From a bacterium (GTDB lineage Bacteria > Hinthialibacterota > Hinthialibacteria > Hinthialibacterales > Hinthialibacteraceae), in the NCBI GenBank assembly GCA_963663405.2, contig CAXXSM010000022.1:64001-128000 (forward strand): a stretch of 64,000 nucleotides of DNA. Reading direction: 5' to 3'. The position numbers and the translations under genes are program-made. The notes beneath the pieces were generated by a model that was not told the DNA's origin, did no database searches, and was given only the letters and a program-made list of their open reading frames with translations. Each line of letters starts with the position of its first letter. Position 1 is the first letter of the stretch. Of this stretch, positions 1 through 64,000 are shown in pieces.

Positions 1-129
1 CTTGTCCACTCGATCGGCCACATCCGCCAAGCCACTGTACCCCGCATACCCCACAACGATCGCAAAGAAGATCAAGAGACCAAAACCAATACTTATCTTT
101 TTACTGACCGACAGGTTTTTCCAACTCAT
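1..129 (-). CDS. Methyl-accepting chemotaxis protein, N-terminal part (runs off the window edge)
   Basis: Manual translation MSWKNLSVSKKISIGFGLLIFFAIVVGYAGYSGLADVADRVDK is a typical chemoreceptor N-terminus plus TM1; GGAG RBS at 137-140. Confidence 0.65.
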   Translation of the reverse strand, partial: MSWKNLSVSKKISIGFGLLIFFAIVVGYAGYSGLADVADRVDK

Positions 130-182
130 TTTTTTTCTCCTTTTTTTATTGAATTGATTTATTTTCACGATCAAACTTGCCC

Positions 183-911
183 TCAGAAGCGAAATGTCAA
201 TCCCGTCATCAACATACTGTCTGAATCCCAGGTATGGTTCTTCAGCCGGTTGGTCTCGATCTGATATCCAAGAGTCCAAGTTATTTCTTCCGTAAATGGG
301 ACATTGAAACCGATTCCAAACCGATGCCGGTTGAATGTATCCACTGTCGTGTCGAAGTTGACTTCATTTGATAGATAAATCTGGATGGGACGTCCATCAA
401 TGTCGATGGGAAGAGGATGATTGAAAGCAATCAGTGGACGAATACGTTCAGAAATATCGTCTTTGTCGTGTATATCGCGAACATCAATGCGAAGTCGGAA
501 TTTGAACGACCATTCCGAATCAAAGATTTTTTTCTTTGAATAGGCCAAGTCAAAATGGTAACGGTCTTCATTCGCCCCAGGTTCGTAATCCACGTGCTGC
601 CAGACCGGCATGATTGTCCATCCATCTAACCAGGGGATACCGAATCGCAGGCCAATCCGCTGATGAAATTGAAACTGATGGGACGCGTCTTGGTCGAATC
701 GATTGGCGTTTTCCAGATAGAGAGACGTGCTGTCCGGCAAACCAATGGGGGACAGATCAATCCAAAAGTTTTCCCACGTCCAGATCTCAAAATCATGATC
801 GGAGCCGGAAACAACCGGCGTAAGATATAGCGGAACCATCACTATAATCCCTATCCACGATCCAAATCGTCCAATGCACACATTCCTAAATAACTTCTTT
901 TTATTGCGCAT
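183..911 (-). CDS. DUF2490-like outer-membrane beta-barrel protein
   Basis: Signal-like hydrophobic segment, alternating beta-strand pattern, YLSNEVNF..FNRHRFGIG motif, C-terminal Phe (GLTFRF); start moved to ATG 911 (RBS GGAGG). Confidence 0.7.
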   Translation of the reverse strand: MRNKKKLFRNVCIGRFGSWIGIIVMVPLYLTPVVSGSDHDFEIWTWENFWIDLSPIGLPDSTSLYLENANRFDQDASHQFQFHQRIGLRFGIPWLDGWTIMPVWQHVDYEPGANEDRYHFDLAYSKKKIFDSEWSFKFRLRIDVRDIHDKDDISERIRPLIAFNHPLPIDIDGRPIQIYLSNEVNFDTTVDTFNRHRFGIGFNVPFTEEITWTLGYQIETNRLKNHTWDSDSMLMTGLTFRF

Positions 912-1172
912 TACTATTTCCCTCCACAAAGTAAATTTTTCTAACATATATTTACAATTCTATAACAACTATATATCTATACATATATAAAATAAATTTA
1001 CACTTATTATAAATCTTTCACTTTTTCAAGAAATGATCATACTAAAATTTTGGGTAGTGGTGTAGATTAGTCGCAGCCTTTCCTCGTAATTATCTCTTCG
1101 TCATAGAACCATCCAAAATCAATCATATCAAGAGGTTGCGGGTAGTGTGCCTCTTATTTTCGTTCATTAACA

Positions 1173-1266
1173 TGTCAACTATATATGTCGTATAGAAATC
1201 GTATATACGTCGGATATCAATAAAAATAAGAATATATTAATAATAAAACGTCATATATAGTTGACA
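1173..1266. repeat. 19-bp internal inverted repeat pair in the IS left end (putative operator)
   Basis: TGTCAACTATATATGTCGT (1173-1191) vs ACGTCATATATAGTTGACA (1248-1266), 1 mismatch; the second arm overlaps the -35 box. Confidence 0.75.
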
Positions 1267-1289
1267 CTTTGCGCCTTCATGAGTATAAT
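1261..1289 (+). promoter_or_regulatory. Consensus sigma70 promoter of the IS
   Basis: TTGACA-17bp-TATAAT exact consensus, 5 nt before ATG 1295. Confidence 0.8.
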
Positions 1290-1294
1290 TCCTT

Positions 1295-1786
1295 ATGCTT
1301 GAATCCGCCCATGGGAGTGAACCGATGAACGAAACGAAATCGCAGTTCCTCGCAAAAGAAGGCCTCTTAAATCCAAAGCCGGAGCGAATCTCTTCCCCCC
1401 TGTTCCAAACTCTTGATTTCTTCGATCCCTTCGACCTGCCCCAGGTTCGATATGAGATGCTTCGCGCGGCTCGAAGTGACACGATGTCTGTGGCTGAAGC
1501 CTGCCGCCTCTTTGGGTTCTCCAGGGAGTATTTCTACCGGCTCGAACGGATGTTCATGCAGCGGGGCTACGTGGCTTTACTTGGCTCCTCCATGGGCCGC
1601 CGCCCCCTCCTCGCTCTCAACCAAGAGATTGTCAACTTCATCATTCACCGGAAACTCGAACAACCTCACTTGTCGGGAGAGAACTTGCGGCAAGAAATCT
1701 TACGCCTCTATAAAGTGGATTGTTCACGCCGGACCGTCGAACGGATTGTGGAAAAGACGGGTCTGAGTAAAAAAGGGCTCCGCTGA
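1295..1786 (+). CDS. IS OrfA, helix-turn-helix protein
   Basis: FFDPFDLPQVRYEMLR...SVAEACRLFGFSREYFYR HTH; inside the IS; alternative start ATG 1325. Confidence 0.8.
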   Translation: MLESAHGSEPMNETKSQFLAKEGLLNPKPERISSPLFQTLDFFDPFDLPQVRYEMLRAARSDTMSVAEACRLFGFSREYFYRLERMFMQRGYVALLGSSMGRRPLLALNQEIVNFIIHRKLEQPHLSGENLRQEILRLYKVDCSRRTVERIVEKTGLSKKGLR

Positions 1787-1788
1787 CA

Positions 1789-2949
1789 TTGGCCTTGGAA
1801 GTGAACGCGGGAGACTGTCCTCACCAGGTGTTCTTTGAAGACGAGGATCAGGCCCAGGGACTCTATGAGAAAGCGCGTAAGGCCGCCCTTAACCAACGGT
1901 ATCGGATAGACAAGCGTCTCCGGAAAACCCTGACCATCCATGGCGTAGCTGGTTTATTCCTTGATCCCGAACGAATTTTTTTGAGGGCCTCCCCATCCCG
2001 AACGTCTCCACGGAAAAACACCGCGTTGCATCATACGCGTCTTTCGGAAGAACGGTTTGCCACCATTGCCCGATCCCTTGCGGAAGGGGTGGGGATCTCG
2101 CCCACGGCGCGCATTCAAAACGTGAACAAGAAAACCGTTCTCATGGTGTTGGCGAAAGCCGGGGCGCATGCTGTCAAGGTCAACCGCGCTCTCCTCGTGA
2201 AGGCGAACGTCTCTGAATGTCAGCTGGATGAAATGTGGTCTTTCGTCGGGAAAAAGGAGAAAAACCTGGAGCCGTTCGAGAAACTTCAGCGCGTGTTCGG
2301 CGACGCCTGGATTTGGATTGCTTTCGATGCCGTCAACAAGGTCGTTCTCGCGCATGTCATTGGGAAACGAACGTTGCCTTCCGCCGTCGCCCTGGTTGAA
2401 GAGGTGAAACGAGTCACCGTATCCATGCCCGATCTGTTCTCCTCCGATCAACTGGATCATTATGCCAATGCGTTGCTTCAAGTCTATGGAACATGGGTCC
2501 AGCCTTACCGGAAACCGGGACCGGGAAGACCCCCGCATCCTCGACTCGTTCCTCCGAACGATCTGGTGTACGTTCACGTCGTGAAACGCTACAAACAATA
2601 CAAAGTGGTTGAAGTCACACGAAAGGTAATTTTTGGCGATCCGGCAAGAGTGGAAACGATTCTGGCGGCATCCAAAGTCAGCCGGACAATCAACACATCC
2701 TACGTGGAGAGAAATAACGGGATCATTCGTCACATGGATTCACGGTGCGTACGCAAATCGCTCCGATTCTCCAAATCCATGAAAAACCACCACCATCAAC
2801 TCGCGTTGACTCTTGCCTATTACCACTTATGTAAACCACACGGAACATTGACCAAGCGGCATGGAAAATCCACGACTCCCTTCATGGCCGCGAATCTGAC
2901 CGATCACGTCTGGAGCATGGGGGAACTCCTGAGATTCACCAATTTTTGA
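1789..2949 (+). CDS. IS1-family DDE transposase (OrfB, probably reached by -1 frameshift)
   Basis: QLDEMWSFVGKK, WIWIAFD, FSSDQL, NTSYVERNN, RKSLRFSK motifs; no ATG start, frame open from 1771. Confidence 0.88.
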   Translation: MALEVNAGDCPHQVFFEDEDQAQGLYEKARKAALNQRYRIDKRLRKTLTIHGVAGLFLDPERIFLRASPSRTSPRKNTALHHTRLSEERFATIARSLAEGVGISPTARIQNVNKKTVLMVLAKAGAHAVKVNRALLVKANVSECQLDEMWSFVGKKEKNLEPFEKLQRVFGDAWIWIAFDAVNKVVLAHVIGKRTLPSAVALVEEVKRVTVSMPDLFSSDQLDHYANALLQVYGTWVQPYRKPGPGRPPHPRLVPPNDLVYVHVVKRYKQYKVVEVTRKVIFGDPARVETILAASKVSRTINTSYVERNNGIIRHMDSRCVRKSLRFSKSMKNHHHQLALTLAYYHLCKPHGTLTKRHGKSTTPFMAANLTDHVWSMGELLRFTNF

Positions 2950-2997
2950 CTTGCAATTAATATGGACCACTACCAAATTTTGGCAGTTATGGTTTAT

Positions 2998-3222
2998 TCA
3001 ATCTGCGGTCAAGGTGAGGTCTTCCTGTACACCGACATGGAATACCCGGTCTATTTTATTAAAAAATAACAACCGGTCCTCCAATTTTCCCACCCCCGAA
3101 ATACAGTCCGATTGAAAAGCCAAATTCATTGGAGGAAGCGGCTCGATCCAATCGTTCTCAAAAGCACGAACCTTGCTCATGGAAACCGCTATAAGATCCA
3201 TGAATTGCTTTTGTAATTCCAC
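2998..3222 (-). pseudogene. cheW: CheW-like C-terminal fragment
   Basis: MSKVRAFENDWIEPLPP...ISGVGKLEDRLLFF..IDRVF resembles the CheW C-half; in-frame stop upstream; follows an MCP gene. Confidence 0.55.
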
Positions 3223-3493
3223 GTCGGAAAATTAGTGAATCGCTTTAATTTTTCTAATCGGATGATCTTTCGTAACGGCAAAACAGATATCCCATTTTTC
3301 TCTCATAACAATAAAAAAAAGAATTGAATGAAAGGAGTATATAACAAAAGGAGTTTCACCTCTATCCTCCCGATCTATCTTTTTTTCCTCCATACTCATT
3401 TATCTTAATTTGGAACCGAAGTGGATCAAAGATAATCCCTTCGGCTGCAATGATGCGACAAGCTTATTCAAAGGAGACTAAGTCCCACACAGA

Positions 3494-6400
3494 TCAACCC
3501 ATTTCATGAAATTCACCTTCACTCAGTTTCTTTTTCTTGCCAGGCAATGCAGGAACCGGTTGATGTGTGACGGACTTTGCTTGGATGAATCCCCGCTTTG
3601 ATCCGCTTGGTGTGGATTGCTTACTCCTCCCACGGCCATTATCAAGCTTAAACTGACCCACTAATTCCTGCAAAGAAATCGCCTGCGAGGTGAGTTCTTC
3701 ACTGGCCGACGCGCATTCTTCACTGGTCGCCGAATTCTGCTGCGTGACCGAATCGAGTTGTACGAGTACCGACCGGATTTGATCCGCCCCATTGGCTTGT
3801 TCGACGCTTGATGCGGCGATGTCCTGCACGAGTTGGGATGTCTCCTGAATCGCCGGGACGACTTGTTGAATCAGTTGCCCCGCGTTTTCCGCCTGGCTCA
3901 CGCTGTTCTTCGCCAGTTCGCTGATCTCTTTGGCCGCCTTCTGACTGCGTTCCGCCAGTTTGCGCACTTCCACCGCGACAACGGCGAATCCTTTTCCCAT
4001 CTCACCCGCGCGCGCGGCTTCAATAGCCGCATTCAACGCCAACAAGTTGGTTTGATCGGAAATATCACCGATGATCCCGATCTGTTCTGCGATCTTCTTC
4101 ATCGCTTCAACGGTTTTCAGTACCGCGTTCCCTCCTTCTTCCGCTTCACTGGAGGCTTTCGTAGCGACGGTATTGGCTTTTGAAGCGTTGTCGGAATTTT
4201 GTTGGATGGAACTGGTCAGTTCTTCGATCGAGGCGGAAGTCTCTTCCAAACTCGCCGCCTGCTCCGTCGCCCCATTGGAAAGATTTTGAGAAGACGCGGA
4301 CAATTCCTCCGCGCCGGACGCGACTTGTTCCGACGCCTGGCTGACAGTTAACAAGGTTTGACTTAGGTTCTCCCTCATCTGATTCAACGCTCTTGAAAGA
4401 GAACCAATCTCATCCTTCCGGTTGGTTTCAACATTATGGGTGAAATCCCCCTCCGCGACGATCTCCGCGAACCGGACACCCTCCACCAAGGGAACGGAAA
4501 TACTGTTGGCGATGTAATATGCGATGATGAGAATCAGGACACCGAACGAAAAGGCGATGATCAACGCCCAACCCAAGAGTCCGATTTTCTTTCCATACGT
4601 ATCACGGATGGCAAGGTTGGAGAACGCTTCGGCCTGATCGATTTCCGCTAGGATCGCCCATTTTGTATCTCCCAAAGTAATCGGCGCATAAGCCGAAAGC
4701 ACGGGATTTCCATTGTAATCGATGATGATTTTTTCGCCCGTTTTCCCTGCGATCGCCGCGTTCGATCCTTCTGTGTCCACGTTCCCCAACGCCGGATTTT
4801 TAAATGAAGCGACCACGGTATGATTCACGGGATCGAGGAAAGAATCCGACCGCATCAGCCGATCGCTTCCGACAAGGTACGTCTCTCCCGTCACTCCCAT
4901 ACCGCTGCGTTCCTGCATAATGGAATTGATCGCTTCGAGAGACAGTTGCAGGGCCACAACGAGTTCCACGTTACCATTAATGACCACCGGTTGCGCGATG
5001 AAAGCGGCTGGTTCATTATTGCTTGGCGCGTATGGTTCAAAATCCGCCAACGCGAATTGTTTCGACTGAAGAACCTTCCTTGCAAGTTTCCCAAGTCCAG
5101 AGTCCTTATACTTGCCACTCACCATGTTCGTCTGATAATCGGCTTCTTGCGCGACGGTGTAGAAGACATACCCATCTGGATTCATCAAAAACAGGTCATA
5201 GTAACCATATGCTTTCGTATATTTTTTAAAGAAATACTCTCCACTTGAATCTTTCGGGCAGAAGGCTTCAGCGACATCGATCTCCGCCAAGAGCGCCCAT
5301 ACAAAGTTACCCACACGCACGGGAATCCATGCGGAGAGCACGGGATTGCCATTGTAGTCAATAATCACATCCGCCCCGGTTTTACCAGCAAGAGCGGATT
5401 GAGTCGCCACTGTATCAACTTTCCCTTTCGTGGGATTCTTGAACGAAGCCGTCACCGAATGATTTTCCGGATCGAGATACGAGTCGGAGCGCATCAATCC
5501 ATCCGGTCCCACCAGATACGTCTCACCCGTTTCACCAAGTCCCGCGCGTTCGCTCATGATCGTGATCAGACGATCGATGGGCATTTGAAAAATGGCTACA
5601 CCTACTTTTTCTTCACCATCAAATATTGGAGACGCGATAAAACTGGCCGGCGCTTCATAGGAGGGTTTATATGGCATATAGTCGACTAAAAAAACAGCGT
5701 CTTTGTCCGTGGCGGCATTGGCTTTGCGAAACGCTTCACCGAAATTGGTCTGCGCATAAGGACCATCGATCAGTGAAGTGCTGTAATCCAGTTCTTTGAA
5801 TACAGAATAGACAATATCCCCTGTTTCAGGATCAACAAGGAAGATGTCATAAAACCCAAATTTATCCAAGTAATTCCGGACGACTGGATGGATTTGAGAG
5901 TGCAACTCACTGTACCGGGATCCATCATCGGCGGAATCCAGAAGATGTTTGGATCCAAGTGGATTTCGATTGGCCCGGATGTAACGGTATTGAAGCGCAA
6001 TGGACTCTCGATCGAGCTGTTGGACAATGGATTGCGCTCCCGGTGAATTCCCTTCATTCTGCCGCGCATATTCGCTGCTGAATTCCCCCGTATAATAGGT
6101 TGCAAGCTGCTGTTTCATGCTTTCAATATCTGAATCCATGATTAGATTCTCATTATGGTAATTATTGAAAGCGTCTCGAAACTGCTGAACAGCGTCGACC
6201 ACCATTTTGTCTTCTGAAAAAGTAAGGATCTGATCGTGGATGGTTTGGAAATAGCGTTCCACTGCAGAACGCTTAATTTCCCGTACAGCGGTCAACTTCG
6301 CGAACGCTTCCTCCCGCAGGGTGTTTACAGTTTCCGTCAGAACTTCCATATCCCCCTGACGTTCCCCGAAAAATTTTTCTATCTGCGCTTTTTTTATATC

Positions 6401-6556
6401 TCTCACGCCTTTTAATTGATTAAACGCCTGCGCCTGAATTGTCGCGCTTGAATTACGAAACGAAATCCAAACGGCGATCGCCAAAGGAATAATGCCAACC
6501 ATGAGAAACAAGCTGATTAATTTCGGTTTCATTCGAACATCATTCAAACTTATCAT
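3494..6556 (-). CDS. Large methyl-accepting chemotaxis protein with duplicated dCache sensor, HAMP and MA domains
   Basis: [37 protein letters not shown]; HAMP ([13 protein letters not shown]); two TM helices; duplicated GETYLVG..LMRSDS.LDP block; probable start ATG 6556. Confidence 0.95.
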
Positions 6557-7300
6557 AATCCCATATCCCCCTTCATTGTGAAAAATACAGATTTTCTTAA
6601 ATTCTTTTGCGATATACAAAGAACTAATAAGATATGCCGCCTTTTAGAAAGCCTATCCACCCCCTATGGGATTCTACGTTCTATAACTAGTAATATGGAA
6701 ATGACACACTGATGGATTTCCCAAATCTCCTCTTTATCCTAACTCATAATACGTTTCTCCTTTCTTTTTAATCAATCAAACAAATTCCGATAATAAAGCA
6801 GTAAATGAATCGACAATTTATTACACAAAAAAAACCATTACAAAAATACACAATTCTACAACATAAAATTACAAAAAAAATATGAAATCACACTATACAA
6901 CCAACACAACAACATTCATGTAGTTGAAAACGAACTAAAAATTACACCTGATATTATATTAATTGAATAATAAGATCAACAAGAAAATAAAAAAAAAGTA
7001 AGAATGTCAATCGTGATGTAGAACTTGATGATACGGGAGAATGACTAATCCACGCCAAACTCGCCAATTTATTTACGTCTCATTGTGGAAGAACATGGGT
7101 ATAAAAAGCGGGAAATTGCCAATATTTTGGACCGCTCAATAAGAAATCTCTCACAAGAGAAAAAAGGCCCAATAACCAGCCATAGAACTAAAAATAGAAT
7201 GTTACTCAGATCAAGAAAACAATATAAATAATAATTGCTATTATATACCATTTGTAATATGCTTATTATATGTGACTTATTTTCAGGGAGAATATGGCTA

Positions 7301-7576
7301 ATGAGCAATACTTTAAATATTCAGTTGACCAACGAATTACGCCGGTTTGTCGATGAACACTCTAGCGAAGATGATGTCTATTCCACCCCAAGCGAATATA
7401 TCCGCGACCTTATTCGCCGGGATTATGAGAAACGAAAAAAGGAACAAGAACAGGAAATTGCATCTATATTGATGAGCTCCAGGCAAACACCAGTCACTCC
7501 ATTAGAAAACGATTTTTTCTCCAAGGAACGAGATCGCTTAAAAGAACGCACAATCGCTAAAAAGATTAGCGTGTGA
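7301..7576 (+). CDS. ParD/CopG-like ribbon-helix-helix antitoxin (orphan)
   Basis: LNIQLT..LRRFV...YSTPSEYIRDLIRRD; paralog of 55280-55531; no intact toxin downstream. Confidence 0.75.
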   Translation: MSNTLNIQLTNELRRFVDEHSSEDDVYSTPSEYIRDLIRRDYEKRKKEQEQEIASILMSSRQTPVTPLENDFFSKERDRLKERTIAKKISV

Positions 7577-7769
7577 TGGCCAAAATTAACTTGCCGCCCG
7601 GCGCCGGCATTCAAACTCACCTCGATCTGCATTATGTATAAATAAACTGTCTCCCGGTTTACCCTATACAAAACTTCATCTTTAATCTCTTTCGAATCTT
7701 TTTTCTCTATCAATTTTATTGAATTCATATTACGCCACGAAAACAATGACGTGATAGAAAGAAAACACC

Positions 7770-9548
7770 ATGAATCAACACAACCACTCACGCCGCAACT
7801 TCTTAAAAACTTTTGGGTTGAGCGCGATCATGCAGACTGCGCCGGGGAAATTATACGCGGGAGAAACGCCCGTTCGGAAACCGAATATCGTCCTCTGCAT
7901 GACCGACGATCAGGGATGGGGGGATATCCATTCGCATGGAAACAATCAAATCGATACACCGGTGATGGACCAGTTGGCCGAGTCAGGCGTCCGTTTCGAC
8001 CGGTTCTATGTCAGTCCCGTTTGCGCCCCCACGCGCGCCAGCCTGTTGACGGGCCGCTATCATCTCCGTTCTGGAGTACACGGCGTCACACGGGGTTGGG
8101 AAACGATGCGCAGCGATGAGATTACCGCCGCGGAGGTTTTCAAAGCCGCTGGTTACGCAACAGGTTGTTTTGGCAAATGGCACAACGGAGCCCACTACCC
8201 TTATCACCCCAACGGGCAGGGATTCGATGAGTTCTTTGGATTCTGCGCGGGCCATTGGAATAACTACTTCGACACCACACTTGAACGCAATGGAGAGCCC
8301 GTTCAGACCAAAGGCTATATCACTGATGTCCTGACCGGCGCGGCGATTGAGTTTATTCAAACGAACCAAAACCGCCCGTTCTTCTGCTACTTGCCCTACA
8401 ACGCGCCTCACTCCCCTTGGCAGGTTCCAGATCAATATTTTGATAAATACAAAGTCCGTGGCCTTGATGACACAACCGCCTGCGCGTATGGGATGTGCGA
8501 AAATGTTGATGACAACCTGGGACGCGTGTTAAAGACGTTAGACCGATTGAATCTAACGACAAACACCATCGTCGTTTTCCTTACCGACAACGGAGCCAAC
8601 AGTGACCGCTTCAATGATGGAATGAAAGGCCGGAAGGGCAGCGCCCATGAAGGCGGTGTCCGCGTTCCCCTGTTCATCTCTTGGCCGGGGCATATTAAAA
8701 CCGGCGCCGAGATCCCCCAAATCGCCGCGCATATCGATCTCCTGCCCACACTGGCGGATCTCGCTGGAATTCCCATACCAAAAACGAAACCTCTCGATGG
8801 AACCAGCCTTGTCCCTCTGCTCGAAGGAAACGCATCCAGCTGGCCGGATCGAAAACTCTTCACCTATTGGAACCGCCGGGGAGCTGTCCGGACGCAGCGA
8901 TACCGCGCCGTCAAAACAGGTCAGCGCTGGGAATTGTACGATATGCGAACCGATCCCGGCCAAAAAGAGAATATTGCGAAACAACATCCTGACATTGTCC
9001 TCGAATACAGCGAAGCGTATGAGAAATGGCTTGAAGACGCCTCAAAAGATGGTTTCGATCCCATCCCGATCCCGATTGGATATCCGGAAAGACCGGAAGT
9101 GATTATGCCCGGCCATGAAGCGTATTTTGTCCCGGAAAGCCGGGAAGGAATCAGTTACAACTTCGCCCCCGGCTGGGCCAATGATTGGATCACGAACTGG
9201 ACAAGCATTGAGGCGTACCCTTATTGGAATGTAGATGCCATCCGTGGAGGAAGGTATGAGATCGCGATACGGTACACCTGTCCCAAGCGGGATGTTGGAG
9301 CGAAGATCCGCGTTGAGATCGGCGGCGCGTCCATTGAAGGAACCGTACAAAAGGCCCACGATCCAGCCCCAATCCCCAGCCCCGACCGCGTGCCGCGAAA
9401 GGAAGTTTACGAAAAAGTCTGGGCCACACTCAACCTTGGAACCGTCACACTCCAAAAAGGAAAAACTCAACTCCGAGTTAAAGCATTATCCAAACCCGGT
9501 CAAATGGTGATAGATTTAAAAGCCGTTCATGTCCGGCGGATTGATTAA
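7770..9548 (+). CDS. Tat-exported arylsulfatase with C-terminal beta-sandwich domain
   Basis: SRRNFLK twin-arginine signal; TDDQG, CAPTRASLLTG (Cys-type FGly motif), GKWH. Confidence 0.95.
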   Translation: MNQHNHSRRNFLKTFGLSAIMQTAPGKLYAGETPVRKPNIVLCMTDDQGWGDIHSHGNNQIDTPVMDQLAESGVRFDRFYVSPVCAPTRASLLTGRYHLRSGVHGVTRGWETMRSDEITAAEVFKAAGYATGCFGKWHNGAHYPYHPNGQGFDEFFGFCAGHWNNYFDTTLERNGEPVQTKGYITDVLTGAAIEFIQTNQNRPFFCYLPYNAPHSPWQVPDQYFDKYKVRGLDDTTACAYGMCENVDDNLGRVLKTLDRLNLTTNTIVVFLTDNGANSDRFNDGMKGRKGSAHEGGVRVPLFISWPGHIKTGAEIPQIAAHIDLLPTLADLAGIPIPKTKPLDGTSLVPLLEGNASSWPDRKLFTYWNRRGAVRTQRYRAVKTGQRWELYDMRTDPGQKENIAKQHPDIVLEYSEAYEKWLEDASKDGFDPIPIPIGYPERPEVIMPGHEAYFVPESREGISYNFAPGWANDWITNWTSIEAYPYWNVDAIRGGRYEIAIRYTCPKRDVGAKIRVEIGGASIEGTVQKAHDPAPIPSPDRVPRKEVYEKVWATLNLGTVTLQKGKTQLRVKALSKPGQMVIDLKAVHVRRID

Positions 9549-9673
9549 CGGTTTATTCCTTTGGTACACGTAAATCCTTGCGCTTGTTAGGGTCTAACAG
9601 GATTAAATAGAAAACATATTTTGGGATGTGAGAGAGAATGAGATAGTTTTGTCAGAAAAGAAATCATTCAAAA

Positions 9674-9757
9674 TGCCGGAGGAGGGACTCGAACCCTCAC
9701 ATCCCGAAGGATACCAGATTTTGAGTCTGGCGCGTCTACCAGTTCCACCACTCCGGC
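9674..9757 (-). tRNA. tRNA-Leu (anticodon CAA), CCA not encoded
   Basis: Reverse complement GCCGGAGTGGTGGAACTGGTAGACGCG-CCAGA CTCAAAA TCTGG-long variable arm-GAGGGTTCGAGTCCCTC-CTCCGGCA. Confidence 0.96.
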
Positions 9758-9857
9758 TGTTGATTTATTCTTGTTTTAGGGCGGTGTTAATTCAATGTTA
9801 TTGTAATAGAAGAGCCATTTCTGTCGAGGTCTCCGAATAACTCGATAGTAATATCCG

Positions 9858-11045
9858 TTAATACGAAGCTGGAGTGGGAACTTGACTGGTTCTTCCAAAG
9901 GGGGAGATTTCGCGCAAACGATTAATGATGGGAGGAAGTTCCTTGAGAATACAATCAATATCCTCATCCGTATTATACCGGCTGAGACTAAACCGGATCG
10001 ATCCATGCGCGGCGGTGTAGGGCACACCCATCGCCCGCAGCACATGCGACGGCTCCAGCGAACCGGAAGTGCAGGCCGAGCCGGAAGACGCGCAGATTCC
10101 TTTTTCGTTTAACAGCAGAAGAATCGCTTCCCCTTCGATGTATTCGAAACTGATATTCGACGTATTCGGCAGGCGGTTCTCCGCGATCCCGTTCCGGCGG
10201 GAATCGGGCGTCGATTCTAGAAGCCCCTTTTCCAACCGGTCGCGCATCGCTTTGACACGGATATTTTCTTCTTCAATATGCTGTTGCGCCAATTCACACG
10301 CTTTGCCGAAAGCGACAATATTCGGAACCGCTTCGGTTCCACCACGGCGGCCTCGTTCTTGATGCCCTCCAACCAACCAGGGCAGCAACCGCGAGCCACG
10401 GCGAATATAAAGCACACCGATTCCTTTAGGCGCATGCAGTTTATGGCCGGAGATCGCTAAAAAGTCGATTGGCAGCTGCATCAAATCGATCGGAATTTTG
10501 CCTACAGCCTGCACAGCGTCGCAATGAAAGGGAATACTATATTCTTTCGCGATCAGTCCGATTTCTTCCACGGGGAAAATCACTCCCGTCTCATTGTTGG
10601 CGTACATCACCGAGATGAGCGCCGTGCCGGTCCGGATGGATTGACGCAGTTCCTCTAAATCAAGTTGGCCTTCAGAATCGACGGAAAGTTCAGTGACGGA
10701 ATAGCCCTGTTTACCTAAAGAATGACAAAGGCTCCGGACGGCGGGGTGTTCGACGTGGGTCGTGATGATGTGCCTTTTGTCTTTATTCGCCAATAGGCTC
10801 CCGCGGATGGCTGTGTTGTCGCTTTCCGAGCCACAACTGGTAAACACAATTTCCGTCGGTTGCGCGCCTAGCAGCGACGCCACTTGTTCCCGCGCCTTCT
10901 CCACCGCGTCGCCCACCTGGCCACCAAAGGAATGCATGCTGGAGGGATTGCCGTAGTACTCCGTCAAGTAAGGCATCATCGCCTCAATCACTTCCGGCGC
11001 CACTCGAGTCGTGGCGTTATTGTCTACATAGACCACCCTACTCAT
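9858..11045 (-). CDS. nifS: Cysteine desulfurase NifS
   Basis: DNNATT, GNPSS, SGHKLHAPKG (PLP Lys), SSGSACTS catalytic Cys; coupled to nifU. Confidence 0.95.
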   Translation of the reverse strand: MSRVVYVDNNATTRVAPEVIEAMMPYLTEYYGNPSSMHSFGGQVGDAVEKAREQVASLLGAQPTEIVFTSCGSESDNTAIRGSLLANKDKRHIITTHVEHPAVRSLCHSLGKQGYSVTELSVDSEGQLDLEELRQSIRTGTALISVMYANNETGVIFPVEEIGLIAKEYSIPFHCDAVQAVGKIPIDLMQLPIDFLAISGHKLHAPKGIGVLYIRRGSRLLPWLVGGHQERGRRGGTEAVPNIVAFGKACELAQQHIEEENIRVKAMRDRLEKGLLESTPDSRRNGIAENRLPNTSNISFEYIEGEAILLLLNEKGICASSGSACTSGSLEPSHVLRAMGVPYTAAHGSIRFSLSRYNTDEDIDCILKELPPIINRLREISPFGRTSQVPTPASY

Positions 11046-11892
11046 GATTCCACCTCTTCCACAACCAGTTCGGGAGTGACGAATTCGCGCAGTTTCACTT
11101 CAACAAAGGATTTGAGTGTAATGGGAGCGCTGGCGCAACCCGCGCACATGCCGCGCGTGGAAACGAGGACACGATCTCCTTCAATATCCACTAAATCCAG
11201 ATCGCCGCCGTCCTGCATCAACGCGGGCCGGATCTCCCGATCGATCGTTTCTTGGATCAATTTCATTTTTTGTATGTTCGTGAGTTTCTTGGGTTTGACC
11301 GGCGCGGGGGCGCGAGCGGGTTGTTTTCCTTGGACTTCTTCGATCAATTCTTCAATCGCCTGGTGGCAGCTGGTGCATCCACCCCCGGCTTTGCAGTAGT
11401 GCGTGACTTGTTCGATCTGCGTTAGATTATTCTCCCGGATTTCCCGCTTGATTTTATTGTCTGTCACACCAAAGCATTGACAGACGATCACTCCATCGTC
11501 ATCTTCATGATCGGTGACCTCTTCCCCGCGGTAATTCCCGACCGCTTTTTCCAACGCGTCGCGCCCCATCACCGAGCAGTGCATTTTCGCTTCCGGAAGA
11601 CCATCCAAGTATTCCGCGATGACGCTATTGGTCACCTCAAGGGATTCATCGACTGTTTTCCCAATAATTAATTCCGTCAGCGCTGAGGAGGAAGCGATTG
11701 CGCTCCCGCAGCCAAAGGTTTCAAATTTCGCGTCCGTGATACGATCCTCGGATTTATCGATTTTTAAATAGAGTTTCAAAGCGTCGCCGCATTGAATATT
11801 CCCCACTTCCCCTACGGCGTCGGCGTCAGGAATGGCGCCCACGTTCCGGGATTCAGAAAGTGATCTTTAACTTTTTTGCTATAGTCCCACAT
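11042..11892 (-). CDS. nifU: Fe-S cluster assembly scaffold NifU (three-domain), with a 1-nt frameshift near 11849
   Basis: True start MWDYSKKVKDHFLNP at 11892 is out of frame with NVGAI...CGD, FGCGSA, MHCS, CQCF..CKAGGGCTSC, GMCAGC; one C missing in AAT CCC (C)GG AAC. Confidence 0.88.
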
Positions 11893-12120
11893 GACCGGTT
11901 TATACCTTTCCTATAAAAATAACGAAGCGGAAAAAATCAGGCTCCATAAATAGATTATACTCTACAAGAATTGCAAACGTTTCATCTTGCAGAGCCATTC
12001 AACCGCCGCGTCTTGAATGAATACGCCTTCAACAACAACGTAGTCAATTATTATAGATAGTATACATGTTACCTTAACAAATGGATTGGAAAAACGATTG
12101 GATTGAAATTAGGACGCTGT

Positions 12121-12846
12121 TTAATAGATAAAAGGGATAAATTTCTTTGTTTTCTCTGAATAGTGTATAAATTCTTCGCCATAGCGTTCGGCCAAGTAGG
12201 AATCGAGAGCGGGGATATGGAAAAAAATAAACGTGCACGCCATCAATAACGGAAATAACAAAATCCAAAAATTATACGTAAACAAACACCAGCCCGTAAA
12301 CAAGACCGTATCGCCAAAATAATTGATATGCATCGAGTAGCCGAATAATCCTTGCGTATAACAATGTCCCTTATTCCCCGGCTCCGCTTTCCACCATTTC
12401 CGTTGGATCTCTGAAAAACTATTTAAATAGGAGCCGAGAACGTACAACACGAACGCGATGAAATCCAACCAACCGAGGTTAATGGAACCATCGCGAAATG
12501 CGCCGCCTCCTAAAAGGACCAGTCCAATTTCAAACAAACCGAGAACAACCAATAATCCCAAAACTTCTGACCAATCGACTTTTCGCGCCAATAAGTAAAA
12601 CAGAGTAATAACATGGCGGAACCAACAGATAAAGGCGCATGCGAGCAATAGCTGGGCCCGAGTGAAATCAGCGAGCCGCCAATCTTTTCCAAACACGCGC
12701 CCTAACGCTTCCCATCCATTCCCATAAATCAGCCAAGCGCAGATCAAAACAATGAACAAATGACCAATTGCAAATATACACTTTTGAGCGAAAGACCGGC
12801 CATGCGCTCGATTGACACCACCCGTTTTTAATTCTGAATTTTCCAT
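12121..12846 (-). CDS. DUF1295 / steroid-5-alpha-reductase-like membrane protein
   Basis: Multi-TM; YTQGLFGYSMHINYFGD, YLAERYGEEF..Y...TKKFIPFIY. Confidence 0.8.
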   Translation of the reverse strand: MENSELKTGGVNRAHGRSFAQKCIFAIGHLFIVLICAWLIYGNGWEALGRVFGKDWRLADFTRAQLLLACAFICWFRHVITLFYLLARKVDWSEVLGLLVVLGLFEIGLVLLGGGAFRDGSINLGWLDFIAFVLYVLGSYLNSFSEIQRKWWKAEPGNKGHCYTQGLFGYSMHINYFGDTVLFTGWCLFTYNFWILLFPLLMACTFIFFHIPALDSYLAERYGEEFIHYSEKTKKFIPFIY

Positions 12847-12960
12847 GTGACCTCAGGTTTTCTTGTTCAGGCAATGAGTACAATCAATCTGGATGATTTA
12901 TTATCCTATTCCCGTCATTTGGATGTCAAGGATAATGATTGTGGACATAGAAAACCATGA

Positions 12961-14839
12961 TTATAAAGTACGTATATTTGTTCTGAGGGATTGAATGAGC
13001 GATCCAAATTCGTCCACCAGCGTAATCACCGATTGGAAATAGCGCTTATATTTTCCCATCCGATTGACGTCCGGTTCATTCTTTTCTTGTTGGATGAATT
13101 GATACAAACTGGGGAACAACGCCTGTTCGAGCGCAATTTGAAGAGATTCATTCCGATGGATATTCCAGAACAAAGTGTCCATATCTTTCCATTCCGGGCA
13201 TTCGCGTAATGAAATTTCGTTCCGTTCTTCAAGGAGGTTAATGATCCTGAGACCGTTATCCGCGTCAACAGCGCATTGCTTTAACGCGCTGAGAAGAGTC
13301 TCCAACGCTGGGAAGATACGATCCATCTTGCTAGATTTCCTGGATTTAAAAATCTCAACATTATCGAGCATCTCTTCAACATAAGTAAATGTGGGGAGAA
13401 TTTCTTCCAACCGTTTGTGTTGAGTTCCCTTGATCCACGCGCCCCCTTCGGTCGCGTCGTATATCTGCGCTTTACACTTGCGGATATCATTTGAAAACTT
13501 ATTTAAAAAAACAGCCATCGTTTTTGATGTAGGAACCATTCCACCTTCAACGCCTTTCACCCACACGATTTCCTGTTGGATCGGTTCAGGGGTTTCGGGC
13601 CGGGGAGCGATCACTACGCTGGAAGCGCCTTCGAGTATGGTTTCGACATTTCGATTCAACGCGGTTCCCTCGGCGTGGGTTGTTCGCCGATCAGGAGAAT
13701 AGGCGAAATCGTGACCGATCAACACTATCGGATCGCATCCCATCCACACGGCGGCGGTGAATTGGGTATGCGCGACCGATAATCCCTGCTCGAATGTCCC
13801 GTATGGGCCGCCGATTGTTTCCACCCATCGATTGATGGCGGATTTGGATGAATTTACGAAAATCGTTGGTCCTTCCAAACGTTGGGAATGCGCGGAAATA
13901 CATCGGACTCAAAAAGGAGAGCCATTCGGCGCGTATCTCCGATCCCTATGAAATGCTTCTCATTCAAAGAAGTTGGATCAATAGACGAGACAAAGTGAGG
14001 AACGATTCCCGCCTCCAGCGCCAACCGAAGCGCCGTATCCACACAAAAAATCAATACACTCGATCCAATGTCTTTCAGTAAACTCAAATTTTTCGGCAAA
14101 GAAGGACCGGCGGCGATTAACACCACCGGATGGTTTCGGAATCGATTTTTGAAAGATCCAAGCCCTTGGCTAGTCAAAATTGCAGGAAGGTTTTGTATCG
14201 CATTGCGCTGGATCAATTTCCCGGAACGGAGCAACAAATCCGCTTCCGCACGGGCCTGCTGGAGGAACTGATCCATGCGGGAAGCAGTCTCAACGTAATA
14301 ATCTTGGTGGATCTGGGTAAGCGCAGTGCTGGTCACTTGTTGGAATCCACAGCCCATAATCTGTGGAAGAAAGGATTGAGCCGTCGCCAGAACTTCGGAG
14401 ATGTTATCTCCCAACACAATGCGCGCGTTGGGATGATTGAACAAAAAACGCCAATCCGGCGGCGCAAAAAATGAATAAAGACTTCTAAATCCCGCTCCAC
14501 AAGCAGCAGCGCGGCGACGCTGCCAGCCTCCAATTCAAGAAGGGCTTCCAATGAATACCCCAATCCAAGCCCTAGAAAGAAAAAAACCGAAGCGGAATCG
14601 ATCTGCAACCGCTCGATCTGCCGGCGCGCTTCTTGCTGGGGATCATCATTGTCGTGAAGTAAGAACGTTTTTCCATCTTTCGAAATACGCAGAATAGGGT
14701 CACCACGCGCCGATAGCATCCATTGATAATCCACCGAAGGAGCGCAGTTCCCTATACGCGCCGCCCAACTAGGGTACTGTTTACGGAAAGCGTCGAAATT
14801 ATTCTGAAAAACAGTCTCTTTATCCTGGTTATATTTCAT
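12961..14839 (-). pseudogene. Maf-family (DUF115/MptE-like) glycosyltransferase split by two frameshifts (probably assembly errors)
   Basis: Three consecutive ORFs carry FLGLGLGY, IAAGPSL..N, FCVDTA, MGCDPIVLIGHDFAY, DATEGGA; single-base losses near 14457 and 13872 restore one ORF paralogous to 60191-62041. Confidence 0.8.
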
Positions 14840-15136
14840 TGTTTTTTACAGACATTATATATTAAACCTATATTGATACGATAGAAACGAAAATCAAAGG
14901 GAATGAAAGATGAATGTGTGGCAAAACGAAACGAAGCCACAAACAAATATACCTAGCCAATCAATTCGAATATTTAATGAGTATCGTTTTAGGTTTTAGT
15001 TTTATAGCATTTCATCAGTGAATGAAATGTGAAAAAAGAGGAGCATACCAATTGGAAATCAGTTCCGAATTCTATACAATAATAAAATTCCGGTTTGCAA
15101 AATGAAAACGGCTAAAGGCCGGTAAGGAAATTCGAT

Positions 15137-15622
15137 ATGTTGGAAAAAGCCATTGGGAAACAGAGCGAACTGGGTCTTATGTTTCTCCGCATCATTGTAG
15201 GAATCGTCTTCCTGATTCATGGAGGGCAGAAGTTATTCGGTCTCTTCGGCGGAGCGGGTATGAGTGAGACGATCAAATTTTTCACCTCGCTAGGGATCTA
15301 TGCGCCATCTATTATGGGATGGTTCATCGCGCTGGCGGAATTTTTCGGTGGTCTTGCGCTATTAGTCGGATTATTGACTCGAGAATTTTCAATCTTATTC
15401 ATAATTATTATGATCGGCGCAATTGTAACGGTTCATGGAAGCAACGGATTTTCCGCCACCAATCAAGGTTATGAATATAATTGTGTTTTAATTGGCGCGA
15501 GTCTCTGCCTGCTGTTCGGCGGCGCCGGCGCTGGATCGATGGACCGGTTCCTTTTCCCCAAAGATAAATGGACATTTGTAGACGTTTCCCAAATCAAATT
15601 AGACCCCCCCAGCGAAGATTGA
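15137..15622 (+). CDS. DoxX-family membrane protein
   Basis: LRIIVG..F..HGGQKLFG, AEFFGGL.LL.GL.TR, GYEY. Confidence 0.9.
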   Translation: MLEKAIGKQSELGLMFLRIIVGIVFLIHGGQKLFGLFGGAGMSETIKFFTSLGIYAPSIMGWFIALAEFFGGLALLVGLLTREFSILFIIIMIGAIVTVHGSNGFSATNQGYEYNCVLIGASLCLLFGGAGAGSMDRFLFPKDKWTFVDVSQIKLDPPSED

Positions 15623-15887
15623 TTCTAGATGACAGGGCAAATAGTTCAATAATCGAGATTATATCGATTTCTTTGGATTAACTGACCAACTATCTTTCCC
15701 AAATCCCATTGTAATAGTACGATACAAAAAACATTTCTTAAAACATAGAAATCAACTTTTTTGTTTTTTGTACGTTATAATATATAGTACTTACTCGGAT
15801 AAATCTAAAATAAGAATTCGTATTTCTTACTTATAACAACCCTCAAAAAACATTTTTGAGAATCTCGCAACCTTGATAGATACAACT

Positions 15888-16526
15888 ATGATACAAAAAT
15901 TCTCAACGGATATTTTCAGAGAACAAGCGTTCCGGCTTACTCAATTCACCATCGACAAGATTTCAGAAGCTATTTTTTGGGTGGAAAGGGACGCTCGCTA
16001 TTTTTATGTAAATGATATCGCCTGCCGATCTCTGGGTTACACCCGCGCGGAATTACTCACGATGACAGTGCATGATATCGATCCAAATATCACAAAAGAA
16101 ATGTGGCCGGGCTGTTGGGAAGAACTATCACAAAAACAGTCGTTCACTATTGAATCGATTCACCGCCGGAAAGATGGATCGATTTTCCCCGTTGAAGTCT
16201 CTTTAAATTACCTCCAATTCGAAGGGAAAGAATATAACTGCGTTATCGCCCGTGACATCACACAACGGCAGGAAACCGAACAACGGCAAGAACAGTTAAT
16301 TAAAGAACTGCAGGATGCGCTCGCGGAAATCAAAACGCTTAAAGGTATTATTCCCATTTGTTCAGCGTGTAAAAAAATCCGGGACGATCAAGGATATTGG
16401 AATCAATTGGAAACCTATATCCGCGACCATTCCGACGCGGAATTTACGCACGGACTCTGCCCTGACTGCGCGGCGGAATATTATTCTAAATTTCTGAACA
16501 GGGAATTGGACTGCAAATTAAAATAA
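15888..16526 (+). CDS. PAS-domain protein with C-terminal Cys/His (IPICxxCKKIRDD..YW...THGLCPDC) domain
   Basis: YVNDIACRSLGYTRAELL, RRKDGSIFPVEVS, ARDIT; coiled coil; no kinase or cyclase domain. Confidence 0.85.
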   Translation: MIQKFSTDIFREQAFRLTQFTIDKISEAIFWVERDARYFYVNDIACRSLGYTRAELLTMTVHDIDPNITKEMWPGCWEELSQKQSFTIESIHRRKDGSIFPVEVSLNYLQFEGKEYNCVIARDITQRQETEQRQEQLIKELQDALAEIKTLKGIIPICSACKKIRDDQGYWNQLETYIRDHSDAEFTHGLCPDCAAEYYSKFLNRELDCKLK

Positions 16527-16544
16527 CCACGCAATCCACCGGCT

Positions 16545-17303
16545 TCATCCTAAAAAGGGGAAAAAACCTAATAGTTTCAGCGCCAACGCCACGACGGTGA
16601 CCGCCAGCGCCCCTTTCAACCACGCTTCTCCCTTTGTGATGGCGATATGACAGCCGATCCAACCTCCCAGCGCGTTTCCCAGCGACAACACCAGCGCCAC
16701 CCACCAATCCACTTGGCCATTTATGATGAACACCAGAATCGCGAAAAACGTATAGATCGCGACCACCAGCACTTTGACTCCCGCCGTCACGACGAGATCA
16801 AATCCACAGAGAAGAGCCAGCGCCGCCGTCAGCAGAAATCCAACTCCCGCTTGAATAAAACCGCCATAGATACCGATGAAGAAAAAAACGATATGCGCGA
16901 TGATTTTTTTCTTCCCGCTGAGATCGCCTGGATGGGATTTCGGTTTGGGATTCCAGATCACCAGCCCCACCACAATCAACATCACCAGCGCCAGCACAAC
17001 CCGGAACGCGTACTCGGAAATTTCCACGGCGAGTTGCGCGCCAATGATGGCGCCAATGATTGTGGGCAGCGAGATCGACAGGGAAAACCGGGTACCTTCC
17101 ACTCCCTTCCGCGTAAAGCCCACCACGGCGGTCACGCATTGAAACCAGATCGCGATCCGGTTGGTTCCATTCGCAACCGGCGCCGGAAGCCCGGCGAGCA
17201 TCAAAATCGGAAGGGTCAACAAAGACCCTCCCCCCGCCAACGTGTTGACAACTCCCGCGAACAAGCCGGATGCAAAAATGATAAATAATGTCAGAATATC
17301 CAT
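16545..17303 (-). CDS. TauE/SafE-family sulfite exporter
   Basis: AGVVNTLAGGGSLLTLP, ANGTNR, YGGFIQAGVG; about 8 TM. Confidence 0.88.
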   Translation of the reverse strand: MDILTLFIIFASGLFAGVVNTLAGGGSLLTLPILMLAGLPAPVANGTNRIAIWFQCVTAVVGFTRKGVEGTRFSLSISLPTIIGAIIGAQLAVEISEYAFRVVLALVMLIVVGLVIWNPKPKSHPGDLSGKKKIIAHIVFFFIGIYGGFIQAGVGFLLTAALALLCGFDLVVTAGVKVLVVAIYTFFAILVFIINGQVDWWVALVLSLGNALGGWIGCHIAITKGEAWLKGALAVTVVALALKLLGFFPFLG

Positions 17304-17453
17304 ACGCGTCCAAATTTCATTACTCAATTTAAAGAATTAATATAGTGCGGCGGTTATAGAAGAGCGTCAAGCGGCGTGGGTTGCGGAGGGAAATGAACCA
17401 GCTTGAAAGAAGTGCGAATTATTGCTACTTTGATTTGTAGAAGGAAAATTCCG

Positions 17454-17633
17454 ATGGCTGACAAAAAGATTCTCGAAACTGGAAACGGAATATTAAGTTC
17501 TCTTTATATTGATGAACTGCGCAACCTAGTAAACGAAGGAATCGAAAGCGGCGCGAGTATTGATGGAGAGTTGGTTTTCTCCCGCCTCCGAAAAAAATAC
17601 AGTGAAATGGTGGAAACGAATGATCAGGAATAA
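17454..17633 (+). CDS. ParD-like antitoxin fragment or small protein
   Basis: LRNLVNEGIESGASIDGELVFSRLRKK resembles the ParD C-half; lacks the RHH N-terminus. Confidence 0.45.
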   Translation: MADKKILETGNGILSSLYIDELRNLVNEGIESGASIDGELVFSRLRKKYSEMVETNDQE

Positions 17634-17657
17634 AGGGTATCCCATGAGAGTATTAAA

Positions 17658-17687
17658 TTGACATCATTGACGCATTGATTACAATGC
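17658..17687 (+). promoter_or_regulatory. Promoter and operator of the FitA-like gene
   Basis: TTGACA-16bp-TACAAT overlapped by palindrome GCATTG-ATTA-CAATGC (17672-17687). Confidence 0.55.
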
Positions 17688-17701
17688 AATCATAGAAGGT
17701 T

Positions 17702-17938
17702 ATGATGGCCAGTATTACCATTCGAAATTTACCAGAGCAAACAAAAGAGACGCTCCGCATCCAGGCGGCGCAATCCGGTGTCTCTCTCGAATCCTATATC
17801 CGTCAACTTTTAAGAAACGCGGCCAGTGAAAAGGATCAAAAGCAGATCAATATCCTCGATCTGGCGGAAAAATATTTCGGCTCCAAAAATGGCATTGACC
17901 TTGAATTGCCTGAACGTAAATCTAAACGACACATTTAG
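17702..17938 (+). CDS. FitA/StbC-like RHH antitoxin (orphan)
   Basis: MASITIRNLPEQTKETLRIQAAQSGVSLESYIRQLL, GIDLELPER; no PIN toxin follows. Confidence 0.8.
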   Translation: MMASITIRNLPEQTKETLRIQAAQSGVSLESYIRQLLRNAASEKDQKQINILDLAEKYFGSKNGIDLELPERKSKRHI

Positions 17939-18135
17939 AGTTCTCTCAAATCACCTCTTTTCTTCGCCTCGAACGCCTCCCGAACGAGAAAATCCAGTTT
18001 CCCAGAATTCGAATCGGCCTCAATCTGCCGATCCCACATTTCCCAATCTCGCTCAAGAAACCGTTTACGAAACTCGCAGTACTCTTGTTCCGTAAGTTCT
18101 TTCACTGCTTTTTCCAAATCCGTGACACGATTCAT
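17935..18135 (-). CDS. Small putative antitoxin (WDRQIEAD..GKLD family), orphan
   Basis: MNRVTDLEKAVKEL...WDRQIEADSNSGKLDFLVREA; RBS GGAG upstream of ATG 18135. Confidence 0.7.
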   Translation of the reverse strand: MNRVTDLEKAVKELTEQEYCEFRKRFLERDWEMWDRQIEADSNSGKLDFLVREAFEAKKRGDLREL

Positions 18136-18176
18136 GGTTTTCTCCAAGGCTTGCGCTTTCAATTCCTCCTGCCTAA

Positions 18177-18620
18177 TTATCCCTTCTTCCAAGCAACAAA
18201 CAACCGCCAACCAAACAACAAACACACCACTGGCAGCGCCAAACTCACCCATACAATCGGCCAGCCCATTACGCTTGTATTTTGGCCGTAGCGCCATTGG
18301 AGGGCGATCATTTGGATGGAGGAATAAAGCAACGCGGTAAAGAAGAGGGCGCAGGCGGAGAGAGTAATCCAGCGCAGGATGGTTGAAACGATGGCCGATT
18401 TCTCCACCGGCCATCGAAAACGGATCATCTCTTCACGGGGCCAACAGGCGGAGAATCCCAAACACGCCAGCCAGACCAGCAAATACCGGGTCAATTCTTC
18501 GGTAAACGAGAGCGGCCAAGGGAAAATATCCCAACGAGCTAAGACTCCAGCGCAGACGAGGAGAACTTGGATGGCTAAGATGACACTTAACGCTTTTTCT
18601 TCCAACAAATATTTTTTCAT
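18177..18620 (-). CDS. TRAP transporter small permease (DctQ)
   Basis: PLSFTEELTRYLLVWL, Q.TSVMGWP; 4 TM. Confidence 0.8.
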   Translation of the reverse strand: MKKYLLEEKALSVILAIQVLLVCAGVLARWDIFPWPLSFTEELTRYLLVWLACLGFSACWPREEMIRFRWPVEKSAIVSTILRWITLSACALFFTALLYSSIQMIALQWRYGQNTSVMGWPIVWVSLALPVVCLLFGWRLFVAWKKG

Positions 18621-18634
18621 GTTTAAACTTAACG

Positions 18635-18657
18635 CCGGGCGGGACGCCCACGCTCCA
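18635..18657 (-). repeat. REP-like GC-rich palindrome
   Basis: Reverse complement TGGAGCGTGGGCGTCCCGCCCGG matches TGGAGCGCGGGCGTCCCGCCCG at about 25214-25235. Confidence 0.6.
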
Positions 18658-21639
18658 TTATCGTTTCTCGACGCGGCCCATGAGACAGATGACTTGATCA
18701 TAGGGATTGATCAGTTTCGTGATTTGAACATCAGGGAACTTCGTTTTTAGCAATTGTTCGTATTCCGGTGGTACCACGATAACATTGCTTCCGGCGCTCA
18801 GTTTAGGCGTTTGTTTTTCCAAATCGGTTTGCCGATACCGGGAATTGAAAACTTTCGCATTCTTGATTCCCACTTTCTCCGCCTCAAGAAAATAGGTATA
18901 GAGATTGAACGTCGCCGTCGTGTAAGGGGGATGGACAAACAAGCGATCGTTTCCGATATCGTCCGGCGTGAGGTGGTTATAAATCAGATGCTGCGTCTGC
19001 CCCATGCTTCCAATCCAGGTATCCTTGGATGGATATTTCACGAAATAGCGATAGTAATTGAGTCCAGCGATTGTGGGCAGAAGCAGGATGAGAAATCCAA
19101 CCGTCCATATCCGCCCCCATCCCCCTTCCGGATACCGCGTCCGCCTCTCACACAGTGAAGCGAGGGGCAGCGCCGCCAGCAGACAGAGACCGGGACCCGC
19201 TAATCCCACCCGGAAACTATTCGGCGCTTCAAGCGCCTTACTCACAACGCCACCCGCGACTGCGGCGAAAAACATCAGCAGCAAAGTCCGCTCGCTGGGC
19301 CGGTAGAATCGAAACGCCGCCAACCACAACCCGATCAGGAACAAGCCCCCTGTAATCGGCTCTAAAATCGGATTCCAAGGGATATTATGCCGGGGATTGT
19401 TCTCACCGGGCCGATGAAACATTGTCGCGTATTTTATGATATTCTGCTTGAGCGGTTCGAGCGATTTGGCTTCATACAGTTCGTTCGACAAACCCACCGT
19501 CTGCGCCCGTGATGTGAAAATACCTGGATTATCGATGTAATACACCCACAATGGACCAAAGACCAAAAACAGGAGGAAAAATGCGATCGCCATCTGCTTC
19601 ACGCGCAACAATCGGTCTTTCTCAAAGAACGAAAGAACAAACAACACAAGCAACGTAGCGGTGGTGATCGCGATGGGTATATACGTAAAAAAACCCAACC
19701 CAAGAAACAATCCACAAATGGCGGCGGACCGGGGGCATTTCCATTTATACGAGCGGATATAAAAAGCCACTGCGAACAAGGCGAGACAGACGTACAACTG
19801 CTGCAGCCATCCCCATCGCGCGAAGGTCACCTGCCAGGAATTCATTGCGATCAGCAGCGCCGCCAACCGGCCCGCCCACGGTCCGAATGACCATTTGCCC
19901 AAGCAATACATTGCCAACACAATCCCAAAACTCGGCGCCAGCGAAAACCATTTCACCATATAAAACGAGGCGTTAAACTGTTTTAAAATCGTTGAGATAG
20001 CAATTAAATAGAGATTGGTCACATCAAATTCATTCGCCCGGACCAGCGGCTGCGTGTGAAACGGCGGGAGGGTATCCTTCTCGAATCCAATCAATCCCTT
20101 CCAACACGAGTAAGTCTCATCGATCCACAATCCATAGGGAAGTTCATCGATGCGGTACAACCGGAAAAAAGCCGCCACAATGAAGATCAACGTCAGCCAA
20201 AAAATATCGGCAGGCAGAAAAGATTCCCGTGACCGTTTCGTGAACGCGAAGAGACAGACCAACGGTCCAATCGCCCACGGAAGAATCGGCCGCCAATCGA
20301 GTGGATAGGCCTGCGTCCAATAAAACGCCATCCAAGACAGCAGAAAACCGATTAACAAACAGACAGGCCGGCTGATAACCGAATTGGTTTTCAACTCTTC
20401 TTCGTCTTCGTCACCGAAATCGTCCTCATACTCCGCTGTTTTCATCGCGGAGGGAAACCAGGATTCTTTGCGCATCCGAGCTAGATACGCGAAAAGAAGC
20501 CCAAACGCCAGCGCGATCAAACCAGCTCTGCATAGATCTACCGCGAACATCCATGACGCCAACACCGCGAATCCAATCGACCATGCGAGGATCGATTGAG
20601 AAAACCGGTCCAACCCATTAGATACCCCACGCCGGAACCGGCCCAGGTGATTCAGCAACGGTTCCCGGAAAATGCGATAGAGAACAAAAAGCGCGATCAA
20701 GACCAGCGCGCTGACCGTCCAGATCCCGCTATGGACTAGATGATCATATCGCGGTGTACTGGTTTCTTCCTTTTCGGTCGCCGGGAAGAAATTTTCGATC
20801 GAGACAATCATCCGCTGCCGTCTCGAATCAAAAACCGCCGATGTGGTCCGGTTCAAGCCAGTCACGATGGGATAGATTTGATTCGGCCACTTGATCGCCA
20901 CAATCCGGCGTTTATCCGAATCAGCGACTAGAATGTTCCCATCCGGCAGCAGACGGATATGACGGGGATGATTTAAACCAGAAATACTTTGAAGAATCAC
21001 ATTCTGGCGATTGATTTCAATCACCCGGTGATGATCGAAATCAGAGATGAGAAACGTATCGCGCGCGGTCCGGATCGTGGCGAATGGATTGCGTAAATCG
21101 ATCTGACTTTCCCACACCACCCGGCCATTTTGAGTCATCTCCCGGATACGGTTATTCATACCTTCCGTGAGCAGGAGATTCCCATTCTCGAGATAATCGA
21201 CGTCCTGCGTGCCTTTTGGAATAGGGATCTGGCCGATCTGTAGGCCCTTCTCGTCGAGAAGCCGGGCCTGGGTCTCTCCATACCATGTCGTCATGTAAAA
21301 CGGCTGATGCCCCCGGATCGTGCTTCCATTCACGATGTCGATGTCTTGCATGTATGTTGGGCCGAAATAAGCGGAGAGACTGCCACTCGCGGGATCGAAG
21401 ATCGTTATCCCCATTCCGTCCACACCCACGGCCACACGCCCATCCGGAAATAATTCAAGATCCCGTGGAACGCCGCGCAGTCCTTGAGAGCGGCTGATAA
21501 ACGTCCCGTCGGTATCAAACACCAAGAGTTCATTCCGCGTGGAAAATAGAGATTCCTTCTGCACAGGCAGCCGGCATCCCGCCACGGTCAACAAAATCAA
21601 ACCTGCGATAACGATTCGATCGATCCGGGAACGTATCAT
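18658..21639 (-). CDS. GT39/ArnT/PMT-like (GT-C) glycosyltransferase fused to an N-terminal NHL/beta-propeller
   Basis: Lipobox-like LTVAGC; repeats LPDGNILVADSD.RRIV; FRLYRIDELPYGLWIDE and many TMs. Confidence 0.8.
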   Translation of the reverse strand: MIRSRIDRIVIAGLILLTVAGCRLPVQKESLFSTRNELLVFDTDGTFISRSQGLRGVPRDLELFPDGRVAVGVDGMGITIFDPASGSLSAYFGPTYMQDIDIVNGSTIRGHQPFYMTTWYGETQARLLDEKGLQIGQIPIPKGTQDVDYLENGNLLLTEGMNNRIREMTQNGRVVWESQIDLRNPFATIRTARDTFLISDFDHHRVIEINRQNVILQSISGLNHPRHIRLLPDGNILVADSDKRRIVAIKWPNQIYPIVTGLNRTTSAVFDSRRQRMIVSIENFFPATEKEETSTPRYDHLVHSGIWTVSALVLIALFVLYRIFREPLLNHLGRFRRGVSNGLDRFSQSILAWSIGFAVLASWMFAVDLCRAGLIALAFGLLFAYLARMRKESWFPSAMKTAEYEDDFGDEDEEELKTNSVISRPVCLLIGFLLSWMAFYWTQAYPLDWRPILPWAIGPLVCLFAFTKRSRESFLPADIFWLTLIFIVAAFFRLYRIDELPYGLWIDETYSCWKGLIGFEKDTLPPFHTQPLVRANEFDVTNLYLIAISTILKQFNASFYMVKWFSLAPSFGIVLAMYCLGKWSFGPWAGRLAALLIAMNSWQVTFARWGWLQQLYVCLALFAVAFYIRSYKWKCPRSAAICGLFLGLGFFTYIPIAITTATLLVLFVLSFFEKDRLLRVKQMAIAFFLLFLVFGPLWVYYIDNPGIFTSRAQTVGLSNELYEAKSLEPLKQNIIKYATMFHRPGENNPRHNIPWNPILEPITGGLFLIGLWLAAFRFYRPSERTLLLMFFAAVAGGVVSKALEAPNSFRVGLAGPGLCLLAALPLASLCERRTRYPEGGWGRIWTVGFLILLLPTIAGLNYYRYFVKYPSKDTWIGSMGQTQHLIYNHLTPDDIGNDRLFVHPPYTTATFNLYTYFLEAEKVGIKNAKVFNSRYRQTDLEKQTPKLSAGSNVIVVPPEYEQLLKTKFPDVQITKLINPYDQVICLMGRVEKR

Positions 21640-21939
21640 TCCATCCTCATTCCTAACGAGTGTTAAAAATCCTGCAACGTATGTTTATGAAGAATCTTTC
21701 GAGTTTATGACAAGAATTGATTCCACGCAACCCAATCCAAAGCGCCACAATTTTCATTCAGATGGAAGTTATACAGTAACTTTCTATCCTTCAAAAAATA
21801 GCGTTGATCGAATTCTCACAAATCTGGTATAATTCAGTTTTATCAAGCAGAACTGTATTTCCACCACACCGTCAAAAGACAAAAGAATAGAGGAGAATCT
21901 GCTGACACATTCTCATAATATATTTGGAGGTTCAACACT

Positions 21940-22404
21940 ATGCCTACGCTCGAAGAAGGGAAAGCCGCCCCCAGTTTTACACTACCCGCCAGCACAGGAG
22001 AGAAAATCTCACTCAATGATTACAAAGGGGAAAAGAACGTCGTGCTCTTTTTCTATCCACGGGACAACACGCCGGGCTGCACAACGGAAGCCTGCTCGTT
22101 TCGGGATAATCTAAGCGCGTTTGAGGAGAAAGACACAGTCGTATTGGGAATCAGCCGGGACAGCCTCGCCTCACACGATAAGTTTATCAACAAACACAGT
22201 CTGCCGTTTCCCTTACTGAGCGACGAAAAAGAAACGGTCTGCGAGAAATATGGGGTGATGAAGGATAAAAACATGTACGGCAAAAAGGTACGGGGAATCG
22301 AACGAAGCACCTTTATCATCGGCAAAGACGGAAAGATCAAAAAAATCTTCCGGAAAGTCAAAGTGGAAGGGCACATTGAAGAAGCGCTGAAGGCGCTGGA
22401 TTGA
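21940..22404 (+). CDS. bcp: Thioredoxin-dependent thiol peroxidase Bcp
   Basis: FYPRDNTPGCTTEACSFRD, GIERSTFII. Confidence 0.95.
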   Translation: MPTLEEGKAAPSFTLPASTGEKISLNDYKGEKNVVLFFYPRDNTPGCTTEACSFRDNLSAFEEKDTVVLGISRDSLASHDKFINKHSLPFPLLSDEKETVCEKYGVMKDKNMYGKKVRGIERSTFIIGKDGKIKKIFRKVKVEGHIEEALKALD

Positions 22405-22412
22405 AACAAAAC

Positions 22413-22436
22413 AGGGGCGCTCCAAAGAACGCCCCG
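22413..22436. terminator. Hairpin between convergent bcp and aminotransferase genes
   Basis: GGGGCG...CGCCCC stem. Confidence 0.5.
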
Positions 22437-22461
22437 TCTTCATTGTTTATGAATACGTTAT

Positions 22462-23820
22462 TTACTTTGCCAGATCCAAAGTGGCTTTTTCAAGACTCTG
22501 GCACATTTCGGGAATATCCGCGCTTTCGACGCCGCAGAACGCGAGCCGGATCCCATTGATCGAGCCGATTTCGACCGGCACTGTGCCGACCTGGTAGGTC
22601 TTCAATAGGTGATCACTTATATCCGACGCTTTCAATCCCGCTTTAGGAGCGATGTTCAAAAAACAGAAGAATCCACCTTGGAAAGGATCGGGAATGAGAA
22701 GATCAGTTTTCAATTTCGCCAGTTCTTCTTTAATCAAGTGATAGCGTTCGCCCAATAGATCAACCGTTTTCTTCCGTTCCTTCAAGACCTGATCGATATT
22801 CTGAAGCGCTTTTAAGGCCGCTGACTGCGCGGGCATGGAGCAGTTGGAGACCGTGTTGCGGTTCACGCCTCGGAATTTATTCTCAATCTCCGCGACGAGA
22901 TCGTTTCGATCGACCGATTCGAACCATTCATCCGGACAGGCGATCGAGATCGCGCCGATGCGGGCGCCGTACCAGAGCAGTTCTTTGCTAATCCCGTCCA
23001 TTTTGATTGGCAGTAAATTGGGGCGGGGCTCTAATTTATAGAAGAGCGAATATGGTTCCGCGTCCTCATCATACACATACCCTTCATACGCGTCGTCAAA
23101 GAGGATCACGAGTTTTTGGTTTGTGCTCTCCACGAGTTCATCAACGGCTTTGATGAATTCCGGAACCGCCTGTTTCGGTGGACAGTACCCTGTCGGATTG
23201 TTTGGGAAGTTCAACATCACCACTGCGACATCCTGCGTCTCCCAGACTTTTTTTATGGAATCAGCCATTCCTTCGATGTTGAAATCCTGACCGAGGAATG
23301 TTGGAAATTCTTCAATCTTCACACCCACATTACGCAGAAAGACGTTATCATAATTTTCCCAGCGTTTATCAGGCACGATAATCGCGTCCCCTGGATTGAC
23401 GAACATCCGCGTGCAAATACCAATCGCGCCGGTAATCCCTGGCACAACCATTGGATCGAAAACCTGGCGGTCCAGCCGTTCTTTTTCTGCGCCCGCTTTG
23501 CTCAACAGCCATTCTTTCCACGCTTTTCGAAACGCCACGACCCCGATTTCCGGCGCGTAAGGAAACAGTTCTTCGGTGCTTAGATCTTCATCGTCGAAAT
23601 ATTTACGCACGGAGGGGATACAGGCGGTGATTTTTTTATCGGCGCCGCCGTCAAAGATCTGGTTTTCCCGGGCTTTGGCGGAGCCGATCGTGGCGTTGAT
23701 TTTCGCTTCATTTTTTGAACGGCCGACCCAATAAAAAATTCCAGTGGGATTGAAAATCATCTTCCCGTAATCCGAGAAGAAATCCATCGCGCCACATTGC
23801 TTCATCGCTGTGAATTCCAT
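22462..23820 (-). CDS. PLP-dependent aminotransferase class I/II
   Basis: NATIG, LNFPNNPTGY, DDAY, KMDGISKE...YGARIG. Confidence 0.9.
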   Translation of the reverse strand: MEFTAMKQCGAMDFFSDYGKMIFNPTGIFYWVGRSKNEAKINATIGSAKARENQIFDGGADKKITACIPSVRKYFDDEDLSTEELFPYAPEIGVVAFRKAWKEWLLSKAGAEKERLDRQVFDPMVVPGITGAIGICTRMFVNPGDAIIVPDKRWENYDNVFLRNVGVKIEEFPTFLGQDFNIEGMADSIKKVWETQDVAVVMLNFPNNPTGYCPPKQAVPEFIKAVDELVESTNQKLVILFDDAYEGYVYDEDAEPYSLFYKLEPRPNLLPIKMDGISKELLWYGARIGAISIACPDEWFESVDRNDLVAEIENKFRGVNRNTVSNCSMPAQSAALKALQNIDQVLKERKKTVDLLGERYHLIKEELAKLKTDLLIPDPFQGGFFCFLNIAPKAGLKASDISDHLLKTYQVGTVPVEIGSINGIRLAFCGVESADIPEMCQSLEKATLDLAK

Positions 23821-24097
23821 TTCATTCCTCCAAAAATAATAAACTTATAACAATATTAAAATGTATTCTCCCGCCCGGATTGATCCGGTCAACCCATGCG
23901 CCCCTGAAAATACGCAGGAACGGATTAAAAACGAATTTTTTACCCCATCCCGCCTTTTCCCACCATGACATACATCCCAAATTCACGTAAAGGTTCTTTC
24001 CCACTCCATAAAACAAAGAGCGTGACAGATCGTGGGAAAGGAGATTTAATACCACTCATCAATCAATGAAGACCGATAAACGCAAGGCAGGACACTA

Positions 24098-25174
24098 GTG
24101 AACTACGAAAAACGCATCCAAGCCATCCAACACAAATTAGACAAGGAAGGAGCCGATTGGTTCTTCGTCAACAATCTACACAACATCCGCTATCTATCCG
24201 GTTACAGCGGCAGCTATGCGATGCTGCTTCTATCAAAGGACAAACGGTTTATCCTGACCGATGGACGCTACCAAGAACAAGTCAAGAATGAAGTCAATGA
24301 ATTCGAACCAGTAATCCAAGGGAACCGGAAAGAACTTGAAGTCATCTCTGAGACAGCCGGGGATTTAGATCAATGCGAAGTATGGTTCGAATGCAAGCAT
24401 ACCAGTTATTCCCGCTGTTATGATCTGCAGGAAAAAATCCCCGCGAAACGCTACATGGGAAAAGAGAACATAGTCGAGGGATTGCGCGTCAAAAAAGATC
24501 GAGACGAGATCAAAGAAATGAAAAAAGCGCTCCAGATCGCCGAACGCGCATTGGAACAGACACTGCCCACCATTCAAGAAGGTATGACGGAACGCGAATT
24601 AGCGCACGAACTCGAACATGAAATGTGGAAACTGGGCGCGGAAAAAGAAGCGTTCGAAACGCTGGTTCTCTTTGGTGCGCGTTCCTCCCTTCCTCATGGA
24701 AAACCGTCTGACAACCGTCTTCAATCCGGTGATGTGATCCTCATGGATTTCGGCTGTGTTTGGCATGGCTACTGTTCCGATATCACGCGAACCGTCTTTT
24801 TCGGTGAACCGGCGCCGGAACTGAAAGAGATGTACGAGTTGGTCCTCCGGGCGAACTTGAGCGCCGAAGAAAAGATCAAAGCGGGCGTCGACAGCATAAC
24901 CGCCGATAAATACGCCCGCGATGTGATGGAAGATGCGGGAAAAAAGGACCTTTTCATCCACGGTCTCGGTCACGGTCTCGGCCTCGAAGTGCACGAATCC
25001 CCCCGCTTCTCACCAATCGTCGAGCAGACCATCGAGGCGGGCGCCGTCGTTACCGTCGAACCAGGTCTCTATCAACCCGATCTGGGAGGCATCCGCATTG
25101 AAGACACTATCGTGGTTAAAAAGAATGGGTGTGAGGTATTGAACAAATCACCCAAAGAAATGATTGTTTTATAG
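24098..25174 (+). CDS. Xaa-Pro aminopeptidase (M24)
   Basis: TDGRY, DFG...GYCSDITRT, HGLGHGLGLEVHE, TVEPG.Y, GIRIED. Confidence 0.95.
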   Translation: MNYEKRIQAIQHKLDKEGADWFFVNNLHNIRYLSGYSGSYAMLLLSKDKRFILTDGRYQEQVKNEVNEFEPVIQGNRKELEVISETAGDLDQCEVWFECKHTSYSRCYDLQEKIPAKRYMGKENIVEGLRVKKDRDEIKEMKKALQIAERALEQTLPTIQEGMTERELAHELEHEMWKLGAEKEAFETLVLFGARSSLPHGKPSDNRLQSGDVILMDFGCVWHGYCSDITRTVFFGEPAPELKEMYELVLRANLSAEEKIKAGVDSITADKYARDVMEDAGKKDLFIHGLGHGLGLEVHESPRFSPIVEQTIEAGAVVTVEPGLYQPDLGGIRIEDTIVVKKNGCEVLNKSPKEMIVL

Positions 25175-25178
25175 GGGA

Positions 25179-25270
25179 TTAGGTTGAAGGCTGAAGACTG
25201 AAGGGAAGGCCAATGGAGCGCGGGCGTCCCGCCCGTGAATTTAAATGGGACGCGGGCATCCCGTCCGTGA
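25179..25270 (+). repeat. Intergenic repeat cluster: heptameric (TGAAG) run plus two REP-like palindromes
   Basis: TTAGGTTGAAGGCTGAAGACTGAAGG; GCGCGGGCGTCCCGCCCGTGA and ACGCGGGCATCCCGTCCGTGA. Confidence 0.6.
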
Positions 25271-25278
25271 CCTAAGAG

Positions 25279-25478
25279 TTCCGTACAAATTCAAACGTAA
25301 TCCGATGATTCTCCGAAACAGACAAAATCCGCTGGGCGCCCAGGGCAAGGTTTTTTTCTGCCCTGGCGTAATTCCAAACCACATTCGAATAGCGCAATAA
25401 TCCATATCCATCGTATTTCATCCATTCCGCACAAGTTCAAACGTAATCCGGTGATTCTCCGACACAGACAAAATCCGC
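25279..25478. repeat. 54-bp direct repeat duplicating the 3' end of the GntR gene
   Basis: 25279-25332 vs 25425-25478, 4 mismatches. Confidence 0.9.
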
Positions 25479-26155
25479 AAAAACGCCACAACACGATTGT
25501 TCGATGTGTATAGAATCCTATCCAACAGTAGCGCGGGAGACTCTTCCTCCACTTTCAACAGCGCCGCTTCCCGTTCCTCCAGTGTTGTAATTTCGATCGA
25601 ATCGGCGCAGCGGGTGATGGGAATTTGGTTTTTCACCGCAATTAAGTCAAAGAGAGAACTGGCCCGGAGATCTTCAATTGGCAAACCGGGACACAAATCG
25701 TTTGAAACATACGCCGTTTCCAAGACGACAGGGCTCTCGTTAATCGACCGCAACCTTACGATTTTGAACACTTGGTTCTTTATCTCCACCGAAAAAAACT
25801 CGTTTAGATCCAATGGCGGGGAGGTGGACATTTTCTGGATCACCTCTGTCTCCCACTCCGAACCATAATCCAGAATCTTCTCCGTCATCAGCGTGGAGAG
25901 CCAGACGCCTTCCGCTTCAACGGGTTTCTGAACAAACGTTCCTTTTCCGGGGATTTTGCGGACGTATCCTTTTCGGACCATCTCCTGCATCGCCGTTCGT
26001 ACCACGGACTTGCTGACGCCCTGCTGTTTGCATAACAGGTCTTCCGTCGGCAGTTGTTCGCCTACTTTCAGTTCGTTTCGCTCAATCGCATCGTAAAGAA
26101 TATCAACAAGTTGCAGGTATAATTTGCGGGGATTTTGGCGATCGATAATCCTCAT
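25418..26155 (-). CDS. GntR-family (HutC/UTRA) transcriptional regulator
   Basis: LYLQL...GEQLPTEDLL....GVSKSVVR.AM...GKGTFV; UTRA-like C-terminus. Confidence 0.92.
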   Translation of the reverse strand: MRIIDRQNPRKLYLQLVDILYDAIERNELKVGEQLPTEDLLCKQQGVSKSVVRTAMQEMVRKGYVRKIPGKGTFVQKPVEAEGVWLSTLMTEKILDYGSEWETEVIQKMSTSPPLDLNEFFSVEIKNQVFKIVRLRSINESPVVLETAYVSNDLCPGLPIEDLRASSLFDLIAVKNQIPITRCADSIEITTLEEREAALLKVEEESPALLLDRILYTSNNRVVAFLRILSVSENHRITFELVRNG

Positions 26156-26354
26156 AATATTATAAATTCCTAATCGTTTTAGAATGTATCTTAAAGAGCG
26201 CGATTCAACGTGTCAATCAGTGAAATCCATCCATCACGTGGAATCCTTCAAAAATGTAAAAATAGGTTCCTGATCCTTAGAGAATCCGCGCCAATTCATC
26301 TATAATGAACCGGCGAAATGAATCATAGAAATCTATGAGAGGTAGGAACGAATC

Positions 26355-27254
<900 letters not shown>

Positions 27255-27278
27255 TACCTCTTTGGTTAATCTTCATTT

Positions 27279-27314
27279 GTGGTGGGCTACGCTTCGCTCT
27301 TAGCCCACCCTACG
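27279..27314 (-). repeat. GTAG-type REP-like hairpin
   Basis: GGTGGGCTA...TAGCCCACCCTAC; related copy TAGGGTGG...CCCACC at about 39050-39078. Confidence 0.55.
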
Positions 27315-27422
27315 ACTGCTACCACTACCTAATGGAAAACAACCAGCTTCGCTTTTCCCTGATGAATTAAAACAAATACTCGGGTAAAATCATTACAGAA
27401 ACAGAATTGAAGGAGAAGAACA

Positions 27423-27617
27423 ATGAATCAAATCGTCATTGAAATTCCCGAGTTCCAGGACGTTAAGTTTCAGGCAAAAGATATAGATGACGCAATTAGA
27501 AAATTGCGCGAATTAGATAAAGCCCAAGGCGATAAAATCCTTGAAATCATTAAACGATACGAAGGAATCGCTCCCTCTGACGCAACAATCGACGAAGAGG
27601 AGTGGTACCGGCAATGA
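27423..27617 (+). CDS. Putative VapB-type antitoxin
   Basis: 64 aa, acidic tail EEEWYRQ, ATGA overlap with the PIN toxin gene. Confidence 0.65.
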   Translation: MNQIVIEIPEFQDVKFQAKDIDDAIRKLRELDKAQGDKILEIIKRYEGIAPSDATIDEEEWYRQ

Positions 27618-28041
27618 AAATTTTTCTGGATTCTTCGATTCTGATTGAATACATAAAAGGAACCAGGAAAGATTTATTGAAAGCAATCATGGGTCAGCCT
27701 TTTCGCTTTTCTCCGCGCATCAATCATATTGTCTATAGCGAATTCATGTATCATTATCTCGCCTTGCTATCTAAAAAATCACCTTTGGCCTTGAAAGAAT
27801 CCAGAAGAATTACGGAAATTTTGGAAAAGCACGATCCGATAGGCTTTGTACAACAGATTCCTTTCTTGGTAATGGATAATGAAGAATTTATGACGAGCTA
27901 CGCTCTCATGAAAAAGTACAACATGCTGCCACGCCTTGATCCTAGCGAGTTGTAAACGGCACGGTATTTCTTTTCTTGCAACGTACGATAAAGACTTTGC
28001 CGACGTTTGCCCTCCAGAAAACATAACCATCATTGATACGG
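27614..28041 (+). pseudogene. vapC: VapC/PIN toxin, frameshifted near 27931 and interrupted at its 3' end by an IS
   Basis: MKIFLDSSILIEY...SE...; LP(ND)ALILASC..GI..LATYDKDF continues in the +1 frame; C-terminal VEALCQIP* found at 30375-30403. Confidence 0.82.
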
Positions 28042-29757
28042 TCAGGCCTCCTGATCTGGGGGATATTGATCTGACACCAATTGGTAAACGAGACGTAGAT
28101 TCGTGCCAGGATAAATGGTTTCGGTTTCATTCAATTGAGCGGCCAAATGACGGGCGGCTTGATCGGAAAGGCGGTTGGTCAAGTGATGGAGCCGAACCGT
28201 GAGAATCTCTTTTTCTTCATCGGGAATCAGATCCGCCTCGGTGGTCATGATTTCCCGCGCCAACGAACGCGCATCGTCTCCCCGGCTCAGCACCTCCCGC
28301 AGGATTGCCACCATCGCCGTTTCCGCCCGATACGCAATCATTCGAATCGTATCCATGAATTGTTTCTTCGCTGGAGCCAATTGGTGAAATTTTGCCTCCT
28401 CTGGCAAGTCCACAAACGCGATATGCTTTTTCGTTTGCTTCCGGCTCCGCTTGAACTCATCGAGTTGTTTCTCCATCCCTCCGATCTCTTCAAGGAGGGC
28501 GCCTTTCTGGATTTCATAGCATTCGATCTCTTTCGGATCGGAGGATTCCTTTAGGACAAGGGCGCCGAATTCCGCTTGCTTTCGAGTCTTTTTCCCCGCC
28601 AGGCTTTTGATCTGACTTTCCAATTTCCGATAGGCCGGATTCACCACTTTCATCGTCTCATCCGGCAAGACCGTTTCATACCCGATAAGTCCATCTAAAT
28701 GAAAGTGTTCCATCATGTACCGAAAGAAGTTTTCCTGACACCAACGCGCGAACATATGCGCCGCCAGTTGACTCGCATCCGATGTATAATCCGTACTGAT
28801 CACAGCGGTTTGATGCCCTGTATCCCCCAACTTGCGAATCTCCCGCACCCAGATTTTTCCTCCCAGAAAGACGCCTCTCTCGGCCAAGCGCATCGGCGAT
28901 TCATGCCCACCAGGCAGACGCACATTCACTGTCTCGAATTCTGAAACTGGCCAATCTTCTCCCTGAAACTTGCGGTACGTTTGACACGCGATCCGCGAAT
29001 CCCACATCTGAGCGAAGAACTCAGGGCTATAGCCTTCCCGGTCGAACACCAGGATGAACCGGTGGAAATAAGGATTGGATTCGAGGGTTTCGGCTGTGGG
29101 TTGATGGGGAACATCTTTTAGCAACTGTGGAACAATGTCTTGTTTGAGCCGATCCAACAAGCCGGTGGTGAATGGAGTGCTCACCACAAAGAAGGGGCGG
29201 CCTTCGCCGTCGTTCACCCAATAGTCGGTGAGTCCACGCAAACATAATCGTTGACGCGCGACATAGCGGCGGGGCAGTTTCGTTTGCGAACCGTGATAGA
29301 CGCGGACATGACCATCGACATATAAAACGCCCGCCGCGTCCGGATCCGCCTCCATCCACTCCCGGGACAATTCGTCCCCCCATTCTTTGATCTGGTCTGG
29401 TTGGGCGAGAATTTTGATTTTTTCCCGCAGGGTCCGCACTTCGGGAATTCGATCTAAGCCCAGTAACTTGCCCCCTTCCCCCGCGGGATGATAGCGCAAC
29501 TGTTCCGGCGTTTTGATCCGCGTCAACGCCATGAAAGCCAACACAATAAAAATGTGGACGCAACTGTAAAATCCTTTGGGGAGAGAAAAGTTCTTCGAGA
29601 CATTCTTCAGCAGCCCGTTGGCGAGTAACGCGGGCATCGCCCATAACACGCCGCCTTGCGCCACATCCAATTCCGTCTCGAAACGAGTCGGGGCTTCCTC
29701 CAACTGCCCGGTCGCCGCGCAGACCCGCTCCACCATTCGCGTACAGCCCATCCCCAT
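28042..29757 (-). CDS. Putative DDE transposase (OrfB; fused to OrfA by -1 frameshift)
   Basis: LYVDGHVRVY, VFDREGYS, RWCQENFFRY (D..D..E); stop codon lies in the terminal IR. Confidence 0.85.
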   Translation of the reverse strand: MGMGCTRMVERVCAATGQLEEAPTRFETELDVAQGGVLWAMPALLANGLLKNVSKNFSLPKGFYSCVHIFIVLAFMALTRIKTPEQLRYHPAGEGGKLLGLDRIPEVRTLREKIKILAQPDQIKEWGDELSREWMEADPDAAGVLYVDGHVRVYHGSQTKLPRRYVARQRLCLRGLTDYWVNDGEGRPFFVVSTPFTTGLLDRLKQDIVPQLLKDVPHQPTAETLESNPYFHRFILVFDREGYSPEFFAQMWDSRIACQTYRKFQGEDWPVSEFETVNVRLPGGHESPMRLAERGVFLGGKIWVREIRKLGDTGHQTAVISTDYTSDASQLAAHMFARWCQENFFRYMMEHFHLDGLIGYETVLPDETMKVVNPAYRKLESQIKSLAGKKTRKQAEFGALVLKESSDPKEIECYEIQKGALLEEIGGMEKQLDEFKRSRKQTKKHIAFVDLPEEAKFHQLAPAKKQFMDTIRMIAYRAETAMVAILREVLSRGDDARSLAREIMTTEADLIPDEEKEILTVRLHHLTNRLSDQAARHLAAQLNETETIYPGTNLRLVYQLVSDQYPPDQEA

Positions 29758-29774
29758 CGCCGCTTGGCTGTCTT

Positions 29775-30275
29775 CTACGCTTCGCTCGCTTTTCGGGCGG
29801 CCTCCGGCATCGTTTTTTTTAGCGGCTCCACCAGGCGGCCGGCTTGGATCGCCTTATTCAACGTATTCCGCTTAAGGCCCAACTGATCGGCGATCTCCGC
29901 TCGAGAGAGCCCCTCGTTCAAGAACTCTTGCGCTTGCTGGAGGACGTCTTTTGTCAAGACATGCGCGCCTCGCGTTCGAGGCGTTTCAAAAAACGCCGCC
30001 GCTCCGCCTTTCCGGTATTTCTTGACCCACCGCTTCACGCTGATCGCGCTCACGCCAAACGCTCGGACAATCTCCATTTGCGTGCATTGCCCGTTCACGA
30101 CAAACTGACTGGTAATCAAACGGAAACTCTTTTGATCGGTTTCCGGATGCGTGTAAATAGGAAAGGCGCCATGAAAATAATAGACCGAACCGTCCTGCTT
30201 CCGGTACGAGAGTACATCGATGATGTAGCCTTCCTCGACATCGGCAAAGTGGGGTAAGAATCCTTGTGGCATCAA
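29775..30275 (-). CDS. IS OrfA, double-HTH protein
   Basis: QMEIVRAFGVSAISVKRWVKKYR, LSRAEIADQLGLKRNTL; A8 run at its 3' end. Confidence 0.8.
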   Translation of the reverse strand: MMPQGFLPHFADVEEGYIIDVLSYRKQDGSVYYFHGAFPIYTHPETDQKSFRLITSQFVVNGQCTQMEIVRAFGVSAISVKRWVKKYRKGGAAAFFETPRTRGAHVLTKDVLQQAQEFLNEGLSRAEIADQLGLKRNTLNKAIQAGRLVEPLKKTMPEAARKASEA

Positions 30276-30421
30276 CCGGGCTCCTTTTTGGATCGATCGT
30301 TTTTATCCCCAAAAAGGTATCTTGCCAAAATCATCAACTCTACGGAATCCCCCGGCCCAGCTCAGGAGGTCTGACGGTAGAGGCCCTGTGCCAAATTCCA
30401 TGATTCTACCTACAAAACCTG

Positions 30422-30459
30422 AAAGCCCAGGATTAAAATCCTCGGGCTTTGTTTTTTTC
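30422..30459 (+). terminator. Intrinsic terminator of the original vapBC operon
   Basis: AAAGCCC-AGGA..TCCT-C-GGGCTTT followed by a T-run, about 20 nt after the restored vapC stop. Confidence 0.6.
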
Positions 30460-30639
30460 TTCGGGACATTTGAATTGGTTTGAATCGGTGGCAAGGAAGA
30501 TTGATTCGGGGAGAGGCTTACTGTTCAACTTATACAGCATAGTTATTAATACTGAAAAGAAGATTGGGTTCATTATGCGCTATCGAAGGTGTTTGTGCGC
30601 GAAGTGTGGGAGATGTTATTCTACAGTGGAGAAGTGATC

Positions 30640-31569
30640 TCAGCGAGTTAGGGATAACCATATGATCGGACCATATTCATTCTTTAGTATTTTCATTATT
30701 TTTTTTCTATGATGTTGTTCTGTTTTAGATAACAGAACATCTAAATTCATTTTTTGTAATCGATCTATTTCATTTTGATCATTTTTTATTTTTATTGTGT
30801 CTATAATAGCATTTGTACAAAATGATTTATCTTTATTTTCATAAAACCAATAAAATTCAGAATAAAATTTAAGAAAATTTTTTACATCTTCTGGAAGTTT
30901 AACATATTCGGCAAGTCTATAATATTGTTTTGGATACCTAAGATGTGGAGGCGTATCGGCGGATGCAATAGCCTTATATGTCTCATCTAGTTTTTCAGGC
31001 TCTTCAAAAAATATATTACACCAAACCAGCGCCTTCCTTTGTAGATTATTTTCATCTTTTTTTAGTATCTCTTCTAAATAACCATTAAATGGTTTATATT
31101 TATATGGTTCTTTTTTATATTTGTCAGATTTAATTGCTTGCAGATTTGCTTGTAGCATATTATTCACTTTAAGATTTTGACAATATCTACGAATTGACCA
31201 AACCGTTTCATCAAGATTTTTTAAATCATATAAATTTGAGTAAGATGATATTGTTAGATAGCGATCACTACCACACAATTGTATGCGCTCAATAAAATCC
31301 TCAAGTTTTTCAGGTAAGTCAAATTCTAAATATTCAATATTTTTAACACGTTTTAATGATTTTTTTAAATTATGTCCTAAATCTTGTGTCTCTTCTTTAT
31401 TATAAAGTAGAATTGCTTTTAAATATTTTTCAATTGTCTGCAATGCTGACCAGCGAAATTGCCATATTAGTTCATGTCTATACAAAATCCTTGCTGTAAT
31501 GTAGTCTTTATCCGCATAATTGCGAAAACAATGAGTGGCAAATTGAAAAAGATCAATATCTGAAACCAT
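30640..31569 (-). CDS. HEPN-domain protein, AT-rich
   Basis: ADKDYITARIL...ALQTIEKYLKAILL...GHNL HEPN pattern; GGAGG RBS before ATG 31569. Confidence 0.72.
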   Translation of the reverse strand: MVSDIDLFQFATHCFRNYADKDYITARILYRHELIWQFRWSALQTIEKYLKAILLYNKEETQDLGHNLKKSLKRVKNIEYLEFDLPEKLEDFIERIQLCGSDRYLTISSYSNLYDLKNLDETVWSIRRYCQNLKVNNMLQANLQAIKSDKYKKEPYKYKPFNGYLEEILKKDENNLQRKALVWCNIFFEEPEKLDETYKAIASADTPPHLRYPKQYYRLAEYVKLPEDVKNFLKFYSEFYWFYENKDKSFCTNAIIDTIKIKNDQNEIDRLQKMNLDVLLSKTEQHHRKKIMKILKNEYGPIIWLSLTR

Positions 31570-31583
31570 TATTAATCCTCCTT

Positions 31584-31808
31584 CTAAAATAAGACTGTGC
31601 CTGTTGGATTGCAAAACCTAATATTATTGCCCATGACAACAATCCAGTAATTCCCAAGACCATGCCCACCACTCCATAGAATTATCTTAGCTTCCTGCAA
31701 TTGTACCCAAAACAACAACCGCATAGCCAAACAGAATAGGTATACTAATATGGACAGAATTCCCATTCCAAGGCTGAGTATTGCCATAGTTTTTACATTA
31801 TCACTCAT
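31584..31808 (-). CDS. Small membrane hypothetical protein, AT-rich
   Basis: Hydrophobic 74-aa ORF directly upstream of the HEPN gene. Confidence 0.4.
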   Translation of the reverse strand: MSDNVKTMAILSLGMGILSILVYLFCLAMRLLFWVQLQEAKIILWSGGHGLGNYWIVVMGNNIRFCNPTGTVLF

Positions 31809-32266
31809 TTCATTTATCCATGTTTTTTAGCAGTTCATTAAATAACAATATATTATATAAACTCGAAAGTCAATGAGATTTATTGATTTAATCGAATTAT
31901 TTCTAATTAGATCAGAATGGATAAATTTTCAGAATACATAGGATCAAGACATTGTGCTTTCGACTCTTTTTCTCCCTTTTGACTGTATATACAGCTGAAG
32001 TTTCTACATAGGAATCCCATTTATCTTATTCATCCTAGCTATCCTGATCGACTTTTAGGATTTCGAGTTGTATTTTCTTCTTGTTAGAAACCAGCCCAAC
32101 TTTTCAATTCTAGGCATCATTGTACGGTGATTGAACGAAGGATGTTTCAACCAGTAAACAAACTAAATTTCCCCCCATCCACCATACAACCAACGCCCCA
32201 TTTATGATAAATTGATCGGTTATTAAAGAAGTGAATTAAACTATTGCCAAGCGAAAACCGCATCGC

Positions 32267-32638
32267 CTATAAGGGGACCAACCCTAAGCTGATTTTAAGA
32301 GCATTGTCCACCCGCTTCATCGTCTCCGGTTTTAACGCCTTTAACCGTTTGATTAATCGTTGCTTATCAATCGAGCGAATTTGGTTGAGCAAAACCACTG
32401 AATCTTTCTCCAAACCACCTTCCCGCGCCGTGATAAACACCTCTGTAGGATAGAGCCGTTGGCCAAATTGGGAACTAATGGCCGCCACTATGGTAATTGG
32501 GCTGTGCTGATTGGCGATTTCATTTTGAATGATCAAAGCGGGCCGGGTTTTTTTAATTTCCGAACCAATTGTAGGGTCAAAGTTGACGAGATAGACTTCA
32601 CCACGGCGGGGATAAGTCAGGTGGGATTTTTCGGTCAT
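32267..32638 (-). CDS. mazF: MazF/PemK endoribonuclease toxin
   Basis: RRGEVYLVNFDPTIGSEIKKTRPALIIQN, QIRSIDKQRL. Confidence 0.95.
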   Translation of the reverse strand: MTEKSHLTYPRRGEVYLVNFDPTIGSEIKKTRPALIIQNEIANQHSPITIVAAISSQFGQRLYPTEVFITAREGGLEKDSVVLLNQIRSIDKQRLIKRLKALKPETMKRVDNALKISLGLVPL

Positions 32639-32877
32639 ATTTCTTCTTCAAGAGTAAACCAGTCTTCACTGAGCTGGCGATCGCGTTGAGCGTGCTCAAC
32701 CGCCCCTTCCCGCAGCAAACGGCGGAGATTCTCTTGCCCCATCTCGTCCACATAAAAGTGCACCGCTTGACTAATCAACCGGCTGCGGGCGCCTTTAGGA
32801 GCCAAGCGGTCGATCAGTTCCAACGTCTCTTGAGGTAAAGTAATATTGACGCGTTTGGTTACTGTTTTACTCATCAT
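32635..32877 (-). CDS. CopG/RHH antitoxin of MazF
   Basis: KRVNITLP..TL..ID...RSRLISQAV; ATGA overlap with the toxin. Confidence 0.85.
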   Translation of the reverse strand: MMSKTVTKRVNITLPQETLELIDRLAPKGARSRLISQAVHFYVDEMGQENLRRLLREGAVEHAQRDRQLSEDWFTLEEEI

Positions 32878-32883
32878 ATTTTT

Positions 32884-32912
32884 ATCATACACACCATCTG
32901 TGCGTATATCAA
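32884..32912 (-). promoter_or_regulatory. mazEF-like promoter with operator; predicted leaderless transcript
   Basis: TTGATA-17bp-TATGAT; palindrome ATACACAC/GTGCGTAT; expected +1 coincides with ATG 32877. Confidence 0.65.
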
Positions 32913-33162
32913 GTTATGATTTCTCTTCAATCAGTTTATACATTCCTATAATATGCCGCCCGTGTAATCCACACCGCTTGCAGATTTCATTCCCCGTATA
33001 TTCTAACAGTCAAATTTGACGCTTTTTCCCATTGCAGTATACTGAAACATGCATCCAAGCAGTGGAGTGATTTTTGATCGTACGCAATCAGGAAAGGAGA
33101 TTTGTCTCCATGATTGTCCGAGCCGCCGTTGAAAAAGATGATTCTATAAGTGAGATGGTTTA

Positions 33163-33831
33163 ATGGATTTTATTTTCATGCTGACTCGTGATGACAAGAC
33201 AGTTCCGGATTGTCTGGACGTTTTCGATTCGATTGAACCATTGGGATTAAAGCACTGTGGTTTCAAAGATGTGGGGGTGGATCTGGAGACGTTGTTCGAA
33301 TTGAACCGGCGGATCCAAGCGTCGGGCGCGGTCAGTTATCTCGAAGTGGTGAGTGAGACAGAGGAGGCCTGCCTGGCGTCAGCCCGCGCGGCGTTGGAGA
33401 TCGGCGTGAACCGCTTGATGGGGGGGACGGCGGTGGATGAGATTTTGACGATTCTCGATGGCGCGAATATCGAGTTTTTCCCGTTTCCCGGACGGCCGAT
33501 GGGACATCCTACCGAATTAGGGGGAACTCCGAAACAGATCGAAGAGGATTGCCGCCGATTTGAGGATCAAGGCTGTCATGGCGTTGATTTGCTGGCTTAT
33601 CGAGCGGTCGAAGCGAATCCATTGGAATTAATACGCTCCGCCCGGCGCGCGTTGAATGGATATTTAATTATTGCGGGTAATGTGGATTCACCCCAGCGGA
33701 TTCAAACATTGATCGATGAGGGTGTGGACGCTTTCACGATTGGCTCCGCCGCGTTTAACGGCTCATTCACATCCCATAATCCTGCGCTTCGTTCTCAACT
33801 GGAAGCGATTCTTTCCGCCTGCGGTTATTGA
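33163..33831 (+). CDS. Phosphate-binding TIM-barrel enzyme of unknown function
   Basis: MDFIFMLTRDD, GFKDVG, GVDLLAYR, IAGNVDS, AFTIGSA. Confidence 0.7.
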   Translation: MDFIFMLTRDDKTVPDCLDVFDSIEPLGLKHCGFKDVGVDLETLFELNRRIQASGAVSYLEVVSETEEACLASARAALEIGVNRLMGGTAVDEILTILDGANIEFFPFPGRPMGHPTELGGTPKQIEEDCRRFEDQGCHGVDLLAYRAVEANPLELIRSARRALNGYLIIAGNVDSPQRIQTLIDEGVDAFTIGSAAFNGSFTSHNPALRSQLEAILSACGY

Positions 33832-33924
33832 TACGAAACAAGAATCCCACACAACTGTCCTGTAAGCCTCTACTTCAGCCCTCATTTTCGGTATGATCGC
33901 AAGAAACTTTGAGCGAGTGTCAAC

Positions 33925-35292
33925 ATGAAAACTGAAGTTAATGTTTCTGATTCCTTTGTCCGCGAACCTCCTTCCAGTATTTTCTCTTCCCTGCGGTATT
34001 TGGGGCCGGGTTTGATCTTATCCGCCGCGATTGTGGGTTCAGGAGAATTGATCGCCACAACGACGTTGGGGGCCAAAGCGGGTTTCGCGCTCTTATGGGT
34101 AATCCTTTTCGGCTGCCTGGTGAAAGTGACCGTTCAAGTGGAATATGGACGGAACTGTATCTGTCATGGAAGGCCTACGTTTCAATCATGGAACGCGATG
34201 GGGGGATGGAAACCCTTCCAGATTCACTGGTCGATTTATATTGGTGTGTTGTACATGATCGCGACTTTTTTCGGTCAAGCGGGCTGCTTGGGCGGGGCGG
34301 CGCAGGCGGTTGTGTTTGCGTTTCCATCGACACCGATCGAATTGTGGATTGTGATTCTTGCGCTGGGGATCGCGTTGATTTTATTCAAAGGGAAATACGA
34401 ATCCGTGGAATTGATCGCAACGGGATTGAATTTTATTTTTGTAATATCCATTTTGTATTGCGTGATCGCGGTGCAGTGGACGCCGTATGGATTCTCGTTT
34501 GGTGATTTTGTGAGCGGTTTCACATTTCAGCTGCCGTCTGATTCTATGGTGCACGCGCTGGCGGCGTTCGGTATCACCGGCGTGGCGGCGGGAGAGATCA
34601 CAATCTATCCGTATTGGTGTCTGGAGAAGGGTTACGCGGCCTGGACCGGGCCGAACGACGGCTCTCCGGAATGGGCGCGGCGCGCGCGGGGATGGACTCG
34701 TGTCATGACAATCGACGCTCTTGTTTCCATGATTATCTATACTGTGGCGACGATCGCATTCTATTTGCTGGGCGCTACGGTCCTGAGAGCGCAGGGGAGT
34801 TACCCGGAAGGAAACGAACTGATCTTGAGTCTATCCCAAATGTTTACACAGGTTTTGGGGGAAGGATCGATGACCGTGTTTATGATCTGCGCGTTCACCG
34901 TGCTCTTTTCGACGATCTTTGCAAATACGGCCGGATTTTCGCGCTTATGGACGGATTTTTATGGAGTGGCGGGATGGGTTGACACGGAGAATGAACGGTC
35001 ACGCCTGCGATCGGTGGCGGTAATGTCATGGGTCTTTCCGATTGTGTGTGGAATCATCTACATCGCGTTTCAAAAACCATTTATTCTCATCATCTTCATG
35101 GGGATCGCGAATTCACTGTTTTTAATTGTTGTAGCCTATCAAGCGATCTTCTTCCGCTTCAAGGCTACGCCCCCTGAGCTGAGGCCTACCAAGTTGTACG
35201 ATACCGCTCTTGTGTTAAGCCTATTGACGATTGGTTTTATGGCTTGGCGGTCGTTTGAATCTGCGATCGAGAAATTGTTGAACGCCAGCTGA
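33925..35292 (+). CDS. NRAMP/YcsG-like (APC fold) transporter
   Basis: LGPGLILSAAIVGSGELIATT.LGA.AG; about 11 TM. Confidence 0.85.
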   Translation: MKTEVNVSDSFVREPPSSIFSSLRYLGPGLILSAAIVGSGELIATTTLGAKAGFALLWVILFGCLVKVTVQVEYGRNCICHGRPTFQSWNAMGGWKPFQIHWSIYIGVLYMIATFFGQAGCLGGAAQAVVFAFPSTPIELWIVILALGIALILFKGKYESVELIATGLNFIFVISILYCVIAVQWTPYGFSFGDFVSGFTFQLPSDSMVHALAAFGITGVAAGEITIYPYWCLEKGYAAWTGPNDGSPEWARRARGWTRVMTIDALVSMIIYTVATIAFYLLGATVLRAQGSYPEGNELILSLSQMFTQVLGEGSMTVFMICAFTVLFSTIFANTAGFSRLWTDFYGVAGWVDTENERSRLRSVAVMSWVFPIVCGIIYIAFQKPFILIIFMGIANSLFLIVVAYQAIFFRFKATPPELRPTKLYDTALVLSLLTIGFMAWRSFESAIEKLLNAS

Positions 35293-35309
35293 TAAATTAG
35301 GAGAGACAA

Positions 35310-36854
35310 ATGAATCGAATCCAACTATTCTTTCAATTTTTTGTTATAGCGCTAATCCTATGCAATCAATTATCAGCTTCCGTTACTGTGAATTTCAGTG
35401 AATATTGTCCTCTGCATGTTGGAGATCGATGGACATTGGAAGATGAATTCGGCCGTATCTACAATCATGAAGTGACGGGAACGGAAATAATAAATGGAGA
35501 ACTAACCTATACCTATACAAACTGGGAAGGAAATCCGGAATACGCCAATTTGGCCTATGATTCTTCATCCTTGACGATTGTGGGCCTGAATGGGATTGTT
35601 CTGGACCCTCCAAGAGTGTATAACGGTCAAGATATAGAAAATTCAAGTGTTCATATTATCTATGAGATGGAACGAACGGTCACAACACAGGCAGGGGTTT
35701 TTCAGAATGTAGTCAAGGAAACGTTTTATGCCCTTAATGATGGAGTGGAATCGCTGACACGAGTCCAATACTTTGCGAAAGATGTAGGGCTTATTAAGGA
35801 TGAGGAATGGTCTGAAGGACAAGGCGCTCTTGAATATACCGCGGAGTTAGTGTCGTACCAAATTGGGGAGGTCCGGGACTGGTTATTCATGTGGGGTATT
35901 AACTGGGATCTTGCATGCCAAGATACTGTTATTGCGCTCTATTTATATGATATGAATTCAGGAGAGTTCAGAATTATTAAAAATGACTGTAACGACCTGG
36001 ATTCGTTTGGTGGTTTGAACCTGGACGGCAGCAAAGCCGTGTTCGCCGAGACGATGGAAGGCACAGATCAAGGTTCGATTAAGGTTTATGACATTGCCTC
36101 AGATCGTATTATTACTGTTAGTACTTTCGAGAGTGTGGATGGAGATTTCGCCGCCTATTATGATACTAACGACAAAATCCTATTTCTCGGCGGTGATGGT
36201 GAAATAAAACGGATGGATGGAGATGGTCAAAACGTCATCACCTTACTAAAACCTGAAATTCCATTCCGGTTTCAAGTGTTTTGGCTGTCGCCGGATCGTA
36301 AGACCATAGCCGCTGTAGAAAGTTATGAAGGTAGTGGGGATTATGAAACAAACCATTATGAAAGATTGATCGTAATCAATCTGGATAACACTAACCGCCA
36401 AGTTCTTATGGAAAGTTTTTTGGGGGAATGGAACTTTCTGACATGGAAATCTGATTCAAGTGGATTCTTCTACTATTACCATACCTTCAATGGGGAACCG
36501 GAACCAAATCATGCCGCCTATCCACAATATTCACTAGTTGATCTTTCGAAGGATCCGATTGTTCAAAATGATCTATCCAACTCTGATCTCGGAAGCAAAG
36601 AAGAGAATCTATGTTTTTATACACCATCCGGCTATTTACTTGGAGTAGTAACAGAAGAGTTGTATGATCCTCAAAGCGGCGCATTGATTCGTACCTGTCC
36701 GGATGGCGTTACATCGGTTTATTCGGGTATCATGGGAATCGATTCTTCTGGAGAGATTTATTTTGCCGATTTCAATGGCGGACATTTTTATCAGTTTGAT
36801 GATATGGATTGCTCTGGGATCATCAATTGGGAATTGTTGTATTCATTTGATTGA
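35310..36854 (+). CDS. Secreted acidic protein, beta-propeller-like C-half, C-terminal I-x-N-W-x-L motif
   Basis: Sec signal peptide; TolB-like repeats (LSPDRKTIA, TWKSDSSG); ends SGIINWELLYSFD. Confidence 0.7.
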   Translation: MNRIQLFFQFFVIALILCNQLSASVTVNFSEYCPLHVGDRWTLEDEFGRIYNHEVTGTEIINGELTYTYTNWEGNPEYANLAYDSSSLTIVGLNGIVLDPPRVYNGQDIENSSVHIIYEMERTVTTQAGVFQNVVKETFYALNDGVESLTRVQYFAKDVGLIKDEEWSEGQGALEYTAELVSYQIGEVRDWLFMWGINWDLACQDTVIALYLYDMNSGEFRIIKNDCNDLDSFGGLNLDGSKAVFAETMEGTDQGSIKVYDIASDRIITVSTFESVDGDFAAYYDTNDKILFLGGDGEIKRMDGDGQNVITLLKPEIPFRFQVFWLSPDRKTIAAVESYEGSGDYETNHYERLIVINLDNTNRQVLMESFLGEWNFLTWKSDSSGFFYYYHTFNGEPEPNHAAYPQYSLVDLSKDPIVQNDLSNSDLGSKEENLCFYTPSGYLLGVVTEELYDPQSGALIRTCPDGVTSVYSGIMGIDSSGEIYFADFNGGHFYQFDDMDCSGIINWELLYSFD

Positions 36855-36906
36855 AACACGCTTGTAAACCAGACGATTCAGGAATCATCGGGAGAGTTTT
36901 CATTTC

Positions 36907-38004
36907 ATGAAGATTACCAGAGTAGAAACCTATTTACTCGATATCCCGTTGAAACAACGGGCGATCACGGATTCTCAAAGTTATGTGGATTCAGTGGAAT
37001 TCGTGCAAGTCCGGATCGAAACCGATGAGGGGATCACCGGGTGGGGATTTAATTGGAATTACACCAAAGGCACGCGGGCGGTCAAAATAATAATTGATGA
37101 CACATACGCCCCGTTTCTTCCAGGGAAAGATCCCCTGCGGCGGAAGGAGATCATCCAGGAGTTGTATTACAATAATCACTTCATTGGACGGGTGGGGATC
37201 GCGCGTGTGGGATTATGCGCGGTGGAGATGGCGCTGTGGGATATTCAACTCAAGCAGGCCGGTCTTCCATTATGGAAATATCTGGGGCCATGCAAGGAGC
37301 GGGTGAAAGCCTATAACACGGATGGCGGTTGGCTGACGTGGACGGTGGATGAATTGATCGCTGATATGACGCTGCTGGTAGAGCGTGGATTCGACGCGGT
37401 GAAAATGAAGATCGGGCGTTCCGATCCGCGGGAGGATTACGAGCGCGTGAAAGCGGTACGCAAGGCGCTGGGGGATGGGATTCAGCTGATGGTCGACGCC
37501 AATACGGTCTGGGATTTGAAAACGGCGAAGGTCTGGGGGCGGCGGTTGGAAGAATTCAATATCGCTTGGCTGGAAGAGCCCCTTCATCCATTCGATAAGC
37601 GAGGACACGCAGCGTTGGCGAAAGCGTTGAATGTTCCCATCGCGGTGGGTGAGACGATCTATACCAAATACGATTTTCTGGATTATATCGAACTGGGGGC
37701 CGTCGATATCGTACAAGCTGATATGACGAAATTGCTGGGGATCGAGGAATGGCTCGAAGTGGCGGCGCTGGCGCGTGCGTACAACCTGGAAGTAATTCCT
37801 CATACGAACGTGCAGCAAAAGATACATGTCCAACTCGCAGCCGTGTCATCCAACGTTCCAATGGTGGAATATTGCTATGAATCCCTGGCCGATATTTGGG
37901 AAGAGCCGCTTCAAGTGATCGATGGGTATTATACGCTTCCAGAGGCGCCTGGGCTTGGATGTAAATTAACGGATAGGATTTTGGATGAATGCCGGGTGGA
38001 ATAA
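36907..38004 (+). CDS. Mandelate racemase/muconate lactonizing enzyme family (enolase superfamily)
   Basis: AVEMALWD, KMKIG, MVDAN, WLEEP, AVGE. Confidence 0.93.
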   Translation: MKITRVETYLLDIPLKQRAITDSQSYVDSVEFVQVRIETDEGITGWGFNWNYTKGTRAVKIIIDDTYAPFLPGKDPLRRKEIIQELYYNNHFIGRVGIARVGLCAVEMALWDIQLKQAGLPLWKYLGPCKERVKAYNTDGGWLTWTVDELIADMTLLVERGFDAVKMKIGRSDPREDYERVKAVRKALGDGIQLMVDANTVWDLKTAKVWGRRLEEFNIAWLEEPLHPFDKRGHAALAKALNVPIAVGETIYTKYDFLDYIELGAVDIVQADMTKLLGIEEWLEVAALARAYNLEVIPHTNVQQKIHVQLAAVSSNVPMVEYCYESLADIWEEPLQVIDGYYTLPEAPGLGCKLTDRILDECRVE

Positions 38005-38137
38005 GCGTTTTCTTTCCAGTCTAGTATTAATCCCATCATTTTTTTCCATCCATTGAAAGATTTTTCCCGCATTCTCGTATTGATTGAGTATGGCCTTCTA
38101 TCAATCACAATCATTTCAACGATAGGGAGAATATGAA

Positions 38138-39025
38138 ATGAAAACATCCTACATACAAACGGCGATTACCCTTGTTCTCATTTTGTTATGTATTTGGAAT
38201 ACCGGGTGTGGTATCCCATCTGAGAAATTTTCGGAAACGAAGGAATTTACACAAGATGGAAACGGGATTGAAACGATCGACGCGAAGACGACAAACGGTC
38301 ACATCTCTTTAATCGCCTGCGCGACGGATCAGATTTACGTTCACGCCAGGAAAGATGTCTACGCTTTCACAATGGAGGAAGCGGAGGCGTTCGCGGAGAA
38401 GGTTGAAATCTTAGTCAAGAAAGACGGGGATACTCTCCGGATTTACAAGGAACAACCGAAAAACACGATCGGGATCAATGTGAACGTGCACTTTGATATA
38501 ACCTGCCCCCAAAACGTTCAGGTCAATCTCGGTTCGACCAACGGAAAAGTTGAATCGAAAGGTGTGGAAGGAGCCGTCACCGCGTCTTCTACAAATGGCG
38601 CGGTTGAGGTGGATGGAGGATCGAAACAGATCTCTCTAAAAACGACAAACGGCTCCGTGAATTTTAAAAACATCACCGGCGCGATAAAAGCCAGTTCGAC
38701 CAACGGCGCTGTGAAAGGAACAATCGAAACATTAACAGACACAGCCCAGCTTTCCACGACGAATGGATCGATCGATGTATCAGTGGAGGAAGGCGTCGCG
38801 CCGATCAAAGCGGGCACGACGAATGGCTCCCTCTCCATCACGCTGCCGGAAGATTATTCAGGCCATCTGGACGCGAAAACATCGAATGGAAGAATCCATT
38901 CTGATTTCGACGTTCAATTTGAGGGAAAAAAGAAGAATCGCGTGGATGGCCCGATCGGTGCAGGAGGAGAAACAGAATTAAGCCTTCATACGACAAATGG
39001 GAATATTAATATTAAGAAACAGTAA
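38138..39025 (+). CDS. DUF4097 beta-strand-repeat lipoprotein
   Basis: NTGC lipobox; many (T/S)TNG repeats. Confidence 0.88.
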   Translation: MKTSYIQTAITLVLILLCIWNTGCGIPSEKFSETKEFTQDGNGIETIDAKTTNGHISLIACATDQIYVHARKDVYAFTMEEAEAFAEKVEILVKKDGDTLRIYKEQPKNTIGINVNVHFDITCPQNVQVNLGSTNGKVESKGVEGAVTASSTNGAVEVDGGSKQISLKTTNGSVNFKNITGAIKASSTNGAVKGTIETLTDTAQLSTTNGSIDVSVEEGVAPIKAGTTNGSLSITLPEDYSGHLDAKTSNGRIHSDFDVQFEGKKKNRVDGPIGAGGETELSLHTTNGNINIKKQ

Positions 39026-39155
39026 TTCTCTCGTGGTTTGAAAAACATATAGGGTGGATCGCACTTTATCGACCCACCATTTATAATTAATTGATTCGGC
39101 GCCTCATAAAGACGCGACCCACCCCACGGGGAATCAGTTTTCGTTCCAATGATTG

Positions 39156-40328
39156 TCACACTCCCGATTGCATCTTTTCCATGAACTTTGACATTGAGAT
39201 TACCGTTACATCATCCTTGACCGGAAATTCATCATCACCACCATATACGATGAATTTTTTGGTTGCGCCTATATCCTCGCATGTCTGGCTGTAATGTTTG
39301 TCTAACTTGGGGGCTGACCCATATTTAATTTCCACGGCCCAGACTTCCGATGATGGCATTTTGATCGCGAGATCAATCTCTGCGCCTGCCGCCGTGCGGT
39401 AAAAATAAGTCTCCGCCCGGCGCGGCAGGATAGAGTGGATGTTCTCAACCACAAAACCTTCCCAGCTTTTCCCCAGGATAGGATTTGACAGTAGCGCGTC
39501 GTAGGTATTTATCCCCAATAACCGGTGCTGGATACCGCTGTCACGGATATAATAACGGGGGGATTTTATCAAGCGTTTCTTGACATTGGCATACCACGGC
39601 TCTAACCGTCTGACCAATAGCAAATCCACCAATATATCCATGTAATGATTGATCGCTTTGCGCTGTACTTCCAAATTACTTGCCAGTTTGCTGACATTTA
39701 CGGTTTCACCTTGCAAGTGCGCGAGCATCGTCCATAAACGGCGCAGTCTGTTTGCAGGCACACGAAAGCCCATCTGTGGAACATCCCGCTCAAGATAAGT
39801 ACGGATCAGATCTTCAAGCCAATCCATGGCCATATCATCGTCTGCGGCCAAAAAACCGTCTGGAAAACCGCCCCTCAACCAAAGATTTTGGAGATCATCT
39901 TTATTTTCTCCAATTTCCAACACATTCAAACCACTCAATTCGATGTAGCGGATACGGCCTGCCAAACTCTCTGAAGACTGGCGCATCAAATCCATGGACG
40001 CAGAGCCTAAAAGCAGGAATTGACCTGATTTTTTGCCTTGCCGCCTATTCTTGTCGATCAGCCCACGCAGGACCTTAAACAAGTCAGGAGCGCGATGAAT
40101 TTCATCTAGGATTACCAGTTTATCGTTGTGAGCGCTTAAAAAACTGGTTGGATCGCTGAGTTTCAGCAAATCTTCCGGGGATTCCAGATCGAGATAGATT
40201 GAGTTTTGCTCTTTTGCGATCGTTTTGGCAAGCGTGGTTTTTCCCACCTGACGCGCGCCAAGAAGCGCTACAGCGGGAACCTGTGTAATGCTCTTTTGGA
40301 GTTTATCTATAATCCGTCGCTTTAACAT
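39156..40328 (-). CDS. AAA_14 / DUF4143 ATPase
   Basis: GARQVGKTT, ILDEIH, LLGSAS, RGGFP, YFYRT..GAEIDL, AVEIK. Confidence 0.92.
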   Translation of the reverse strand: MLKRRIIDKLQKSITQVPAVALLGARQVGKTTLAKTIAKEQNSIYLDLESPEDLLKLSDPTSFLSAHNDKLVILDEIHRAPDLFKVLRGLIDKNRRQGKKSGQFLLLGSASMDLMRQSSESLAGRIRYIELSGLNVLEIGENKDDLQNLWLRGGFPDGFLAADDDMAMDWLEDLIRTYLERDVPQMGFRVPANRLRRLWTMLAHLQGETVNVSKLASNLEVQRKAINHYMDILVDLLLVRRLEPWYANVKKRLIKSPRYYIRDSGIQHRLLGINTYDALLSNPILGKSWEGFVVENIHSILPRRAETYFYRTAAGAEIDLAIKMPSSEVWAVEIKYGSAPKLDKHYSQTCEDIGATKKFIVYGGDDEFPVKDDVTVISMSKFMEKMQSGV

Positions 40329-40481
40329 ACCTTGTATTTTGTGCCTAAAAAGCGCAAAATGCAAGGTATAAATTATATTGTAATTGATCGGTCATCTGAA
40401 GTGATAGATTCCTCCCCAAGAAACGGTGTTTGTACCGGATCAGTAAGGGAGAGATTAAGGGGGTTGTCCCATCTATTCGCC

Positions 40482-40570
40482 GGGTGGCCAGGACAAGGTT
40501 TTTTTTCTGCCCTGGTATAATTTCCAGAACGTAGTCAGGGTATAAAAAAACCTTCAGCCTTCAGTCTAAG
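40482..40570. repeat. Second copy of the CCAGGGCA..TGCCCTGG hairpin element plus an inverted heptameric run
   Basis: 40482-40526 resembles 25334-25376; CCTTCAGCCTTCAGTCTAAG at 40551-40570. Confidence 0.65.
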
Positions 40571-40581
40571 CTACCTTCTAC

Positions 40582-41661
40582 CTAAAACACCACCATTGTT
40601 TGTGAATCGGCGGCGTTGCGGAGTTTGAGGACCAGTTCTGTAATGCGGAAGGCGTCTTCGGTGGATAGGATTAATTCTTCTTTGCCTTCGATGGCGGCAA
40701 CCATGTTTTTGAATTGGGAGACGCTTTCGCTGGGCTCCACTTCATGCGTTTTTTTTGTTTCGGTGATCAATGTAACTTTTTCACCGATTACCTCGACAAC
40801 GCCTTTGGTTCCCGCGATCCGGAGGCGGTCATCTCCCCATGTGGAGGCAATGTCTGGACGACAGTAATCCAGGCGGATGGATACTGTCGCGCCGCTTTCG
40901 GCGAGGAGAATCATGTTGGCGGTGTTTTCCATCGCGCCGAGTTCGGGACGTCCAACATTGTTATGAAACGCGGAGCCTTTCACAAAACGCAGGCCGGTTG
41001 TCCAGCGGATGATGTCCAAGGCGTGACAGGCGATGTAGGGGATGGTTCCGGCGAAGGATTCACGGGATTTCACCCAATCGGGGCGGGTTCCTAGCTTATA
41101 TGATTTCTGCGCCGTGGCGAGGGTCACTTCGCCGATCACGCCGCTCTGGACGATTTCACGGACCTTGCGGTAATGGCCGTCGAACCGCATGTTCAACATC
41201 ATCGTCAAGACCACACCCGCTTCGTCAACCGCTTTTTTTACCCGTTCTAAATCCTTCAGGTTGGTGGTTAATGGTTTTTCCGTATAGATATGAAGCCCTT
41301 TTTTGGCGCAGCGGATGAGGGTTTCCGCTGTATCGCCGTGTTGGGTATAGACGGCGGCGATATCGAGGGATTCTTTTTCCAGCATTTCGCGGTAATCAGT
41401 GTAGATTTTGATTCCCTTGGGGAGAGAATTAAATTTATTACGGTTCGCTTTCTGGCTCGGTTCGGGGACCGCGGCGGCTACCAATTTCACGTTGGACATT
41501 TCCGGTAATGGATCAAGGGTGTATTTATAATGGCCCTCCATATCGATCCAGCCAAGGCGAAAACCCTTTTTCTCCGCGCTCTTCGCCATCGCCGGGACCA
41601 ATGTTCCCACGCCAGCCAACGCGCCGCCTATAAAACGCCGCCGGTTGATTTCATCGATCAT
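40582..41661 (-). CDS. Tat-exported Gfo/Idh/MocA oxidoreductase
   Basis: NRRRFIGG leader; HIYTEKPL; HALDIIRW; start moved to ATG 41661 (AAGGAG RBS). Confidence 0.88.
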   Translation of the reverse strand: MIDEINRRRFIGGALAGVGTLVPAMAKSAEKKGFRLGWIDMEGHYKYTLDPLPEMSNVKLVAAAVPEPSQKANRNKFNSLPKGIKIYTDYREMLEKESLDIAAVYTQHGDTAETLIRCAKKGLHIYTEKPLTTNLKDLERVKKAVDEAGVVLTMMLNMRFDGHYRKVREIVQSGVIGEVTLATAQKSYKLGTRPDWVKSRESFAGTIPYIACHALDIIRWTTGLRFVKGSAFHNNVGRPELGAMENTANMILLAESGATVSIRLDYCRPDIASTWGDDRLRIAGTKGVVEVIGEKVTLITETKKTHEVEPSESVSQFKNMVAAIEGKEELILSTEDAFRITELVLKLRNAADSQTMVVF

Positions 41662-41898
41662 TTTCTTTCTCCTTCTTTTACTCATACATTCATTCGAACC
41701 GTTTCCTTCTGTCGACGGTAGATAATCGATCATATCAGGTTTATGGATTTCGTCTACTATCGGAAAGGAATCTCTATTTTATTAAAAGATAGCTCTTTCG
41801 ATACTTTGATATTGATTTCTCACATTAAATATGTTAAAAATAGATCGATTCAGCGCATTTCTGCGTTAGAAAATTCATTGTGCTCCTGGAGGCTTTCG

Positions 41899-43431
41899 AT
41901 GAACGGTCTTCGATTCAAGACTTTCGCGTGGTTTGCTTTTTTGGGATTCATCGTCTTTGGATTGTCAACACCGGCTTTCTCGGCGGTAAAACCCTGGGCT
42001 TCAACGGCTCATGTGGATTTCTTCGTGGAAGATGGCGGTTTTACTCCGCTGGTGGATGGTTTTATCGATGCGGAGGAATGGCGGTTTTCCCCGCAGAGTT
42101 CCGGCGCTTCCGGTTCGTTCTGGTATGTCCGGTGGAATGCGGCGCAGGATGATGAAGGCGTCGTTCAGACCGGTCTTTTCAGTTCCGATTCGGGGGATGA
42201 ACCGTACGATACGAGTGATTGTTCGTTCTATGTCTATACTCTGTATGATGATGAATATTTATACATCGCCGTTTCCGTGACGGATGATATCACTTCATTC
42301 AACGATACGGGGGAAGGAACCGAAGACGGCTCGACGTGGAACGATGATTCTGTGGAGATCTTCATCGACGGTGATTACAGCCAATTCGAGACCAGTCTCA
42401 CCGCCGCTTCCGCTGACGATCAAGCGAGAGAATTCGCCACGGGCGGACAGTTTGTTCTGACGAATAACAATTCGTGGAGAGACAACGAAGCGGGGAATCC
42501 TACATTTGGAGAAGATGGGGATTGGTATGCGCGCGCCGAATGGACCGATGTGGGCTATGATGTTGAATTCAAGATCAAACTCTCCAAGATCGGGAATCCC
42601 ACCAAGGGATCAACCATTGGATTTAACATCGCTGTGAACGACGACGATGATGACGGCGCCACAACCTCACCAGCCCGGTATCAGCTGCGGTGGGCGGGAG
42701 AAGCGCATGTAGAATCAACATATGGAGCCCTCTATTTCGGCCCGCGTGAAGTGACAGCGCCGTTGGTGGATGGGCCGGTCACGATCGATGGTGTGATGGA
42801 TGAAGCGGATTGGGCGAAAGCGGCTGTGGAGCCTGTGACTCCTTATAGTGGAGTGATTATCAACGATCAATTGCCCGTCTCATCGGAAGATCTCTCCTAT
42901 ACCTCATATATTATGCACGACGACACATGGCTTTACGTCGGTTTTATCGTGATGGATGAGGATGTCATCACCGACACGGAACCGGAAGGATCGCATAACG
43001 CCAACACATGGCATGATGATTCAATGGAAGTGTTCATCGATCAGGATCTCGATCATGGGGCCGATACGAGCAACAATCGCTATGGAAGCGCCGATTTGAT
43101 CGAAGGACAGTTTGTTCTCACCGCCGGAAACGCGACTCGTGACGCCAACACAACCAATGTGCCATTGATCGGAGAGACAGATGATGACGATTGGTGGTGC
43201 TGGGCGACTCTGACTGAAAGAGGATGGCAGGGAGAAATGCGTTTTAAGAAGGAAATGATTGTAGGATTTGACCAAATTGGATTTACCATGGCCGTTAATG
43301 ATGACGATCCATCGGATGTGGAGACCGACCATCAACTCCGATGGCAAGGCGCCCCACACGTGGAATCAAGCTATGGTGTGTTGATTCTTGGGGAAGCCCC
43401 CGTCCCTGTATCGGATTGGATGATACATTAA
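41899..43431 (+). CDS. Secreted tandem CBM9/DOMON-like sugar-binding protein with C-terminal V-x-D-W motif
   Basis: Two repeats (YD..YLY.A..V.DD, W.DDS.E.FID, IGF..AVNDDD, QLRW.G..HVES.YG); signal peptide; ends PVPVSDWMIH. Confidence 0.8.
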   Translation: MNGLRFKTFAWFAFLGFIVFGLSTPAFSAVKPWASTAHVDFFVEDGGFTPLVDGFIDAEEWRFSPQSSGASGSFWYVRWNAAQDDEGVVQTGLFSSDSGDEPYDTSDCSFYVYTLYDDEYLYIAVSVTDDITSFNDTGEGTEDGSTWNDDSVEIFIDGDYSQFETSLTAASADDQAREFATGGQFVLTNNNSWRDNEAGNPTFGEDGDWYARAEWTDVGYDVEFKIKLSKIGNPTKGSTIGFNIAVNDDDDDGATTSPARYQLRWAGEAHVESTYGALYFGPREVTAPLVDGPVTIDGVMDEADWAKAAVEPVTPYSGVIINDQLPVSSEDLSYTSYIMHDDTWLYVGFIVMDEDVITDTEPEGSHNANTWHDDSMEVFIDQDLDHGADTSNNRYGSADLIEGQFVLTAGNATRDANTTNVPLIGETDDDDWWCWATLTERGWQGEMRFKKEMIVGFDQIGFTMAVNDDDPSDVETDHQLRWQGAPHVESSYGVLILGEAPVPVSDWMIH

Positions 43432-43565
43432 ATCGGATTGATTCTGTTCCTTTATATAATATTGTAATAACATCTTCTCACCATCCCAGTTCAGACTGGG
43501 ACGGTGCTGTGCTCTATATTGGATTTAACTATATCCAATAGTACGTCAAGAAACATTAACGCGGA

Positions 43566-43844
43566 TCAAGACGAATTCATCGAGTTTCTATATTCCTCTA
43601 TTAATTCATTGGGAATCCCTTTCAATGCGATCATGATGAGCAACGGGACGATAATTAAATCGTCAATGTGTCCAATGATTGGAATCCAATCGGGAATAAG
43701 ATCGATCGGGGAGAGGAGATATCCAACGGCGGCGGCGAGCAGCCATTTCGTCCATACGGGAGTCCGATTGTCTTTAAGGAGGGATTGGTAGAGTTTGATT
43801 TCCTGTTTGATTTGATGGGCTATTAATCGGAGTTTATTGAACAC
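43566..43844 (-). CDS. DUF1232 (YkvA) family protein
   Basis: YLLSPIDLIPDWIPIIGHIDDL. Confidence 0.9.
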   Translation of the reverse strand: MFNKLRLIAHQIKQEIKLYQSLLKDNRTPVWTKWLLAAAVGYLLSPIDLIPDWIPIIGHIDDLIIVPLLIMIALKGIPNELIEEYRNSMNSS

Positions 43845-43888
43845 GGTAATTTCTTTGAACCGGAAAATTTAGTTTTGTATGTTCTCGA

Positions 43889-44503
43889 TTAGAAATTCGG
43901 TGGGAAATTGCCGTTGTACATGATGCCGTCAACTTTGAGGTTTCTTACCACGGATGAATCGCCTCCGTACCAGAAGATATCCCCATTGCTGACTAAGCCG
44001 TTGCTGGTTCTGTAAGTGTTTCCATATCCATTGTTCCGTTGGATGCCGAAAAAGGGCTGGGCGGAATAAAGGCCGTTTTCCGCCAAATCGGGTCCACGAG
44101 AGAATATATTGTAAGCGACGTTTTTCTTGCCCCGGCTGGCGACGCCGGTTTCGTACGACGCTTCCTGCCCTTCCGCTCGTAAGATCACGGAATCTTGGAA
44201 CGGATCGTGTGGAAGAGATGACATATAGGCCACAGGCGCTGTCAGGAAAAAGAGTCCCGCTTCGGATTTCGCGCGGCGGCCTGTAAAAATATCATCCTCG
44301 GATTCGGGGGGATAGCCATTGTTATCCAAATTATACATTTCATGGGCTTGAGCCAACGCTCTGATATCCGATTGAACGCGGGCGATTTTCGCCCGAATCT
44401 GGGCGTTGAGAAAATTCGGCACGGCGATCGCGGCCAGAATGCCAATGATGGCGACGACGATTAATAACTCGATTAGAGTAAATCCATATTGCGAGTGTTT
44501 CAT
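43889..44503 (-). CDS. Type IV pilin / T2SS pseudopilin-like protein
   Basis: G|FTLIELLIVVAIIGILAAIAVPN class III signal; DPF, SRGPD, SNGLVSNGDI. Confidence 0.9.
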   Translation of the reverse strand: MKHSQYGFTLIELLIVVAIIGILAAIAVPNFLNAQIRAKIARVQSDIRALAQAHEMYNLDNNGYPPESEDDIFTGRRAKSEAGLFFLTAPVAYMSSLPHDPFQDSVILRAEGQEASYETGVASRGKKNVAYNIFSRGPDLAENGLYSAQPFFGIQRNNGYGNTYRTSNGLVSNGDIFWYGGDSSVVRNLKVDGIMYNGNFPPNF

Positions 44504-44648
44504 CTTTCAAAATCTCCAGGCGATTGTTTTTTACGGCGTTCCCAAAATTTAATAAGCCGTAGAATATAAATGAAGACGGGGAAGCGCAAAGAATACGATA
44601 CTCTATGGCGCTTCCCCTCGTATATTAAAAAAATTACGTCACATTTAT

Positions 44649-46184
44649 TTATTCAAATATAGACCAATCGCAGACAGCCGTATCAGTTCCTTCCGCTGGA
44701 TTGACGAACGACATAACGACAATATCTCTCGTTCCCAATCCTTTACCAGGAACCGCCCGTGATCCCCAGGTAATGGAAACTCGGTCGTTAGTGATCGCCG
44801 GAATCGCTTCACCGGGATCGCCTGCGGTCGCCTCGCCGGTTGTGGGATCGGTGAATTCGGGCAGCGGGTGAACGACAAAGGCGTCGGTGGCGGGTGTGCC
44901 GTCCGCGTTGAAGATCCGGGCGACGACGCTTTCTGTTCCACTGTCGAGATCCGCGGCTCCATCATGCCATGAAATCACAAACGTGCCATTGGGCGCCATA
45001 GCGCATCGTTCCCGTCCTAAACTTCGGAAATCGGCGTGTTGTGTAACGGCGATGAAGGGAGTGATCGGTTCGCCTTGATCATCCCAGACACGAGCCATAA
45101 TCTGGGTCATATCCGCCATATCCGCAGGATATCCCAAATCGACAGTGGCGTTCACGGTATGGACCGTGACGAACCGGTCTTCTCCACTCGCGTCGAACCA
45201 AGAGGGACGGATTCCAGTGGCTTCATCCGTCGCTGAGAATTCCTTGACGAGATTGCCGTCGTTATCATAAATAACGCCTTTGCTACTACTCGTTCCACTA
45301 ATGGCGCTTTTATCATCATAAAATATACAGACAAAACCGTTGGCTAAACCGCCTAAACGTAGATCTTGCTGTTGACCGGTTAAATCGTCTGTCGCAAAGA
45401 ATTCATCTTTAAATCGTGTTCCATCTCCGTTGAAGATATTAAGTAAGGGAACTCGTGATCCTCCATCTGGATAATCCGGATCGTCTACGTAGCGGTGATC
45501 CCGCGCTACGGTTCCAATGACGAATTTACCATCGCTAAGCCAGCAACAATCCCATTCACGATGGCCCGCGCTGAACTGAGAGATAGAGATTGGTTCGGGG
45601 GTGGTTGGTTCCAACTGATCGTTGAACAGTTTGAAGAATCCGTGTCCCTGCCCATCGTCCTCGTGAATTCCATCCTCGTCAATGACAGTATCAGGGATCA
45701 CGGCGTCCGTCCCAAATAATTGTCCATATTGCCATGTGGCGGCGCCAAGGAATCCACCACCGACGCGATCGGCTTTATTCAGGGTCCAGTTCGTGTTTCC
45801 GCCGGTGTTGGCGCCGACAATAATATCGTCAGCGTTGTCTTCCGTGATCGTTGGGAAGACCAACGCGCCGGACGCGTCGATACCATTCACATGATGGCTT
45901 CCCAGGCGATTGACCCAAAAGACCGTTGTTGATCCATTGTTGAGAATGGAAATTTTTGGTTCGCGATCATCCCCTGTGGTTTGCCCTAGAATCACAGGAC
46001 CTTCCGTTGTTATGGCTTCCAGACCAGCGACATCGAATGTGGGTGTTTCGTCGATAATCGTGATCTCTTCCCCAAGTGGTTGAGCCACACAGGGATGATA
46101 AACCAATAAAGAAAACGCCGACACACACACGAAAAACAATGCAAATCGTAAGACTCTCATCATGCTGCCCCTTTCTTGTTTCAT
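44649..46184 (-). CDS. Secreted acidic protein of unknown function with C-terminal V-x-D-W motif
   Basis: Signal peptide; repeats such as ARIFNADG.P, MAPNGTFVISW; ends TDTAVCDWSIFE. Confidence 0.7.
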   Translation of the reverse strand: MKQERGSMMRVLRFALFFVCVSAFSLLVYHPCVAQPLGEEITIIDETPTFDVAGLEAITTEGPVILGQTTGDDREPKISILNNGSTTVFWVNRLGSHHVNGIDASGALVFPTITEDNADDIIVGANTGGNTNWTLNKADRVGGGFLGAATWQYGQLFGTDAVIPDTVIDEDGIHEDDGQGHGFFKLFNDQLEPTTPEPISISQFSAGHREWDCCWLSDGKFVIGTVARDHRYVDDPDYPDGGSRVPLLNIFNGDGTRFKDEFFATDDLTGQQQDLRLGGLANGFVCIFYDDKSAISGTSSSKGVIYDNDGNLVKEFSATDEATGIRPSWFDASGEDRFVTVHTVNATVDLGYPADMADMTQIMARVWDDQGEPITPFIAVTQHADFRSLGRERCAMAPNGTFVISWHDGAADLDSGTESVVARIFNADGTPATDAFVVHPLPEFTDPTTGEATAGDPGEAIPAITNDRVSITWGSRAVPGKGLGTRDIVVMSFVNPAEGTDTAVCDWSIFE

Positions 46185-46523
46185 ATTCTGTTTTACTAAA
46201 AAGATTCAATAGATTTACAATTTTATATTATGCTATAAAACCGATAGAAGTCAACAAGACTCCATCGAGAATGGACAATCGATCATCAAATTTTTTACTA
46301 AAAGAAAAGCATATATTTATTCAGCGTATATTAATTTTAAATTAATGATGATTAATTTTAGGAATACAGGGCTGGAAGATTCTAACAAACCGATGGTTTT
46401 GAATGCGTTCATTAGCCGAATGATTCTTGTTTTTTGATAGATCGTTCCATTATCTATCTTATTTCCCTTTCATTTCAACTAAAATAAAGTGAATGATATC
46501 TGATTGAAATAAGGGAAAGATGG

Positions 46524-47150
46524 ATGGTCAATCCAAAATGGAAGATCGTCACTCTTGGTTATCGTAATGAAAACGTGGATGGGGAGGAGGGAACTCATCC
46601 GCCGATCCAGGGGTGCACGTCTACGTTGATTGAAGTGGAAAATCGGCGGATTGTTGTGGATCCGGGATTGGATTCTATTCAAGATTACGCAACGACACTC
46701 TTCCACCAAACCGGATATAATCCGGATGAGATCGATACGGTTTTTTTGACACATTTTCATGCGAATCACCGGCGCAGCCTCCATCTCTTCCGAAAATCGG
46801 TCTGGTTGATGTCCCGTTCAGAAATCCGCTGGCGCCAGAAACACGATGAGACAAATGAAGAAGAGCGGGATGTTCTCGCCCGGATCGTTCCGGCTGAGGA
46901 GCACGCGCTGCCCGGCGTGGAACTCGTTCCCACTCCCGGCCATACGCATGGCTCCACCTCGTTGTTGTTTGAAACGCGGGAAGGAATGATCGTCGCCGCA
47001 GGGGACGCGGCGTTGACGTTCGAGCATTTTGAGGATCGCCACGTATCTGAACATGCGGAAGACATTAAAGAGGCGAAACGTTCGATCGACCGGATCGCGA
47101 AGATGGCCGATCTCGTGATTCCCGGCCATGAGAATTATTTTGTCGTTTGA
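46524..47150 (+). CDS. Metallo-beta-lactamase-fold hydrolase
   Basis: VVDPG, THFHANH, TPGHT.GS, AAGDA, IPGHE. Confidence 0.85.
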   Translation: MVNPKWKIVTLGYRNENVDGEEGTHPPIQGCTSTLIEVENRRIVVDPGLDSIQDYATTLFHQTGYNPDEIDTVFLTHFHANHRRSLHLFRKSVWLMSRSEIRWRQKHDETNEEERDVLARIVPAEEHALPGVELVPTPGHTHGSTSLLFETREGMIVAAGDAALTFEHFEDRHVSEHAEDIKEAKRSIDRIAKMADLVIPGHENYFVV

Positions 47151-49588
47151 GAGAGAGCCGCACCAGCGGGTTGAAATCGCGCGACCGTCACACCGGAACC
47201 GCCTTCGTACTCAGAACCGTTTTCATACGATGTCACGACGGGATTATCCTTTAAGAATTGGCGGACGGCGCGCCGCAGTGTTCCCGTGCCGTGTCCATGT
47301 ACGATTATGACGTAGGGGATATTCGAGAGAAACGCGTGATCGATGAATTTCTGCAACAGAGGAGTCATTTCATCCACGGTCATCCCATGAATGTCGAGTT
47401 GATATTCAATACTTTGGGGACGATCGACGTTGATCCCTCCGGTTTTGACTTTGGTATTCTTCTTTTTGGGGGCGAGAACGGCCAGGACGCGTTCGCTTTT
47501 GATCCGCAAATTCATAGAACTGACGCTGACCTCCAATTCGCCTTTGTCAGGCCAGAGTTTCGTGACGGTTCCTGGTTCGGTGAGACCACCGATGCGGACG
47601 CGGACGTTAGGTTTGAGTTGATCCCAGGACCAATCTTCCCGTTCGAAGGTTTCCACGACCGGCTCGTGTTTTCCCTGGGCAAAAACGGTTTTCGCTTGCT
47701 CTAATTCACCCCGCAGACTAGTAAGGACGGTTTCCGCTGGGGCGGATTCGCTGGACCGCTCGACGAGTCGCTCCAGTTTTTCCTTCCATTGTTTTTGGTA
47801 ACCACGTTCTTGTTTATCGAGTTGTTCGAGCCGCCGTTCCAGTTCCCGGATCACGCCCTGGGCTTTTCGTTCGGCCCGTTGGATGACGTCGTTCGCTTCG
47901 TTCCTCGCTTTGCGCATTCGGTTTTCACGTTCGATGCGGAGATTTTTTGCTTTTTCAAATTCCCTTTCGGCTTCTTGGCGCTGGGCGTTGGAGGCGCGCA
48001 ATTCTTCTCCTAGCTGGGTTAAGAGATCTTCAGGGGCGGCGCCACGGTGTTGGAGGTTTTTCTTCGCATCTTGGATAATCGAATCCGGTAATCCCAACCG
48101 GCCGGCGATCTGGATGGCGTTGCTCTGTCCGGGAAGCCCCATTGTGAACGCGAATGTGGGTTGAAGCGATTGTAGATCGAATTCCATCGATCCATTCTCA
48201 ACGCCTTCTGTTTGATGCGCGAAGACTTTCAAATCCTGCAGATGCGTCGTAACAAAGTACATGGCGCCTTTCTCGTGCAGTTGTTTCAAGATCGCGCCGG
48301 CCAGAGCGCCGCCTTCGGCCGGATCGGTGCCCGAGCCCAATTCATCCAGTAAGACAAGACTGCCGGAGCCGGTTTTTTCGATGATGGAACGGATATTGGT
48401 GATGTGGGAAGAGAAAGTGGAAAGACTTTGTTCAAGGCTTTGTTCGTCTCCGATGTCAGCGCCGATCGATCGAAAGACGGGCAATTCGGTCGAATCATCC
48501 GCTGGGATGTGCATTCCACATTGCGCCATCAGCGCTAAAAGCCCAATCGTTTTTAAAACGACTGTTTTTCCACCTGTGTTCGGACCGGTGATGACCAATC
48601 CACGCGTTTCGGGTTCGAATCGAAGGTTTAAGGGGACCACCCGGACCTTACCATGTTGGACCAGCAACAGGGGATGGCGTCCATTGACGATGGAGATTGT
48701 ATTCTCCACCATGACCGGCGCGTTCATCTGGTGTTTGAAACTGAATCGCGCTTTGGCTGCAATCAAATCCAATTGGCGGAAGATTTCCAGATTGTAGAGC
48801 AGTTCATCGTAATATTGACCAATCAGCGCGGTCAATGCGCAGAGGATTTTCCGGATTTCGATTTCCTCTTCGCGATGAAGACTTTTAAGCCGGTTGCCGT
48901 CTTCGACCAATTCGAGGGGTTCGATGAAGACGGTGGTTCCGGTTGTGGAGCGGTCGTGGATGATGCCGCGCAACTTATTTTGATAGCGCGCGTCGATGGG
49001 GAGGACATACCGGCCTTCACGCTGGGTGTAATACGATTCCTGCATATAATCTTTGAGCCTTCCACGCATGAGCCGTTCAAGGCGCCGGACGAGGGCGCCG
49101 CGTTGTAGATGGATCGATTTTCGAACGCGGGATAATTCGTGGGAGGCGCTATCGCGAATCTGTTTCTTTTCGTCAAAGACTTTGTTGATGGCTTTCTCAA
49201 TTTCGGGATGGGGAATCAGGCGGCGTCCATAGATCTGAATGTGGGGCGCGTCATTCTGGATTCCTTCCACCGCTTTGCGGATTCGGACCGTGGCGGCGCA
49301 GGTTTCACCGATGATTAGAATTTCGGAAGGATCAAGCATCGCGCCGGAGAGGAGGCTGCGTCCAAGAGATTCACGGATATCATAGAATCCTTCGAGAGGA
49401 AGAGGGCGGTTTGTTTCCCACAACCGGACCATTTCGGTCACTTCGCGAAGCGCGAAGCGGATCTCTTCCAACGAGAGGGACGGCGCCAGCGATTGGATGG
49501 CCTCCCGGCCCAGCGGGGAAACCGCGAACTGACTCAGAATGTCTTTGAGTTTATGAAATTCCAGTACCCGGAGAGCGTGTTCATCCAT
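47135..49588 (-). CDS. mutS2: Endonuclease MutS2
   Basis: LEF.KL, ITGPNTGGKT, DIGDEQS, LDELGSGTDP, TTH, Smr LDIHG...HGHGTG.LR. Confidence 0.95.
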   Translation of the reverse strand: MDEHALRVLEFHKLKDILSQFAVSPLGREAIQSLAPSLSLEEIRFALREVTEMVRLWETNRPLPLEGFYDIRESLGRSLLSGAMLDPSEILIIGETCAATVRIRKAVEGIQNDAPHIQIYGRRLIPHPEIEKAINKVFDEKKQIRDSASHELSRVRKSIHLQRGALVRRLERLMRGRLKDYMQESYYTQREGRYVLPIDARYQNKLRGIIHDRSTTGTTVFIEPLELVEDGNRLKSLHREEEIEIRKILCALTALIGQYYDELLYNLEIFRQLDLIAAKARFSFKHQMNAPVMVENTISIVNGRHPLLLVQHGKVRVVPLNLRFEPETRGLVITGPNTGGKTVVLKTIGLLALMAQCGMHIPADDSTELPVFRSIGADIGDEQSLEQSLSTFSSHITNIRSIIEKTGSGSLVLLDELGSGTDPAEGGALAGAILKQLHEKGAMYFVTTHLQDLKVFAHQTEGVENGSMEFDLQSLQPTFAFTMGLPGQSNAIQIAGRLGLPDSIIQDAKKNLQHRGAAPEDLLTQLGEELRASNAQRQEAEREFEKAKNLRIERENRMRKARNEANDVIQRAERKAQGVIRELERRLEQLDKQERGYQKQWKEKLERLVERSSESAPAETVLTSLRGELEQAKTVFAQGKHEPVVETFEREDWSWDQLKPNVRVRIGGLTEPGTVTKLWPDKGELEVSVSSMNLRIKSERVLAVLAPKKKNTKVKTGGINVDRPQSIEYQLDIHGMTVDEMTPLLQKFIDHAFLSNIPYVIIVHGHGTGTLRRAVRQFLKDNPVVTSYENGSEYEGGSGVTVARFQPAGAALSQTTK

Positions 49589-49725
49589 TCCGTATAGCTC
49601 GTTATGTAATACGGCGCCGAGAAGGATTTCGTAAGGAGAAATTCAGGCGAGTGATGTCAACAAAATAGAATCAACGCCTAATATTTTAGGCGTTTTATTC
49701 CACTTTCGGCCTTTCTAGGTTCTTC

Positions 49726-50016
49726 TTACATTGTTTCCTGAGGACGCGGTTCACGTATTTCTTTGTTCGTTACCCATTTGATAAAATATCGAATATGGCC
49801 GATCAATCCCACGTGTTTTTTCCAATTTTCGATAAAGATGTCACAGCGTGGACAACCGTTTTTGGTCGGTTTTTCGGCGCGGTTCATCAAGACAAAAAGT
49901 TTTCGTTCACGATGACTGGGCCGTGGCCGCATGGGTGTCATTATTTCTGGACAATGAAAGTCCCCATCTTTGAAGGGGCATATAAAATCAATCTGCCGTA
50001 TTGGTTTATCGCTCAC
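49726..50016 (-). CDS. Small basic Cys-containing hypothetical protein
   Basis: GTG start after AGGGGAG RBS; CPF..FHCP and CPRC. Confidence 0.5.
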   Translation of the reverse strand: MSDKPIRQIDFICPFKDGDFHCPEIMTPMRPRPSHRERKLFVLMNRAEKPTKNGCPRCDIFIENWKKHVGLIGHIRYFIKWVTNKEIREPRPQETM

Positions 50017-50201
50017 AATCAGAACTCCCCTTTTTGGTCTATAATCGACTGGATAGTATAGCATCACGGCCGCATTGGAGTAATGTCCCGCTGTCGAAAT
50101 TATTGAACTCCCATTGACAGACGAATGGTTTCGGAAACAATCATACAAAGTACGAACAAATGGCGTAGCAGCGCCCTATTTTTTCATTAAAAGGAGACAA
50201 A

Positions 50202-51647
50202 TTGATGACTGGGAGTAAGACAATCGAGATTTCTTCGTTGGTTCTTTCCCTATTCATGATGTGTTTCATCACGGGAGTCTGTGTAGGGGCGGACTTGACT
50301 GTAAAGCAGGACGGCTCTGGGGACTACCAAACCGTCCAAGAAGCGCTGGACGCGGCGTCGGAAGGAGACACCGTGATCGTCTCAGCGGGTGTGTATGAGG
50401 AGGATATTAATATTGGACATTTCAACGTGCCGTCCGAAAAGAAAGATGGGATCACCCTTGTTGCGGCGGATGGAGAAGATGTTGAAATTAGAGCGAGTAA
50501 TACAGAACTTCGCTTCGCCGTTCTAGCGGCGGCCGGAAACGATCCAGGCCCCATGGACCGGATGGGTTTTATCATTCACGGTAATAATATCACGGTAGAA
50601 GGAATTCGTTTTGTTCAACCGTCAGACGAAATTAACAACTTGGAGGTCAATACCGCAATCGCAGTAGGCGGCGCGGATGTAACATTCCGCAACTGCGAGA
50701 TTGTTGGCCCTGGACTGGAAGTAGACGAAGATATCGTGGGATTGGCGATCGCTATTTTTGATGTCCAAGGGATTATGGAAGGGAATCCTACAATCGCGAC
50801 GAATCTACTTTTAGAAGATTGCACGTTTACGAATGTTCCCTACGGCTTCGCCAACACGGATTTCCTTAGCACAGGGCTGCCGCCGGAAGTGACTCTCAAT
50901 AACTGCGAGTTTTTCGGAACTGGAAACGCGATAGAAATCGACGCGGGCACCACTCATCTGATCGATTGTTACATGCATGATAACGCGCAGGGTTTTCATA
51001 TTTCCGATGATACCACCACCATTACGAACTGTATCATTGAAAACAACACAGTACATGGTATAGAGATTGACGATCAGGCGATCGAAGATGATGAACCGCC
51101 GGAGAATCCAGTCGTAACGATTGATGGCTGTACAATCTCAAATAATGGAACCGAGACGAACCATTATGGGCTGCTGATGGATATCGGAACATTGACAATG
51201 ACCAATACGATTATCCAAGGCAGTTCCGGCCCCAATGTGTTTTTTGGAACGGAATCGGGGCGGGAGAATATAGCCACGCTCGATCACTGCGATCTCTATC
51301 AATCGAAAAGCGGTGTCGCGGTAAACACCGTCGCCGAATCGCAGGACATCATCACTTTCACGATGACCAATTCCATTGTTGTGGATACAAAAGGCATTAT
51401 CAACAGCGCGGATATTCTTGGCGATTTCACGGTGAATTACTGTGATGTCTATACGACTGACGCGCAGTTCGAAGGGCCGTTTCTCAGCACGGAGAATAAT
51501 CTTAACGTCGATCCGGGCTATGTTGACGCGGCGAACGGGAATTTCTTCCTGCTGCCGGATTCTCAAGTCGCTACCGCCGGGGGAAATGGAACCTATATGG
51601 GTTCAAAAGGCGTTACGACTCCCGTCGGAGATTGGATGCTGCGGTAA
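50202..51647 (+). CDS. Secreted right-handed beta-helix (pectin-lyase-fold) protein with C-terminal V-x-D-W motif
   Basis: V.QDGSGDYQTVQEAL..A..GD.V.V.AG.Y.E; PbH1-like repeats; DP.YVDAANGNF.L...S; ends TTPVGDWMLR. Confidence 0.85.
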   Translation: MMTGSKTIEISSLVLSLFMMCFITGVCVGADLTVKQDGSGDYQTVQEALDAASEGDTVIVSAGVYEEDINIGHFNVPSEKKDGITLVAADGEDVEIRASNTELRFAVLAAAGNDPGPMDRMGFIIHGNNITVEGIRFVQPSDEINNLEVNTAIAVGGADVTFRNCEIVGPGLEVDEDIVGLAIAIFDVQGIMEGNPTIATNLLLEDCTFTNVPYGFANTDFLSTGLPPEVTLNNCEFFGTGNAIEIDAGTTHLIDCYMHDNAQGFHISDDTTTITNCIIENNTVHGIEIDDQAIEDDEPPENPVVTIDGCTISNNGTETNHYGLLMDIGTLTMTNTIIQGSSGPNVFFGTESGRENIATLDHCDLYQSKSGVAVNTVAESQDIITFTMTNSIVVDTKGIINSADILGDFTVNYCDVYTTDAQFEGPFLSTENNLNVDPGYVDAANGNFFLLPDSQVATAGGNGTYMGSKGVTTPVGDWMLR

Positions 51648-51689
51648 ACGAATTCGTCTTGTATTAAACAAACACAAGAGGAGTGAAGC

Positions 51690-52976
51690 ATGAAAACGAG
51701 AGGAACAGGATTTTTATTCATCGCTGTTGTGGTAAGCGTTCTCATCGCCGCGCCCGCGTGGAGCGAGATAGTCGCGCGGGAAGGTAAAGGCTTTTTGGAG
51801 CGTGTGGACGGGCAGCTGATCCTTCATTTAAAAGGAAGTTATTATGAGATCGGCTATCAGCATGGGAAATTGCTGAAAACCCAAGTCGTCCAGAATATGA
51901 AGAACCTCGCGGACAATGAGACCGAGAAGGGCCAAACCATGGAGTATAAGATGTATAAAATGCTCCGTGGCGGCATGCACACCCGTCTCTTGCCCCATAT
52001 CCCTAAAAAATTCATTGAGGAAATGCATGGCATCGCGGATGGCGCTGAAATGGAGTATGAAGACGTTCTGGCGGGGAATCTGTTTCCCGAAGCGTTTCAT
52101 TGCAGTGGCGCCGCGTTTATGGGGAAAGCCTCACACGACGGCTCACTTTATCACGTCCGGATTCTCGATTTCATGGTTGACGCCGGTTTGCAGGACAACG
52201 CCGTTCTCTCGATCGTCGAACCGGAAGGCGCCTACGCGTTCATGAATGTTGGGTACGCGGGATTTATGGGTTCTGTCACCGGCATGAATGAAAAGCAGAT
52301 CACCATCGGTGAAATGGGCGGTGGCGGTCAGGGGCACTGGGATGGCCTGCCGATGTCGCTGCTGCTCCGGGATACGCTGGAACGGGCGTCGACCCTGCAG
52401 GAAGCGATGGATATATACAAAAACACGCCTCGCACTTGTGAATATTTTTACGTCATTTCCGACGCGAAGATTCCGGACGCGCGGGGTGTGTATGCGACAC
52501 CAAAACAGATTCACTTCATCAAACCGGGAGAACGCTACGCGTTCTTTGATATCCCCCCCGCCCCGGAAAAAGACAGCGGTGGAAACCGGGTTCTTCTGAA
52601 AGGATTCCGGGATATCATCTCTTCCCCCGTACAGACGTTGATTGAATCTCCGAAAGGGGATGAAATCGCCATGTTCAACCTTCAACCGGAAGACTGCGTT
52701 ATTATTTCCGGACCCGACCGGTACCGGTATTTCGCGGAACGGATTGTTGAGCAGTATGGCAAGGTGGATGAAAACGTATTACAGGAAGTGATCAAACGCC
52801 CCGTTTCGATGAAAAGCAATCTGCACAACGCGATCTTTCACCCTTCAACGTTAGAAGCCTGGGTGGCCCACGCCGATAAAGAAGGGAATCCCTCGTGCAA
52901 CCAACCCTATCATCACTTCAAATTGGTGAAACAGACGGAGGAGAAAGAAGGCGTGCAAACGACGTTAGCGAAATAG
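51690..52976 (+). CDS. C45-family Ntn hydrolase (acyl-CoA:6-APA acyltransferase-like), secreted
   Basis: LKGSYYEIGYQHG, EEMHGIADG, H|CSG nucleophile, RILDF, TGMNE. Confidence 0.85.
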   Translation: MKTRGTGFLFIAVVVSVLIAAPAWSEIVAREGKGFLERVDGQLILHLKGSYYEIGYQHGKLLKTQVVQNMKNLADNETEKGQTMEYKMYKMLRGGMHTRLLPHIPKKFIEEMHGIADGAEMEYEDVLAGNLFPEAFHCSGAAFMGKASHDGSLYHVRILDFMVDAGLQDNAVLSIVEPEGAYAFMNVGYAGFMGSVTGMNEKQITIGEMGGGGQGHWDGLPMSLLLRDTLERASTLQEAMDIYKNTPRTCEYFYVISDAKIPDARGVYATPKQIHFIKPGERYAFFDIPPAPEKDSGGNRVLLKGFRDIISSPVQTLIESPKGDEIAMFNLQPEDCVIISGPDRYRYFAERIVEQYGKVDENVLQEVIKRPVSMKSNLHNAIFHPSTLEAWVAHADKEGNPSCNQPYHHFKLVKQTEEKEGVQTTLAK

Positions 52977-53138
52977 AACGTTGATTGAAGCAATAAGTTT
53001 TTGAGCTCAGGATATATAGTCCTGGGCTCTTGTTTTATCCATCGGAGTATAGGAATTTTCCACTCATTTGGATAATGAGTACATCGCAATGGACAAACCA
53101 TTCACTTTTCATGGAAAATTGTGAAGCCGATCAAACCG

Positions 53139-53184
53139 CCCAGAGTTGAAACACTGGGCTAGTATATTTTGTCCCTGCGGGACA
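53139..53184. repeat. REP-like double hairpin
   Basis: CCCAGAGTTGAAACACTGGG followed by GTCCCTGCGGGAC between convergent genes. Confidence 0.5.
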
Positions 53185-53293
53185 TAAAATTAGTTCTAGT
53201 TTTACTCGGAGAATATGAAAGAACAATTTTCGAATACGTATGTTTTGTTCTTATACTTTTTTAACTGGGTAAACTAACTTTATCGATCAATAA

Positions 53294-55150
53294 TCAAATC
53301 TCATTTTCTTCCGCAGGCGTTTCTGATGGATTGCGCACTGCTTCGAGGATACGTTGAGCCAGGTCTATTGTCACACCTGGCAGGGATATGAGTTCCTCGA
53401 TCTCTGTTTGCCTGATTTTTTCCAACGATCCAAAACGTTTTAATAGAGCGCGTTCGCGGGCGGGGCCGACACCGGGAATTTCACGCAGTGTGGACCGTTT
53501 GACTCGTTTACCGAATAAGCCGCGATGGTAGGTGATCCCAAAGCGGTGCGCTTCATCGCGGACTTGTTGGAGCAATTTCAATCCGGCATTGCGGCGATCG
53601 AGGCGGATAGGCGCTTCGACGCCTGGAAGGAAAATTTCTTCTTCCCGTTTCGCAAGGCTGCAGATCGGGAAATGATGAACATCGATCTCATCCAAGGCTT
53701 CCATCGCGGCGTGGAGATGCCCTTTTCCTCCATCGATTAATAGAAGATCGGGTGGTTCGGCGAATCGGCGTTTTTCGTTTTCGTTCTCTTCCCTGTGTTG
53801 GAACCGGCGCTGGAGCATTTCACGCATCATGGAATAATCATCCACCTGATCCACATTCTTGATTTTAAAGCGGCGGTAGGAGGATTTGTGCGCTTTACCG
53901 TTTTGAAAGACAACCATCGCTCCGACGGCTTCGGCTCCTTGGGTGTTGGAGATGTCGTATCCTTCGATGCGCAAAGGCAGCAGTTCGAGGCGGAGAGATT
54001 CCTGCAAGGCGATGACATTCGCAGGAACGCTTTGACGCACACCGCGCAGGCGCCGGTATTGCTGCTGCGCGGTGTCACGCGCGTTCTTTTCGGAAAGTTG
54101 GAGCATATCGTATTTAGCGCCACGTTGAGGCACAAGGATTTTAACCAATTTTTCCGCGACCCGCGCCAGCCATTTTTCCAAAATGCGTACGCGATCGATT
54201 CCCAGAGCGTTGGAGACATAAATCTCCTTTGGGATATCTGTATTGCGAGCGTAGAATTGATTGAGGAAAGCGTCGAGGATTTCCGGCGTGTCCGCCTGTT
54301 TGACATCGTCGAGAAAGTGCTTCGATGAACCGACGACGCGTCCTCCCCGGCGGCGGATCACCGCGACGCAGGCGATGTCATGCACCCGCGCGTATCCGAG
54401 AAAGTCTTGGTTTTCCACCGAGAGGCTCATCATTTTCTGTCGCCGGGCGAATTGTTCCGCCGCTTCAAGAATATCGCGATAGAATCCCGCTTTTTCGAAG
54501 AGTAAATCATCCGCGCAATCCTGCATACGTTGTGTCAGTTTCTGAATCACAAGATCCGTATGACCGCGAAGAAAGCCGGTGACGCCTAGGCAGATCTGTT
54601 GGTATTCTTCCGCGCTTACAATCTCACCGCAGGGCGCGCAGCACCGGCCCATTTCATAATCCAGACAGGGACGAACCGAGAGCAGTTTATCTGAATCGTG
54701 TTTGCAGGAACGGATGGGGAAAATCTCGTGCAGAGCGTTTAAGGTCTGGCGCGCCTGACCGGCGCGCGGGTAAGGGCCGAAATACGCCGCCCCATCCACT
54801 TCAACGGTCCGGGTGAGATACGCGCGGGGATACTTTTCATCGGTCAGTTTAATATAGGGATAACGTTTATCGTCTTTGAGTTTGACGTTGCAGGGGGGAT
54901 GATATTTTTTGATTAAGTTATATTCGAGTAGAAGCGCTTCGACTTCATCATCGGTGATAATGACATCGACCATTTCAGCGTCTTCCACGAAGGGAGACGC
55001 GTACCGCCCATCCTTGCGGCGGCAATGAGAGCGGACGCGCTTTTGGATGTCGATGGCCTTGCCGACATAGATGACTTTTCCCTGGGCGTTTTTCATCAGA
55101 TAAACGCCCGGTTCGTTGGGAAGAAGAGATAATTGTTCCGCGTCAATCAT
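53294..55150 (-). CDS. uvrC: Excinuclease ABC subunit UvrC
   Basis: PGVYLM...YVGKA GIY-YIG, RIEGYDIS, LIDGGKG, RDEAHRF, HhH. Confidence 0.97.
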   Translation of the reverse strand: MIDAEQLSLLPNEPGVYLMKNAQGKVIYVGKAIDIQKRVRSHCRRKDGRYASPFVEDAEMVDVIITDDEVEALLLEYNLIKKYHPPCNVKLKDDKRYPYIKLTDEKYPRAYLTRTVEVDGAAYFGPYPRAGQARQTLNALHEIFPIRSCKHDSDKLLSVRPCLDYEMGRCCAPCGEIVSAEEYQQICLGVTGFLRGHTDLVIQKLTQRMQDCADDLLFEKAGFYRDILEAAEQFARRQKMMSLSVENQDFLGYARVHDIACVAVIRRRGGRVVGSSKHFLDDVKQADTPEILDAFLNQFYARNTDIPKEIYVSNALGIDRVRILEKWLARVAEKLVKILVPQRGAKYDMLQLSEKNARDTAQQQYRRLRGVRQSVPANVIALQESLRLELLPLRIEGYDISNTQGAEAVGAMVVFQNGKAHKSSYRRFKIKNVDQVDDYSMMREMLQRRFQHREENENEKRRFAEPPDLLLIDGGKGHLHAAMEALDEIDVHHFPICSLAKREEEIFLPGVEAPIRLDRRNAGLKLLQQVRDEAHRFGITYHRGLFGKRVKRSTLREIPGVGPARERALLKRFGSLEKIRQTEIEELISLPGVTIDLAQRILEAVRNPSETPAEENEI

Positions 55151-55279
55151 TGATTATCGTTGTATTCGTATTCTTTTCATAAAACTAATATTACTATTAT
55201 TGTATCCACAAAACGGATTGCAGTTATTGTGAGCGATGTCATAATGGTTAAAAGATTGAACGCCAGTGGAGATCACACG

Positions 55280-55531
55280 ATGGAAGCAGAAACCATTCAT
55301 ATCAAGATTACAGGAGAACTTCGAAACCATCTGCAACAACAGATAGGGCCTCGCGGGCTTTATGAAAACGCAAGCGAATATGTCCGCGATCTCATCCGGC
55401 GCGACCTAAAGAGTCAACAAGAAGCGTGGGAATGGTTAAAAAAGGAACTGGAGCCCGCCCTTCGCGCTGATAAGAGCGCCTATATCGCAGTAACGGCGGA
55501 TGATGTTGTGGCTAGGAATAAAAGGAAATAA
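55280..55531 (+). CDS. parD: ParD-like RHH antitoxin
   Basis: GLYENASEYVRDLIRRD; upstream of ParE. Confidence 0.82.
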   Translation: MEAETIHIKITGELRNHLQQQIGPRGLYENASEYVRDLIRRDLKSQQEAWEWLKKELEPALRADKSAYIAVTADDVVARNKRK

Positions 55532-55533
55532 CA

Positions 55534-55908
55534 ATGGCCGGCTATCGTTTTTTCCCGGCGGCGGATTTACGACAAGATGAGATATGGGAATATACTTGTA
55601 AGCATTGGGGAGAAAAACAAGCGGAGAAGTATATACGAGATTTGCATAACCATCTACAAGAGCTCGCCGACAAGAAAAAACTATGGAGACCATTATCCTG
55701 TTCTATGATCATTCCATCTGATATCAAAATTAATGTATATTTCAGTCACTATAAGCGTCATTACATCTTTTTTCGTGAGTTATCAGATGATTTGATTGGT
55801 GTCATGAGTATTCTTCACGACTCTATTGATATTCCAGTGAGGCTTGCAGAGGACTTACAAGATATAGATAATATAAGTGGGGAAAAGGATTCATTTAACA
55901 ACGATTAG
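55534..55908 (+). CDS. parE: ParE/RelE-family toxin
   Basis: YRFFPAA....EIWEYT...WG..QA..Y, HYIFFR, ILH. Confidence 0.85.
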   Translation: MAGYRFFPAADLRQDEIWEYTCKHWGEKQAEKYIRDLHNHLQELADKKKLWRPLSCSMIIPSDIKINVYFSHYKRHYIFFRELSDDLIGVMSILHDSIDIPVRLAEDLQDIDNISGEKDSFNND

Positions 55909-55972
55909 ACTCTATCTTAAGAATCATTTCATTACAAAAAAAATCAAGACAATTTTATGTCATTCCTTAAAA

Positions 55973-57415
55973 TCACCGATTCCTCAAAACGCGAAATAGG
56001 TTTTCGATATCCTCCCGGCTGATTCCCCGCAGGAGGAGCAGGGAGATCGCATAGACAGTGGCGCCGAGGAGGATGGCGAAGTACCAGGGGAGCTGGATGG
56101 AGAGGATAACCAGGGCCATGATGAGTGATGCGGCGAGGATGGCGAGATAGCGTTTCCCTTCGGTGAATAAGTGTAAATCCCTTGTGTGATAGCTCATCAG
56201 AACGCCATATAATCCTTGAGAAATGACCGTCATGACGGAGGCTCCCAGCGCGCCCCAGAGGAGAATGGCGGGTACGTTCAGAATCGCATTGCTGACGAGT
56301 CCCCAGGCGGACGCCTGTAAATTTTTGCGTTGCCGGTCGGTCGCGTTGAGAATGGCGCCGAGTAGAAAATTGGCAAAGATGAAGGGCAGCGACCAAACCA
56401 GAATTTTGAAGACATCGCACGCCCGTGGATCGACTTTTCGCAGCAGCTGCGTAACCAGATCATCCGCGACACACGTTCCCCCGACCGCCATGGGAATTGC
56501 GATGATCATTAATCCACGCAGAAAAAGGCCCGCCGTCCGGGAGAACGGACGATTTTCGTGATAGAGTTTGGAAAAGACCGGATAGGCGGCGATGGAGAGG
56601 ACCTGTGGAAAGAGAAACAGCCCTTCAAATATTCGGTAAGGGGCGCGGTATAAGCCGGTTTCGCTGTCATCCCAGATCCAATTGATCATCGCGGTGTCTT
56701 CGCGGTGCAGGAGCAAGACGCAGGCCGATGATAATCCAATAGGAACCGCCAGTTTCTGCCACTCAAACCATTCGGAATACTTAAACGTCCGGCGGGACCA
56801 TCCCACACGTTGGAGAATCACCTTCCAATAAAACGCTACGGATACAAGCGAACCGGCTGTGTAGCATAAAAACACAGGAGGAAGGTGGGGATAAAACAAA
56901 AGCATAGGGATCGCCAAGCCGATGTGGACGATTTTTTCGAGAATATTTGCGATCCCTTCCATCGAAAGAAGTTCCAGACTGCGTACAAAGGAGCGGATAA
57001 ACATCATGTGAAGAACAGCGAAAAAAAAGAAGACTGCGCAGACAATCAAACTCCATGTATGTTCAGGTTTTCCCACTGCGGCGAGAAGGAACATCATGAT
57101 GATCCCACCCACGATCGAAATCGTCAGGCGGAAATAGAAAAGAGAGCGCAATACGTTTTTCAATCGATCGCGGCGCCGGGCGATCTCCCGCGTGATTGTT
57201 TGTTCCAATCCGAAGTCGATCAACACGCAGAAAATGATGGCCATTTCCATAAAATATTCGATCCGGCCGAATTTCTCCTGACCGAGAATCTCTACCGCAA
57301 GGAGCGTATAGCCCAGGACCATCAATTTACAGAAGATTCCACTGATACCTAAAATCGATCCATAGCGTGTGATCCGGCGGCCAACGCCTTTATCTGAAGC
57401 GGAATTGGATATCAT
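55973..57415 (-). CDS. Wzx-type polysaccharide flippase
   Basis: LG.E.FG, DFGL...TREIAR, D..MI, GLY.A.YR; about 12-14 TM. Confidence 0.88.
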   Translation of the reverse strand: MISNSASDKGVGRRITRYGSILGISGIFCKLMVLGYTLLAVEILGQEKFGRIEYFMEMAIIFCVLIDFGLEQTITREIARRRDRLKNVLRSLFYFRLTISIVGGIIMMFLLAAVGKPEHTWSLIVCAVFFFFAVLHMMFIRSFVRSLELLSMEGIANILEKIVHIGLAIPMLLFYPHLPPVFLCYTAGSLVSVAFYWKVILQRVGWSRRTFKYSEWFEWQKLAVPIGLSSACVLLLHREDTAMINWIWDDSETGLYRAPYRIFEGLFLFPQVLSIAAYPVFSKLYHENRPFSRTAGLFLRGLMIIAIPMAVGGTCVADDLVTQLLRKVDPRACDVFKILVWSLPFIFANFLLGAILNATDRQRKNLQASAWGLVSNAILNVPAILLWGALGASVMTVISQGLYGVLMSYHTRDLHLFTEGKRYLAILAASLIMALVILSIQLPWYFAILLGATVYAISLLLLRGISREDIENLFRVLRNR

Positions 57416-58560
57416 TACGCTGATTGTCCCATGAGCGATTGATAGAATTCGGTGATCTGATCCGCAAAGCGCGGCCAAGTATACAATCCACGGCTGCGGA
57501 TGATTCCTTTTTGCCGCAGCCGTTCACATTCTGCGGGGCGCCCGCGGAGATACTTGATTTTCGCGGTTAAATCCTCAATAGAATTTTCTTGGAAGATCAA
57601 TCCTGCATCGCCGGTTACTTCGGGGATGGCGCCGGAGGAGGATCCAATAACAGGAGTTCCCACGGCCATCGCTTCGATAATGGCTCGGCCCAGTTGTTCT
57701 TGCCAACCTTCCATTGTGCGGGAAGGCAGAACAAAAAGGTCCATGCGCCGCAGCACATCAACAACCCGCCGTTCGGACACGGTGGGAATCCATTCAATCC
57801 GATCTTGAATTTGCAAACGTTCAGCGTCCTTTTTCCATCGTTCTGTGTCGCCTCCTCCGGCAAGGATCAGGCGGCAGTCCGGCAGTCCCGCCAATGCGCG
57901 GAGGAGCAGATCCGTTCCCTTCATATAAATCAAACGGCCTACGTATCCGATGGTAAATGATTCATTTTTCTGGCGAGGGCCGGCCGGTTCCGCAAAGAAA
58001 TACGATGGAATCCCATAAGAAATAACGCGCGTTGGTTTTGTATAACCCTTCCGGAGAAGGACATTCCTCGCTCCTTCGGTTGCGCAGACGGCGGCGGTTG
58101 AACGGGCGTGGAGCGTCTTATCAATCAACCGGTAGAATGGAGACGCCTTGGCTGGATAGATCCAGGGACGGTAGATGTTCTCCCAAGTATAAAATAGGAG
58201 GCGGGCTGAATGCGCGATCGCGCCTGCGGTGAGTAGAGTTTGAAGGGCGCTGATGGACCAGGGTTCTTCGAGCAGTTGGATAATATGAGGGCGCGCGCGT
58301 GCGATCGCTCTCATTAATCCGGAATAGTATCCTGTCCGGGCATAGTAGTCTTTCCAGAAAACCTTTCCCGAATGAGAGGTGTAAGACGCGTCTGGATGGG
58401 AGCGCCAGATCACTTCCCGCCCATTTTCGATCCAATGTTCCGGACCAAGGACATGCAGATCCACGCCGGGCCGCCGTCCCAGTTCCTGATGCCGTTCGTG
58501 CGAGGAATCCAATCCCGCCGTTTTATCGATTATAAGAACACGTATCATTTCCATCCCCAA
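57415..58560 (-). CDS. GT4-family glycosyltransferase
   Basis: YVGRL...KG, FVLPS...EQLGRAIIEAMAVGTPVIGS.SGAIPE. Confidence 0.92.
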   Translation of the reverse strand: MGMEMIRVLIIDKTAGLDSSHERHQELGRRPGVDLHVLGPEHWIENGREVIWRSHPDASYTSHSGKVFWKDYYARTGYYSGLMRAIARARPHIIQLLEEPWSISALQTLLTAGAIAHSARLLFYTWENIYRPWIYPAKASPFYRLIDKTLHARSTAAVCATEGARNVLLRKGYTKPTRVISYGIPSYFFAEPAGPRQKNESFTIGYVGRLIYMKGTDLLLRALAGLPDCRLILAGGGDTERWKKDAERLQIQDRIEWIPTVSERRVVDVLRRMDLFVLPSRTMEGWQEQLGRAIIEAMAVGTPVIGSSSGAIPEVTGDAGLIFQENSIEDLTAKIKYLRGRPAECERLRQKGIIRSRGLYTWPRFADQITEFYQSLMGQSA

Positions 58561-58579
58561 ACGATACTTATAAAGGTGT

Positions 58580-58605
58580 TTAGGTTGAAGGTTGAAGACG
58601 GAAGG
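58580..58605 (+). repeat. Third copy of the heptameric TGAAG element
   Basis: TTAGGTTGAAGGTTGAAGACGGAAGG, 24/26 identical to 25179-25204. Confidence 0.65.
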
Positions 58606-58764
58606 TTTTTAAAAATGGCCTTCGGCCAGAATGTATTTATAATCTCCTTAAAGAAGCGGATCGGCCCAATCATCATAAACATCAATCGTTAGATTCCCGT
58701 TTCGGACGTTACGGATAGGATACCCTATCGTATTTAAATAAAATTTTACTACCGGGAAACGAGA

Positions 58765-60111
58765 ATGAGATTTATTAATGCTTTGTTTTTTATTGTATTT
58801 TTCATTGTATGCTCTCCATTATTGTCTAATGCGGATTCCACATCACCCGAACCGAATTCACCTCCAATCGATGTCCGGATATTAATAGACGAAAGTCTCA
58901 GGAAAGACGGATTTGAAGAAGATATCAAAAAGTGGCTTGCGTTTTCAAAAAACATTCTATTGAAAGAATCCGGCATCAACATCCGATTCATTGAGCATCA
59001 CCCCATTACCATCCCGAAAAAGAATCTAGACTCGTGGCATCACCATAAACAGAGAGACATATTTAAGGAATGGGTTAACGAACATCGAAGAAAGGATGAA
59101 ATCATCTACGCCTTTGTCTCCGCAACGGATGATGCGGGAAAGTGCATGTCCAGTATGGGGATATCCCTAACCGCCATCGATTCAACAAAAACACAATCTC
59201 GTAAATGGCTCGTTCTTCACGAGTTCGCCCATCTCTTCGGCGCTCCAGACGTCGTTTTGAAGGATCACGTTATGAATGACGAATGCATATTGGAATATGG
59301 AGACGAGCCCCTTCAATTCGATCCTCACACGCTGGCGATTATGAGAATTGCAAACGAATATCTCCAATCTACAAAAAGAGGATTTTTCAGTTTCGCCCAT
59401 ATACCACCCGATTACGGTAAACGCATAATTCCACACCTTAATACGCTGCTATTCCATGCAAAACATAAAGAGTCGATGCACTGTGAATTGGGAGAATATT
59501 ATTTAATTAACAGCCAGTATAAACAGGCTTTAAGCGAATTCGACCGTTCTCTTCAAATCGTCTCTGATCGAATCGCTTGCGCTACCCCATCACCCAAGGA
59601 CTTTCAAGAAGTGGCCGTTGACCTGATTCAATACAATAAAGGATTGTGTTTAGTGCCGCTGGGAAAATATCATGAGGCTTTATCCTTGTTTCAACTTTCC
59701 TTAACAAGCGGGCCTGAAAATAGTGACAAGCATTTCTGGATATCAAGGACGTATCATATTTTGGGAGAGATCGATCCCGCATTGCGGCACAGTGAAAACA
59801 GCCTGCGTCTCAATCCTTCTAATCCACCGATCTGGCATTACCATGGCGTCTTGCTTTTAACACAGATACCAGCGAATACATGGGAAGGAGACGAGATGGA
59901 TAAGGCTATCCATTGTTTCAACAAAGCAATCGAACTTGATCCTTCCATCGCTATCTCCCATGCGTATCTCGGCGCGATTTACATTCAGCGAAACGATCTT
60001 CCAAAAGCGGAACCGTATCTGCAATATGCGAAAAAGAATGGTTTTGAAGATGGTTTGAGAATTAAGAAAAAGGGGGAGACAATCCACGTGAGTTTTTCCA
60101 AGCAGCGTTAG
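58765..60111 (+). CDS. Secreted zincin metalloprotease domain plus TPR repeats
   Basis: Signal peptide; HEFAHLFGAPD...VM; TPRs (AIHCFNKAIELDP). Confidence 0.78.
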   Translation: MRFINALFFIVFFIVCSPLLSNADSTSPEPNSPPIDVRILIDESLRKDGFEEDIKKWLAFSKNILLKESGINIRFIEHHPITIPKKNLDSWHHHKQRDIFKEWVNEHRRKDEIIYAFVSATDDAGKCMSSMGISLTAIDSTKTQSRKWLVLHEFAHLFGAPDVVLKDHVMNDECILEYGDEPLQFDPHTLAIMRIANEYLQSTKRGFFSFAHIPPDYGKRIIPHLNTLLFHAKHKESMHCELGEYYLINSQYKQALSEFDRSLQIVSDRIACATPSPKDFQEVAVDLIQYNKGLCLVPLGKYHEALSLFQLSLTSGPENSDKHFWISRTYHILGEIDPALRHSENSLRLNPSNPPIWHYHGVLLLTQIPANTWEGDEMDKAIHCFNKAIELDPSIAISHAYLGAIYIQRNDLPKAEPYLQYAKKNGFEDGLRIKKKGETIHVSFSKQR

Positions 60112-60190
60112 TCAATTCTTCGATTTTCCACCTTTCGTCTATAATAAAAAATCCTAATTTAACTCGAATCCTGAGGAGCCGAAGATTTTC

Positions 60191-62041
60191 ATGCCCGATC
60201 CGGTATTACAAGGCAATGCTTTCTGGCGTATTAATATTGACGCGCTGCAAAGAAGAGACAGCACGCTGGCTGGCCGTCTGCGGACGGCGACAGTACGGAT
60301 GGATGAGTTTATCTTCGCCCGCGCGGCAGATGGGTCGCCGGTTCTTGGGCTCAAGGCGCCGGATGGTCAGAGGATCGCTCTGAACGATCCCGCAAATCCA
60401 GAGGGGGATGCGGACCGGTGGATTCAGGAACGGGCGGATCAATGCTTGAAGGGGGCGCATGTGATGCTGGTGGGTTTCGGCGCCGGGTATCACGCGCTAT
60501 CGATGTTCCAACAGTCGGATGAAAACACGTACATCTGGATCGTGGAACCGAATCCAGCTGTATTGAAAGCCGCGTTTCATTTAAGGGATTTTTCAGATTT
60601 GATCGAAGCGCAGCGGATTCGTTTTGTATCGGGACTGCCGGAAGAGGAGATCGCGCGTCTGCCATTCAATGGAATCACCTCGAACCGGATGAGAGCGCAG
60701 GGGATTCGTTTGATGTATACGCCGACGGCGGGTCAGCTCTATGGAGCGTTCCTTCAGCGATTGGCGAAGGCGATCGCGGAAGCGATTCAGTTAGAAGGAT
60801 TAAAATTCAGAACCTCGCAAATCCAAGGCAAGCGGATTTTGGAAAACGTTTCCTCAAACCTATCCTATATTTTACAGGGCGCGCCGTGTCTGCGGCTGGA
60901 TGGTAAAGCGGCGGGAATCCCGGCTTTGATCATCGCGCCCGGTCCCAGCTTGGAAGAGGCGCTTCCTCTGATCCAAGCAGTCAAGGATCGCGCCTTGCTC
61001 ATCACTGTCGATACCGCGCACCGGATTCTGCTTCGAGAGGGGATTCAATCTGATTTGGTAGTCAGCCTGGATTTCACGGAACTGAACGCCAAGCATTTTG
61101 AGGGGATCGATGAGGATGACGCGTGTTTAGTGGCGTTTCCCGGTATTGAATCTATAATTCTGAAGCAATACGCAGAGCGCAGTTTTTTCTTTACCCACAA
61201 CGCCGATCACCTGCTGCCTGCGCTGCGCTCGCTGGGGCCGTTGGGGAGTTTGAAATCGTATGGGTCCACCGCTCACGCCGCCTATCACATCGCCCGCCTG
61301 ATGGGCTGCGCGCCGATTGTGTTGATTGGCAACGATCTCGCGTTTCCTTCCGAACGCTGGTACACGGACGGCGCCATGCAGAACGATCTCGATCAGCCCG
61401 AACGGGAGGAGGAAGAATTATTAGAAGTTCCCTCCAATAATGGTGGAACCGTGAAAACCAACGGCCTGTATAAAGTCTACCTTGATACGTTTACGGTATT
61501 GATTCAAGAAACCGCCGGCGCCGTGGTGAACACATCTCCTCATGGGGCGGTCATTTCCAGCTGCCAATGGATGACATTGGAGAACGCGCTTGCGGAGTTT
61601 CCCCAAACTACGATCGATCGATCGTTCCTGCGAAAGGCGCTGCGTCCCACTCTGGCGTTTCAGCGGGAGAATGTTCGAAATGATCTCCATGCGTTGCGTG
61701 ACACATGTAGAAACGTTCACACGCGGTTGACGAAGTATATCAAACGGGTGGAGGCGTTGAATCCTTCTTCGAAAAATTTTTCTACCGGTCTGCGGGATGC
61801 GATTACCCAATTTGTGGCGATGCTCGACCGGGACAATCAGGCGTGTTCATTGTGTACGCCGCTCTGCCCACGATCGACTGTGGCGCTGTTCGGACAATTG
61901 GACAATGAGAGTATTCTCGGAGGAGACACACCCCAAAAAAACCAAGCCGCCTTGGAGCGCTTTTTGGAACTGGTCAATGATTTTGGCTCCGCTCTACGCG
62001 TGAATAGCAAAGCGCTGGAGCATGCGGCGGAGATTCTTTAA
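60191..62041 (+). CDS. Maf-family (DUF115/MptE-like) glycosyltransferase
   Basis: GFGAGYH, IIAPGPSL, TVDTA, MGCAPIVLIGNDLAF. Confidence 0.85.
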   Translation: MPDPVLQGNAFWRINIDALQRRDSTLAGRLRTATVRMDEFIFARAADGSPVLGLKAPDGQRIALNDPANPEGDADRWIQERADQCLKGAHVMLVGFGAGYHALSMFQQSDENTYIWIVEPNPAVLKAAFHLRDFSDLIEAQRIRFVSGLPEEEIARLPFNGITSNRMRAQGIRLMYTPTAGQLYGAFLQRLAKAIAEAIQLEGLKFRTSQIQGKRILENVSSNLSYILQGAPCLRLDGKAAGIPALIIAPGPSLEEALPLIQAVKDRALLITVDTAHRILLREGIQSDLVVSLDFTELNAKHFEGIDEDDACLVAFPGIESIILKQYAERSFFFTHNADHLLPALRSLGPLGSLKSYGSTAHAAYHIARLMGCAPIVLIGNDLAFPSERWYTDGAMQNDLDQPEREEEELLEVPSNNGGTVKTNGLYKVYLDTFTVLIQETAGAVVNTSPHGAVISSCQWMTLENALAEFPQTTIDRSFLRKALRPTLAFQRENVRNDLHALRDTCRNVHTRLTKYIKRVEALNPSSKNFSTGLRDAITQFVAMLDRDNQACSLCTPLCPRSTVALFGQLDNESILGGDTPQKNQAALERFLELVNDFGSALRVNSKALEHAAEIL

Positions 62042-62201
62042 ACACCGAGTCTTCTCTTCCCCTTTTTTTTCTTTTTCTCATCTATACCCGGTATGGTTTG
62101 ATTGAATGCACTATATCGCCTACTATCTAATAAACGCGCCGATGCGGGCGCATTCCAATACGGTGTCCAATCATGGACGCTTAAAAACCGGAGGAAATCT
62201 C

Positions 62202-63146
62202 ATGAAGATGAAATCGATCAGTTTATTGTTTGTCCTGGCTTTTGTTTGTGGATTGGTTTACACGCCTGCGGGGATCGCGGCGGATCCTGTAAAAGTGCTC
62301 TTTTTAACCAAGTCATCCGGATTTGAACACAGCGTTGTCCACCGGGAAAAAGGCGAACTCGGTTATGCGGAAAAAATCATGCTGGACCTTGCCGGGGATA
62401 ACGGTCTGTTTGTCGTTGTGACGAAAGACGCGGGCATGATTAATGCGGACCAATTAAAATGCTTCGATGTCGTCATGTTTTACACGACCGGCGATCTGAC
62501 CCAACCCAGCAAAGACAACGGGACTCTCATGAGCGAACAAGGCCGTCAAGACCTTGTTGATTGGGTGAACGCGGGAGGCGGTTTCGTTGGTTGTCATACC
62601 GCGTCCGACACATTTCACGGCTGGGAACCGTACCTCAAACTCACTGGGGGAGAATTCCTGACGCATAAAAATCAGGAAGAAGCCAAGATGACGGTCAAAA
62701 AACACCCGATTACCTCGCATCTGGGCGCTTCATGGATATTGAAAGATGAATATTACATGTTCAAAAATGTAACGGGTACATTCACACCCCTATTAATTCT
62801 TGAAACGAAAGAGATGAAACAGGACGCGTACAACCAAGTCGATCCTTATGCGAACACATACATCGAAGAGATCGGGGAAGGCCGGGCCTTCAACTGCGCG
62901 CTGGGACATCGTGAAGATGTTTGGGACGCTCCAGAATTTCAAAAATTAATGGTAAAAGGCGTCAAATGGGCGGCGAAAGTGGATTTAGAAGCGGGAGACT
63001 CGGCGAATACGGACGATATCTTCACAAAAATGAGAGACATGACACGCGAGGAGCGGCGGGAATTTATCCAGGGTCTCAGCGAAGAAGACAGGGCCAAACT
63101 GAGAGAACGGTTCCGGGAACAACGCAGCCAACGTGAACGGCAATAA
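62202..63146 (+). CDS. Secreted ThuA-like (class I glutamine amidotransferase fold) protein
   Basis: LTKSSGFEHS, GGFVGCHTASDT, DEYY, ALGHRE. Confidence 0.85.
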   Translation: MKMKSISLLFVLAFVCGLVYTPAGIAADPVKVLFLTKSSGFEHSVVHREKGELGYAEKIMLDLAGDNGLFVVVTKDAGMINADQLKCFDVVMFYTTGDLTQPSKDNGTLMSEQGRQDLVDWVNAGGGFVGCHTASDTFHGWEPYLKLTGGEFLTHKNQEEAKMTVKKHPITSHLGASWILKDEYYMFKNVTGTFTPLLILETKEMKQDAYNQVDPYANTYIEEIGEGRAFNCALGHREDVWDAPEFQKLMVKGVKWAAKVDLEAGDSANTDDIFTKMRDMTREERREFIQGLSEEDRAKLRERFREQRSQRERQ

Positions 63147-63225
63147 ATAGCATAAGCATTCTTATAGTTCACACCGCAACTGTAAGTTGATGAGTGGTCT
63201 ATTTTCAAACTATTGTTGTACAAAA

Positions 63226-63256
63226 TGGGGCGGCTTTATAACCGCCCCGTTTCTTT
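63226..63256. terminator. Terminator hairpin between convergent genes
   Basis: ATGGGGCGG-CTTTATAA-CCGCCCCGT-TTCTTT. Confidence 0.6.
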
Positions 63257-63295
63257 GAAGGAGAATTCTCATAAATCGGATATCAATAACACGAG

Positions 63296-64000
63296 TTATT
63301 CTACTGTGGTTTCATCAATGATGTTATTTTTGATAACGCCTCTTGAGCCGCCTAAATCCATCGGATTGAATTTACCTGGGGATGAGCGGGAGAAGTCGAA
63401 TATGATGTTAGATTCGATCAAAATTCGTTCGCAATTACCTACGGCTTTAATGGCGCTTTCTGAAAGACCGGTAAAGATATTGCCCGTGATGGTTATATCG
63501 CTCGTGCTTTTCAAAATCACACCCATTGATTCATCATCCCGTTTTCTTCCTGGGCCGATATGAGCGTTGGAGAAATTATTGCCCGTGACTGTGATGCGTC
63601 CGCTGCCCGGTCCGATTTCCAAACCCCGCTTGGCGGCCATCGTGAATGTATTCGCTGAAACGGCGCATCCCCACGCGTCGATCAGATCCACGCCCCCGCC
63701 GGAATTATGTGCGATCACGTTCGCGCTGATTGTATTTCCATAGCAATCCCGGTCCAAGACAATCGCCGTGCCCTGGCATTCTTCGATCATGTTTCCCGAA
63801 AGAACCGATCCATATGTGTTTTCAATCACGACGCCGTTCCTGAGATGATCGTCGAGGTTGTTGCCGTTCATGCAGAGATTGAAACTGTCAATGCAGCGCA
63901 CCGCGTCCAGGTTTTCTTCAAACTGATTGCCGTTTACGACGATGTCATGGCCACGCAGGATATTCAATCCAGCATTGGCGTTGTATGTGACGATTGAGTC
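63296..64000 (-). CDS. Right-handed beta-helix (NosD/pectin-lyase-like) protein, 5' end outside the window
   Basis: Repeated I.GN/.SAN motifs; open frame to the window edge. Confidence 0.8.
   Translation of the reverse strand, partial: DSIVTYNANAGLNILRGHDIVVNGNQFEENLDAVRCIDSFNLCMNGNNLDDHLRNGVVIENTYGSVLSGNMIEECQGTAIVLDRDCYGNTISANVIAHNSGGGVDLIDAWGCAVSANTFTMAAKRGLEIGPGSGRITVTGNNFSNAHIGPGRKRDDESMGVILKSTSDITITGNIFTGLSESAIKAVGNCERILIESNIIFDFSRSSPGKFNPMDLGGSRGVIKNNIIDETTVE

Follow-up and report, generated by a model that had tools for sequence, protein, structure and literature searches.

A short tryptophan-containing C-terminal tail on unrelated exported proteins of Hinthialibacterota: a probable protein-sorting tag

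Introduction

Short, lineage-confined C-terminal signals that occur on many paralogous and unrelated exported proteins are known from several systems, such as PEP-CTERM/exosortase, LPXTG, GlyGly-CTERM and MYXO-CTERM. In signals of the PEP-CTERM type, a motif is followed by a transmembrane helix and a basic cluster, and the reader is an integral-membrane transpeptidase or protease. For example, the C-terminal GlyGly-CTERM tag of the Vibrio type II secretion (T2SS) cargo VesB, which is tripartite, contains a membrane helix and is cleaved by rhombosortase, is reported to decide surface retention (PMC12889589).

In Bacteroidota, a few percent of the proteome ends in the type A CTD of the T9SS (TIGR04183/PF18962), which follows the last functional domain. 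This C-terminal signal is carried by unrelated proteins that are exported through Sec and often handle carbohydrates. It folds into a beta-sandwich some 70-100 residues long, which is read by PorV/PorU/SprA and cleaved. The beta-signal of outer-membrane proteins (BAM) forms the final strand of a membrane barrel and has its hydrophobic residues at -1, -3, -5 and -7; it is read in the periplasm, where its YxF-COOH terminus is sensed by the PDZ domain of DegS. In addition, very short putative C-terminal motifs of 10-11 positions have been modelled as NF053834 ('ultrashort_CTERM') and NF050076 ('sort_motif_YLP').

Sorting for type II secretion can also involve dedicated helpers. In Acinetobacter, membrane-anchored and substrate-specific T2SS chaperones, LipB for LipA and CpaB for CpaA, are encoded beside their secreted proteins and are reported as likely to bind them for type II secretion (PMC4713064). 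Here, we describe a nine-residue tail on exported proteins of an uncultured bacterium, which resembles the above signals in position and distribution and differs from all of them in form.

Materials and Methods

The genome is a MAG of 8.4 Mb, 82% complete, from the Hinthialibacterota/OLB16 lineage, and the window is the whole 64-kb stretch of its DNA that was analysed. Genes and signal peptides were called by crude in-house methods. C-termini were scored with a position matrix built on 65 core tails, with a call threshold of 8, and internal control windows were cut 30-32 residues upstream of the C-termini. The null for adjacency to pilin genes was obtained from 1,000 draws of signal-peptide genes.

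Results

The tail in the window and in the genome

The first-pass annotation had described one motif on four secreted proteins of the window. When re-read in the sequence, the four open reading frames, their C-terminal sequences, the quoted codons and the signal-peptide-like N-termini were all as claimed, and the bodies are indeed acidic, with a net acidic excess of 0.10-0.15 per residue. By the matrix, the motif stands for 41899..43431, 44649..46184 and 50202..51647, and falls for 35310..36854 (Table 1). In the latter, NW is placed nine residues before the C-terminus, and this register shows hardly any enrichment (20 observed vs. about 11 expected). This protein has a single weak, sub-threshold Pfam match. 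The 34 other genomes in the phylum gave no orthologue at E<=1e-10, and consequently a decayed tag cannot be shown for it.

Table 1. Tagged proteins, their tags and other features of the window
Feature	Coordinates	Strand	Description	Tag score
Secreted acidic protein	35310..36854	+	Ends ..IINWELLYSFD; not a canonical tag bearer	-23
Tagged cargo 1	41899..43431	+	510 aa, two CBM9-like domains, signal peptide, acidic; ends ..GEAPVPVSDWMIH	29.6 (..PVPVSDWMIH)
Tag of cargo 1	43402..43428	+	V-P-V-S-D-W-M-I-H, abuts stop codon; fits genome-wide logo	
GspG-like pseudopilin	43889..44503	-	204 aa, same strand as cargo 2 and 146 bp downstream of it; predicted binding partner of the cargo body	
Tagged cargo 2	44649..46184	-	511 aa, secreted beta-propeller (modelled), signal-peptide-like N-terminus; ends ..TDTAVCDWSIFE	25.4 (..TAVCDWSIFE)
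Tag of cargo 2	44652..44681	-	T-A-V-C-D-W-S-I-F plus one extra residue (E), then stop; register +1	
Tagged cargo 3	50202..51647	+	481 aa, secreted right-handed beta-helix, Pfam Beta_helix + DUF5123; ends ..GVTTPVGDWMLR	17.8 (..TPVGDWMLR)
Tag of cargo 3	51618..51644	+	T-P-V-G-D-W-M-L-R, abuts stop codon	

The consensus of the tag is [TVS]-[SAP]-V-x-[DNE]-W-x-[LIV]-[YHF]-COOH, with hydrophobic positions at -1, -2, -4 and -7. Among the predicted proteins of this genome, 169 C-termini score at least 8, compared with one control window. Tryptophan occupies position -4 in 264 of the 5,944 predicted proteins of at least 100 aa (97.7 expected), and [DN]W is found exactly five residues from the end in 93 of them (11.2 expected per register). 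At the DNA level, the degenerate pattern V-x-[DN]-W-x-hydrophobic-[YHFL]-stop matches the genome 62 times, and the reversed pattern twice. The distance to the carboxylate is nearly fixed, 141 of the 169 tagged proteins being in register 0 and 25 in register +1. The codons differ between copies, so the conservation is at the protein level, as had been proposed. With three tagged proteins among about 58 genes, the window is near the genome rate of 2.6%, and its tag frequency is nothing special.

Proteins that carry the tag

The carriers are not homologous to each other, in agreement with the earlier claim: BLAST clustering splits the 169 tagged proteins into 72 groups, of which 50 have a single member. 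Since their last 100 residues, taken without the tail, split into 100 clusters, no common domain bears the tail. CBM9 proteins make up the largest cluster (44), followed by LRR (20) and LamG (6), so that the cargo consists mainly of binding modules rather than enzymes; in the sulfatase family of this genome, one member is tagged and the other 37 of the 38 are not. The proposed proteome-wide scan showed the tag to be enriched among proteins with a crude signal peptide (77/106 strict tag matches vs. 2,071/6,514 other proteins, odds ratio 5.7). Tagged proteins are also more acidic than other exported proteins (net acidic excess 0.095 vs. 0.016), and just one of the 169 has a lipobox. The motif had been reported as absent from Tat proteins in the window; one tagged protein elsewhere in the genome does bear a Tat signal. 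It should be noted that many tagged proteins scored as signal-peptide misses do have signal peptides on inspection.

A free tail in a sorting-signal position

In the window, the tails of the tagged proteins terminate 3-5 residues past the tryptophan, without a hydrophobic stretch. According to the AlphaFold2 models, the tag is a disordered free tail. The model of 50202..51647 (pLDDT 88.1, pTM 0.85) has no secondary structure at residues 475-480, where pLDDT is below 50. That of 44649..46184, for which the Pfam search gave no family, is all-beta and also confident (pLDDT 85.7, pTM 0.85), with pLDDT below 50 at residues 494-504; Foldseek returned generic beta-propellers only (TM about 0.5). The suggestion that the motif could be the structural last strand of each fold is thus not borne out by the two models. 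The tryptophan is kept in orthologues down to 37-40% identity: W477 of 50202..51647 is invariant in 21/21 homologues, and W is present in 22 of 24 close homologues of 44649..46184, the remaining two being truncated. Distant homologues of this propeller have RTX repeats, and are untagged and without signal peptide.

For 41899..43431 (Pfam CBM9_1, E 3.6e-26, two stretches), the C-terminal slot is exchanged among relatives. Among the 120 homologues listed, 61 end in the W-tag, 51 in an 'FYRV' module of about 50 aa and 7 in other sequences, and one carries PEP-CTERM (TIGR02595, 17.6 bits vs. a cut-off of 16) exactly in the slot of the W-tag. The tag thus occupies a position where a sorting signal is found in a homologue.

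Comparison with described signals

The tag fits no described signal, as the first-pass annotation had stated: it lacks the transmembrane helix with basic tail of the PEP-CTERM-type signals, GlyGly-CTERM of VesB included, and has no folded CTD. The last 30 residues gave no NCBIfam match at E<=10, and by regular expression none of the 6,620 genes has a PEP-CTERM-like or LPXTG-like terminus. Membership in PEP-CTERM, LPXTG or GlyGly-CTERM was rejected on the absence of a helix, of a hydrophobic stretch after W and of a model match. The T9SS CTD, with which the tag shares its share of the proteome and its place after the last functional domain, was rejected because no CTD model matched the four whole proteins (Pfam E<=0.01, NCBIfam E<=1) and because the tagged proteins do not share the region before the tail; it also differs from the nine disordered residues seen here in being a folded domain. 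The SprA model TIGR04189 is silent in this genome (82% complete), and is silent also in all 14 control genomes.

The beta-signal and the tag are alike in the aromatic residue at the very C-terminus and the hydrophobic pattern near the end. However, the tag is disordered in the models and its carriers are soluble folds (beta-helix, propeller, CBM9), and the beta-signal was rejected on the modelled beta-helix and beta-propeller with unstructured tails. NF053834 and NF050076 match at three places in the genome with tag scores of -25 to -29, none being a tagged C-terminus, so identity with them was rejected; they also match in 10-11 of the 14 control genomes. A type I secretion signal was rejected as well, because the N-terminus of each of the three tagged proteins in the window looks like a signal peptide and RTX occurs only in the distant untagged homologues.

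Distribution across lineages

The restriction to a lineage that had been suggested is confirmed. Of the 34 other Hinthialibacterota genomes, 32 show enrichment of the tag, which is at background level in families f4 and f5. Enrichment is also seen in roughly half of the 75 Sumerlaeota genomes, 35 having at least five pattern matches and 33 no more than two. In this second candidate phylum, the logo is the same although GC content and codon usage differ. Among 185,579 species scanned, 71 loci were obtained, comprising 23 labelled Omnitrophota (NCBI name), Hinthialibacteria or Sumerlaeota, 33 in unnamed MAGs and 15 scattered singles in other taxa.

Excess of pseudopilin genes beside tagged genes

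Next to tagged cargo 2 lies a gene for a GspG-like pseudopilin, one of about 160 in this genome, with a prepilin N-terminal cleavage/methylation motif (N_methyl PF07963, E 9.6e-10) and a T2SSG fold (PF08334, E 2e-8). It matches GspG TIGR01710 at E 1e-20, under the 88.85-bit cut-off of that model, and is therefore a paralogue rather than the GspG of the operon. The order of the pair is conserved in 10 of 15 readable orthologous loci from two families.

Tagged genes adjoin pseudopilin genes above chance, which is new here. A pilin-family gene adjoins 27 of the 169 tagged genes, whereas random draws of signal-peptide genes gave 7.9 +/- 2.7 (at most 20), and 19 of these 27 are on the same strand and within 300 bp. 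Pilins are the most enriched neighbour family of tagged genes (39/153 members, p 7e-10). In one Sumerlaeota genome, a pilin gene is directly upstream of 2 of 13 tagged genes. An adjacent pilin is absent from most tagged genes, only 16% having one.

A model of the complex of 44649..46184 with 43889..44503 gave ipSAE values of 0.64/0.64/0.50, whereas the best of three controls gave 0.00; the runs share at least 91% of contacts, with partner pLDDT of at least 82. The mark of 0.64 is reached by 116/157 solved complexes and 2/215 mismatched pairs, counts that are only a rough guide here, since our own alignments were used. The modelled interface is on the propeller body, and tag residues 496-504 are outside the confident contacts; the first 29 pilin residues had been removed, so contacts there could not appear. 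The model supports, and does not show, binding via the cargo body and not the tag. The closest analogue of this pair is LipB/CpaB with their substrates, with the difference that the helper here is a GspG-like pseudopilin with binding that is predicted only.

Search for a reader

A search for machinery co-occurring with the tag had been proposed. No reader was found, and every candidate tested turned out to be present in tag-free relatives too, whose genomes also encode T2SS components, pilins, secretins and PDZ proteins. This genome has at least three T2SS-like operons, none of which contains a PDZ-type GspC by Pfam. The GspK of the T2SS type on contig C29 has clear orthologues (E 1e-56) in the two tag-free genomes of its own phylum. 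Of the few secretin matches in the tag-rich Sumerlaeota genomes checked, one lies within a single T2SS operon, which is collinear with the C29 operon. TPR-secretin is found in 75/75 Sumerlaeota genomes, and pilin N-terminal motifs number 25-97 per genome in all 75, tag-free ones included. Among the genomes checked, secretin matches even number 11-12 in tag-free Sumerlaeota vs. 2-4 in tag-rich ones. The PDZ-domain proteases of this genome are four HtrA-like and two S41 proteins, and no extra PDZ protein class was seen in tag-rich genomes.

Discussion

The tail is probably an address label. Our preferred explanation is a genuine tag for protein sorting, new in type, limited to certain lineages and likely linked to a T2SS/pseudopilin-dependent surface step; taken as a whole, we put this at slightly under an even chance. 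That the tag exists, how it is distributed, that it is a free tail and that it takes a slot used by sorting signals are shown by the above data, and the further steps are inferred. A short unstructured peptide would be read from its free C-terminus, and would mark a subset of proteins that are Sec-exported, folded, acidic, non-lipoprotein and mostly carbohydrate- or ligand-binding modules. It would act in a step after inner-membrane crossing, most likely one in which the type II secretion/pseudopilin apparatus carries the cargo to the cell surface or displays it there. Part of the cargo may have its own neighbouring GspG-like pseudopilin, an adaptor that would grip the cargo body, and the tag may be a generic handle for a putative common component. 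Signal peptides and T2SS-like operons are present, and the pilin adjacency and the modelled complex support such a link of the tagged cargo with type II secretion.

Could the tag act only after export? Export would then be independent of the tail, and the free aromatic C-terminus would plug non-covalently into an abundant surface component, such as an outer-membrane protein, LPS, an S-layer or a pilus filament, which would hold the lectin-like modules on the cell. Such docking would suit a cargo of CBM9, LRR and LamG modules, useful only when cell-held, as well as a slot that in a homologue holds PEP-CTERM, an anchoring-type signal. The fixed distance from W to the carboxylate would suit a pocket gripping the chain end, and no covariation is seen between the tag and the export machinery. 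However, no receptor candidate was found, and nine residues make a small interface. We consider docking a doubtful explanation; the present data separate it from export in neither direction, both being compatible, and the T9SS CTD does both. PDZ domains, as in DegS with YxF and in Prc/Tsp, bind free hydrophobic or aromatic C-termini, and the tail might also be what a housekeeping protease or chaperone of the periplasm (S41 Ctp/Prc or HtrA/DegP type) recognises, as a handle for C-terminal maturation, quality control or timed turnover and not for sorting. The HtrA-like and S41 proteins of this genome are at hand for this role, and the lack of a tag-specific machine in the comparisons would follow, because PDZ readers are universal. 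But it is hard to justify why selection should keep a degradation or quality-control tag on about 3% of all proteins, and unchanged in orthologues down to 37-40% identity, the acidic, binding-type cargo with nearly all sulfatases excluded looks like a decision about location, and tag-rich genomes are without an extra PDZ class, which makes this handle quite improbable.

The remaining two alternatives deny the tail an address role. As a structural element, it would form the final strand or a cap in each fold, or complete a partner subunit as an added strand. The polar/apolar alternation of the tail does resemble a beta-strand, and in some pilus tip proteins a terminal segment provides the docking to minor pilins. 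On the other hand, the tail is unstructured in both models next to confident bodies and lies outside the predicted pilin interface, at least 72 unrelated folds carry it, and homologues of the same fold do without it or have other modules; a structural role is accordingly very improbable. A chance or compositional artefact, or the by-product of a conserved DNA element at gene ends, has nothing in its favour beyond the shortness of the motif, and is refuted, with hardly any residual probability, by the control windows, the reversed pattern, the differing codons and the logo of the second phylum.

Returning to the sorting tag linked to type II secretion, its most specific form is that, in Hinthialibacterota and part of Sumerlaeota, a nine-residue linear C-terminal peptide picks folded proteins for type II secretion or pilus-borne display, with a large family of GspG-like pseudopilins as cargo-specific adaptors that hold the cargo by its body. 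In this full form, the proposal is speculative and rather unlikely. To our knowledge, Acinetobacter substrates of the LipA/CpaA type have no common C-terminal tag. If the proposal is true, a T2SS-type machine would for the first time have a secretion signal that is simple and transplantable, and the more than 100 pilin-like genes in these bacteria would be accounted for.

Extent and shape of the C-terminal tag

Then, how far does a tryptophan-containing tail noticed on a few proteins of one window extend? The first-pass annotation had grouped four ORFs under a common C-terminal motif, and all four are present with the tails, codons and signal-peptide-like N-termini described for them, their bodies being acidic as stated (net acidic excess of 0.10–0.15 per residue). 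The observation of a shared nine-residue tail (hereafter the tag) is correct for the CBM9-like, beta-propeller and beta-helix proteins, and its extent is far beyond the window; the ORF 35310-36854 is a non-member by score, and an orthologue search for it in the rest of the phylum found none. The coordinates of these and other features are listed in the table. The exported DUF4097 and acyltransferase-like proteins lack the tag, and therefore tagged and untagged exported proteins adjoin in the window.

Coordinates and annotation of the features discussed (window positions, or contigs C of the genome G000 and Sumerlaeota loci L; matrix score of at least 8, tagged)
Location	Coordinates	Annotation	Tag
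Window	35310-36854	Sub-threshold Pfam match only	Non-member (score -23)
Window	38138-39025	Exported DUF4097 'toastrack' protein, lipoprotein-like N-terminus	Absent
Window	41899-43431	Two CBM9-like domains (Pfam)	Score 29.6
Window	43889-44503 (-)	GspG-like pseudopilin	
Window	44649-46184	Beta-propeller; no family in Pfam search	Score 25.4
Window	50202-51647	Beta_helix and DUF5123 (Pfam)	Score 17.8
Window	51690-52976	Exported protein, acyl-CoA:6-APA acyltransferase-like domain	Absent
C22 (contig of the window, which spans 64001-128000)	1011-2429	Beta-helix-PDZ protein	
C53	75756-77210	Sulfatase, twin-arginine signal (..NRRTFIK..)	..NVSSWPIHK
C169	5739-8465	WD40 beta-propeller, 908 aa	..TPIQDWQFH
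C118 (L095)	113062-115926	GspD, seemingly split (359 + 82 + 442 aa)	
C133 (L101)	24900-27700	GspD, seemingly split (476 + 172 + 114 aa)	
C18 (L097)	25079-35128	550-aa secretin among family-less exported proteins (546, 254, 336, 139, 117 aa)	
L177	8434-11154	Sumerlaeota GspD	
L178	8467-11136	Sumerlaeota GspD	
L179	9344-11851	Sumerlaeota GspD	

The genome, denoted G000, is a MAG of 8.44 Mb in 170 contigs, 82% complete, for which 6,620 genes were called by a simple codon-bias ORF picker. Among its 5,944 proteins of at least 100 aa, [DN]W starting five residues before the C-terminus occurs in 93, compared with about 11.2 expected per register, and 3 to 32 proteins fall in each of the remaining registers between 2 and 30; W at position -4 was observed in 264 proteins versus 97.7 expected. 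The logo of the tag is [TVS]-[SAP]-[VI]-x-[DN, also E]-W-x-[LIV]-[YHF]-COOH. With a position matrix trained on 65 core tails, and with control windows taken 30–32 residues upstream, 169 C-termini score at least 8 against one control window (177 against two at a score of at least 6), so the proteome-wide scan that had been proposed places the motif far above control. No residue follows [YHF] in 141 of the 169 tagged proteins, while one does in 25 and two in 3. A degenerate DNA pattern, composed of the tail and the stop codon, gives 62 matches in G000 compared with 2 for the reversed pattern.

Proteins that carry the tag

The tagged proteins form 72 BLAST clusters, 50 of which are singletons, and the last 100 residues without the tail fall into 100 clusters; therefore, the tail is not brought by a common domain. 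Enrichment on exported proteins, as supposed at first, is borne out: 77 of 106 strict matches pass our own crude signal-peptide rule, versus 2,071 of 6,514 others (odds ratio 5.7), many of the apparent misses having plain signal peptides on inspection or being fragments. A lipobox is found in only one tagged protein, and the net acidic excess is 0.095 for tagged proteins versus 0.016 for other exported proteins.

Pfam searches with 20 cluster representatives assign the largest cluster to CBM9 (44 members), followed by LRR (20) and LamG (6), with WD40, FG-GAP, NHL, esterase and FGE-sulfatase domains in smaller clusters; 10 of the 20 have no Pfam family. The tag is selective, since only 1 of 38 sulfatase-family proteins bears it. 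This sulfatase (C53) is also the sole strict Tat substrate among the 169, and therefore the tag is possible on a protein exported already folded. The tagged WD40 propeller on C169 has an uncommon fold for a bacterial protein that is exported.

Distribution across genomes

The proposal of a lineage-specific signal agrees with the distribution of the DNA pattern. Across the phylum's 34 other genomes, 5–55 matches occur in families f1, f2, f3 and f6 versus 0–4 for the controls, and families f4 and f5 are at background (1 and 3 matches, respectively). A stricter pattern, applied to 185,579 species with one genome each, retrieved 71 loci: 8 in Candidatus Omnitrophota (NCBI label), 1 in Hinthialibacteria OLB16, 14 in Sumerlaeota, 33 in MAGs without a taxon label, and 15 single matches in assorted taxa. 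Among 75 Sumerlaeota genomes, 35 are enriched with at least 5 matches (up to 39), 7 have 3–4 and 33 have at most 2, and the tag is present in what look like clade-like blocks; in one of these genomes, 13 of 14 matches are genuine ORF ends that show this logo.

Tag-free relatives were also searched for a variant of the tag. No common tail was seen in 400 kb of G108, where 64 proteins with crude signal peptides were inspected by eye, or in 400 kb of G001, where one of 278 ORFs scores at least 8 versus about 7 expected at the rate of G000.

Structure, conservation and position of the tail

The first-pass annotation had allowed that the tail might simply be the last structural strand of each fold. 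AlphaFold2 models were built on 21-row alignments for the beta-helix protein (pLDDT 88.1, pTM 0.85) and for the beta-propeller protein (pLDDT 85.7, pTM 0.85), the Foldseek neighbours of the latter being generic beta-propellers. In both models the tail, 6 to 11 residues at the C-terminus, is without secondary structure and stays below a pLDDT of 50, and therefore a structural last strand is disfavoured. The tail is kept in 21 of 21 beta-helix homologues, with W477 invariant, and in 22 of 24 close propeller homologues, the other two being truncated records; a close propeller homologue is named Candidatus Hinthialibacter, and the phylum of G000 is very probably Hinthialibacterota. Five distant propeller homologues have no tag, and two of them contain RTX repeats and lack a signal peptide. 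The distant homologue P0049 ends in ..ADVDDFMLH, with F in place of W, and it should be noted that DNA patterns requiring TGG would overlook such tails.

Of the 120 homologues listed for the CBM9 protein, the tag forms the end of 61 (median 504 aa), 51 have about 50 extra residues with FYRV-like ends (median 559 aa; some are labelled Verrucomicrobiales), one has a PEP-CTERM end (TIGR02595, 17.6 bits, cut-off 16), and 7 have other ends. Therefore, the tag occupies the slot of recognised or probable sorting modules. The FYRV-like module of homologues P0226-P0321, which ends in ..[FY]YRV[RVK], has no name in the precomputed Pfam column or in NCBIfam for the 4 proteins scanned, and may be another uncatalogued sorting module.

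The tag itself fits no described sorting HMM, as had been claimed: NCBIfam gave no match to the last 30 residues at E ≤ 10, and its scan of the entire proteins turned up no sorting model. The ultrashort motifs NF053834 and NF050076 match 3 unrelated places in G000 and no tagged terminus, and match most control genomes too. Regular expressions found no PEP-CTERM-like or LPXTG-like termini in G000, and the SprA model is silent in G000 and in the control genomes as well. A literature search, with coverage outside subscription journals and supplements, found no description of the tag, and a term search of the Hinthialibacter paper (PMC9324843) gave 0 occurrences of 'c-terminal'.

Association with pilin genes

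About 160 pilin-family genes are present in G000, and 27 of the 169 tagged genes adjoin one, compared with 7.9 ± 2.7 for random signal-peptide genes (maximum 20 in 1,000 draws). In 19 of these pairs the two genes share a strand and are no more than 300 bp apart, with the pilin downstream of the tagged gene in 12 pairs and upstream of it in 7. No neighbour family is more enriched than the pilins, of which 39 of 153 members lie within two genes of tagged genes (p 7e-10); ECF sigma factors follow (8 of 28 members within the same distance). Small anti-sigma-like genes are also enriched within two genes of tagged genes and, together with the ECF sigma factors, hint that some tagged cargo is under dedicated envelope-signal control.

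In the window, the GspG-like pilin lies 146 bp after the tagged propeller gene. Of the phylum's 35 genomes, 15 have propeller orthologues, at 17 loci, 2 of them interrupted by contig ends; a pilin that shares the ..YNG.(F/A/C)PPNF.. end is directly downstream at 10 of the 15 readable loci, an order that spans families f1 and f2, down to 41% cargo identity. A complex was modelled from the mature propeller and a pilin lacking its first 29 residues, with our own alignments, so that benchmark counts are only rough: the score is 0.64 (best of 3 controls, 0.00), a mark that 116 of 157 solved complexes attain, as do 2 of 215 mismatched pairs. Contact agreement between runs is at least 91%, and partner pLDDT is at least 82. 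Confident contacts involve the propeller body (residues 63-65, 86-87, 119-122, 145-172, 221-236, 287 and 477-478) and the head and C-terminal extension of the pilin; the tag is absent from them, the pilin being modelled without its first 29 residues. Binding of the propeller to this pilin is supported, rather than shown, by the model. With contacts on the body and none on the tag, the adjacent pilin looks like a cargo-specific partner, and the role of the tag must be a more general one. A dedicated pseudopilin partner for part of the cargo appears to exist.

Search for a reader and alternative roles

How folded periplasmic proteins are chosen for export or surface display in Gram-negative bacteria is a long-standing question, and we know of no linear signal for type II secretion. 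The best reading of the tag is a new, very short sorting signal that is read from the free C-terminus, its carriers being exported, folded and acidic; its link to the type II secretion or pseudopilin apparatus has support but is unproven. In G000 there are 8 secretin genes, a Tad locus and no fewer than three T2SS-like operons, and Pfam finds no PDZ-type GspC in the 8 secretin neighbourhoods. The three tag-rich Sumerlaeota genomes examined have only 2–4 secretin matches: the PilQ of a PilMNOPQ operon, a very large TPR-secretin, and a single T2SS operon whose gene order matches that on C29 of G000. The C29-type T2SS is insufficient for the tag, as GspK orthologues occur in G001 and G027, both tag-free and of the same phylum as G000. 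The TPR-secretin (C23 in G000, 920 aa), considered as a receptor-channel, has homologues in all 75 Sumerlaeota and is not tag-specific; likewise, the TIGR02532 motif has 25–97 matches in every one of them, tagged or not, so that pilin expansion is no correlate of the tag.

Two other roles are live, namely a docking handle used after export and a recognition handle for PDZ proteases. A dedicated PDZ reader was rejected: the PDZ proteins of G000 are ordinary HtrA, S41 and RseP types, PDZ_6 matches number 5–7 in three tag-rich Sumerlaeota versus 9–12 in two tag-free genomes, with no extra size class, and strong orthologues of the unusual beta-helix-PDZ protein on C22 are confined to 8 of the phylum's 34 other genomes, a minority of the tagged ones. 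A weak match of a secretin-neighbour protein to the WxL-interacting-protein domain (20.1 bits, cut-off 27.3) was treated as noise. None of the candidate readers compared (TPR-secretin, pilins, C29-type GspK and PDZ proteins) tracks the tag, the presence of which follows clades, with what appear to be about 3–5 gains or losses.

Several features of the secretin genes were noted in passing. Secretin-domain matches number 11–12 in tag-free G108 and G045 versus 2–4 in tag-rich G099, G103 and G100, and envelope machinery differs strongly between clades of this one phylum, Sumerlaeota. The Sumerlaeota GspD genes L177 to L179, each the single T2SS secretin in a tag-rich genome, encode 836–907 aa, with about 185–213 residues past the Pfam secretin domain, far more than the usual S-domain and with no assigned family. 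Two GspD genes of G000 (L095 and L101) are seemingly split into separate ORFs, with N0/Secretin_N apart from the secretin domain; pseudogenes, frameshifts or errors in the assembly may lie behind this. The L097 cluster, which adjoins a 1,276-aa FG-GAP/VWA protein, may be an undescribed secretin-based system.

Implications

If the sorting role is true, no bacterial sorting signal of this kind would be shorter than the nine-residue tag at the free C-terminus, which about 3% of the proteome carries and which is conserved in two candidate phyla. Proteins of uncultured bacteria that degrade polysaccharides could then be better annotated and their localisation better predicted, and the tag system could account for the unexplained expansion of pilin-like genes here and in allied phyla.
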